Assembly (NCBI RefSeq): GCF_006345805.1 | Contig: NW_021833450.1 | Span: 9,491 to 73,490 of the forward strand | DNA from: Octopus sinensis | Lineage: Eukaryota | Reading direction: 5' to 3' | Length of the DNA stretch: 64,000 bases | Shown here: one piece after another, positions 1 through 64,000 of the stretch | How the letters are laid out: each line of letters opens with the position of its first letter | Numbering within the stretch: position 1 is the stretch's first letter | Position numbers and translations under genes: made by a program | Notes under the pieces: generated by a model | Told to the model about the DNA's origin: nothing | The model's database searches: none | The model's input: the letters and a program-made list of their open reading frames with translations, nothing else

Positions 1-268
1 GTGCTTCCACAATAATAAATGCACCCTTTTAAAGCCTAGCCAGACTCATGGGCCCGGTTTCCCGGTTTCCATGGCGTATGTGTTCCCCAGCTGCATGGGA
101 CGCCAGTCCATCGCAGCGTTACTCATTTGTGCCAGCTGAGTAGACTGGAGCAACGTGAAATGAAGTGTTTTGCTCAAGAACACAACGTTTCGCCCGGTCA
201 AGGAATCGAAACCACAACCTTACGATCATGATGCTGACACCCTAACCACTAAGCCACGCGCCTCCACT
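1..268 (-). mobile_element. tRNA-derived SINE (octopus OR/OK-type), interrupting the R4/Dong LINE to its right
   Basis: Minus strand begins GTGGAGGCGCGTGGCTTAGTGGTTAGG (A box) ... GGTTTCGATTCC (B box), followed by a SINE body; it abuts the LINE RT just after YMDDLKLYA. Confidence 0.75.
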
Positions 269-271
269 AGC

Positions 272-2730
272 CACAAGCCTCCACATTGTAGCGTATAGTT
301 TTAGGTCATCCATATATAAAAGATGGCTGATTGTTTTGCCGTAACATTTGTATCTGCATCCAGTTCTATTTAGCATGTCAGATAGAGGTGTCAGTGCCAA
401 GCAGAAAAGGAGTGAGGAAAGCGTGTCTCTCCGGAATATTCCTCTTCTAATGGGAATGGCTTTAGTTTTCACGAGTCCTTCTTTTGTTTGGAGCTGTAGC
501 ACTGTCTGCCATTTATTCATAGAGCGTCTTATGTATTTTATAATTATTGGTGCTACCTTGTTCATGGCTAGTGTTTTGAGGATCCATGTGTGGGGAATAC
601 TATCAAACGCATTTCGGTAGTCGATCCAGGCAATACTGAGGCCTTTCTTCTTTCTGCGGCAGTCTTCAGTTATGGTTTTGTTGATCATTAATTGATCTTT
701 ACAGCTGTATGAGCCCTTGCAGCATCCCTTCTACTCTTCTGGAAACAGGTTGTTTTCTTCTAGATGTTTGCTCAATCTTTGCGATATTACTTCAGTAAAG
801 GCTTTGTACATTGTAGGGAGACAGGTTATAGGTCTGTAGTTTTGTGGGTTTGCCGTTTCAGTAGATTTGAGAATTAGGATATATTTCCATTTCATGAGCC
901 ATTCAGGCATTGTCTCTGGCTCTGCTAGTATGTCATTAAAGTTTTCAGCCAGCTTTTTGCGTGTACCTGTAAGATATTTTAACCAGAAGTTGGAGATCTT
1001 GTCGTGCCCAGGTGCCTTCCAGTTGCTTAGTCTTTGCAGTGCCTGGGTGACCTCTTCAATTGTTATTGGGGGCCAGAGTTGCTCAGGTGGTATGTTCGTT
1101 GTTTAATTAGTCCTTTTCTGAGGTTGTTCATTCGCCGACCATATTTCTTTCCAAAATCCTTCCACATCTTCTGCTGTTGGTGCTGCATTGATGCTTGTTT
1201 TATTTTTGACAAGTTCTTGGTAGAATTTTTGGGGGTTGGAGTTGAACTGTTTGTTTTGTTCAAAGAAACGTTGGCGTTTCCCATACCGGTGGATCATTTG
1301 TGCTTTTGCAAGTATATCTTGCTTTAGCTTTTCTTTTACCTCAGGTAAATCTTCTTCTGTAATGTATTTGCACAGTATTTTTGTTTTCTTCTTGTTACTT
1401 AGTAGTTTTGATTGTCTACTAATTTCGTTAACAATCGACAAATACTTTTTATGGATATTATTTATCCACAGGGTTTGTTTGGGTGGTCGTACTCCTGTTT
1501 GGATGGGTTTGAGGGAGCATCCAGCTCCTTTCGTGCGTGCAGTGGCTTCTACATATATTATGTCATTTAGCTCAGTGATATTGCCATTTGTTTCTGTGGC
1601 TATTAGTTCCGTAACGGCCAGGGTTATGCTTTTTATTATTGATGTGTTATTGTCTATTTTGATTTTTGGTATAGTCAGTGGTGCATTCTGAGATCTGTGG
1701 TTTTAAGTTCTTTGATTATTCTCATCTTTATAGTATCATAATCATTAGGTTCCCCTTCGTTGTTTCCCGGCTTTAGATTTGCTTCGCCTTCCTTCTCATT
1801 CATATGTTTGCCTGCGGTGTTCTGGATTGGTACTTTTTGTACATTATTATACATCCCTACGGTTCGGGTTTGTTGTTTTTTGTTTACTTCGCTTTTGCTG
1901 GAAATGTTACGTTTGTCTTCGTGTTTTACTATCTCAGTGTCTATACTATTTGGCATTGTTATGTGGCTACTATCTACATTTTCCTGGTGTATTTTCCTTT
2001 CAAGTGTTCTATTTCTATTTCTGATATATTTTTCCGTATGAGAATATATCTTCGTATGTTAACTAGTTTATTAGGGTTCATTGCTGTATCCAAGTCTTTA
2101 TTTAGGTTATTTTTCTTCCATATTTATATGTATATGTTGTGTTGCTTTCTTTCTTTGAGTAGAGGACTGCTGTAAAATAAGCATGTAGGATTGAAATATA
2201 TTCCTCACGTGTCCGTTTATGCCCTTTCGGTTTTATTTGCGGGACATGAGAAACAATGTCCGGCGCTTTATTTTGACGGTCATCATTTTCGTAGGGTACC
2301 GGTCCGGTCATTTCTGATGTCAAATAGTTTTGCACGTGTAGTTTTTCGTACTTTTTGTGTAACAAGTTTAAAGTACGTACTTCCGCATTGTTATTCATGG
2401 GTTCAATAAGACCGGTATTATTTAATTTATTTGTAATTTTTTTGTACATGATGTTTGGGGCCGGAGTTGGTCTGGTGTTCATGGATCGTAATGTATCAAG
2501 CGTGTTTACATGTGCTGTGCGACAGTGGAGATGATATCCAGTTAAAATACATCATTTCATTTGGAAAATAGAAATAAATTTCAGTGAGTATTACTTATTC
2601 GGATATAGTCCAACACTTTGTCAGCTATTTTTTGTTCCATGTGATGTCTTCATTTCCGATGATTTTGGATAAATTTTAGAGCAGTGTTTTATCGCTCTCA
2701 TATGTTAAACATCCCCGGTGCCTTCCTGTC
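272..2730 (-). mobile_element. R4/Dong-clade RLE-type non-LTR retrotransposon, 5' half, frameshifted
   Basis: ORF track 242-688 shows RT motifs AWIDYRNAFDSIPH, RGIFRRDTLSSLLFC and YMDDLKLY; upstream RPITCLPTMYK and the N-terminal region are clearly homologous to the copy at 32088-36067; 5' end carries the CACCGGGGA motif seen at 36000-36067. Confidence 0.9.
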
Positions 2731-3730
2731 TTCTTTCTTCTCTTCTTCTTCTTCTTCTTCTTTTTCTTCTTCTTTTTCTCTTCTTCTTATTCTTCTTCTT
2801 CCTCTTCTTCCTTTCTTCTTATTTTTTCTTCTTCTTCTTCTTTACTTACTTTCTTCTTCTTCTTCTCTTTTCCTTTTTACTTCTATTTCTTCTTCCTTTT
2901 TACTCTATACTTCTTCTTCCTTTTCTACTTTATACTTCTTCTTCCTTTTCTACCTCTACTTCTTCTTCCTTTTCTTATTCTTCTCTTTCTTCTTATTTCT
3001 TCTTCTTTTCCATTTCTTCTTCTTCTTATTCTTCTTCTTCTTATTATTCCATTCTTCCTATTCTACTTCTTTTCTTATTCTTTCTTATTCCTTTTCTTAT
3101 TCTTCTCTTCTTCCATTCTTCTATTCTTCTTTTTTCTTCTACTTCTTCTTCTTCCATTTCTTCCTCCTCTTTCTTCTTGGCCTTTTCTCTTCTCTTCTTC
3201 TTCTTCTTCTTCCTTTTCTTCTTCTTCCTTTTCTTCTTCCTTCTCTTCTTCTTTTCTTCTTCTTCTTATTTTTCTTCTTCGTCTTCTTCTTCCTTTTCTT
3301 CTTCTTCTTCTTTCTATTCTTCTTCCTTTTCTTCTTCTTCTTCTTTTCTCTTTTTCTTCTGCTTCTTCCTTTTCTTCTTCTGCCTTTTTTTCTTCTTCTT
3401 TTCTTCTTCTTCCTTTTCTTCTTTTTTTCCTTTTTCTTCTTTTTCTCCTCTTTCTTCTTCTTCTTCTTCTTCTTCCTTTCTTCCCCTTCTTCTCTATATT
3501 CTCCTCGTCTCTACTTCCTCTCCTGATACTCCTCCTGCTTCCTCCTGCTCTTCCTCCTCCACTCGTCCTCCTCATCCTCCTCCTCCTGTTCCTACTTCTC
3601 CTCCTTCTCCACTTCCTCTCTACCTCTCCCCTCCTCCTCCTCCTTTTTCTTCTTCTTCTTTTTCTCCTCCTTCTCTCCTCATCCTCCCTTCCCCTCCCCC
3701 TCTTTTCCTCCTTTTTCTTCTTCTTTTTTC
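2730..3730. repeat. ~1 kb degenerate (TTC)n/(TCC)n polypyrimidine tract
   Basis: Almost pure C/T on the + strand; source of the spurious poly-F/L/S ORFs. Confidence 0.95.
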
Positions 3731-3885
3731 TTCGCTAAATATTTTTCATTACCGAAAGTAATTAATATAGTACTAAATTTTCATTAATCCGAAATAATAA
3801 AACACTTCACTATAACCGCGTCTCCCCTCATGTTTACGAAAATGAAAAGAAGAAAAAAATTCATTTATCCATTTTCTCTTTTCAG

Positions 3886-4113
3886 GAAAATGCCCCTTGG
3901 ATATTGTTAACAGGGTTTATCTCCCTAGTAACAATGTTATTGGATACAATCATATTAATTATACGACGTGTTTATATCATTGTGAAACACACTCATATTG
4001 TCAGTCGACTGACTTCGAAGTCGGTAATCGAAGATGCTATTTGTCAAATAAAAAGCATTCTGATATTGTTTTGAAGCTTGGGACAGGCAACATTTACACT
4101 GAATTAAACAGAG
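3886..4113 (+). CDS. PAN/Apple-domain exon of the plus-strand PAN gene copy (phase 1-1, 228 nt)
   Basis: Acceptor ttttctcttttcag|GA, donor AGAG|gtaagt; translates KCPLDIVNRVYLPSNNVIGYNHINYTTCLYHCETHSYCQSTDFEVGNRRCYLSNKKHSDIVLKLGTGNIYTELNR with PAN Cys spacing C-x3-C-x5-C-x11-C; a paralogous exon at 28790-29020 has identical splice positions. Confidence 0.85.
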
Positions 4114-4343
4114 GTAAGTGCAAAGCTCTTTCATGTTTTGTTGGACTTTTAGCCACAGTCTATTTGGACGATACTGAGGCTCCACCTTTAGCTGTTATGT
4201 TATCCCAATAATTTCTTTTAACCTTTATTGAGTGGTTGAGTCCAAGTTTGGCTTTAAGTGATGTAAAAATACTGATGGATTAAGTAAGTACCAAACTACT
4301 GCTCATTCATTCATTCATTCATTCATACATACATACAACATAC

Positions 4344-4382
<39 letters not shown>

Positions 4383-4467
4383 AACATATTGTATATATAT
4401 TACATATATACATAAATACATATATAATTACATACATACATACATATATATATACATATATATATAC

Positions 4468-7320
4468 ACTAGCATTATGACCCGGCAACGCCTGGTCATA
4501 GTGCTAGTTTGGTATAAATTTGTGAAATTAAAAATTTGGGGTAATAAAATATACAATGACATATTAAAAAAGACGAATTAAAATTCCAGAGAAAAATACA
4601 TAGAAGATAAATAGACAAATTTACAAAAATGCATAAAAGTTCATCTACGGGCCGTTTCGGAGATGCACCAATTAATATGAAACATATCATATATTTAAAA
4701 TTGACACTCCCCTCGTCAGGATGTATTTTACACACAACACATCGTTTCTTCATTACTCATAAAGGGCTACACAGAGGAGACAATACAAACATTGAGAACA
4801 TGAAACATCACAATTACATAAATATGGAAAATGGAATATGAAAATGATAAATGAAAAATGAAAGTGATGCTAACGGCCCCATCCGCTAGCATCACTTACC
4901 TGTCCTTTATCCTGAATGTAATACACATCGTGCTCTATTTTCATCGCAAATCTCTTTTCCATTTCCGTTATTATCTCGTCATCTATTTCAAATCTAAACA
5001 ATTTATAGTTTTTCTTTTTACATTTTTCCACGAATTCTTCTATACGTTCTTCCGAGATTACAGCGTACCTATCACTGTCCTTGTCACACCAGTGATAGTC
5101 TTTCAATATTTCTTTTACGTCGAAATACCTAGAAATTTGGGCCCAGGTTTTTTTGCGGTATCTTGTCTATTTGCTTCTTTTTTTTTGTTTTCTTGTTGGT
5201 GGGGAGCGGGTGGGTTCACTGTCTGCAGGAGAAGGGTGGGTCTCAGAGGGTGCGGGTTGTGTTGGGGTGGATTGGGGTTCAGCACTATTTATTTTTCTTC
5301 CTTCTTCTCTCCCTCCTTCTTCTGCCTTCTTCCCATTCTTTCTGTACCTCCTCCTCTTCCGTTGTGTCTTTCTTCGTTGATTTCTACTTATCCTCGTTGG
5401 CCACTACCTCTCTTTGAGGTTCCGCATCAATTTCCTTTGATGGGGGAGGGCAGTAGCTCTTATGTGACCTTTCAGGCCACACTTGTAGCAGCGTGGAGCT
5501 CTGCCCTCCACCCACACTCTCATAATAACATTCCCATTCTGATATTCTCAGTCAATTGTTCCAATATTTCAGCCTCTGCTTGCACGTTAGTTCCAAAACT
5601 GCACCCTTCCAGCCTTCATCTTTCACTGTAGCATGGAAGATGTCAACTTCTTCCTCACATCCACTGATTACGGCTGCCACTATCCACTCTCCGTCAACAT
5701 TAGGAGGTATCCTCTCCGCCTTGATCCGAGTAGTTTTTCTACCCAGATATGAGGGCAGAAGGAACACCTTTTCTGTCTTCACTGTTCTCGTTGCCATTTT
5801 CCTCGCCACACTTTCATTCTTCAATTGGACCACCACGGTACCGAAATTTATGCCTCTTGCCAAGAATATTATGTCTTCCGTTCTTTTTAATGCTTCTACT
5901 ATTGTCTCGATACTGACGACTTCTATTTTCTTTTTTTCATTGGCATAAACCCGGTACGTGATGGTCCTTCGTTCATGCTACTCACTTCGTTTTGGTGGCG
6001 GTGACAACTCCACTTCACCGCCGACCTTTTTAATAAATGCCTGGTAGCTTGGCAACTTGGCCAAGACTATTTCTCTTTCCTCCGTTCTTGTCGCTCCTGC
6101 GTATGTGTAGCCTAATTGCTTGTCCATTTTCTTTATCGCCTTTTCAAGTTCTTCTTCAGAAGTCGATAAATCTGACACACTTTCGAACATACTTCGTCTG
6201 GCCATCTCTCCATTAGGGAGGAGCAGCCCACTTCTTCCTTGTCTGTCTCAACACAGACAGACAAAAACCCCCAAAACCATGTAACAATAACGTTTAACGA
6301 TAAAAATTAACAATCAACAATAAAACAGCAACTCACAGGTTCAAATAAGAAGCACAATAACACACAACACATAGTACACGGAAACAAATGCACAATTACA
6401 TACCTGCTACATGCGAAAGACCAGACATTACGTACTCCCCAAAATTCTCATAGATACTGAATGCTACTTTATAAGCATATAATTAAATCTAGCAGCTATA
6501 GTAAGTGGTATGCGCACAGCTCCAACTGGACTAATTCACTTCTGCACTCAATTAAATTTTTCATATTTTAATTTCTCCCATTCATGCAAAGCCACATATT
6601 CGAGTTCAATTCCTTCATACATCTTATATTAATTGCTATTTTTTCTTTTAATTGTTATATATTTTTAATAAAATATATATTTTTAATAAAATAAAATATA
6701 TTTAATTACTACTTACTATATTTACTATATTTAATTCAATTGTTATTATTACCTCTAACTTTTATTGCAATTTTTATTTCTAAATTTCTTATGGAACGTC
6801 GAGTGGATCTTATGCGTACAATATATTTTTATATGATGTTTATATATTTTAGATATTACTACATATTAAAACGTCGGGCTTATGTCTGTTCTGTAGATAT
6901 AAATGAATATATGAATATATGTATGTGTTTGATCTATCTGTGGATTTTGTAGTGCTCTTGGTTGCTGCTCGCATTGCCTCCCCTCGGATTAAAAAGTGTA
7001 TACAGCTCATTTGAACACTGCTATTCCAGTCTGTTATATATTTTGAGCGTTGTTGTCACTAACGATCTCAAGATATAACTTATATTTTGTAATATATATA
7101 TATATATATATATATATAACACCCATATACATACAAAGAGATATATGTTTTTGTTTCACTTTTAACACGTAATACTGAAATAGTGGAGAAGATATGATAT
7201 TGCTGTGGGCTCGCTCTAGGCAAGAAGCAAGGCATGTGTAAAATTTGAATGAAATTGGTGGTGTAGTTCTCAAGTTTTAGGGAAACACACAGACAGACAC
7301 ACATTCTCAGTTTTTATATA
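4468..7320 (-). mobile_element. Composite element: hairpin-ended Helentron/HINE-like shell containing a decayed gag-like (CCHC zinc knuckle) ORF1 and a hammerhead motif
   Basis: Terminal hairpin ACTAGCATTATGACC-x11-GGTCATAGTGCTAGT (4468-4508); minus-strand ORF pieces 6205-4870 incl. VWVEGRAPRCYKCGLKGHIRA(frameshift)CP; right end TGTTTTTGTTTCACTTTTAACACGTAA...ACACACAGACAGACACACATTCTCAGTTTT; second related copy at 13465-14810. Confidence 0.65.
4642..4723 (-). ncRNA. Type I minimal hammerhead ribozyme motif
   Basis: Minus strand: CATC-CTGACGA-GGGGA...TCTCC-GAAAC-GGCCC-GTA-GATG. Complete core, 4-bp stem I, 5-bp base of stem II, 2-bp stem III, GUA cleavage triplet. Confidence 0.7.
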
Positions 7321-7329
<9 letters not shown>

Positions 7330-7360
<31 letters not shown>

Positions 7361-7377
7361 TAATAATAATAATAATA
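7330..7377. repeat. (TAA)n microsatellite
   Basis: Direct read of the sequence. Confidence 0.95.
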
Positions 7378-8420
7378 GGGAGGGAGTAAATCCAAACTTA
7401 CAGGGAAAAAATTAGATTAGGATTAAATCCAATTTTACAGTATAAATATATATATTTATATCAAATTAGAGATAAATATATTCGTAGTATTTATTTGATA
7501 CTATATAACTACGGATTGATTATTTCATTAAGTGTTTTATTATTTCATTTTAGTTTCTTAACTATACGATTTTTGAAAGTTATTAGTTCGCCAACGAGAT
7601 GTATGGATCGTTAATTAGTTATAGCGTTCTTTTAAGATTGTTTGTTTGTTTACAATTATCTATTTCATCTATAATCTTTTAATATTTTTATAAGTAATAA
7701 TGAATAATTAATTTATTAAGTCTTTATTATACGTGAATACATATTTATTGATAGAGATAATTTTAGATCTTAATTCTTATATTTATATACATTTATATAT
7801 TTTCATTGATAATTTAGTTAGTATTCAATATTATATAATTATTTGACTTGAAATTATATTTAATAATATGAATAGTCATTTTTTTTTACAATATTTATGT
7901 AATTAGATATTGACTATAACTGAGATTAGATTATTTGTGGGTTTCTTACCTTAAAAATTAATACTTAAAAATTAATATTTAACATTATAATCGATGTATG
8001 AATATAATCAATCGTTAATGTTCTAGTTTGATAATAGAGTTTTTTATAAGAAAAATTATTATTTATTTATTTCTTTAAAAATATTGTTAAATGTTTGATT
8101 ATTTATTAAATATTATAATTAACCTGAAGATTGACTATAACCATAATTCGAATTATTAATTGAATTTAAATTATTGTTATTCGAATTAGATTATGGGCAG
8201 GAAACGATCGTAGTGGTTTTACTCTTTATCTTATATTAAACTTTTAATTCGTTTTGATAGTTATATTTATTAAAAAAATAATAATAAAAATAAAAATAAT
8301 ATATATATAAATTCATAAGTATAAATTAATAATTAAATATTTTTAAAATTTTAACTTTAAATTTAAATTTAAATAATTTAAATTTTGAATTTATATTTTG
8401 TATATTTGTATTATATTAAT
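7378..8420 (+). mobile_element. Very AT-rich interspersed repeat carrying a hammerhead-like motif (probable Penelope-like or retrozyme derivative)
   Basis: Starts right after (TAA)n, no convincing ORF, contains CTGAAGA...GAAACGATCGTA at 8124-8212. Family assignment is inference. Confidence 0.45.
8121..8215 (+). ncRNA. Type I hammerhead ribozyme motif, weakened stem I
   Basis: CTGAAGA (8124-8130); long stem II TTGACTATAA/TTATGGGCAG plus TAATTCGAAT/ATTCGAATTA; GAAAC-GATC-GTA (8201-8212) with palindromic ACGATCGT; stem I only 2 bp. Confidence 0.55.
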
Positions 8421-8498
8421 TAATTTATTTCTATTATTGGTTTATGTTTCACTGTTGATTTGCCTAATAGTGGGTTTATCTCTAATTTATATAAAATA

Positions 8499-8545
<47 letters not shown>

Positions 8546-8599
8546 TATTATATTATTAGTGTGTGTGGTGTGTGTGTGTGTGTGTGTTGTGTGTGTGTA

Positions 8600-9382
8600 C
8601 AACGTGTCCCAAAAGTCACTATACACTTCTTTTTTTCTATTTCGTTTCAGGTATCATTCGGAGAGTCATGTGACCATCAACATTTAACACCTTAGGCTTT
8701 GCAGTTATTTAAGTGTATCATTCCCTTGCCCATGGCACACCATACCATCAGCTTCGAAGAGTCTCGTTCGTGTTCGAGAATTTCTGCTGGTTTTGATTTT
8801 CCCCAAATTCGACAATTGCGTTGGTTTACCCGATCAGAGAGATGAAAGATAGACTCATCGCTGAACCACACGTTTTCCAAGAACTGAGAGTCATTTTGGT
8901 AATTGTAGAGGAGTGATTGACACATTTCCACACCATGAACATCATGATCTTCCACTTGAAGTCTTTGAAGAACCCAATGTCGGTACGGATAGAGCTTTAT
9001 CACTCTCTGAAGCATCTACTGAATCAAGCTTTTGTGATAGTAAGTTCCAGCGCAGTCCTTCGTGGTTGTCAAGAACAGATCCTCTTTCGAGAAACTTGCT
9101 ACGGATAGCATAATTGTGCTACGCGTTGGAGCTGTGTGACGGCCATGAACCCTGTCAAACTTGCGAGATGAAATGCAGTAGGGGGACTGAAAAACTTCCT
9201 GCCTGGCGGGAATTTTGAAACGTTGCTCTAACGTCAGACGGCGAGCCATGGGCAAGGGAATGATACACTTACAAAAACTGTAAGACCTAAGGTGTCAAAT
9301 ACTGATGGCCTCACGTCTCTCCAAATGATACCCGAAACGAAATAGAAAAAAGAAAGCGTATAGTGACTTTTGGGACACCCTG
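8600..9382 (-). mobile_element. Tc1/mariner-superfamily (maT/DUF4817-like) DNA transposon, internally deleted
   Basis: ~65-bp TIRs (CAACGTGTCCCAAAAGTCACTATAC.../...GTATAGTGACTTTTGGGACACCCTG) flanked by TA; minus-strand MARRLTLEQRFK... and VWFSDESIFHLSDRVNQRNCRIWG; the C-terminal catalytic part is missing. Confidence 0.85.
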
Positions 9383-9384
9383 TA

Positions 9385-9395
9385 AATATATATAT

Positions 9396-9451
<56 letters not shown>

Positions 9452-9575
9452 GTATATATATATATACTACATACATACATACATACATACATACATACAT
9501 ACATACATACATACATACATCAAAGACATGCATGTATACGTACGAACATTATGTATGTATGCATGTATGTATGTA
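9385..9575. repeat. (TA)n/(TACA)n microsatellites
   Basis: Direct read. Confidence 0.95.
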
Positions 9576-11933
9576 CCGTATTTGCCGGCAGATTGGACGC
9601 GCTTTTCTTATTTTTAAATGTATCAAATGCGTCTAATGTGGCCACATTACGGAAGGGAGGCCGAGCGCCGTAGGCTAGGGAGCAGGGACGAGCGTACTTG
9701 GAAGTTCTCTTGGCGCAAAAACTGTTGCTCTAATAGAATAATCAGAACAAGCCAAATCATTACAGTAAATTGTGTTACTAATAATAAAATGTTGAAACAA
9801 GCCGAATTATCACAGTCTGTTATCACAAACTTACGAAAGATTGATTACGATACGCTGTCATCACCTCACTTACCTCGTTCCCCAACATCTGATATATAAA
9901 TACATTATTTAAAGAACTAGGTTACATTTTATGAACATTTCTTCTTATCTAAATGAAAAATGCTCCTAGAAAGTTGAATGGAATGTTAAACTTTCATCCA
10001 CCTGGCAGCCATTTGCAATGATCAGACCTGATCATATGTCGGAGGCATCGCTTGTACAACAGCGCCTCTTCTTGTTGTGTTCCATTCTTGGTCATTCATT
10101 TGTGTTTGGTTCTTTAGTCTTTTTTCCCTTATTTTCCAATTTGTGGTCTGTCGCGGTAACACAAAGCATCACATCCAGAAATACGAGTTTCACATCCTGT
10201 ATAGCATTTGCTGTTTCCCAAAATATAAACAACTATACAGCTGATCTGAGAGGAGGCAAGAGTTGGGGCAAGGTTCCCATAACGTATCGGTAAGTTGACT
10301 TACGATCAATTTCGCACAGATTGCAACACATGGCTGAGAAACTAGATGTCGTAGCAAACGCAAAGGACCACGGTAATAGGGCAGCCTGCTCGGTATTTTG
10401 GTCTACCACCGACCGACAAAATGCTAAGACTTGGCGGAGGAAACAGGAAGAGTAGCTAAAAGCTGCTAAACGTATCAAACACTGCCTCCGTAGGGGATTC
10501 ATAAAGTGGTCTGAACTAGAAGAAGAATTAAAAACATGAGGTTTAGACCAAAGAAGATCGAGCTTTTTCATCCCACTAAAATGGTTATGCACCGTTCAAG
10601 ACTTATAGCAATGGACTGAGATATCAACGATTTTAAAGGGTAAACATCACGGTTGTCCCATATTTATGGGGAGAAATAAAAATGTTCCCTGAATACGAAA
10701 ATTAAATACATAAGTTTCATAGGTACCACATCTGTGCAAGAAAACAAATTAATTTTGGACTTTCACACAGATAGTAAATATGGTCGAAGTCTTTGACATT
10801 TGATGTGCCATCAAACAAGGCAGTAGAACCCAAGGGTGCTAAAACTCTGACTGTTAAAACATGTGGCCATGAAAAGACACGCTACACAGTTGTATCATCA
10901 TACTGCGCTGATGGCACAAAACTTTCATCTTTTTTAATTTTTAAAGGAAAGACATAGCCTAAAAAAAGGATATCCAATGGCATTTATGTTCTTGTCCACC
11001 CAAAAAGATCGGAAGGATGAGGGAGGAATGAAATCATGACTTGACAAAGAGTGGTCCAGGCGTCCTGGTGGACTATTAAAGAAACCCGCTTTATTAGTTT
11101 GAGACCAGTTTCGGGCTTATAGAACTGAGCTTGTTAAGAGGAAACTTGGAGAACTGAAGACTCAGTTAGCTATAATCCCAGCCTAACCTGCTATAATTCC
11201 GGGACGCCTAACCAGCGGTAATTCCGGAAGGCCTAACCAGTCTTTAAATGTTTCACTCAATAAACCATCTAAAAGATTCCTTCGGGTGGGGTGGAGCAAG
11301 TGGACGCAGTCTTCAGATTTTGAAGTAACACGAACAGGAAGAAGGAAGAGGCATACTATATTGCACAGGTGTGTGATTGGGTAAAAAGTTCATGGAATGC
11401 TGTAAAAGAAGAGGATGCTGTGAAACCATTTAAAAAAAACTGGTATTAGTAATGCCCTTGATGGTATTATTTGAAGAATATATCGCTGATACAGACCCTT
11501 TTGCAGAGAATTCTAGTGATGAAGAGAGTACCGGTAATATTGATGGCAGCAGTAAGAACGAGAAACTTTAACTATCAATAAGAATTTATCCCTTTTATTG
11601 CACTTCGCTGATTGGTTTCTCCCAGTTTTTATCTGTATATTTGCTTTTTGTTTGCATAGACCAGGTTTCATTAATACCAACATTCTCTTTCGCTATGGCA
11701 AATTAATTTTGTTTCCTTTAAAGGTGAGTGTAAAGCTACATATGACTTCATATTTTATTCCTCTGTACTGTCACATTATTGTATTTCATGCGCAGAATCA
11801 TACAATTGTCACCACAAAACAACTTTCAATAAATCCATGATGAAACATACTAAAATTGTTTTTTCCGCAAAATATCCTTGTAAAATAAGGATGAGTCTTA
11901 TGTGAGGGTGCATCCAATGCGCTGGCAAATATT
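9576..11933 (+). mobile_element. pogo-family (POGK-like) DNA transposon, decayed, with both TIRs
   Basis: TA|CCGTATTTGCCGGC left TIR with a degenerate right TIR GCGCTGGCAAATA; transposase remnants LDVVANAKDHGNRAA (Brinker-type HTH) and LTFDVPSNKAVEPKGAKTLTVKTCGHEKTRYTVV (DDE_1 region), with stops and frameshifts. Confidence 0.8.
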
Positions 11934-12128
11934 ACACACACACACACACACACATGGTATTAGTAATTAAATTTCATAGACGGACTTTATAAATATTTTA
12001 ATGCAGCGCTACGCGAGTTTCCACAAATCACGTATTTCTTGTGATCACAGTCCGTATTCCGGAGATGATTACGGTACAATCCGTGGATCATAGTTTCTGC
12101 GTTCTTACATCATTTTTTTCCATTTCAG

Positions 12129-12215
12129 AACTTTTGAATAATTTCAGTCAGTCACATACATTGAAGGACATCAGCTCCGTAGGATGTGCTTTCGGCTCCT
12201 ATTATTTCGTTAATA
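12129..12215 (+). CDS. Short linker exon of the plus-strand PAN gene (phase 1-1, 87 nt)
   Basis: ttccatttcag|AA ... AAT A|gtaaga; LLNNFSQSHTLKDISSVGCAFGSYYFVN; the paralog at 23647-23742 keeps splice sites and frame despite a 9-nt indel. Confidence 0.75.
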
Positions 12216-12911
12216 GTAAGACCATTTTTATTTAGTTGTTTATTTTTAGTGTTCTTTGATTCTGTGTCTTGTTCCTGATCTTTAATTCATCGATCTTCTG
12301 TCTCCAGTGCACGCCGAACAAAACTGAAAATTTTAAATATCTCTTTCTTCCGCAACGCAAAAAATAAAGAAATTTATAAATATCGTTTTTTTTTCTTCAT
12401 TTCATGATTATTTCTACTTAGCGTCTTAATTTTTAGTTAAATAGATAATAAATAAATTAATAATTAATAGTCATGCAGAAAGATGTAGTAAAACTAACAC
12501 ACAAGTACATTTAAAATCTGGCAGATGGGTTAATATTAATCCTCACTGTCATTAAACATCTCAACACGCTTCGTTACTAACTTGCTCAGAAATACCTTAA
12601 TGCATCTCGCTGGTAATACGAGAACAACTTTACCTCCGAGATAACCAGCCACATGCCCCTTCTCATTCTCCCGTCATACATGCTATTTCACCAGCCAGAT
12701 CCCTCATCAATTATTATTCCCAATCCCCCCTTTCTAGATTATGCAACTCACTCCCCACTCACACTAACCTAAAGATTAATAACATCGATCTATCGAATCA
12801 ATAGACCATATCTATTCGTTTCTCTTGTACCTTGTCAATAAAGAGAAATAATTTAATTTGTGTTGTTATATTTCTTGTGTTTCCTCTTTCTATTTATTTT
12901 TTCTATTGTAG

Positions 12912-13100
12912 AAAAAGAAATTAATGATTTGACAGCTTATTCAACTTTTCCTTCAAACCAAATCCATATCTCAACCTTGTAATCGATGCCCAATGGATGC
13001 TCACTCGGTTCTGGATTGTTCACGTTTATGTATGATATCTTCTAAATGTATCGCCTTTTCATATACTAACACTAAGTGCGTGCTAAAGAAACTGATCTGA
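12912..13100 (+). pseudogene. Terminal PAN exon of the plus-strand copy with two 1-bp deletions (premature TAA at 12980-12982)
   Basis: ~93% identical to the open exon 22839-23029; one T is missing in the T run at 12946-12949 and one base near 12993. Could be real disablement or assembly indels. Confidence 0.75.
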
Positions 13101-13464
13101 ACTTTAATGGAATTATGACTTCTCAATGAAATGTGAGCACGACTTCAACGGATCACGTTTGCTGATAATAATTCTATCAGATAAAATGTGTATTTCTTTG
13201 TGAATAAAATCAATTTAATTAAGATAATTCCTTTGTTAATTTATTTTTATTTCTCATGTTTTTCTTTCAAATTAGTCTTCTCTTATAAACCCATTCACAC
13301 ATTTGAAGGTTTATAAGATTATCGAATTTACTCTTGTACAAATGAAGCAATGGGTATTATTTTATCGACCTTCAAAGAATGGACAGAATTCGATCGCAAA
13401 ACGTGACGGTTCTAAACTAAATACCACAAACAGTTAAAACGAATCTTTAACCCATTATCTAAAT

Positions 13465-14810
13465 ACTAGCATTATGACCCGTTGTTGCGGGTCATAGTGC
13501 TAGTGCATGTATATATGTGTATATATACGTGTACATATTACATGTATATCTATATATATACATCAACGCATAAAATACAAAATACAAAGTTATATCTTGA
13601 TATCGCTAGTGATAACAATACTCAAAATATATAACAGACTGGAATTGTTAGCCCGTCTCTTGTAAATTCGATCAATTGTATCTTGTCCTCCCTCTTGTAT
13701 AGAAGTGTGGCTACAATCCCGCCTACTTCTACTTTTGGGGGGATATTTTAAATTTTATCCGGGACGTCCTACGTCCCAGATATAAAGGTAAAAATAAAAT
13801 ATTTCCACTTTGCAAGGTTCGAGTCGAGTACTCCCTTGCACGCTCCGTTGACTCGAATCTTGCTTCTATTGTGGTGAATTTACCGCCTCTAGTTAGATAT
13901 ATTTCATAGACGCACCAAGACACTTTTCGATGGTGCTTTCCTCCAGGTGTTCAAATCTTTTTTTTCTTCTCTACATTGTATACTTTATAGACAATAGTCT
14001 TTTCTTTAATTTAATTTTTTATTTCGTTTGGTGGTGTTATCCTAGATTCACCGTCTTTGTCGGTGATCAATCCGTATTTCTTCCATTTTAATTTCAATGA
14101 GTTCGCGCCCACCGACGGCTGCAGCGAAATTCATTTTTGGACTTTCTTCTATCGAAGGCATTCTAACAAAAATGCTTCCGTGTAAACGGTGAAAATATTG
14201 TCAATTTCCCCAAACAGGGACACAATTCAATTTTTAAACAATAACCAAAGCTCCTTCTCCCAAAGGGGGAGGGTTACAGTTTACAATTATTTAACAAATG
14301 CAACACAACAATGTTTCCTTTACGAGGAACCAACAAACGTAATAACAATAATTAAACAGTAATAATAATAACAACAAACGTTACGATGAATCAGAAAGCA
14401 GTAAGCAGTTGAAGCTTTAGTCCTTTATGTATAAGAAATAAACCAACAGCAGTACTCTGTAAAAGCGGCTGTTCGAGAAAACAGATATTACATACATCCA
14501 AACTTCATATAGATACTTAATGCTAGCTAATTAGCAGATAATCTAATGTAATCTAATGTAAAAGCACAGCTCCATCTGGACTATTCCATTTCTGCACGCT
14601 AATTTTATTTTTAATTTATTCCTATTCATGTGAAACCAGTCATTGATGCAATTTTATACCAATTGCTATTTTTACTTTTGTATACTTTAGTTTGATTTTT
14701 AATTATTACTTACTACATATAATTTAATTGTTATTATTATTTTTATTGATAAAGTGAAAGTATCTGACATAAAATAGAGAAATGTTTTTGTTTCACTTTT
14801 AACACGTAAA
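13465..14810 (-). mobile_element. Second hairpin-ended composite element with a truncated gag-like ORF1
   Basis: 17-bp-stem hairpin ACTAGCATTATGACCCG-TTGTTG-CGGGTCATAGTGCTAGT; minus-strand TRGGKFTTIEARFESTERAREYSTRTLQSGNILFLPLYLGRRTSRIK homologous to 5552-5863; 14500-14750 homologous to 6440-6740; same TGTTTTTGTTTCACTTTTAACACGTAA right flank; absent from the other arm of the duplication. Confidence 0.65.
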
Positions 14811-14986
14811 CGGATTAAGTCGATTACATCGACCCCAGTGCGTGACTAGTACTCAATTTATCGAACCCGAAAGGATGAAAGGCAAAGTCGACCTCGGCGG
14901 AATTTGAACTCAGAACGTAACGGCAGACGAAATACCGCTATGCATTTCGCTCGGCGTGCTAACGATTCTGCCAGCTCGCCGCCTTC
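14811..14986 (-). mobile_element. tRNA-derived SINE (AAGGCGGCGAGCTGGCAGAA family)
   Basis: A box and GAGTTCAAATTCC B box on the minus strand; same family as 18568-18920. Confidence 0.85.
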
Positions 14987-17900
14987 AAACTGAAAAATAA
15001 TGATGAAGGTAATATCGAAAAACTCTCTGAAGAATATAGCAAACACTTTCCGAGAATTATGGTACGTCTATTCCAACGTAAGAAAGCACCAAATATCTTA
15101 GGTACTCTGATTGTTAATTTGAGTTTTAATTCTGGTCTCTCAGAAACAGTCAAAGCTGGCATCTCTAAAGAAATTTTATCAAGGATTACAAAGTGAAATT
15201 AATATAAAAATCTTTTCTTTTTTTCCCTTTGGACAAAATTTTGCGTTTCAGCAAATTATTTGCATACACGGATGCTACAGATTAAACGAAAATACGAAAT
15301 CAATAATACGAAACTCGTAGCAAAACTCAGCAGCGCAAAGAAAGTTTAAAATAGATTTTACTGTGACAAATTGAATAGCAACACTGACAATGAATATCGT
15401 AAGAATGTTGCTTTTGTGTCCGTTGGTTATGCTTTAGATTAATATTGGTGAAGAGGAGAGGTGGCAGTAGACACGGCGTTTGCAGAAGTTTATGGATTAG
15501 TGAGATCGATACGGTTAATCTTTAGCTTGGAGATTTGTGTGTTGACATCTGTTGGGAAAATGGGATCAGGGATTGAATTTCAGAGGATTAATGTCTGGGG
15601 CAGTGGAAACCCAATCGCTGTGTTGTAGCCCAGTCAGCCTTAGTTTAAAAAAAGCACGGGCAAAGATTTTATATAAATAATAATTTGAGTTTTATTTGAA
15701 TAAATAAAATTTACAGTCAACTTCTGAATGAGATTGAAATGTCACAGATAAATAAAAAGTTAGCGTCATCTATTATTATAAGTTAAGAAAATAATAATTA
15801 TTCGAAGGCAAATCTCTTTTCGATGATGTGTCGAAAAACGAAAGCGGATGTCTTCAAGATTCAGGTTTTCGGTACATCATCTATTTATAATAACTGGGTA
15901 TAAATTGTATGGTTTATTGTTTACTATGGAATCCTTCAGATAAGACTTGATCATCCACACCTTGAGAAAGTATTCATTCATAGCCTGCCGTGTGCTTACA
16001 GGCAGTGTTACATCTTCTTGCAGCAGTTCGATCAGTTCAAACGAGGAATCCATAGAGAGATTCAAAATCTCAAGTAAATCGATCAATGAGACCAAAATGT
16101 GTCACTTCCACCCGATGAGTCGCTTTGCACAGTGGAATTCTGATATCAGGGTGACCAATTTCAGTGGAAATGTATCTGCTATGAATCTGAGACAAACCAT
16201 ATTCAGAAACTGGGGAATTTAGGGAGTAAGATAAAGTTTATTGTGGGCAATAAAGAAATAAGATAAGAGAGGTTTATCATGATATCACCATTTTATGCCG
16301 AAAATTGGTGTCGGAACTCTAAGCAATTGTGGTTCAATATAAGAATGACGGTCTCATTTGTGAAAATAGTTTTAAGATCCTCTTCTATTTTTCACCCGGT
16401 TTCGAAAACTCTCACTGAGCACCTAGGCCTCCAAATGTGGAGTTTTAAGTTTTCTCGTGTCAGCTGATTAACCTCCGTTACTTCACTGATCTGTCACTTA
16501 ATTGGTGGCCAGAAAAGGTTAGTTTCGTTTGACATCAAGAAGTTCAATGCATATGGATATCATTTCCGTTGCTGTAGTCACAGCAGTGAAAATTTGTAAT
16601 AGTTTTTGCTAAAGACTTGATTTGTATTAAAACATGTTTAGCGAAGACGAGAGCGCAAACTTTCATAGACAAAAGTAATAGAAACATTTCTCTTTAATTT
16701 GCCTCTCTCATAACTTGATAACCTCACCGAAATGTGAGAGGATGTCCATAATAAATGACTGCTCATAATGAACAGCATAGCACGGTACCCGCTGACTGAC
16801 CCATCGTGTATAGGAGGAGATTTTCAGCTCTGCTGATTGTTCTCGTTTTTCTTCCTGTAAGTACTTGTTTTTACTGATGCACTCTGAATCGAGCTATAAA
16901 CAGGTTAAGTTGCTGCTGTATGACGAAAAATTCCCCGATAGCCTTTACATTTTTGTTAAGAAGTTATCTACATCTAGGTTCTGTTGGTGGAAGCTGACAC
17001 AAGTTGCAAATGGGGCTGCGACATGCAGTTTCGCTTGAATACCAGCTACTTCGCTCGTTTTTTCTTGTTTCGAGTCGCAGTTTTCCCACGTATGGACGGA
17101 ACATTAAATGTACAGAATTCGCAACTTTCCACGGAATAATCCTCACAATAAACAAAATGTAGCAACAGTTTTAGACTGAATAACATTAAACGTTTTTGAG
17201 AAGGGAAAATAAAAATAATAATTTGTTTAATTAAGAAAGATAATGAGATAATACTGCTGGTGTATTTTTAGTATTGATACAACAACGTTAGAGATATTAA
17301 TATTTGAACGTACTGAGATGGTAAACTTCTTGGTCATTATTTTTAATAACAAAGATATTCACACACAGTAGATCCAATATATAATGGATATACGACAATT
17401 CATAAAAAGAAATCTTGTTGCAATAACTGAAGATGTTGAATATTCTCCAGAACCAAAGGGCCACAACGTGTCAGCTCCTGAAGTATTTGAACGTTATGAT
17501 ACAATTATAGACTCACTGGGGTATGCATGTATTTTGGAAATACCTAACGGAGTGACGACCGAGCCCTGCATATTTACGACTGCCAGAAATACGGTGAAGT
17601 CATAGACAACGGTGCTTCTTACATCGATGCTGAACAGAAGAATCATAGAAGATCAATTGTCAGGATCACTTAGCTCTATCAAGATAGAAACTCCAACGCA
17701 TTCATTGGGGTGGCGTCCATGGTTGAGTAATCAAGTAATGAAAGAATCACTATGATTCAAGGTCCCAATTAAAATTTATAAGAATGGAATTTGATAGGGA
17801 CAGAGTGTCTTGGGAATTCACGAAAGCAGCGAGAAAGAAATCACAGGATTTTAATTCAGCAGATGAGACAAGGATGATCGTGCTGTGATAGACACCGCAG

Positions 17901-18567
17901 TACAGGCCGGACTGTGGTTAGGGAGGAGAAAACATTTCATTCGAAAAGGCACCTTTCAGAGCAGCAGTCGATGTTCGACAGATTCAACAGCGTCATTTTG
18001 AAAACGTTAACAACCAAGGCAATAAATCTTAACTAAATCAGAAATAAAAATCGCAAAAAAACATTGTTTGACCCAAGTTGCCGCAGTTCCAATCCAGGTC
18101 TTTTTAAATTACATCAATGAGTACAGCATACACGAAAATAGAGTATATTGCTTTTGTTGTCCACATTTTCTAGGAAAAAGCCCAAAATAGCAATAGCAAG
18201 CACTCATTAAAACAAGTTTTCTCGAGCGGAAGTATGCATTGGGGTAAAATGTACCAAATCTATATCTCAGCCGGTTGTGTATGGAGGGAATATCAAACTT
18301 TTGGGAAAGAAACTTGTGATGCTATTCACTGTCATTTGTCAAGAAGGGGACAATAATGGGACCACGAAAAGCAAAATACTTATATCATTGTACTCGCAAT
18401 GATTATTCTTTAAATCATGGCATCAGTAATCAAAGAATTACTTGCTTAAGACTTGACTAAGTCTTAAACTTTACATTAAGTTTCAATGAAACAAAGGTCA
18501 TTTCGAAAACTGAACCGCTCTGAGACGTTCTGCACCGCGTACTTGACAATATTATTTATGAGGAATT

Positions 18568-18920
18568 AAAGGCGGTGAGCTGGCAGAAATGTTAGCACGC
18601 TGGGCCAAATGCATAGCGGTATTTCGTCTGCCGTTACGTTCTGAGTTCAAATTCCGCCGAGGTTGACTTTGCCTTTCATCCTTTTGGGGTCGATTAAATA
18701 AGTACCAGTTACGCATTGGGGTCGATATACTCGACTTAATCCGTTTGTCTGTCCTTGTTTGTCCCCTCTGTGTGTAGCCCCTTGTGGGTAGTAAAGAAAT
18801 AGGTATTTCGTCTACCGCTACGTTCTGAGTTCAAATTCCGCCGAGGTCGACTTAGCCTTTTCAGGGTCGATGAAATAAGTAGCAGTTATGCACTGGGGTC
18901 AATGTAACCGACTGGCCACC
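18568..18920 (+). mobile_element. tRNA-derived SINE plus a partial tandem second copy
   Basis: AAGGCGGTGAGCTGGCAGAA...GAGTTCAAATTCCGCCGAGG...GTGGGTAGTAAAGAAATA, then the body restarts at ~18802. Confidence 0.85.
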
Positions 18921-19039
18921 TTCTACAAAGATTTCCAAGGCCCTGTGCCGAGAGTAAGAATAATTATTTAAGCGGAAATAATTGGATGTTGAATAGTTTC
19001 TGAATATAACATTGATTCACTTTCTGCAGCGTATGTCTT

Positions 19040-20110
19040 CGGTGCTGAACACAGGGTTTGCAGTATTACTTCATTCACTTAGTTTTCCATGTTCACACTT
19101 TCATCGCCTTCCAAGTATTGTCCATTTGATGTAATGCATCGGTCCAGACGCGTTTTCCAGTCTTCGAAGCGGTCTTGGAACTCTTGCGAAATGATCGTCT
19201 CCGTCGCTTTTTTTTTCACCTCTTTCACATCTGCAAAATATTTTCCTTTAAGGACTTTTCTCATTCGGGAGAACAAAAAAATATTGCAGGGAGCAAGACC
19301 GGGGCAACAGGGAGGGTGGGTAAACGAGGTCATGCCATTTTTGGTCAAAAACTGTCTCACACTGAAGGCGGTGTCCGAAATTTCTTTGTCGTGATGAAAC
19401 CACCCCACCCCACTTCTGCCACGGGTCGGAACGATTTCGTCTCGTCGTGCCTCGCAAACGCTTCAGAAATGCTTCCATTGACTTGATCGCCCTATCGTTT
19501 CCGGGTTGTAGCCGTAGCACTAACTTTCGTCACTTCAAAAAAAGGGTCCGGATCCATTTCCAACTGTTCTTTCACTTCGCGACACGTATTTAGTCGTGAC
19601 TGCTTTTAATTTTCCGTGAGCAAGTGAAACACAAGTTTTGCTGCAACTCTTTTCATTCGCAATTTCTCGCTCAAAATTCATTGGAAAGAGCTCCAAGAAA
19701 CACCAGTCATATTAACAAGTTCATCAATTGTTCGGCGACTGTCCTCCAAGACCAGTTTGTGAATTTTCGTGATGTTTTCATTCGTTCTGGAGGTCGACGG
19801 TTTCCCTGAATGATATTGGTCTTCAAGCGGAAAGTGACCATTACTAAAACGTGAAAACCACTAGTTTTGCTCATGGTAGAATCCTTGTAAGCTGTTTGAA
19901 GCATCACAACTGTTTCCGCCGCCGTTTTCCCAGAAAGAAAAAAAAACAGAATTTTGCGGAAGCATGCTGTCCCTTCGTTTCAACCATCGCAATAATCTAC
20001 GAACAAGGGAGAAGCAATGCAAAACAAAGACGCACCACGTGACGAGTCCTGACTTCGACGTCAGTCGGGAGACTGACACCTGAGGGATGCATCAAGTGGA
20101 TTCTAGCGGC
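19040..20110 (-). mobile_element. Mariner (DD34D) transposon, decayed
   Basis: Minus strand KTAAETVVMLQTAYKDSTMSKT (HTH), WFHHD, HPPCCPGLAPCNIFLFSRMRKVLKG, DWKTRLDRCITSNGQYLEGD. Ends not resolved. Confidence 0.85.
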
Positions 20111-22838
20111 GGAAGCTTAAACTACAACGGGCTTGTTCCGCAGAGAAAGTTTCCGGTTACTTTTGGTTACTCTTTCGTATTGGTGTTGACAAATAATTGT
20201 GTCCCCTAATATTATGATGGTTCCTCGGTCATGAGCGGAGGAATCGCTGGTGTTCATGCGAAATTGCATGTCGCAGCCCCATTTGCAACTTGTGTCAGCT
20301 TCCACCAACAGAACCTAGATGTAGATAACTTCTTAACAAAAATGTAAAGGCTATCGGGGAATTTTTCGTCATACAGCAGCAACTTAACCTGTTTATGGAT
20401 CGATTCAGAGTGCATCAGTAAAAACAAGTACTTACAGGAAGAAAAACGAGGATAACCAGCAGAGAAGAAAATCTTCTCCTATACACGATGGGCCAGTCAG
20501 CGGGTACCGTGCTATGCTGTTCATTATGAGCTTTCATTTATTGACATTCTCCCTCATTTCAGTGAGGTTATCAAGTCATGGGAGAGGCAAATTAAAGAGG
20601 AATGTTTCTGTAACGTTTGTCTATGAAAGTTTGCGCTCTCGTCTTCGCTAAACAGGTTTTAATACAAATCAAGTCTTTAGCAAAAATATTACAAATTTTC
20701 ACTGCTGTGACTACAGCAACAGAAATGGTATCCAGTTAAACATCTTCATGTCAAACGAAACGAAAGTTTTGTAGCCTCCGATTAAGTAACAGATAGTGAA
20801 GATATTATGCTCAACCAGCTGACTCGAGAGAAACCTAATCTGCAAGGCAATCTTAACAGCATTTGGAGGCCTCAGCGGCTAGTGTGAGAGTGTTGGAAGC
20901 CGGCTGAAAATTCAAACCACAATTCCTATATTGAACCAGGTTTGCTTAGAGTTCCGACACCGATGTTCGGCATAAAATGGTGATATCATGATAAACCTCT
21001 TATCTTATTTCTTTATTGCCCACAAGGGGTCATGATAAACCTCTCTTATCTTACTCCCTAAATTCCCCAGTTTCTGAATATGGTTTGTCTCAACTTCATA
21101 GCAGATACATTTCAACTGAACTTGGATACCCTGATATCAGAATGCCACTATGCAAAGCGACTCATCGGGTGGAAGTGACACATTTTGATCTCATTAACCG
21201 ATTTACTTGAGATTTTGAATCTCTCTATGGATTCCTCGTTTGAACTAATCGAACTGCTGCAAGAAGATGTAACACTGCCTGTAAGCACACGGCAGGCTAT
21301 GAATGAATACTTTCTCAAGGTGTGGATGATCAAGTCTTATCTGAAGGATTCCACAGTAAACAATAAACCAGACAATGTATGCCCAGTTATTATGAATAGA
21401 TGATGTATCGAAAACCTGAATCTTGAAGACATCCGCTTTCGTTTTTCGACACAACACCGAAAAGAGAATTGCTTTCGAGTAGTTTGTATTTTCATAACGT
21501 ATAACAGATACTGCTAACTTTTTATTTATTTGACATTCCAATCACATTCAGAAGTTGACTGTAAATAAATTTGATTTATTCAATTAAAATTCAAATTTTT
21601 TTAATACAAATTCTCTGCCTGTGCTTAAAGTTTTTTAAAACTAAATCTACCTGGGCCACCACAAAACAATTGGATCACCACTGCTCCAGAACATTAATCG
21701 TCTGAAATTCGATCTCTGATCACATTTTCTTTATACAAATATTCAAACGAAATATTAACCGTATCGATCTCACCAATCCACAAAGGCTTGAAAACATCAC
21801 GTCGATCCCACTCCCATCTCCCCTCTTCACCAAACTATAAACAAAGAATCCAATATTAATCTAAAACTTAACCAATGAAAACAAAAGGAACATTTTTACG
21901 ACATTTATGGTCAATATTTCAATTTATGTTTTTCACACCGAAAACTATTTCAACCTTTCGATAACCTGAAAGAAATTGTTGAGCTGCTGAGTTTCTGAGC
22001 GAATGTCTATTAAATTTCGTTTTTCGTATGACTGATTTCTTATTTTCGTTTTAACTGTATTTCACTCTGCTAATAAGCTGCAAGTAAGTTGCTGAAGCAA
22101 AATTTCATCCATAGAGAAGAACATAAATTTTTTATTTTAATTTCACTTTGTAATCCTTGATAAAATTAATTTAGACTTGCCAACTTAAATAGTTTCTGAG
22201 AGACCAGAGGTAAAACTCAAATTAACAATCATATTACCTAAGGTTTTCGGTGCTTACTTACATTGCAATGGCCGTACAATAATTCCCGTAGACTATTTAC
22301 CATATTCTTCAGAAAAGTTTTCCATGTTATTTTTCTTTAATTTGTTTTCTTTCTTTTTTTTTAGTTTGAATAACAAATGATTTCACTTTTTAAGAGAAAT
22401 CAATCAAATGCAATTATTTTATCTCATATATTATTTAGATGATGGGTAAGAAGTGTTAAAGATTCGATTTAACTGCTTCTAGAATTTAGTTAAGACCCGT
22501 TACGTTTTGAAACAAAATGCTGTCCAGGTTAACTTAGTGTTTCATTCTTTGAAGGTCGATGAAATAACACCCAATTGCTTCATTGGTACTCAAGTAAATT
22601 TAATAATCTTATAAACCTTCAAATGTGCGAATGGATTTATAAGAGAAGACTAATTTAGAACGAAAAACGTTAGGAATAAATATAAATTAACAAAAGAATT
22701 AACTGAATTAAATTGAGTTTATTCACAATGAAACACGCATTTTATCTGATAGAATTATTATTAGCAAACGTGATCCGTTGGAGTCTTGCTCACATTTCAT
22801 GGAGAAGTAAATAATTTTGGGGTGAATTCCATTAAAGT

Positions 22839-23029
22839 TCAGACCAGTTTCTTTAGCACGCACTTAGTGTTAGTATATGAAAAGGCGGTACATGTAGAAG
22901 ATACCATACATAAACGTGAACAATCCAGAACCGAGTGAGCATCCACCTGGGCCTCGGTTACAAGGTTGTGATATGGATTTTGTTTGAAGGAAAAAGTTGA
23001 ATAAGCAGTCGAATCATTAATTACTTTTT
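22839..23029 (-). CDS. Terminal PAN/Apple exon of the minus-strand PAN gene (phase 1 start, TGA stop)
   Basis: Acceptor tttcatttttattgcag|AA; KVINDSTAYSTFSFKQNPYHNLVTEAQVDAHSVLDCSRLCMVSSTCTAFSYTNTKCVLKKLV*; PAN core C-x3-C-x5-C-x8-C. Confidence 0.85.
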
Positions 23030-23646
23030 CTGCAATAAAAAATGAAAGCGAAATCACAAGAAATACAAGAACATAAATGAAATTATTTCTCTTCAGTGAC
23101 AAGGCACAAGGGAAACGAATAGATATGGTCTAATGATTCGATAGATCGATTTTATTGATGTTCCGTTTGGGCATCTTTAAGTTAGCGTGAGTAGGGAGTG
23201 AATTCCTGAATGTTACCTAATCTAGAAAGGAAGTATCGGAATAATAATTGATGAAGAATCTGGCTGGTGAAATAGCACGTATGGCGGGAGAATGAGAAGG
23301 GGTATGTAGCTGATGATCTCGGACGTAGAGAGATTCTCGTATTATCAGCGAGTTGTATTGGGGGATTTCTGGGCAAATTAATAATTAATATTAATCCATC
23401 TAGCAGATTTTAAATGTACCTGTGGATCATTTGCAAGGGTATTAATTATTAATTCACTGCTAATCTATTTAACTAAGTATTAAAACTCTAGGTAGCAGTA
23501 ATGATGCAATGAGGAAGAAAGAGATATTTATTAATTTAATAATTTGCCGACAAGAACAGGAGAGAGAAGATCAATGAATTAAAGATGATGAACAAGAAAC
23601 AGAAACAAAGAACACACACAAAAAACCTCAATAAAAACGGTCTTAC

Positions 23647-23742
23647 TTTCAACGAAATAATAAGAGTCGAGAACTCTTACACCACAACCGACGGAATTAA
23701 TCTTCTCCAGTGTATGTGACTGTCTGAAGTCATTCCAAAGTT
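23647..23742 (-). CDS. Short linker exon of the minus-strand PAN gene (phase 1-1, 96 nt)
   Basis: ttccattccag|AA ... GAA A|gtaaga; LWNDFRQSHTLEKINSVGCGVRVLDSYYFVE; paralog of 12129-12215. Confidence 0.75.
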
Positions 23743-23917
23743 CTGGAATGGAATAAAAATGATGAAATGAACGCAGGAACTATGATCCACCCGACGTCCA
23801 TCATACTACGAAATACGGACTATGATCGCAAGAAAACTGTGATTTGTGGAAACTCGCGTAGCGCTGCATTAATTATTTATAAAGTCTATCCATGAAATTT
23901 AATTAATAATACGATAA

Positions 23918-24005
23918 TATACATACATATACATATACATACATACATACATACATACATGCATACATACATACATACATACATACATACATACATACAT
24001 ACAAT

Positions 24006-24088
<83 letters not shown>
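23918..24088. repeat. (TACA)n + (TA)n microsatellite
   Basis: Direct read. Confidence 0.95.
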
Positions 24089-24090
<2 letters not shown>

Positions 24091-24139
24091 CTAGTTTATT
24101 TTGTCTCTCTGTCTTCTCTATGGGCGCGATATGAACATT

Positions 24140-25680
24140 TAAGGTGGTTTTAGGGCCAGGGTTTTGACTGGTATTTCAGCATGGTGGTATCTCTCAGGTA
24201 CCTTAATTTATAGTTTTAAATAATTATTACCTTTGTATGGTATTTATTCCCATGATGGCTACTTGATAAGATCGATATTTAAATATCGATATTATCCTTA
24301 TTAATATATATAAATATGTATATATATATATATACGATAAGAAATGGACTAATAAATTGCAGTGAAAAGTGGATCAACTAGCGATGAATGAAATTAAAGT
24401 AATCTTAGAAGCGAGAGAATCCATAATGAATTTCGATAACAAACTATAGGTAAGGAAGGACACGCCTAATAACTTCGATATCACTATGCGAGCACCAGAT
24501 TCATCACAGATAACTGACTTAGTAGGAATTTACTTATCAAATTTACAGGAAGAATTCTCGGAGATCAAGGGTTGTCTCTACAGGTATGACGCACTATTTA
24601 TATTGAAAAACATCTCAAATAGGAGATTAGAACTCACCAAGAAAACATTTTGGCCTAACTATTACTATAGAAAAGGAACATACTTCTATAAACTACTTAG
24701 ACGCTTATTGCAGCCTAACCACAGGACAACATGAACCCTACATAAAATCGAATACAAACCTTAAATATATAAACGCATTGAGTAACCATCCCAACTTTAT
24801 TAAAAGAGGACTAGTACAAAGCAACAGCAAAATAATTTCACGCCTCTCTTCCAACGAATATCGCCAAACCCTATTTATCCACGAAATATCGCTAATCCTC
24901 ATTTTACAGGTTATAAGCGAACCTGTTTAACCTCTTATTACCTCCCCTTAACTGTTCCACGTACCAATTAGCACTACTCAACTCCACTCCTCATTATAAA
25001 CTAATTACTCAACTGTATACTTATTTTACATACTACGGTATTTTCCTATAATTTAATTTCATTTAATAACTAGACGACCGATTCATTTTAATGCTATAAT
25101 TTTCCCATCGATCTTGTTTTTCTATGCACTCTTCAACCCTTTCTATTGTTCCTTTACTTAGCCCATTATACACACTATATCGTACATATTTTAAATAATA
25201 ACTTTATCCTTATACTACGGCTTCCATTGAAAATACAGGAACTAACTTACAAGCTATAAATTAGTGTTACGTAGGTCCAAATAACTACAACGGATATCTC
25301 CAATAGCGATAAGTCACTCGGATTACACCGGCGGTCAACTAGTAATTAGCATTAGATGTTAGAACCTACGGACACGTGGAATTTGGAATTATGAGACTAA
25401 TTAATTATAAGACCAAGGATTTAACTAACTCTCTTCTCTTCTATCCTCCAACTGGTATACTGAATTAAGGACCTCCCTAAAATCTAAGACTATTGAACTA
25501 ACAAACATTCTTCCAGTTTTTCCTTTCCTTTCCTTACATTTTCTTTCTATTTTCCTTCTATTCATCTTTGCCATATAATCGTTATGATGATGTCTATCAA
25601 TTGCAATGAGGTAAATGCAAATTTACCCCAGCTTGATATACTGAAACAACTCTAAGCATATTCTCATCTTAATTAAATAA
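24140..25680 (+). mobile_element. Penelope-like element remnant (RT C-terminal part plus 3' region with a degenerate hammerhead)
   Basis: GCLYRYDALFILKN (degenerate YRDD motif of PLE RT) and HPNFIKRGLVQSNSKIISRLSSNE (PLE thumb); relic TGATGA-stem-GAAAC at 25585-25646. Confidence 0.6.
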
Positions 25681-26009
25681 TGACTTTAAAACACCAATGA
25701 TTTACTTATCACTGTTATTTATTGCTCCATTTCTTATCGTCTTTATATATATTAAACCACCGTTTTACCTTTAAATTACCTACTACCGTATACCTTATAA
25801 CAAGGACCATACATACTGAGGTATGTATGTAGAATTCTTCTACATATATTTCGATGGACGCACTGTTATATATATCCTTCCTGATGAGATCGATGCATTG
25901 ATGAACATAATTTTTCCTGCCGGACATTTTGCAGTACATCCGTCGCGATATATGTCGAAGAATTCAAGATATAAATGGTGTAACAACATCCCAAGACTTC
26001 TCCTGGGCA

Positions 26010-26605
26010 CATCAGATGTCGAAGAGACTTCGACCATATTTACTATCTGTGAAAGTTCAAAATTAATTTGTTTCCCTGCACAGATGGCATACCTATGAAA
26101 CTTAAGGATTTGATCTTCTCATTCATTCAGGGAACATTTTTATTTCTCCTCATAAATATGGGACACCGTGATGTTTACCCTTTAAAATCGTTGATATCTC
26201 AGTCCATTGCTATAAGTCTTGAACGGTGCATAACCATTTTAGTGGATACTGAAAAGCTCGATCTTCTTTGGTCTAAACCTCATGTTTTTAATTCTTCTTC
26301 TAGTTCAGACCACTTTATGAATCCCCTACGGAGGCAGTGTTTGATACGTTTAGCAGCTTTTAGCTACTCTTCCTGTTTCCGCCAAGTCTTAGCATTTTGT
26401 CGGTCGGTGGTAGACCAAAATACCGAGCAGGCTGCCCTATTACCGTGGTCCTTTGCGTTTGCTACGACATCTAGTTTCTCAGCCATGTGTTTGAAATCTG
26501 TGCGAAATTGATCGTAAGTCAACTTACCGATACGTTATGGGAAACCTTGCCCCAACTCTTGCCTCCTCTCAGATCAGCTGTATAGTTGTTTATATTTTGG
26601 GCAAG
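26010..26605 (-). mobile_element. Internal fragment of the same pogo element as 9576-11933, inverted
   Basis: Near-identical reverse complement of 10215-10815, including shared stop codons. Confidence 0.85.
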
Positions 26606-27060
26606 AAGCCCGCCCAGAAGAGTTGCAGAAGATTCCAAAGTCGTCTGGAGGATGTGGTTGAAGCCAATGGCAATTTTATTGAATAAATTAACTCTTTAGT
26701 ATTTTAAGATATTTTTATGTAATTTTGGTAAATATGTTAAACTGAGATGTTAGTGTTATTTTCAGTAAAGGCTATTTGCCAACATAATGTGGCTGTCCTG
26801 GAAGGGACAATTGTTACTGTTGTTAGCCTCAGGAAACATGGTTTCCAGATGGCTATACGACACAATATTTGTGTCGTTATATCTTCCTGTGGTGGATGGG
26901 AGTGCTGGACTCGCTGTTCGAAAATATAAGGACACAGATATTGTGTCGTATAGCCATCTGGAAACGATGTCCTTTCCAGGACAGCCACATTATGTTGAGA
27001 AATATTCTTTACTTTAAAGAACTGTTATTTTCATTTGCATAATTTAGATGCCGCACCCAG

Positions 27061-27061
<1 letters not shown>
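26606..27061 (+). mobile_element. 3' end of a Tc1/mariner-type transposon, interrupted by a foldback element
   Basis: RRFQSRLEDVVEANGNFIE* (transposase C-terminus) and a TIR-like end GATGCCGCACCCAG|TA. Confidence 0.55.
26765..27012. mobile_element. ~250-bp imperfect palindrome (MITE/foldback)
   Basis: Outer arms GTAAAG...CAACATAATGTGGCTGTCCTGGAA / TTCCAGGACAGCCACATTATGTTG...CTTTAC; inner arms TTTCCAGATGGCTATACGACACAATAT / ATATTGTGTCGTATAGCCATCTGGAAA. Confidence 0.8.
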
Positions 27062-27159
<98 letters not shown>

Positions 27160-27282
27160 TGTGTGTTAGATAATAATGCGAACGGTTTACACCTGATAGC
27201 TCACTGGTAAAGCACGGTCGAAACAAATGTCGCTATTGATAATAAATTCTCGTATATTCCATCTTCCGTCTTTCATTTGCCA

Positions 27283-27367
<85 letters not shown>

Positions 27368-27384
27368 GTATATCAGAAAATAAA

Positions 27385-27712
27385 AAAACAGAGATAAATG
27401 AAATGATAATTATTTATTAATTACAAATTTGGACATCATTTCTGACAGCTGTTTTGATTCAAGACTTTAGAAATTAATTAGTATAATTAAAAACATACTA
27501 AAGTTGAATCACATCGGAAAGTTTTGCTCCCTACACTCAACACACAATAATATGAAAATGTAAAGGTATATCTTTCCCCACCTCTGATGGGATTCAACTT
27601 TAAAATCTTTTTAATTATACTGATTGATTTCTAAAGTCTTGAATCGAAACAGTGTCAGAGACGATATCCAATTTTGTAATTAATAAATAATTATTATTCT
27701 ATTTATCTCTAT
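27385..27712. mobile_element. Inverted-repeat element (~100-bp arms) containing a degenerate hammerhead; PLE pseudo-LTR-like
   Basis: Arms 27385-27492 and 27608-27712; + strand CTGATGG-GATTCAA...TTGAATC-GAAAC-AGT-GTC at 27584-27656 (A9 changed to G). Confidence 0.6.
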
Positions 27713-27899
27713 TTTCTTATTTTCTTAAATATATAAAAATCTCGGTTCATCTTACAGTTGAATATTAAATGCAATATCCAATACTTTTTCCAATAGGCAA
27801 TAAACCTTTATATTTATTGGATTTTATTATCCGTTAATGAAGTTTAACCTTTAATTGAACTTTTATATGTAATGTGCTGATCCGTATAGTGAAAGATAA

Positions 27900-28440
27900 A
27901 TATTATTCCTTTAAAGGTCACAATACATTATTAAAGCGCTACTAATAGTTTCATATGTTGAGAACACTCAAACATATTCTTCAGGCGCAAACCAAATATT
28001 ATAACGAACGAAAGAAATTGAATAATAGTAGAAACGCGAAAAAACTGAGAAGGCACCATATAAAAACGCAGACAGTAAACAACGGAAAACGAAAATAGAA
28101 ACTAAACTGTCAAAAATATAATGTAAAAAAGGTAAAAGAGCTATGCTACTGACACCTTGAAAGATACGGCTGAAAAAGATAACAAGCCAGTCAGAAATAG
28201 GTGGAAGTTTCCAGTTCTTCAAGAAATATTTATACATATGCATGCAACCACTGAAATTTCTGACCTGGGGTTCAATAGAGAGTTAGGGATCTTGGATTTG
28301 AACATAATCTGCAATTTTTTTTTAGCCAAAAAAAGTTTACATTTATTCGATCCGTTCACATTTATTTCTCCACGGTGTATTTGTCTTTAGCAGTTGAAAT
28401 ATATGACAAACATATTTCAACTAACCTAATTGTGACTATA
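27900..28440 (-). mobile_element. Penelope-like element 3' end (GIY-YIG C-terminus plus pseudo-LTR)
   Basis: Minus strand, with frameshifts, KCKLFLAKKKLQIMF...LLNPRSEI...CMHMYKYFLKNW matches the PLE endonuclease tail C-x-LCL-x-EK...LLN-x-RSE...C-x-H; followed by a hammerhead motif. Confidence 0.7.
27936..27988 (-). ncRNA. Type I minimal hammerhead ribozyme motif, complete core
   Basis: GCGC-CTGAAGA-ATATGTTTGAG-TGTT-CTCAACATAT-GAAAC-TATTA-GTA-GCGC: 4-bp stem I, 10-bp stem II with one bulge, GUA triplet. Confidence 0.8.
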
Positions 28441-28533
28441 CGTAAACACTGCTCAGCGTATTTACTCCGATATATATATATATAACGGGAAAGTTTACCA
28501 AAATAAACAAAAGACGAAGGCAGGTGGAGTACA

Positions 28534-28588
<55 letters not shown>

Positions 28589-28789
28589 TGTGTGTGTGTG
28601 TGTGTGTGGTGTGTGTGTGTGTATGAGTGATCAATAGTTTGGTATTTAATTAGTCCATCAGTTTACTCACATCCTTTAAGGCCAAAGAAATTATTGGAAT
28701 AACATAATAAGCTAAAGGTGGGGCCTCAGTATCGTCCAAATATACTGTGACTAAAAGTCCGATAAAATATAAAGCAACTTTGCACTTAC

Positions 28790-29020
28790 TTTTGTTTAAT
28801 TCAGTGTAAACACCATTTGTCCCAAACTTCAAAAAGTGATCAGAATGAGTTTTACTTGACAAAAAGCATTTTTTTGTATATATTTGGTAGTCAAACGACT
28901 GACAATTTGGTTTTGTTTCACAGCTGTACAAACATGTCGTATAATTAAGACCATGCAATCCACCGACGTCATTGCGACTAGGGAGATAAGCACTGTCAAC
29001 TATATCCAACGGACATTTTC
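28790..29020 (-). CDS. PAN/Apple-domain exon of the minus-strand PAN gene (phase 1-1, 231 nt)
   Basis: ttttctcctttcag|GA ... AAA A|gtaagt; KCPLDIVDSAYLPSRNDVGGLHGLNYTTCLYSCETKPNCQSFDYQIYTKKCFLSSKTHSDHFLKFGTNGVYTELNK. Confidence 0.85.
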
Positions 29021-29352
29021 CTGAAAGGAGAAAATGGACAAATGAAGTTTTTCCTTCTTTTCGTTTTCGTTTTATTTTGGATTAATGAAAAATAATAAAT
29101 AAATGAAAAATATTGGGTAAAGACACAACAACAATAACAACAAAAATAATGTCTTCCTCTTTTTCTCTATCACTTGACTCTGTAAATGAATAATCTGGTG
29201 TGTTTGTTTTTATGGCCTACCAATGTAAACAATACGTTTCACTGCCCCATGTGTCAGGAAGACACTCGGCAAGAAATGGAAACAGAAGTGAAAGAATATG
29301 CTAATAAAAATGAAAATAATAATAATAATAATAATAATTATAATAATAATAA

Positions 29353-29930
29353 TAAGTTAGGAGAATGATAATTAAAGTACCCCAAAATATAAATACTGTC
29401 ATACCATTCGTCCAGATAGATGACATAAAACAAACAAGGAATCTTCGAGCTATGCGCTACTAGCTGAGGAGAACAGAAAATGGTGGAGCAAAAGAAACGA
29501 CGCATTAATACGGGCAAAGTAAGACTTAGAAAAAAATTGAGCAATGGTTAAGAGGAAACAGGAAAAATGGGAAAAAGAAAGACCGAGAAGAATTAGAGAA
29601 GGAATATAGAATACGGAAGAACGGATTTGATGCAGTAATAGAGCAGTTAAAACAAAGGATCATGGCAAAAAGCTTGAAGGTCAGATGATTTGTGAACAGA
29701 AATATGCAGTTCGAGGAGAACAGATTTTTCAAAACTAACCCGAAACAATTCTTCCAAACGTTAGAAGGAGACAATAAGGAAAATGTTGCTCCTGATGCAA
29801 ACCAAACCAAGGAGTTCTGGAGCGGATTATGGGGAAACAGTCTGGTGCATAAAAGGGATGCAATATGGATAGGAACTATCAAGACTGAATTACGAGGAAA
29901 GGAACAAGTGGGTAAAGTGCCTAACTGGAA
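29353..29930 (+). mobile_element. R4/Dong-type LINE fragment (pre-RT region) between TAA-rich tracts
   Basis: NRNMQFEENRFFKTNPKQFFQTL...TKEFWSGLWG, homologous to the pre-RT region of the neighbouring elements; a short 3'UTR relic at ~29240-29312 resembles the reverse complement of 29985-30030. Confidence 0.7.
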
Positions 29931-29974
29931 ATTATAATTATAATTATAATAATAATATAATTATTATTATTACT

Positions 29975-36067
<6,093 letters not shown>

Positions 36068-36123
<56 letters not shown>
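36068..36123. repeat. (TTA)n microsatellite separating two LINEs
   Basis: Direct read. Confidence 0.97.
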
Positions 36124-36124
<1 letters not shown>

Positions 36125-39100
36125 TATGTTTGACTTTTGCTTTATGTCTGTACAAGTTGGCTCCAAGTCTCACCCAGAGACCTCAAGGGACAACAGGTTG
36201 GAAGTTCTGTGCCATATATTTGGGGGGTTTTTTTTGGTGTTGTACTAGTGAATGTCTAATACATAAAAAAAATTTTAAAAAAGTTTGTTTTAAACCTTGG
36301 GATTACATAGAGAGTATTTTGCGTAGGATATGAGCAGTTCCCATGAGCACTATCTTTTGAATTTCTGCCATTTTGGGGTTTCCTGGTATCTGAGTTAGGT
36401 AGCAATCAGTCCCTTTCGCTATCATTCCCAGGGCACCTATGACAACAGGTATTGTTTTAGTCTTCAGCTTCCACATTTTGCTGATTTCTATTTCAAGATC
36501 TTTATATTTGCTCAGTTTTTGGTAGGTCTTGACAGATACGTTTATATCGATTGGGACAGTCATATCAATGAGGAGGCATGTTCTTTGTCTGAAGTCTTTC
36601 AATATGATGTCTGGCCTATTTGCATCTATCTGCCTGTCAGTTTGAATGGTGAAGTTCCAGAGGAGTGAGATGTGGTCATTTTCAAGCACTGGAGGTGGAT
36701 TGTGTTCTCACCAGTTTTTTTCATGGGGCAAATCCAGGTTTTTGCAAATTACCCAGTGAATATATTGTGCAGCTCTGTCATGCCTGTTGAGGTACTCTGT
36801 AGGCGCTAGAAGACTGCATTTGGAGACAACATGATCAATGGTTTCATTTTGTTGTCGGCATACACGACATGTTGGGCTACTGCCGTTCTTTAATATGTTG
36901 GCCTGGTAGTTTCTTGTTGGTAGGCATTGATCTTGAGCTGCTATGATAAACCCCTCTGCTTCAGATTTTAAGCCAGAGGCCATTAGCCATTGATGGGTCA
37001 GGGCTTTGTCAATATCTGCATTATTCGCTCTCTTTGGGTATTTGCCATAGAGAGGTCTTTCTTGCCATTTATTATTCAGAATATCTAAGGCCGCAGTTTT
37101 GGCACGGGTTTTCATGCGCCTAGCTTTTTCTGTGCTTGTTTCTTGTATGTCTATCTCTAATTCCGAAATTGGTTGTATTCGGAATTCACTTAGATATTCC
37201 TTTGCCTGTTTTGTGACTGAGTATGATGCTTTCTTGTTTTTTCATGTTTTGAGACAAGTTTTAACATCCAGTCCTCAGAGTCCTCACGGCCTCCCTCTTT
37301 TCTTGGCAGATAAAGTCGTTCTGTATCTGCCTTAGGGTGGTGTATTCTATGCATTGTCAACAGTTTTCGTATTTTTCTGTAAAGATTACATATTTCAGTA
37401 ATTGACCAGTTAACAATATTGAAACTGTAAGTCACGACTGGTATGGCTAATGCATTGATCGCTTCGATCCTGTTTCTTGCATTCAGCTCTGTCTTGAGTA
37501 TTGCTCTCACTCTTCGATAACACTCTCTCCTGATCCTTTTCTTCATCTCTGAATGCCTTATTCCGTTCCCTTCAATTACCCCTAGGTACTTGTAGCTCTC
37601 CGCTGGGTCTAGTTCTTTTATGACATTCTGCTGGTCAAGGTTAACGTTAGATGTTTCTGTCATTTTTCCTTTGATAAAGGTAGCTTTTGCACATTTATCG
37701 AGGCCGAATTGCATTCTGATGTCGTCACTGAATTGTTTGACTATCGCTAGTAAGCCCTTGAGTTGTTGGTCATGTTTTGCAAAAAGCTTTAAATCATCCA
37801 TGTAAATGAGATGATTTATATTTTTATCAAACATGTTATACCCGTACTGCGCGTCATTGAGCAGCTTTGAGAGAGGTATTAAAGATAAACAAAAGAGGAG
37901 TGGTGACAGTGAGTCACCCTGGAAAATGCCACACGAAATTTTTACATCACCAGCATTTAGGGATTCATTGTCCCTGTTCAGAGTTAGTGTGGTTCTCCAT
38001 GATCTCATACTTACAGTCAAGATGTTTCGCAGAGTAGGTGCTATCTTATACATTTCCAGGCATTTCCTAATCCAGCTATGTGATAGGCTATCAAAAGCCT
38101 TTTTATAGTCTATCCAGGCTATTGATAAGTTTTTGTGTCGTTTGTGACAATCTTCTAAGATCATCTTATTGATGAGTAGTTGGTCTTTACAGCCGTAGGA
38201 TCCACGTTTACATCCTTTTTGTTCATTAGGGAATATGATGCTGTCTGTTAAAAAACTATAGGTATATTCCGTCAGGACAGATGTTAGCGTTTTGTACATA
38301 GTTGTTAAGCAGGTTATGGGTCTATAGTTTTTTTGTTCATTTGTTTCTTCACTTTTTGGAGGCAGGAATGTTAACCCATTAACTAGCCAAGCAGGCATCC
38401 TACTAGGGTGTTTCAAAACATCATTGTACAGTTCTGTTAGCAGTTCATGGCTCTCTGGGAAGGCATTCAGTCAGAAGTTAGGAATTTTATCCTTTCCTAG
38501 AGACTTCCATTTGCTTGACCTCCTGAGAGCAGATCTTATATCTTCTACCTTGACACCCTCTCACTTTTGCTCTTCTAAGGGGTCCAATTCTGTAGATATT
38601 CTGTCAATCTAGGGGCCTTTTCGTTGTGTGTTTTTTCTTCTGCCCAAATTTTATTCCCAAATCCCTGCACTTCTTCTTTTGATGGTACAGACCTTGCAGT
38701 AAACGCTGTTTTTCCTATCTTCCTGTAAAAATTCTTGGGGTTATTTTTGAACATGTTGTTGTCCTTGAAAAATCTAACACGCTTTTCATACCTCGCTATG
38801 CGGGCAGCTTTGGCAGATACCTTTGTTTGATGGTTTCTATGGTGGCATCAATATCAAGTATAGTTTTCATATTGTATTTTTTCATTAATTTTGGGTTTTT
38901 GTAGGTTTGGTAGTCTTGTGAGCCTTAAGGATTTTCAAATATTTAATGTCAGATCTAAATATTTTAATTTGTTGTTGCAGACGCTCTTGCCAGAAGGCTT
39001 TTTGTGGGAATGTTGCGGTTTTCTAATCTTTACACCGCATAGGATCGTTGAGATTTTCGCGGATGCATAGTATAGGTGGTTGAGGTTTGTGACATCAATA

Positions 39101-40100
39101 TCATTAGCTGAAATTATATCCTTAAGTGCAAGCCGGATTTTACCAATTATTTTCATGTTTTGGTTAGAGTTGCGGATTTTAGGGAGTGTATCACGTTCGT
39201 CCATGCTGGTTTCTTTAATTTTCAGCCATTCAATCATGATTTGATTTTTTAGCTCATGTAATTCTGTTGGGTCAATATTTGTGTGACTTTCTTTATCTAT
39301 TTGATGCTCATCTGTCTTAGTGTTTATGATTGGTTCAGGGAGTATTTCACTTTGCCTATCACTTATACTAACTCTTTCAATCCTCACTTCGTTTTTATCA
39401 GCCCTGGGCTGGTCTATAATTATTTCCTCTGTATTATCTTCTCTAGCTGCAGCTTCGTTCATTTTATCCGATATTGCTTGTCTAACTTGATCAATCTGTA
39501 CTTCAGTCAGTAATTTTTTTTTATAATGTTTCTGCTGACGTTGGCAAGTTTGTTACTGTCTATGTAGGGTCTTACTTCAGGGTGTTTCTGTCTCCAGTTT
39601 AAGTATGCTTGTACAGTGTTAGATTTATCTGTGGGGAAATATATGGCATGGTAGAAGGCCTCAAGAACTTCTTTATATCTTCCCTAGACCATTTTTCCTT
39701 CTTTTTCTTTTGATTATTTGGTGATGAGCATGGATGGCCATCTGTTGGAATATTCCGGTTGTGGGGTACGTCCAGCCCCTGTGTGTTGAGAAGATTGATC
39801 CAGTAGCTGATTTTTCAATCAGAATTTGGTTAAATTTTCGGTACGTGGTCTTTTGTAATCCGCGCAACGACCAATGCGGTTTATTGTTTGATTTGTTGAC
39901 CTTGAAGCATGACGAGCTTCCATTCTTATATTAGGAGATGGATCTGTCAGTTTAGGGTTCTCTACATGTAAGCATTGCTCATAGCGCAGCTTCTTAAGGC
40001 TAGCAGATATATATTCGTCTGTATTTTTTTTGTTGATAGTTTTATCTCCGAACATTTTTTTTCCTCCTCTTCCTTTCTTCAAGGCTCACTCTGCCTGTAT
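36124..40100 (-). mobile_element. Near full-length R4/Dong-clade LINE (third subfamily), frameshifted
   Basis: 408-aa RT ORF 37190-38416, CRVCRQQNETIDHVVSKC...RHD, RPDIILKDFRQRTCLLIDMTVP RLE; 5' boundary approximate. Confidence 0.92.
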
Positions 40101-40907
40101 TAGTTCGAAATAATGAGAATAAAATACGGGGAAGAAAAAGAAAAAAAGGGAAAAAGACGGGATCTGTCAGTTATTATTGTTATTACTATCACCTTCACCA
40201 CCATCACCATCATTAGCAACATCACCATCACCATCATCATCATCAATGATATTGTTTTATGTGTAGCCACAGCCACCATCAACACTCCTACTGCCATTGT
40301 GTGGGAGAATGGTTGGTTAAAGAATTCATGCTATTTGGGTCTATAAATAGATTCGGCAGATGGTGGAGACAAAGGACGTTAATGGTCAGTAAAAGGTCAA
40401 ACCTGTTTACATTTATTTATTTAATTTCCTTTTTCTTTTCTCTTTTCTTCCTCTTCACATGCATATGTATATGTATATGTATATTCACTCACACATATTA
40501 TCTGATGTTTTCGTCGATGATTTTTTTTTTTTTTAAACTTTCTGAGTTCAATGTTATGTATATATTTTTAAATTTCTGAATTCAGTTGTATGTATATAGT
40601 AGTAGGTGCTTAATTCCATAACTTTTTATCGTGCATTTAATTGTGTTGTTACAATAAAAGGTAATTTAAAAGGCAATTTTACACATTCTTATAGTCATGA
40701 GAGACGACTAAATGTAAATGTTCACACAGAATTGGAGATATTTATGTTTCTAATTTTTCTTGTTAGGTGTACGTTTGTATGAGCTGTAGATATGTACGTT
40801 TTTAAACTTATTTTGAGGGAAATTCAAATTACTCACAGAAAACAGTAGATCTTCCAGTTTTCTACGGTTGTTTTTTTCAGTTGTCCTGCTGGGTTCGCTG
40901 TTGCCAA

Positions 40908-40986
<79 letters not shown>
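40908..40986. repeat. (TTA)n microsatellite
   Basis: Direct read. Confidence 0.95.
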
Positions 40987-41397
40987 GCAGTAGTAGTAGA
41001 TTTATTTCATTTTCTAATTTTCTAATTGAAAGATATATGGGACCTCGAACTAAACTCATGCCATAGACTGAGTGGCTGCAACATTTGGAGCGCCGGAACG
41101 CAAGAGTCACAGCAGGAAATATTGATGTTTGTTAACTTACAGAATAGGACGACGTGGCGATTGCTGGTGAACTTAATTCAATGAAAGTTTAATATTCACA
41201 AACAAGAAAAGACAAAAAGAAAACTAACAAGAATATTTTACTGCAAAATAAATGAATACACTTTCGAAATATTAAGTGAGATTTATGCGAAGGACATCAT
41301 TGCTAGACATAGCGGTTCTAAAGATATGTTTAACAGATCCCGATCAAAATACTGACAACAGCACACAAACAAACACACACTCAAACACGCACACACC

Positions 41398-41435
<38 letters not shown>

Positions 41436-41740
41436 TACACATGCACGCGCACACACACGCACACACACTCGCACACACACACACACATTCTCTCTCTCTT
41501 ACGCCTTCTCTCATTGAATCTGACTCGTACACGCAGACATGAAGATATTTTGTTTAAACTAAATAATTCTGTTTATTTTGAATTTAGTAATGGAGGCAAC
41601 GAACCCAGCTTACAAACGAAAAATATTGTATATGAAGCGTTGGATTAGCAAAGTGTACGGCGTAGAACTAAAAAATAATAAATACAACGTGATTGATTTT
41701 CATCTGAAACAATAAAGCAAGCGAGAGAAAAGAGATGGAA

Positions 41741-41771
<31 letters not shown>

Positions 41772-42121
41772 TGAAAGAAAGAAAGATAGAAAGAAAGAAA
41801 GATAGAAAGAAAGGTGATCAGAATTGTGAACAATTTTGATTTGATCCAGGTTGAGGATTTTCATTCGTTTATGGATGAGTTACCCAATTTGGTTCCAAAT
41901 TTCTTCATTTTATACGTGAAAAAAATTAAATCTGTGTTTCACACATTCAGTTAATCTTCTGTAATTATTTTACGTAATTTAAGTAAAACTCGTATCATAT
42001 CCTCATATAGTGTAAGATATCTTTTCGTCTCCCTCACAGACTAATGTCATCTACACACAATTTATATATTACACCCCAGACATGCATTATTTTCATCATC
42101 AAAGATATTGAGAATATTTAC

Positions 42122-42289
42122 TGACAGTCACGTGACGAAAACGTTCTCTTTCACTGAACCTAAACACACAACCTTTTGACAAAACGTTGCCTTTTCTCTT
42201 TTCTCTTTGGTAATCTCGTGTCTCAATCCGAAATTCTGTGCTAAACGCATCAGTCAAACCTTTATTAGAACCACCACTCCGGAACAAAA
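42122..42289 (-). CDS. Tentative linker exon of the minus-strand PAN gene (phase 1-1, 168 nt)
   Basis: attgtatag|TT ... GTC A|gtaaat, open frame LFRSGGSNKGLTDAFSTEFRIETRDYQREKRKGNVLSKGCVFRFSERERFRHVTV; phase-compatible with neighbours; its VLSKGCVF resembles ISSVGCAF of the other linker. Acceptor is weak. Confidence 0.45.
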
Positions 42290-42441
42290 CTATACAATAA
42301 TTCTTCAACACACACCAATCTACATAGACTAGAGAAATCGCAGCAACTTTTCAAATGCTGACAGTATTGTCTCTCTTTAGACTAAAACATAGAATACAAG
42401 TGAAGGAATGAAATAAACCCAGAAGATTCAAATTTTTTTAC

Positions 42442-42699
42442 CGTCTGTATAATTGGTCGGCACAGATCTTCTCAACTGATAAAAATCGGTATTAGTTGCG
42501 CCTATTAGCATTTTCTCTGTTGCGTCATCTTTGTATAAAATACAGCTTGGACTTATCGTTCTGCTCACGAAGGATTTACATGCAGAAGATTCAAAACACC
42601 TCTTCGAACAGTCGTAGGCATCCACATCAAGTGTCATCAATGTTTTACCTTCCTTGAGAAGACAGTTTCCTACTTTTATAAAATAGTTCAGATGTTCAA
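42442..42699 (-). CDS. PAN/Apple-domain exon of the minus-strand PAN gene (phase 1-1, 258 nt)
   Basis: ctgactttgttacag|TT ... GAC G|gtaaaa; EHLNYFIKVGNCLLKEGKTLMTLDVDAYDCSKRCFESSACKSFVSRTISPSCILYKDDATEKMLIGATNTDFYQLRRSVPTNYTD; PAN core C-x3-C-x5-C-x11-C and FYQ terminal strand. Confidence 0.8.
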
Positions 42700-43020
42700 C
42701 TGTAACAAAGTCAGGAAAATTAAACAACCAAAGTACGAAGACGAAAATAAAAGATTTTCGAAATAGATAATATAAAGAGAGAGAATATTAAATGTTTGAC
42801 GATCAATACTGATATTTTTACCAGGAAGAAGTGATAAATTTGTTACTACCATAATGTAGGGATAATTAATCCATTCTATTATTTAAATGATTCATATGAT
42901 ATGTTCTGTAATGTTTTATGCTTGTGTATTGTAAAGTTTGCCCGATTATCAGAACTTAATTTTAATAAAATGCCTACAAACTGACGAAAAACTGAAATAC
43001 AACGAGTACGAAGAGCTTAC

Positions 43021-43098
43021 TTTCAGAACCACATCTATGCCTCTGAATGGCTTTTGAGTAATTGTTAATAGCAACAACTTGAATATATCTGATTTTGA
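43021..43098 (-). CDS. Tentative upstream exon of the minus-strand PAN gene
   Basis: Strong donor GAA A|gtaagc in phase 1; frame KIRYIQVVAINNYSKAIQRHRCGSE; acceptor ambiguous (43098, or 43149 with an in-frame ATG at 43135). Confidence 0.35.
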
Positions 43099-44538
43099 CT
43101 GGAATACTAAGATTCGCCTCCTGTCTATGTAACATCTATCCCAGTTTGACTGAAAAAAATTTCACGTGCGTGAAATTACAGATTGTATTTTAATGGTTAT
43201 CATGAAACCGACCAAAGATGCACTTATATTGGTTTTGAAAGTAACTCCTTATTATGTTAAGAATTGAATTCACCATCATACGGCTGTTTCGTATTGAACT
43301 AAAAATTATAAATTTTCTTTTCAACAAATTTATTTTGAGATGGAACATATTTTCCTATACTGAACTTATAAATTAAATTTTTGCATTCTGATTTTTCATA
43401 ATTTTCATAGATATTAATATAAATCTACTCACGTCCATTTCCAAATGTCAATGAGATGTAGAAGAGAACTGCAACGAAAATTTATTTTGTAAAATATTTT
43501 ATATTCCATGTCCACGTTTAACATTAATTTACAAACATTAAAGACGAAAAGATTAAGAAAGAGAAGTGTTATATGCATAATTCGATAATAAATACGACGA
43601 TGACCACCACCACATCACCATAAAAATATAATGCGAGAGTTGACCACATTCTTTCTGCTGATCCATTCCTTGTCAAACCCAATTATGTTCTTAGAAAGGA
43701 ATCTATGTCCACTGGATCATGTACCATCATTTGGAGACAAGAACGGTTAGGAAGGGATAAAACATCAAAGACGATACATAATAACCACCTGACCACAATC
43801 GGGGAAATGACAGACAAAGATATCAAAAAGAAATCGTACAAGGATAAATTTATCAAAGAATGAAACAATAATATTTGTACTCAGATTGATATCGCAATTA
43901 CTTTTTGCAAAAACATTTCCTGGTGAGAGATGTGGAAACTGTCAATATTCACGATCCATGAATTTAAAATGAACAAGAATCAGGTATGAATTTGAAAACG
44001 ATATGACTGAAGTACAAGATAAAAGCCATATCAACGATATTCTCAGTTCAAAAGATGATCCAGTTAAAGCCGGCCCACATGGTACGCAAGACACTTTCAA
44101 TTTAGCCGTACATCTCAAATAGTTCCCTATATAATCACCGACCAATAAAATATTTACATTTTACACAACACATACTGTAAAGAATCACAGCGAAACAATG
44201 TAACACAACACATTCTCCAGACATTAACTGATCCAATAAAATAAACAAAATATATTCATAAATATATGCGAGAAAATAAAATTTAAAGAAAATTTGAAGA
44301 GAAACTATCTAATGAAATACAACCCAAAATATTTATTCATGCATAAACAATATATATACACACACATATATATACACACACATATATAAATACACACACA
44401 CACACACACATATATATAATTATTTGTATATTCATGTCTCTCTCTATATATATATACATATATACATACATACATACATACATATATACATACATACATG
44501 CATGCATACATACATACATACATACATACATACATACA

Positions 44539-44574
<36 letters not shown>

Positions 44575-44725
44575 TATACAGATATATAATTCAGTGTACA
44601 TTTACACAAACGAAGTGACCCTAGCAGGACACCATACACGCTAAAAGGAGCAGTCAAAGCCCAAACCACGGTTAAGAGTAATTTCGAAGGGAATGAAAAA
44701 TAAAAACATTTTCAATAGTTAGCAC

Positions 44726-44804
<79 letters not shown>

Positions 44805-45028
44805 AAATACAACACACACAATATAATATATATACATGCATGTATATAATAAATGAAAACAGAAGATGGAATATACAAAGATATATTATTAATCACAACA
44901 ATTGTTTCGACATATCTAGCATCGACTCCTGTGTGTGTATATATAAAAATACACAACACACATTAATAGTAATGGTAAGACAGCAAAAGAATGAAAGGGA
45001 ACTCGATATTATGTAAATAGAGGAATTT

Positions 45029-45240
45029 ATTTGTAATATATGTGACAATTATTCGGTTGCTGTGATAAAACTCCGAGTTTCGGATGTCGGGGCGGAAACC
45101 TGCACCGGCATCTCTTCAATCATCGACGCAATTAATTACCTCGATGACTGAAGAGATGATGGTGCAGGTTTCCGCCCCGACATCCGAAACTCGTTTTATC
45201 ATGGCAACCAAATAATTGTCACATATTATATTACAGATAT
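45029..45240. repeat. ~210-bp palindrome made of two inverted hammerhead-like units (PLE pseudo-LTR-like)
   Basis: Arms 45029-45126 and 45141-45240 are reverse complements around a 14-nt spacer. Confidence 0.85.
45143..45200 (+). ncRNA. Type I minimal hammerhead motif
   Basis: GATGA-CTGAAGA-GATG...CATC-C-GAAAC-TC-GTT-TTATC: 5-bp stem I with one GU pair, GUU triplet; the opposite arm has a C3U core and palindromic AACTC-G-GAGTT stem III. Confidence 0.55.
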
Positions 45241-45298
45241 TATATATATATATAAATAAATAAATAATATATATATAGATAAATAAATATAAAAATAG

Positions 45299-45351
<53 letters not shown>

Positions 45352-45372
45352 GTATGTATAATGTATTATATA

Positions 45373-45421
<49 letters not shown>

Positions 45422-45556
45422 TATATATGTATGTATATATATACACACATGCAGATATGGGTACAGGACGTCACCAACAATAAATATGAAATACGAAAAC
45501 AAATGAATTAAATACACAAACAACGAGAGAAAAATGGAAAATTTGACAAATAATAC

Positions 45557-45632
<76 letters not shown>

Positions 45633-45943
45633 TGGTGTGTTCTTGCGTGGCCTTAGTCGTAATAGCTAATTGTTAGATAATTAAAACATGACATATTAGA
45701 TGTATAATAAAAGGTTTACATACAAATAATTTGAAGACAATTCCTCTCCAACATCCTTTCTGTTTTCAGGAGCAAGGATGGCTGTCGAGAATGATATGCT
45801 ACTAGTTTAATCTATTTTCTTTATGAAGGATGATTATGGCATGAATTTCTAACGTATTAACATATTGACTTACAGCCTATTTATGAAGGTATGTCATTAA
45901 ATGATACAAACATATACATATATATAATATATCATTTATTACT

Positions 45944-46003
<60 letters not shown>

Positions 46004-46034
46004 GTATATATGCATGTATATTTGTGCATATACA

Positions 46035-46070
<36 letters not shown>

Positions 46071-46072
46071 TA

Positions 46073-46553
46073 CACTGGCGAAAATAAATTTAAGACCGAT
46101 GATAAAAGTTCTCTTTCTTACACAACTTTTGCTACTAACACCATACAAATTATTTTTATCTTTTACACCTTATGCAGAATTTATTTCTCTTTCGAATGAT
46201 GCAGACAATAACTATTTTATACTACTTGAAGAATTCTAAAGCTAAATTAATATAAACGTTTCAAATTTACCGGCAAAATTAATTTAAGACCATGTAATAT
46301 GTATGCAAATTTTTTGCCAAAATGAGTACTAAGTACTAATATGTATTTCGTTCTTGTTGCTGATTTTTGCTACAATCTTAAGCTTTAAATAAAATTATAA
46401 TGATGCGGTCTTAAACTAATAGTTATTGTCTGCGTCATTCGAAGAGAAATAAATTCTGCATAAGGTGTAAAAGAAATAAATAATTTGTATGGTGTTAGTA
46501 ACAAATATTTTGTAAGAAATAGAACTTTATCATCGGTCTTAAATTATTTTCGC

Positions 46554-46558
<5 letters not shown>
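46073..46558. mobile_element. Tc1-like MITE with ~150-bp TIRs in a TA microsatellite
   Basis: TA|CACTGGCGAAAAATAAATTTAAGACCGATGATAAAA... mirrored by ...TTTATCATCGGTCTTAAATTATTTTCGCCA; no ORF. Confidence 0.85.
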
Positions 46559-46651
<93 letters not shown>

Positions 46652-46669
46652 AGATAGATAGATAGATAG

Positions 46670-46871
46670 ATATATTATATCATTATCCACACAGCCTTTG
46701 CCCGAGGACAATCTGTGGACCGTGACTCTGCTCTTCTCCTCGCACCCGCCTCCCTTTTCTCGTCACTTATCACCCCTTCCTCCTACTCTTCCACCACACT
46801 ATTCTCCCTATTAAGTTGACACATTCGAACACACAGACACAGTCTTTTCAGTTCTTGACCGTTAAGTCTTG

Positions 46872-46902
<31 letters not shown>

Positions 46903-47500
46903 CCACACACACTTCCACGCATTCAAAGACGACACACACACATTAAGGCAATTTTACACACTCATACATTCGAGCACTCATTCATAAATAAATCAAATAT
47001 AAACACCAGTCATACAGAATACATTCACTCTCTTTAATTTTCCTATACCTTCCTTCTCCTACCTTGATTCTGCCCTTGAACTATGTCAACGGACAATTTC
47101 TCCTGCTTTCATCCAATCTGGCGTCATCCCCCTATAAATAGACATTATTTATCATTATTTTTATGGGCTCCTCGTGAGCAGTCGTCGAAAAGCTTGTTGT
47201 GCATTTTGTTGGAGAATTAAGTTCCTGGATTTTCCTGAAGAGAAAGCTGAATAATGGACTCCTTATTCACTCGGAATTAGGGACTTTGCAGACTTCGAAA
47301 CATATGTCGAAAATAAAATAAAGGAATTTTGTTAAATCTTCGTTCAGTTCCATTCTTTCCTATACTTAATATATAAAACTTCAAATTTCCGCACTAAGGC
47401 ACGGATTTTATGCCCTATGGTCGTAACTTCAACCGTGCCTTTTCTGTTGTGAGTTGCTACCAGGTATCGGTTATCTTTCGAATTATCCGTAATAAGATAA
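46670..47500 (+). mobile_element. Penelope-like pseudo-LTR region
   Basis: Pyrimidine/CA-rich stretch, TATAAATAG at ~47133 and a complete hammerhead motif downstream. Family assignment is inference from that layout. Confidence 0.5.
47229..47314 (+). ncRNA. Type I minimal hammerhead ribozyme motif, complete core
   Basis: ATTTTC-CTGAAGA-GAAAGCTG...CAGACTTC-GAAAC-ATAT-GTC-GAAAAT: perfect 6-bp stem I, G10.1-C11.1 pair, palindromic ACATATGT stem III, canonical GUC triplet. Confidence 0.85.
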
Positions 47501-47548
47501 TCATTTGTCTACTAAAAATATATATATATAATATATTTATATATATAT

Positions 47549-47585
<37 letters not shown>

Positions 47586-47729
47586 CTATATATATATATA
47601 TAATATATATAATATACCACAGTATCGACCAGGCGATCGAATGTTGTTATTCATCGTTGGTCACAATGCGCTTCACATTATTTTAGCTTTCGAATGATGC
47701 CACCCTGATCGGGAGGTTGTTCCGCCACA

Positions 47730-47877
47730 GAGTTACTCATTTACAGCTGAATGCACGAGGACTGTGAAATGAAAAGTTATGCTCAAGGACACAACGCATC
47801 GCTAGGCCAGGGAATCGAAGCCATAATCTAACCATCTTGAGTGCAGTCACTCTAACCATTACTCCACGCGCCTTCAC
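47730..47877 (-). mobile_element. tRNA-derived SINE (same superfamily as 1-268)
   Basis: GTGAAGGCGCGTGGAGTAATGGTTAGAG head, GCTTCGATTCCC B box, TGTGTCCTTGAGCA body. Confidence 0.7.
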
Positions 47878-47964
47878 ACACACGCGTTCACGAACACACA
47901 CACATGCACAAGCATATATGTATGTATATTTATATATATATATATATATAGATATATATATATA

Positions 47965-48044
<80 letters not shown>

Positions 48045-48099
48045 TATGTGCGTATGTATGTGTGTATGTTTGTATATATATATTTTTTATATTCCATAC

Positions 48100-48530
48100 A
48101 TATGTAAAAAATATGACAGTTTAATCAAACCAACGATACAGTGTCACCTGAACTTTCTGACCAAGATACTTTCATGGAATGTGACCAAAAAAGTTATTTT
48201 TCAACTTGCACCACACCCCTTGCGCTCAATGCTCCTCTTTCATTGGCGTTGCACTACTTGGATCCCACGGGAGGAAGAAGTTTTCATCCTGTTGATAAAA
48301 AAATACATTGACACCAGATATGGCGTCATCGTCCCTGCGATACCGGCACCGATGAGCAGAAACCTTCGTCATGCCTGTCTCATTGTGCAGAATATTTGCA
48401 ACTCTCCCACGGGATATGCTAACAGCATTGGCTATTTGATTTATAGTCGATCGCCTGTCATGTACCAGCATGTGGTGAACACAACCAATGTTTTCCTCGG
48501 TGGTCACAGTTGCAGGTCGTCCAGACCTGG
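48100..48530 (-). mobile_element. Mariner fragment with an internal deletion
   Basis: DRRSTINQIANAVSISRGRVANILHNETGMTKVSA joined directly to the C-terminal DDAISGVNVFFYQQDENFF. Confidence 0.7.
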
Positions 48531-49334
48531 GATTATCTCCATTCCCCTCCTAAATTCAGATGCCTACTTTTGCAGCGAGGGTAAGGTTGGGACGTCAGCC
48601 CCTTCTCTATTGGGAATATTATCGTCCACGAATATGGGTGGGGTGGGGGAGCATGTGATTACGCGTGTGTAGCGTGTATTTAATACATCAAAATTTCAGC
48701 TTAGTTATTGCAGAGGGAATGCTCACAAATCACAATATTTGACACAATAAAAACGATGATTCAAAGCGATAATGATTCACAGAACTTAGGAGTAATCATG
48801 TGCATTTTTCATCAACCACATCACCAAACTGACATCTAAACGCATCACACACACACACACACACACACCACACACACACACACATATATTTCGTTTTTGG
48901 ATTTCGTTTGCAAGATTCTTCATGTGGGTTCGTGTGTTGTTGAGAGTCAACAACTATCGAAAAGGTTGCAAGACGCAACGAAAATTTTAGAAAAATAAAT
49001 AAATGAGTGGAAATTTTACCGGTGTGGGTGTTAAATTATAAGGCACTAAAAGAGAATGACTCTCCCCAGACACAACAGTATATACATATATAATGTCTTT
49101 CTGTGCAATATCTTATGGTTGTTGGTTACTGTAATTCTACGACTGTCCTTCTGTTCCCACTCACAGTGACAATCCACACACACCGGTCAACATCTGGTGT
49201 GACATTGTCTTTCATTTCTATGAATTTCTCTATCCTTCTCCTATCCCATTATCTCACCCCTCTTGTTTGCAAAACCTTCTCTGTCTATTTCTGTTTGCCT
49301 CTCCCCTTCTCTCTCTACGTATCCGCTGCCTTTT

Positions 49335-49790
49335 TTCCTTTAATGTGGTATGAAAGAAAGAAAAGTGGTGAATCTAGTTGAGTTAACTGTTTCTCATAAC
49401 GATAACATGGATGCCACTCGGGATCGAAAGATTGATCGTTATGTAAACCTGATCGAGGAATGTGAAGACGCAGGCTGGAAAGCGGAGCATTTTCCAATCG
49501 AAGTCGGATGTAAAGGATTTGTTGTACACAGTGTGAGACGACTGTTGTTATCGTTAGGTCTAACTCATCGTAAGATCAATACCACCATGACCGATATCCA
49601 AACTACAGTGGAAAGGCTAGCCACTGGATTTGGTTAAAAGTGACGATGAATGATGGCTAGAAGAATATTGAACTATATCTGATAACCAGTTAATATAGCA
49701 AACGGGGACTCATATCAGTGAGGAGGGCCTATACGCAATGATGCCGTCGAAAGGTAGGCCTTAAAATGGCGCGTATTCTCTTCTAATAAC
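49335..49790 (+). mobile_element. HERO/R2-like RLE LINE 3' fragment
   Basis: KVVNLVELTVSHNDNMDATRDRKIDRYVNLIEECEDAGWKAEHFPIEVGCKGF matches the ELTVP...K..Y..L...GW...P.EVGCRGF RLE pattern. Confidence 0.75.
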
Positions 49791-50559
49791 CCTATACACT
49801 TGCTGGCTTCTGGTCTGCGAAGTTTTCGCCAAGTAGTACTTGCAAAACACTTCCAGTTTCTTCCTCTGTCCATCAACTACCTATTGTCTATCCTTATTCC
49901 CATATTTTCTTCCCCCTTTCTTCCTACCTGTTCTTCCCCAGTCTTCTCTGCTCCTCTCTATTGGCCCTTCTTCCTTCACTTTTTCGTGCCACGTACCATC
50001 CAATGTTTTTGTCGCCCGTTCTTTTTCTACTTGACCAGTGCATCGGTAAGACGTGTTTTCTTTTCACTCGCCTAGAATTCACTTCCGACCCTCGGGTTGT
50101 CTTATCTTTTCATTTATTCATTCTATCTTTTCTTTCGTTCTATCTTTCTTCTCTTCTATGCCATTATTCTATCCTTCTCCCGAGTCCTTTCGGATATTAT
50201 TCGAGGTTTTTTCTCTCTATTTACCTTCACTTTTGAAATATTAAAATTAAGTAAAAACCTTAAATTTGGTGAATTGATATAATTTTCACGCTAAGTCTCA
50301 GGCCCCTATTCACTTGTTCCAGAAAATCATTTAAAAAAGTTTCAGAGGGTTAAAGTTTGGGTTTTTTGCACTTAATCAGAAAACGAAATCTGGAGCTGCC
50401 ATTTTGTGCGTGACATTACGACGTCCAAACATTCACGACAGCATTACGACGGCAAAACATGTTTTAAACATCTGTATGTATGTTTATAACAAATATTTGT
50501 CGATTTTCATTTTTTTTATGTCCTGTGTGTGACTGACTTTGAACTGGATGACTACCCTC

Positions 50560-50700
50560 TTTATTTTAATGATTTGGTCCTATCTGATAATCATGCTTCC
50601 CAACAGGAAAAACCACTTGGCTGAGAAGCAGTATCGCAGTGATGTCATATCTGCTGTTGATGACTTTTTCGATCAACAGGATGGCTTCTTCTGTTCTATA
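50560..50700 (+). mobile_element. Mariner C-terminal fragment
   Basis: KNHLAEKQYRSDVISAVDDFFDQQD. Confidence 0.55.
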
Positions 50701-50721
50701 TTTAAGAGATGAGGTATTATG

Positions 50722-50978
50722 TACATTATTTACATTATTTACATTTGACGATATTTGTCCTCATCTTGTTTGTGGATACACAACGTTTCAGCTGATATAC
50801 CTTCCACTTTCATTTCATAGGTGTTGTGGGAAATTTCGAACCTGGGTTCTCATTTCTAAGACATTTTTTCGATCTTCTTCTTCTTCTCTCTTCTTCTTTC
50901 TCTTCTTTCTTCTTCTTCTTCTCTTCTTCTTCTTCTTCTTTTCTTCCTTCTTCTTCTTTTATTATTATTATTATATTA

Positions 50979-51019
<41 letters not shown>

Positions 51020-51054
51020 TATTATCATTATTATCATTATTATCATTATTATTA

Positions 51055-51107
<53 letters not shown>

Positions 51108-51177
51108 TCACTGCCTGGAATCGAACTCGGAATCTTGGGGTTAGTAGCCCGCGCTTTTAATCACTACGCCATATGCC
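50722..51177 (-). mobile_element. tRNA-headed SINE with internal microsatellite expansion and a hammerhead-derived 3' module
   Basis: Head GGCATATGGCGTAGTGATTAAAAGCGCGGGCTACTAACCCCAAGATTCCGAGTTCGATTCCAGG (A and B boxes), (TAA)n/(GAA)n block, then ACAC-CT[G]ATGA...GAAAC-GTT-GTGT (50778-50824) and a (TGTAAATAA)n tail. Confidence 0.65.
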
Positions 51178-52409
51178 TACGTGCAGATTGAAAAAATCTA
51201 CCCTTTTCGTAAAAACATTTTAGACCTTGGTTTGCACTAGACCAGTAAGCCAATGGGCAACAACAGAAATATCTTAAAGCTCAGCTCCCCAAATCATTAC
51301 AGTGTTTGAATAGAGATTTTGATTAAACCGATACAAAAATTGAAAGTCTTGGCATTGACATTTGACGTAATGCACAGAGAAATAAGGCCGGCATTCAACA
51401 GCTTTGAACAATCTAGACCAAGTTCTTAGCTTCTTATTAGAAGTAGAATAATGATCCGAAACAAAAGATTAATAGATTGCTCTTCAACATTCATTACATA
51501 CAACATAAAATATCCGATATCCAACGACCATATATTCAAAAATGATAGTTTAGTTTAGGAATTTTGATTGTTTAGGCATTATGTATAAAGGCAGTTGTCA
51601 ATGTTCCTCCTCAGAGAGAGCATGCTACATGCCCTTGTGGACTATGATCCTACAAAACGGCAGTAGATCTATTATCACGCCAGAGATAAATAGAAAATAA
51701 GATTAGATTAAGAACTATCAAAATCTAAACCTATGACAACAGCAAAACGCAAAGACGACGATTATAGTGAACAAGGCACAGATACGCCTTTCTCTCTTTC
51801 TTTCTCTCCCCATCTCTCTCTCTCTCTCTCTCTGACTGAATGCTGTGGTTCAAAGGTTGTTTATTGAAAGGCTTGTAACTAACAACACTGTTGTTCATAA
51901 AATCGCTATAAAATGAATAATAAATAGCCTTCCAATTGATTAATGTTGTCAATTAATCAATGATTATTTGTTAATCGCAATTAAATGGAAAAAACAAAAC
52001 AGAGTCAATCCTTGGTTTATATCATACCATTGTAATGAATATATTGAACAAAGGACGTTTTAACATTATTAATATCACCTAAGTGCATCTCGGAGTTGTA
52101 AATAAGGTAACACCAGAACAGGATACTGTAAAACAGGTCAACACTCTTTAATATACTGTAGTAAAAAGTTGGGGTCAGTAATCGGTTCCATTCTCCTCCT
52201 CCGTTGCTGACTGTGCCACAATTGACCATATACCTTAGTGACAATGGCAGCGAATTGACGAAACGATGAGTTAATGCCCGTTATCACATTCCTCTACGTC
52301 TGCTTTTCAAATTTGGTTGAACTCGATTTTATCATTTATCCCAGCAGAGTCGATAATATAAGAATCAGTCATACAATTCAAACGATTGTTGCCAGTTCAC
52401 CCATGCTTG

Positions 52410-53080
52410 CATGTATGTATGTATGTAGTATGTATGTATGTAGTATGTATGTATGTATGTATGATGTATGTATGTATGTATGTAATGTATGTATGTATGT
52501 ATGTATGCATGCATGTATGTATGTATGTATGTGTGTATGTATGTATGCATGTATGTATGCATGCATGTATGTATGTATGTATGTATGTATGCATGTATGT
52601 ATGCATGCATGTATGTATGTATGTATGTATGTATGCATGTACGCATGCATGCATGTATGTATGTATGTATGTATGTATGCATGTATACATGCATTCATGC
52701 ATGTATGTATGTATTATGTAGTATGTATGTATGTATGTATGTATGTATGTATGTATGTATGTATGTATGTATGTTGTATGTATGCATGCATGTATGCTGC
52801 ACGATCAATATTTCCAACACGCTAACTCGAACTGTGCCTAGACTTCGAAGACCAAGCTATGAACTGCTGACTATGTCAGACTGATACTATTTATATGCAT
52901 GATCTCGTCTATTCTCATCAGAGGTGTCGTACTCACGCCACAACAGTATGTATGTATGTATGTATGTATGTATGTATGTATGTATGTATGTATGTATGTT
53001 ATGTATGTATGTATGCTTGTATGTGCGTATGCATGTATGCATGCATATATGCATGTATGCATGCATGTATGTATGCATTA
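52410..53080. repeat. (TATG)n arrays
   Basis: Direct read (52410-52800 and 52947-53080); source of the YV/CM and HT/YI ORFs. Confidence 0.95.
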
Positions 53081-53089
53081 TATGTCAGG

Positions 53090-53670
53090 TCAGGCCACCT
53101 GTGAAGTTTCTCATGAGCGCTACTGGTAACATGAAATCCTGTACAACCTGTTGCAAGGTCAGGTCGTCAACGACTAAACTGACACGTTCATAGGTTAACC
53201 TGGCGAGTAAGATTACTACAAAACCCAACAGGACTAAAAGCAAGACCTTTCAAAAGACCAGATGAACCGGGTGTAAATTCAATGACCATCTAGCCATAGC
53301 TTGTGCATTCAGCTATTCCGAGTTTGTGCCCGACGTACTGGAAAGCCAGTGGGTGTGAGGCACCCTTAGCTTTTGTTAAAGCATGCTTCGAGGAGAAGAT
53401 CACTTTGATATAAAACTGGATATGTAGGGAAAAGGACTTTGAGGAATCTTTTGTTTGCACTTGAGATCATGGCGCTTCCACATTTCTGAGCCTGCAACCC
53501 ATATTGGCACTGGGTATCTTGGCCTGTCTGTGGATCATGCGAATAGGGTGGAAAGGGTCCAAGAGGTGTTGTGCAAGCTTTCTGGACCTGAAAGTTTGTA
53601 CATATATTGCTGACATTTTGCATGGGTCATTGTCAGTGATGGTCTGGTCTTCCTCGGTCACAAGTGGACA
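53090..53670 (-). mobile_element. Decayed RTE-like LINE fragment
   Basis: Minus-strand PIWVAGSEMW resembles the RTE PVLLYGSETW motif; otherwise heavily degraded. Confidence 0.35.
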
Positions 53671-53683
53671 GCTATCATAATAT

Positions 53684-53822
53684 TATGTATGTATGTATGT
53701 ATGTATGTATGTATGTATGTATGTATGTATGTATGTATGTATGTATGTATGTATGTATGCATGTACGTATGTATGTATGTATGTATGTATGTATGTATGT
53801 ATGTATGTATGTATGTATGTAC
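53684..53822. repeat. (TATG)n microsatellite
   Basis: Direct read. Confidence 0.95.
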
Positions 53823-53829
53823 AAATAGG

Positions 53830-54725
53830 TGTTGGTAAAAATACTAGAAACATCTTGTTAAATGAGAATTAGTATTTAATAAGAAGTTGGTCCAGATGTG
53901 GCACCAATCACAGCTTGAACCCGTCGAGGAATTGTCTCCTACAAGTGCTGAACAATTGTTAGAGGAAGTTTGCGCCAGTCTTCAAGTAAAATCTGATTTA
54001 CTTCTTTCAGTGACGATTGGAGGAATGCGGCTTCTCCCTTGCCGTCCCAAGATGCTGAACCATAAATCAATCTTCGGTTATATTGAGATCCTGTGATTGG
54101 CCAGGGAAGACTAATCTAAATGGTCTACTTCACTTTTGAACTCTTTTCGTACCCCTTTTGAATTACATTAACCGTGTGAATCTTTGAAGAAACGTTGTAG
54201 GAGTTTTCCCTACCATCAGGTAACAATGTTTATACCATAAAATGGATATACTTAGATAATCTTTTTCTTTAACTCTGCAATGTAGAACAATCAGAGGGTT
54301 AAGGATTTCCGGTTATAACTGTCTAAATCTTCACAAATGTACTTCTCTAAATGCTTCCCGTTAGGGGCCAGACATTCCGGGTTGAAACATTCCTTGCTTC
54401 GTCTCCAGACATAAACTCACTCTAAAGAGAGGAAAATGGTAAATGGTGATTCGTCAGAGATGTCTATGTTCCACTGAACCATTGCCAACTTTTAATAGAC
54501 TTGACATCGTTTTCTCTCCCATATCAATGTTGTAGGGGCACAGATGTTTAACATACGCAGTCCTTCTATGGTATGCAGCTTTATGGAACTCACGGCGAAC
54601 GGTTGCCGTTGACACGGGGGAAGCACTCAATTGCAAACTGATCACCCTCAAGCAAGAGCTAAAGGCAGTCAGTGAGAAAACTCCGACATCAGAAGAGAAC
54701 CGAAAGAAAAACAATAAATGAAAAA
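53830..54725 (-). mobile_element. Tc1 transposon remnant split by a ~320-bp insert (54135-54460)
   Basis: 5' part VSTATVRREFHKAAYHRRTA (Tc1 HTH); 3' part EVNQILLEDWRKLPLTIVQHL*ETIPRRVQAVIGATSGPTSY*. Confidence 0.7.
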
Positions 54726-54729
54726 TTTA

Positions 54730-57700
54730 ATCGGAAACGTGCAGCAGCGTGCAGAGATACGAGAGAAGAAGCAATAAATATCATTGAATCTCCTTTAGGG
54801 AGATGAAAATCTGAAAAATCTCCTTTTCTGGTGGAAAATCTGGAGCGAAGAGATGGAGTTTAACAAAGATGCCCAATGAATAGAAGAAATTCGAGGTAAT
54901 TACTGTCCCTGCATTACACCCAAGACACATCATTGACGATACCCTTTAATCCAGAAACTTCAGGGTGGAAAAGCAACTGGAAGAGACTTGATTGTTGTAT
55001 ATTGGTACAAGAAGCTAACCTTCTACTGACCGTATCTAAACAATCTGTACCAAAAAGATTTGAATGAGAAAAGTATTATATCACACTGGTTAGCTCAGAG
55101 AACTACCCACATGGCAAAAAAAAAAATCACCGGCCAATTGCATGCCAGGACTTAATGCATAAAATATGTACAGCAGGTTTAAACCTCTTCCTCCAAGACC
55201 ATTGTGAAAGTAATAACATCGTCACACCAGAACAAACAGTTGGGAAGAAGGGAGTCTAGGAATGTGTCGAACAAATGATGATAAACAAATGTCAGAGGTG
55301 CGGGAGCATAGGAGGAACCTAATTTCACTGTAGCTAGACTAGAAGAAAGCCTTTCACTGTGTCCCCAACCTATAGATGCTAGAAGCCTTTCGGCTTGCTA
55401 AAGTTTCAGTGAACATTGTAAAAGCCATAGCTGACCTGACTTCATCTTAGGTCTCCATCTTGAAGCTAAATACAAGGAATGATTGTATTATAAGATACAG
55501 TATCACAGAAGTATATTCCAAGGGGATAGCCTCTCTGTGACGCTGTTTATACTCTTTGTACCCCCACACCCGTCATTCATGCTAAGAAAATCTGAACGGT
55601 ATCTCACCGGTTCACAAGGAAACAGAACTACCAAAGTTACACACTGTTTTTTTTTTTTTGTGAATGACTTGAAACTATATGCAAAGACTATAAATGAGAT
55701 GAAGAATAGCCTTGACCTGCTTACAACATTCTCAAAGGATATGGTAATGGAGTCTGGTTAGTATAAATGTTACTATAAGGTTGGGAAAAAAGGAAAACTG
55801 TAAACCAGAGTAGCAACATCTCCATCAATGACTTAACCGTTTCCCCTGTATCTGATAAAGAATGTTACAGGTATCTGGTGGGGTGGATGAAAACATATTT
55901 TACGTTGGCACCTGTAACAAAACACGTGTCACTAAAATATATTACAGTCGAATAAAGAATATAAGGATTTCAGAATTCACTGCTTTCAATAAAACAATGG
56001 TCCACAATTTGTTTACATATTCAGACCAACATGTGGGCTATTTGATTGGTTGCTTGATGAAATTCGAACCATTGCTGTGAAAATCCCGAAGATATTAAGC
56101 AGCACAACTATTTTCTATATCAACAGCGACGTACGAGGGACGTTCAATAAGTAATGCCTCTGACCCACTTGCAGTTGTTTGATCTAGCTGAAATTTTGCA
56201 TGTGCAATCATTTATATCTCTATAGAGTAAGTGGCAAATTACAGCTGAATTAATTGTGGTTTCTGATTTACAGGTGTTTGAACCGAGTCAAGTGTGAAAT
56301 GGAGCCTGTTGAGTGTCGAGCAGTGATCCGGTTTTTGTATTTGAAAGGACGCACACCACGGGAGACTTTTGGTGAAATGAAAGTAACTTATGGTGATGAT
56401 GCCCCATCATATGACCTTGTAAAACGCTGGCATCGTGAATTCAAACAGGGTCGGAACTCTGTGGAAACAGCTCCCAGATCTGGTCGCCCCCTTCTGCCAT
56501 TGATGAGGCATCTGTCCGTCAAGTTGAGGCTGCCATTTTGGAAGATCGACGCATAATTATTCGCCAAATAGCCCATGAGGTCAAGATTAGTACCGGATCT
56601 GTGGAAACTATCATTCATGACCATTTGCATATGCAAAAGGTGTCTGCCAGATGGATTCCCAGGTTGCTCACGCCTTTCCAGAAGCAAGAACGCGTCGAGT
56701 GCTCGAGGGTGAATTTGGAGATGTGCCAAGAAGATGAGTCAAAATTTTTCAAAAGACTGATTACACAGGATGAAACCTGGGTCCATCACTATGATCCAGG
56801 GACCAAAGCCCAGTCAATGCAGAGGAAGCACCGTGACTCACCCCCTCCAAAGAAGGCAAGGGTGCAGCCCTCCGCTGGCAAGGTCATGCTCACAGTCCTC
56901 TGGGACCAGGACGGAGTAGTGATGACAGATTTCCTGGCAAAGGGTACCACAATTGCAGGAGCCTATTATGCTTCACTTTTGAGGAAATTAAGAGAAGTTA
57001 TCAAAATCACGAGGCGGGGCAAGATCAGCAAAGGCATCCTCCTCCTGCAGGACAACGCTCCGGTCCACAACTCGCTTGTCGCCAGATCAGAAGCACAGGC
57101 GTATGGCTATGAACTCCTCTCCATCCCCCTACTTTCCTGACCTTGCACCCTCTGATTTTCACCTCTTCCCAATCATGAAGTTGTTTTTGAAAGGAAAGCG
57201 TTTCCCAGATGATGCAGCCTTGATTTCTGAAGTCACGTTGAGGTTGGAGGACCAAGCTGGGTTCTTCTACAAAAACGGTCTCCAGAGCCGCATCAAACGA
57301 TGGGAGAAATGCGTAACTCTGGGTGGTTCCTATGTAGAAAAAGACTAATAACTGTGCCAAGTTTCGTTGCCCTACTGCTATGGGAAGTGGGTCAGGGGCA
57401 TTACTTATTGAACGCCCCTCGTAGGTCACCTCTACCTAAAATGAAAACAAGGTTGAACACGCTTAACATCGATCCAGACTGCCTTTGAATGTCGTATTAA
57501 AATCCTTTCAGCAACATTTTTTAACCACCAAGTGTTGAAGTGCATCACTTGACCAAATTTGCATACACGAGACAGATAACACTGTTCAAAGATGTCGCAC
57601 GACTCTAACGCAACATATCATCAAATGAAAGGATGCGCGTATATCAGCAGAAGATCATGCATGGATAAGTTTGAAGAAAGCACCGGGATGATTGTAACAT

Positions 57701-58380
57701 TGATCATAAAAGCAATCTACCATGGACCAACGACCGGACTGCAAACTCTCACACTGACCGCTATGCTTTTGCAATTCAAGAATAGGAAGTATCAGTCAAA
57801 TGCTTGATGCACAAAAGGTTCAAAGACGCTGGTAAAATACCAAAATATGATAAACGATGCAGACTTTCTGGAGTTAACACCATGCTGTCACCCACATCAT
57901 AAGCAGTTGTTCGAAAACGTCATCGCAGTATTATCAACCGATGTGATATGATGTGACTAAGACACTGTATAACAAAATCCGTCGGAAGGATAACCCTGAG
58001 CCCAAAGAAATAAGAATCCACATTTTCGTAGAGGACATAGCCACTCATAATAAGAAGGAGTACTGATGGAATGTCCCAGTGAAAAGCCTCAATAAAATTT
58101 AAGCATAATAAGACTGACATAGTGATGGAAAAGGGAAACTGTGTGCAGTTGTGGAAATTAGCTGTTCAGCGGATGTTAACATAAAGATCAGCGAAAAAGA
58201 GAATACCTACGCTGAATTATTGAGAAATATACTGTTACTCTACCCCGATTACAAGTTCAGGGTTATATCTCTAATTATTGCGGTACTGGAATATATAACA
58301 CGTTGCCTAAGTACCATTCATGAGAAATTGGGCTTCTCGAAACCAGGAAGGGAAAAGTTGATTCGAAGACTTTGAATCTA
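54730..58380 (+). mobile_element. Decayed RLE-type LINE (R4/NeSL-like), interrupted by a mariner
   Basis: KATGRDLI, SIFQGDSLSVTLFIL, FVNDLKLYAK before the mariner; INSDV|GHLYL continues across it; EISCSADVNIKISEKENTYAELLRN RLE region at the end. Confidence 0.75.
56134..57421 (+). mobile_element. Full-length mariner (DD34D) with TIRs and TA TSD, frameshifted transposase
   Basis: ~37-bp TIRs CGAGGG(A/G)CGTTCAATAAGTAATGCC; TA on both sides; WIPRLL, ITQDETW, LLQDNA, YFPDLAPSDFHLF motifs across three ORF pieces. Confidence 0.95.
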
Positions 58381-58489
58381 GGTTAAAAATCGGGTCTTTC
58401 TCTATTGGCAAGAAATCTCGAAATGAAACTGAATAAGGACCTACATAATATACGCACTCGTATATTAACATTTATGCAGGTTTTTTTTT

Positions 58490-58915
58490 TTACTTGTTTC
58501 AGTGATTAGACTGCGGCTATGCTGGAGCAGCTTGAATAATTTTCAGTCGAGCAAATCAACCCCAGTATTTATTTTTTGAAACTTGGTACTTATTTTATCG
58601 GACACTTTTGCTGAACCCCTAGGTTACAGGGACGCAAACACACCAATACCGGTTGCCAAGAGGTAGTGGGAGACAAATACAGACGCAAGCACGCATGCAC
58701 AAATGTGCGCACGCACAAACACATACACACGTACACACACACACACACCACACACACACACACCACACACACACACACACACCACACACACACATATATA
58801 TATGCACACACACCAAATCTTCTCACAAAGCTTTTGTCTGCCAGAGACAATAGCAGAAGACAGCTGCCTCGGTGCCACGCAGTGGGATTGAACCCGGTAC
58901 CGTGTTGTTGCAAAG
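58490..58915. mobile_element. SINE fragments flanking a (CA)n tract
   Basis: TTACTTGTTTCAGTGATTAGACTGCGGCTATGCTGGAGCA... (+) and GCCACGCAGTGGGATTGAACCCGG (minus-strand head remnant). Confidence 0.55.
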
Positions 58916-59041
58916 CATATACACGAATGAGTGGATAAACGAAGAAAGAGTTTGATTGAGTTCGTTGCTATTTCAAGTTTCGAAGGCCCATAACAAGATC
59001 CCAACTCTTCTAGAATACCGATTCGGCATATGTACACATAC

Positions 59042-59360
59042 GGGAAGGTGCGTGGCTTAATGGCCAAAGTATTCAACACATTCCACTCAAGATCTGAAAG
59101 TCCTGAGATCGCTTCTCAGTGATGGCTTTTGCCGTCGAGAAGAACACTATTTCTCGTTGCTCCGGTCCACTCAACTGGCAAAAACGAGTTTTCCAAAGGC
59201 CCAGCCTGGTAACGTTCGTTGTGTCACTCTGAATTTCCCAGGGAACCAAGTTAAGTTGTACGTGTGACAGTGAAGTGCTCAATCACATGCTCTTTAATTT
59301 CAAAAGTACGCTGTTCTGTTGATCGGATCAACTGGAACACTCCTTGTAACCGACAGAGAG
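59042..59360 (+). mobile_element. Degenerate tRNA-derived SINE
   Basis: GGAAGGTGCGTGGCTTAATGG head; ATCGGATCAACTGGAACACTCCTTGTAACCGAC tail. Confidence 0.5.
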
Positions 59361-59407
59361 CCAAGGCATATATGCACATATATGCATATATATACGTACA
59401 GAGAGAG

Positions 59408-59460
<53 letters not shown>

Positions 59461-59479
59461 CACACGCACATACACATGC

Positions 59480-60410
59480 GTATACATACATATAATTCTT
59501 TGTTTTATAACAATGAAGAGTTACATTATCACTTTTCTGATAACATTGTGAGTTTTCTCTTGTAAATCAATTTTTGTGAACCCATGCATAGATCAAAAAT
59601 TTGTGTTGTTTATGAATATGAGTTCAGTCGTGGAACCAATGCATTCCAGGCAGCTCGAAGCATCAACGAGGTGTTTGGTGAAGATGTGGCGAATGAGCGC
59701 ACTGTACAGCAGTGGTTTAAGAAGTTCCGGTCTGGTGACTCTTGAAAATCAGCCCCGAGGTAGACCTGAGACCAAGGTGGATAATGATGAACTGGAAACT
59801 GTAGTGGAAGCGGATACATTTCAAACTACGCGTGTTTTAGCAGCAAGGTTTGATGTTTCGATTCCAACTGTTTTGTACCATCTGAAACAAATCGGCTGGA
59901 TAAAGAATCTGGACAAGTAGGTACTACACAGACTGAACGAACATCAAATGACACGTCGCATTGAAACTTGTTCTTTACTATCACAACATAAAAGTGAACC
60001 ATTTTTGCATCGTGTTGCTAACTGTGAGGAAAAATGGATTCTTTTCAACAGTAGCAAGCGTTCTGCACGGTGGTTGGATAGAGACGAAATGCCAAAACAT
60101 AATCCAAAAAAGAATATTTATCAAAAATATTTAATGGTCTGTTTGGTGGACCAGCGCTGGTATCACCCACTACAGATTCATGAGACCTGGTAAGTCAATT
60201 ACAGCGGATGTATACATCAACTAGTTGGATGAAATGATGAGTGAACTTGCAATTAAACAACTGAGATTGGTCAACAGAGACAGGCCAATTCTCTTGCAAT
60301 ACCATGTTCGACCACATGTTGCAGAAAGAACGCTATTCAAGTTACAGGAACTGAAGTAGGAAGTACTCTGTCATCCACCATATTCATCAGATCTTGCATC
60401 ACACAGGTGG
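59480..60410 (+). mobile_element. Mariner transposon, decayed
   Basis: AARSINEVFGEDVANERTVQQWFKKFRSG, RGRPETKVDNDEL, NCEEKWILF, HPPYSSDLAS. Confidence 0.85.
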
Positions 60411-60494
60411 AAATATAGCAAAAATAGAAGTTAAAAATGCGCCACTGAGAATAGTTAAAATATATTCTTATTATATTTAAAGATTTAACCGGTT

Positions 60495-60870
60495 TCACAG
60501 TTTACACTGATTTTCAAGAAGTTGAAATAGAAATATGAGGCTTATGGCGCGCTTGTCTCGGTTTTGATGCTGTGATGAAACCACCACTCTCCACTTTGCC
60601 ACTGGTCGGAATGTTTTCGTCTCGCCGTGTTTTGCAAACGCTTCAGAACCACCAAGCAAAAATATCTGGTTAACAGTTTGTCCAGGAGGAACAAATTCTG
60701 TGTGGACAATTCTTTTCGAATCGGTCAAACAAATCATTATCGTCTTGAATTTGGACTCCACTTGACTCATTTTGGGGGTGGGGCGTGGTGATATCGAATG
60801 CTTCCATCGAATTGATTGCTGTATCATTTCCGGGTTGTGGCTATAGCACCAGCTTTCGTCACTAGTGAGG
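60495..60870 (-). mobile_element. Mariner fragment, left part of an element split by the CR1-group LINE
   Basis: TSDESWCYSHNPE...HTEFVPPGQTVNQ; colinear with 19380-19540. Confidence 0.8.
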
Positions 60871-60879
60871 GCCTTCAAA

Positions 60880-63812
60880 AAAATTAAAAAAATAAAAATA
60901 AGAATGTATCCGGTACAACAAGCATAATAACAGCAAATATCCAGGGTCTTTATCCGAAAACAAAACAGTGTAAAGTCCCTTTCTTGGAAGAATTAGCAAC
61001 AGAAAACAACTCCAAAATAATTGGAATTACTGAAAGTCATCTCCACGAAAACATCCGCAACAGCGAAATCACAATCAATAGATTCAACATCTTCAGATGT
61101 GATAGACAAGGCAGATCCCATGGGGGCGTTATCATGTATATCCATGATACCTATGCATGCATAGAACTTGTCAATGAATCAAATGCCTACTGCAACCTGC
61201 TGTGCATAAAAATCATCCAACTTAATACAGTTGTAACAATAATGTACAGACCGCCAAACAGCCCAACATTATCCTTCACTGAGCCACTGACGAAGCTCCA
61301 ACAAATTCTGGGAAACATGGTAAGTCCAATGCCAGACATTATCCTCCTTGGTGACTTCAACTTCCCTAACATCATCTGGCCACATGGACACATACTAAAA
61401 CTGGGGACAAAAGCTGAACAAATACAGGCAGCCAAACTGTTGGAAGTCACAGAGAAATTATACCTCAAACAAATGATGACAGAAGCAACAAGAAATAATA
61501 ATACGATCGACTTGGTTTTCACCAACAACGAGGACACGCTATTTGACCTTCACTCAACCCCAACAATCCTTTCAGACCACAATATTATTGAAATGCATTT
61601 ACACATTGGTAATGAGCCCAATGCCACAACTCTTAAACAAAAGGACATGCCAAAGCTATGCAGGTATGATTATCACCAGGCAAATTGGGAAACTATTAAC
61701 AACCAGTTACAAATCATTGACTGGGATCTCTACCTTACTGGGCCAGATAAACACAAGAAATTCTTAAACAAGATCGAAGAAATATGTGAAAAAAATGTTC
61801 CTCTAAAGAAAACCAAGTCCACAAAAAAACCTGTACCACGGGAGCGAAAGATCCTGATGCGCAAAAGGTCAAGACTAAGAAACAAAACATCTAAGCTGAC
61901 ATCAAAACATGAATTACAGAAAGTCCTTGACCAATATACAGATTAGAAGACAATCTAAAACAACACTATGATGAAGAATGTAACAATGCAGAAAAGAGAG
62001 CCATAGAAAACATCAAGAAAAATCCAAAATGTTTCTACAGTTTTGCAAAGAAATACTCGAACACCAAGTCAACAATAGGACCTCTCCAGAGACAAAATGG
62101 GGATGTAGTGAATAACCCTATTGAAATGGCAGAAATGTTGGGTCAACAGTATGAAAGTGTCTTCAGTGAGCCATCTAAAACCATGAAGATCCATGACCAG
62201 GAAAATTCTTCAAGGATATCGACCATACTAAACCTACCCTATCCGACATTGATTTCAACCCAGAAGACATAGCAAGAGCCATAGACAAGCTCTCCATGCA
62301 CTCGGCTGCGGGGCCTGACGGTTTCAATGCCATGATACTTAAAAACTGCAAGGTACAATTGTCGAAACCCCTTTACATGATATGGAGGGAATCTATGGAG
62401 AATGGCAAAATACCAAATACATATAAAGAAGCACACATAACTCCAATACATAAAGGGGACAGCAAATCAAAACCAAAGAACTACCGACCAATCTCACTGA
62501 CATCACACATTATCAAGGTCTTCGAAAGAATAGTTCGTGGAAAACTGGTTGAGTTCCTGGAATTCAACAATCTGATGAATTGCAACCAGCATGGATTCAG
62601 GTTAGGTAGATCATGCCTAAGCTAGGAGTAGGAGGAAAAGTTGGTACATGGATACATGAGTTCCTTACAAATAGAACTCAAACAGTCACTGTGAATGGAA
62701 CCCATTCAACACCATCACCTGTGACCAGCAGTGTTCCTCAGGGTACAGTACTCGGCCCAATCCTGTTTCTCATCCTCATCTCTGACATAGATGAAGATAC
62801 AACCAGCAACGTCTCATCCTTTGCTGATGACACCAGGGTCATGAGACAAATCAAAGACGAGGTGGATACAGAGGCCTTACAAAAGGACCTGACCACCATA
62901 TATAAATGGCAGGAAACAAACAACATGTTGTTCAATGATAAGAAGTTTGAACTAATTCGCTACGGAACAGATCAAGATCTGAAAAATACAACAAACTACA
63001 GAAACCCATCAGGACAACAAATAATGGAAAAACAGTATGTGAAAGATTTAGGCATCTACATGGGAACCAACCTAAAATTCAGAGAACACCTTGACTCAGT
63101 CTGTCTTACTGCAAGAAAGTACAGCGGGTGGATCTTGCGCACCTTCAAATCAAGAGATACCTCAACAATGAAAACCCTCTGGAACAGTATGATACTTCCG
63201 AGGATTGACTACTGTTCTCAGTTGTGGTCACCAACAACAAAGGGCCAACTATCTAAGATAGAATCGCTCCAAAGAAATTTTACCTCATACTTCTCAGAAA
63301 CGAGGGACCTGGACTATTGGCAAAGACTCAAAACCTTGAGGATGTACTCAATAGAAAGAAGATTTGAGCGATACCGAATTATATACATTATATACATTTG
63401 GAAAATGATAGAGCAGAAGGTGCCAAACTTTGGTATCACTGCGCCACCGAAGACGCTGCCAGCTGCCACCAATCAACAAAAAGGCTGGCCAGGCAGCAAA
63501 AACCCTGCGAGAATCAAGTCTGTTGGTTCGAGGAGCACAACTGTTCAACTCCATTCCGGTACATGTCAGAAATCTATCAGGATGCAGTGTGGAATCATTC
63601 AAATTGCAACTGGATAGATACTTAAGCACCATTAGAGATGAACCCCATCTCCCAGGATATACACAACGAGCACAAACTGACTCAAACTCGCTCCTACACA
63701 TGTCAAAATTAAGCAGAGAATACAACCTGGCAACCACACCAGACTCTGAGGGTGGAGTCTTCGACTTGGCCTGAGCATGGACTCAAACCCAAACGAAATG
63801 AAATGAAATGAA
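60880..63812 (+). mobile_element. APE-RT LINE (CR1/L2/Jockey group) ORF2, frameshifted, with an internal RT deletion
   Basis: APE motifs TANIQGL, GITESHL, ILLGDFNFP, IDLVFTN, SDH; RT motifs YRPISLTS, NQHGFR, VPQGTVLGPILF, FADDT; (GAAAT)n tail. Confidence 0.92.
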
Positions 63813-63819
63813 GAAAAAA

Positions 63820-64000
63820 AAGAAAGGTTCGGATCAAATTCCAACTCATCTTTCATTTCACGAAACGCATTTATTCGTGACTGTTTTTGAACTTTCGTGT
63901 GCAAGTGAGGCACAAATTTTGCTGTAACTCTTCATTCGCAATTCCTCGCTCAAAATTCACTGGAAGAAGTTCCAGGACACACCAGTTATATCAACACGTT
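63820..64000 (-). mobile_element. Mariner fragment, right part of the split element
   Basis: Continues the alignment with 19545-19720 exactly where 60495-60870 stops. Confidence 0.8.

What the first reader, a model, noticed from the sequence alone, without database searches (positions are those of the whole stretch)
3770..29100. Convergent pair of multi-PAN/Apple genes formed by a >13 kb inverted duplication
Seen: three orthologous exons and long flanks recur in reverse orientation, with each arm later inflated by different TEs. The minus copy extends to at least 42.7 kb and predicts a protein of about three PAN domains separated by short Cys-containing linkers. Established: PAN/Apple domains mediate protein or carbohydrate recognition in extracellular proteins. 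Inference: a lineage-specific, expanding recognition or secreted-protein family that the ORF track misses because it is split into small exons.
Basis: partly seen in the sequence, partly recalled or inferred. Interest (0 to 1): 0.72.

Follow-up and report, generated by a model that had tools for sequence, protein, structure and literature searches.

The report
Tail-to-tail octopus PAN/Apple gene copies
Two copies of an octopus-specific gene for a small secreted protein built from three PAN/Apple binding domains lie tail to tail; one is intact and the other is damaged, which is an ordinary gene-family duplication and not a new kind of system.

Summary
The window is Octopus sinensis contig VCDQ01005557.1. 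Four collinear reverse-complement blocks join 3836-17046 to 20246-29070, at 75-96% identity. They carry three paired exons: PAN B, a Cys-bearing connector and a truncated terminal PAN.

The minus-strand copy is a complete six-exon gene (45754-22839). All its splice sites are AG/GT. It encodes 280 aa: a signal-peptide-like N-terminus plus three Pfam PAN_1 domains. RefSeq already models it, N-terminally truncated, as LOC118761543.

The plus-strand copy has intact PAN B and connector exons. Its last exon has two 1-bp deletions and a premature TAA. No protein in the database corresponds to it, and its first three exons are not in the window. It is probably a pseudogene or truncated copy.

The tail-to-tail junction is also present in a second O. 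sinensis contig and at the matching O. bimaculoides locus. It is therefore old and not a misassembly. Patches of 96-100% identity between the arms point to later gene conversion.

Relatives with E<1e-10 that I named are all from octopods. PAN B is the variable module (47% mean aa identity, against 78-84% for the other two), but dN/dS is below 1.

Function is untested. The best guess is a secreted binding or lectin-like protein. Verdict: new member of a known kind, modest interest.

The parts
45724..45754 (-). Minus gene coding exon 1 (ATG, MLERNCLQII; first part of the signal-peptide-like N-terminus), GT donor
   Evidence: Aligned with exon 1 of the paralogues in L003/L005/L006. Coordinates and splice sites.
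43433..43468 (-). Minus gene exon 2 (FLFYISLTFGNG; rest of the signal-peptide-like segment), AG/GT
42442..42699 (-). Minus gene exon 3 = PAN A (258 nt, phase 1-1)
   Evidence: Pfam PAN_1 at 28.2 bits against a cut-off of 21.4. Splice sites. The sequence upstream is conserved intron, not coding.
28790..29020 (-). Minus gene exon 4 = PAN B (231 nt, phase 1-1), the variable module
   Evidence: 100% identical to P0001/LOC118761543. PAN_1 hit. Splice sites.
23647..23742 (-). Minus gene exon 5 (KLWNDF...VGC...YYFVE; connector with one Cys)
22839..23029 (-). Minus gene exon 6 = truncated PAN C plus TGA stop (22841-22839)
   Evidence: PAN_1, PAN_2 and PAN_4 hits.
3886..4113 (+). Plus copy exon 4' = PAN B' (open frame, AG/GT intact; 59% aa identity to the minus exon 4)
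12129..12215 (+). Plus copy exon 5' (open frame, AG/GT intact, 9 nt shorter than the minus exon 5)
12912..13100 (+). Plus copy exon 6', disrupted. There are 1-bp deletions in the T-run at 12946-12949 and between 12992 and 12993, and a premature TAA at 12980-12982.
   Evidence: The sequence is identical in the second contig.
3836..17046 (+). Left (plus) arm of the inverted duplication: blocks 3836-4401, 10214-10809, 11954-13468 and 15010-17046, with arm-specific insertions between them
20246..29070 (-). Right (minus) arm: blocks 28538-29070, 26006-26604, 22429-23915 and 20246-22329
17047..20245 (.). Spacer between the arms. The part from about 18059 to 20245 is the continuing 3' flank of the minus gene. 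It contains a mariner-like ORF (19082-19462) and a short dispersed repeat (18551-18746).
   Evidence: Collinear with the 3' flanks of paralogues in L005, L006, L007 and L008. The mariner call is by eye only; Pfam gave no hit.
29021..42441 (-). Intron 3 of the minus gene (13.4 kb), filled with reverse-transcriptase retroelements
   Evidence: Pfam RVT_1 on the ORFs 33407-33907 and 37193-38470.
286..2720 (-). Retroelement copy upstream of exon 4'. It is a direct repeat of 33682-36008, so it is not part of the inverted duplication.
   Evidence: RVT_1 on the ORF 245-730.

Best explanation
The region holds two neighbouring members of an octopod-restricted gene family, arranged tail to tail. Family members encode small proteins of about 280 aa. 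Each has a signal-peptide-like N-terminus, a 4-Cys PAN A, an Apple-type PAN B closed by a Cys in a small following exon, and a C-terminally truncated 4-Cys PAN C.

The minus-strand copy (45754-22839) is an intact six-exon gene. The plus-strand copy (exons 4'-6' at 3886-13100) is a diverged duplicate whose last exon is frameshifted. It is most likely a pseudogene, or at best it encodes a product without PAN C.

The inverted arrangement arose by segmental duplication of a whole gene unit, introns and 3' flank included. This happened before O. sinensis and O. bimaculoides split. Since then the arms have been stretched by different insertions, and short tracts have been re-homogenised by gene conversion, both between the arms and with other family loci.

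Inferred, not shown: the intact protein is secreted and acts as a binding or lectin-like module, with PAN B as the variable, ligand-facing domain.
For: Shown:
- Inverted collinear blocks.
- A 280-aa ORF across six exons with canonical AG/GT sites and phase-1 domain exons.
- Three PAN_1 stretches, E=6e-17.
- 100% identity of exons 4-6 to RefSeq LOC118761543.
- The window equals VCDQ01005557.1.
- The plus copy's frameshifts and premature TAA, also present in the 99.9%-identical contig VCDQ01003266.1.
- No database protein corresponds to the plus copy; the best hit is 66%.
- Window 14820-23760 is collinear with O. bimaculoides L005 33889-41953, and L005 has its own inverted repeat 36465-37558<->41660-39978.
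- An unconverted segment is 69% identical between the arms but 86% identical to its positional orthologue. Three other tracts are 96-98% identical between the arms but 78-91% across species.
- Window 9400-10226 and 11934-12469 are 97% identical to the P0007 locus.
- All inspected relatives with E<1e-10 are octopod.
- Per-exon divergence: PAN B has 47% mean aa identity and dS 0.63, against 78-84% and dS 0.14-0.16 for PAN A and PAN C.
- The closest solved structures, by profile and by fold, are PAN/Apple lectins and the plasminogen and HGF N-domains.
Against: - No RNA evidence was available, so neither the splicing nor the expression of either copy is shown.
- The signal peptide is judged by eye only: a charged n-region, a 14-residue hydrophobic core and G-N-G before the predicted cleavage site.
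- The AlphaFold model of a paralogue is poor (mean pLDDT 38; about 70 only across PAN B). The proposed C111-C205 disulfide and the fold of PAN A and PAN C are therefore untested.
- The plus copy's exons 4' and 5' are still open. Its premature stop lies in the last exon, so a truncated protein cannot be excluded.
- Its exons 1'-3' could lie in the 9.5 kb of the contig to the left of the window, which I could not fetch.
- dN/dS of PAN B is below 1 (0.59 between the arms, family mean 0.72). The exon-versus-flank comparison was not robust. Diversifying selection is therefore not demonstrated.
Confidence: 0.8

Rival explanations
1. This is a convergent pair of two functional multi-PAN genes.
For: Exons 4' and 5' of the plus copy keep open frames, all their Cys residues and AG/GT sites. 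Both arms have an AATAAA about 100 nt after the stop position. O. bimaculoides has an intact gene, P0002, on the corresponding side of its cluster.
Against: Exon 6' has two 1-bp deletions and a premature TAA that removes the whole PAN C Cys core. Both contigs carry them, and one of the two is not in a homopolymer. No database protein corresponds to the plus copy. Exons 1'-3' are not in the 3.9 kb upstream, which is retroelement and (TCT)n.
Confidence: 0.15
2. This is an assembly artefact: a single locus folded back on itself, or haplotypes joined head to head.
For: The O. sinensis assembly is redundant here. Two unplaced contigs carry the same locus at 99.7-99.9% identity.
Against: The arms are only 69-100% identical per 100 bp and differ by kilobases of insertions. 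An artefactual fold-back would be near 100% throughout. The centre is assembled the same way in the second contig. The same tail-to-tail junction exists in the chromosome-level O. bimaculoides assembly.
Confidence: 0.02
3. The arm similarity is just shared transposable elements and not a gene duplication.
For: The window is rich in transposons. A 190-bp dispersed repeat (14808-15001 / 18551-18746) and a retroelement (286-2720 / 33682-36008) do recur.
Against: The blocks are collinear and in gene order: exon 4, intron 4, exon 5, intron 5, exon 6, 3' flank. The same non-coding blocks occupy the same intronic or flank positions in the paralogous loci L003 and L005-L008.
Confidence: 0.02
4. Both copies are dead, meaning the minus gene is also an unexpressed relic.
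For: The RefSeq model is truncated to 195 aa without a signal peptide. Several family models are aberrant fusions or read-throughs. Family-wide dN/dS is high, 0.6-1.05.
Against: An 843-nt ORF split over six exons, with twelve correct boundary signals and no stop, is unlikely to survive without selection. The Cys framework and PAN HMM scores are intact.
Confidence: 0.12

Closest known systems
RefSeq 'uncharacterized protein' / UniProt 'Apple domain-containing protein' family of Octopus (LOC118766713 and LOC118761543 in O. sinensis; LOC106868906 and LOC128249715 in O. bimaculoides)
   Same: The exon structure, domain order and 61-72% full-length identity are the same. LOC118761543 is the minus gene itself.
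   Different: The full-length 280-aa reading of the minus gene, with exons 1-2 and all of PAN A, is not in the database; the model there starts at an internal Met. The plus copy has no model at all.
Apicomplexan PAN/Apple lectins (Sarcocystis muris SML-2; Toxoplasma MIC4 apple domains)
   Same: These are the best profile-to-PDB match (2yil, E=4e-4) and are among the top fold matches. They are tandem small PAN/Apple modules in a secreted protein, and they bind galactose (PDB entry titles).
   Different: Identity is only about 20%, and the sugar-binding residues were not examined. They come from a different kingdom, so this is a shared ancient domain and not orthology. No carbohydrate binding is shown for the octopus proteins.
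Plasminogen / HGF N-terminal PAN domain and factor XI / prekallikrein Apple domains
   Same: They share the PAN fold and the Cys core C-x3-C-x5-C-x11-C. PAN B has the extra outer Cys pair spacing typical of Apple domains.
   Different: There are no kringle or protease domains. PAN C is truncated after its fourth Cys, and PAN A lacks a conserved outer pair.
Multigene families with conserved flanking exons and one hypervariable exon, kept similar elsewhere by gene conversion (for example conotoxin or MHC-type patterns; from general knowledge)
   Same: PAN B shows far deeper divergence (dS 0.63, aa identity 47%) than PAN A and PAN C of the same genes (dS 0.14-0.16). Conversion tracts are seen in the introns and flanks.
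   Different: dN/dS is below 1 in 20 of 21 pairs. No site-level test was done, and no ligand or tissue is known.

Membership tests
PAN/Apple domain superfamily (Pfam PAN_1 PF00024) | HMM score above the curated gathering threshold | tested here: met
   Single exons score 23-28 bits against a cut-off of 21.4. The stitched minus protein scores 61.6 bits over three stretches. The plus copy's PAN B' scores 24.2 bits.
PAN/Apple domain superfamily (Pfam PAN_1 PF00024) | Conserved four-Cys core (C-x3-C-x5-C-x11-C) | tested here: met
   Minus protein: C53/57/63/75, C138/142/148/160 and C254/258/264/275. The PAN B core Cys are nearly invariant across the family.
PAN/Apple domain superfamily (Pfam PAN_1 PF00024) | PAN fold (a helix packed on an antiparallel sheet) | tested here: inconclusive
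   The AF2 model of paralogue P0003 has mean pLDDT 38, with only PAN B (residues 113-190) near 70. All the Foldseek top hits are PAN/Apple structures, but the E-values are only about 1e-3.
Apple subtype (factor XI-like, six Cys) | Third disulfide joining the N- and C-terminal ends (C1-C6) | tested here: inconclusive
   The spacing C111-x26-C138...C160-x44-C205 fits for PAN B only, with the closing Cys in exon 5. The model is too poor to check the distance.
Octopod triple-PAN family (LOC118766713-like) | Six coding exons giving signal peptide, PAN A, PAN B, connector and truncated PAN C in one open frame | tested here: met
   Met for the minus gene. Not met for the plus copy, which has a premature TAA at 12980-12982 and no exons 1'-3' in the window.
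Secreted proteins | Cleavable N-terminal signal peptide | not testable with these tools
   No signal-peptide predictor was available. MLERNCLQIIFLFYISLTFGNG has the n/h/c layout by eye.
Genuine inverted segmental duplication (as opposed to an artefact) | Independent assemblies and an orthologous locus show the same junction | tested here: met
   The second O. sinensis contig is 99.9% identical across the centre. O. bimaculoides L005 is collinear and has its own inverted repeat.
Galactose-binding PAN lectins (SML-2/MIC4 type) | Conserved sugar-binding residues and measured glycan binding | not tested
   Only domain-level similarity was found.

The most novel reading that the evidence does not exclude
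The family is an octopod-specific repertoire of secreted recognition proteins. In this reading one exon, PAN B, is kept diverse. The rest of each gene, its introns and its flanks are repeatedly homogenised by gene conversion, helped by inverted and tandem neighbours. That would be a cassette-like diversification system for ligand binding, in immunity, mucus or egg coats, prey or chemical sensing.
Probability: 0.2. Interest if true: 0.55.

Novelty: new member of a known kind. Interest (0 to 1): 0.3.

Why it matters
The finding has three modest uses.

- It corrects the gene model of LOC118761543 to a full-length 280-aa secreted-type protein.
- It documents an unannotated degenerate neighbour.
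- It shows that an inverted gene-pair junction has persisted since before two Octopus species split, with later conversion tracts.

Cephalopod-specific expansions of secreted proteins are of interest for lineage-specific biology. This one has no known tissue, ligand or phenotype, and its building block, the PAN/Apple domain, and its mode of growth, segmental duplication, are both ordinary.

Tried and rejected
- **Lost start codon.** TBLASTN seemed to align the paralogues' signal peptides to the ORF just upstream of PAN A, without a Met. This suggested a lost start codon. It was rejected: that stretch is conserved intron in all paralogues, and the real exons 1 and 2 were found at 45754-45724 and 43468-43433.
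- **Block B as a young transposon.** I considered that block B (10214-10809, 96% identical between the arms) was inserted twice. It was rejected because it sits at the same intron-4 position in O. bimaculoides P0002 at 79% identity. Gene conversion fits better.
- **PAN B exon more diverged than its flanks.** This looked true in one alignment. It held for only 6 of 21 family pairs, because the flanks are interrupted by non-homologous insertions. I do not claim it.
- **Structure prediction.** The paralogue model was low-confidence.
- **Mariner-like ORFs in the arms and spacer** (8695-9294, 19082-19462). Pfam gave no hit, so they stay 'mariner-like by eye'.
- **The 5.8-kb O. bimaculoides gap** that should hold the partner copy's last exon.
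- **Literature.** Searches for octopus Apple/PAN proteins or the LOC identifiers found nothing relevant.
- **RNA genes.** Rfam and the tRNA scan found none.
Full report
**1. Source and observation**

The window is 36% G+C. It is identical to positions 9491-73490 of Octopus sinensis contig VCDQ01005557.1, assembly GCA_006345805.1.

Self-BLASTN finds four collinear reverse-complement blocks:
- A: 3836-4401 <-> 29070-28538, 75% identity
- B: 10214-10809 <-> 26604-26006, 94%
- C: 11954-13468 <-> 23915-22429, 76%
- D: 15010-17046 <-> 22329-20246, 81%

The left arm spans 13.2 kb, the right arm 8.8 kb, and the spacer is 17047-20245. A large direct repeat (286-2720 <-> 33682-36008) is a reverse-transcriptase retroelement. 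It is not part of the inverted structure.

**2. The exons**

TBLASTN and the nucleotide alignments give three exon pairs.
- PAN B is flanked by ...ttcag|G and G|gtaagt in both arms.
- A small Cys-containing exon follows.
- A terminal exon encodes the first two thirds of a PAN domain and then a stop.

Pfam PAN_1 passes its gathering threshold on the individual exons.

A database search returned eleven proteins, all from Octopus. One of them, LOC118761543 (195 aa), is 100% identical to the minus-strand exons.

Comparison with the paralogous loci showed that the family's signal peptide is split over two tiny exons. Both are present and intact upstream of PAN A in the window.

The minus gene therefore has six coding exons:

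| Exon | Coordinates |
|---|---|
| E1 | 45754-45724 |
| E2 | 43468-43433 |
| E3 (PAN A) | 42699-42442 |
| E4 (PAN B) | 29020-28790 |
| E5 | 23742-23647 |
| E6 | 23029-22839 |

Every boundary is AG/GT, and the domain exons are in phase 1-1. The exons join into an 843-nt ORF of 280 aa. This ORF gives three PAN_1 stretches, E=6e-17. The RefSeq model is an N-terminally truncated version of it.

**3. Domain reading (from the sequence; partly inference)**

The mature protein has the core C-x3-C-x5-C-x11-C three times. Only PAN B has an additional N-terminal Cys (C111). The single Cys of exon 5 (C205) lies at the distance expected for the closing Cys of an Apple domain. The 'linker' is therefore probably the end of PAN B.

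PAN C ends five residues after its fourth Cys, in every full-length family member.

An AlphaFold model of the 72%-identical paralogue P0003 was poor. Mean pLDDT was 38, and only PAN B reached about 70. Its Foldseek hits are all PAN/Apple structures: plasminogen, SML-2 lectin, the HGF N domain, MIC4 and factor XI. The best profile-to-PDB match is the galactose-binding lectin SML-2.

**4. The plus copy**

Exons 4' (3886-4113) and 5' (12129-12215) are open and have intact splice sites.

Exon 6' (12912-13100) has two 1-bp deletions relative to the minus exon and to all paralogues. This gives a premature TAA at 12980-12982, before the PAN C Cys core.

The same sequence is present in the second, 99.9%-identical contig VCDQ01003266.1. 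One of the two deletions is not in a homopolymer. Either deletion alone would break the frame.

No protein in the database corresponds to this copy; the best hit is 66% identical.

Homology between the arms stops 50 bp upstream of exon 4'. The 3.9 kb to the window edge is a (TCT)n array and a retroelement. Exons 1'-3' may lie off-window, since paralogue introns at this position are 5.5-15 kb. I could not fetch that DNA.

I rate 'pseudogene or truncated copy' as the most likely status, but it is not proven.

**5. Age and reality of the arrangement**

The centre and the inner part of both arms are assembled identically in a second contig.

In O. bimaculoides chromosome CM046617.1 the family members P0002(+) and P0009(-) are convergent. 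A partial exon 4-6 copy, P0012, lies head to head with P0009.

Window 14820-23760 is collinear with the region just past the 3' end of P0009 (L005 33889-41953). L005 carries its own inverted repeat there (36465-37558 <-> 41660-39978).

A segment that escaped homogenisation (15400-15640) is 69% identical between the arms but 86% identical to its positional orthologue. The duplication is therefore older than the species split, and a misassembly is excluded.

**6. Later changes**

Identity between the arms is patchy, from 69% to 100% per 100 bp. The tracts 10214-10500, 15880-16130 and 16850-17046 are 96-98% identical between the arms but only 78-91% identical to O. bimaculoides or to other paralogues. 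This fits arm-to-arm gene conversion after speciation.

Window 9400-10226 and 11934-12469 (intron 4 and exon 5') are 97% identical to the P0007 locus on another contig. The neighbouring exon 4' is only 74% identical to that locus. Exchange between loci therefore also occurs, and genes are mosaics. The minus gene's 3' end is positionally orthologous to P0009, yet its PAN B exon is closest to that of P0002.

Relative to the P0007 locus, window ~4400-9400 is extra DNA.

**7. Family and selection**

An exhaustive HMMER search gave 43 hits. All those with E<1e-10 that I named are from Octopus species or Argonauta hians (36% identity). Weaker hits are generic PAN proteins of cnidarians, rotifers and oomycetes.

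Across seven genomic copies:

| Domain | Mean aa identity | dN | dS |
|---|---|---|---|
| PAN A | 78% | 0.115 | 0.14 |
| PAN B | 47% | 0.44 | 0.63 |
| PAN C | 84% | 0.081 | 0.16 |

PAN B is thus the variable module, with much deeper divergence at silent sites as well. The simplest reading is that the other exons, introns and flanks are homogenised by conversion while PAN B is not.

dN/dS for PAN B is 0.59 between the arms and 0.72 on average, and it exceeds 1 in only 1 of 21 pairs. Positive selection is not shown. A test of 'exon more diverged than flanks' failed to be robust.

**8. Verdict**

This is a tail-to-tail pair of paralogues from an octopod-restricted, automatically annotated but unstudied family of small secreted-type triple-PAN proteins. 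One copy is intact and one is degenerate.

I found no literature on the family. Both the mechanism of origin (segmental duplication, insertions, gene conversion) and the domain type are conventional.

The function, a secreted binding or lectin-like protein with a variable PAN B, is inference from domain knowledge and from the similarity to PAN lectins. It needs expression and binding data.

Noticed in passing
window 12841-52508 vs contig VCDQ01003266.1 (L002): The O. sinensis assembly holds this locus twice, on two unplaced contigs that are 99.7-99.9% identical. They are probably haplotigs, so family copy numbers counted from this assembly are inflated.
   Followed up: partly
window 45754-42442 (-): The RefSeq model LOC118761543 (195 aa) starts at an internal Met of the PAN A exon. 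Intact exons 1-2 and all of PAN A give a 280-aa protein with a signal-peptide-like start.
   Followed up: yes
window 9400-10226 and 11934-12469 vs L008 23415-24922: Intron 4 and exon 5' of the plus copy are 97% identical to the LOC118761606 (P0007) locus on another contig. The adjacent exons are 74-85% identical. This looks like a recent inter-locus conversion or exchange tract.
   Followed up: partly
window 51187-60885 vs L008 28848-33072: DNA upstream of the minus gene is collinear (84-93% identity) with DNA downstream of the P0007 gene. This suggests that the family also exists as head-to-tail tandem units that include this intergenic segment.
   Followed up: no
window 14808-15001 and 18551-18746: A repeat of about 190 bp, present in inverted orientation within the window (88% identity). 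It also occurs in L003, L005 and L007 at unrelated positions, so it is probably a MITE- or SINE-like element.
   Followed up: partly
window 56254-57345 (+): A degenerate Mos1/mariner transposase, with Pfam HTH_48 and Transposase_1 hits in separate frames.
   Followed up: partly
window 60888-63614 (+): A LINE-type element with an endonuclease (Exo_endo_phos_2) followed by a reverse transcriptase (RVT_1).
   Followed up: partly
window 2729-3493; 31850-32086; 52411-52796: Long microsatellites: (TCT)~257 directly upstream of exon 4', a 99% pure (ATT)79, and (ATGT)~98.
   Followed up: no
window 29931-35846 vs L008 15480-22672: Retroelement copies 93-96% identical lie in intron 3 of both the minus gene and the P0007 gene, but in opposite orientation relative to the gene. 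This points to a young, recently active element family that has hit the same large intron twice.
   Followed up: no
L005 32453-32971 (O. bimaculoides LOC128249715, P0009 residues 183-355): The 355-aa model replaces the family's exons 5-6 with a 173-residue non-PAN stretch from one ORF in intron 4. The normal exons 5 and 6 lie just downstream, so this is probably an annotation artefact.
   Followed up: no
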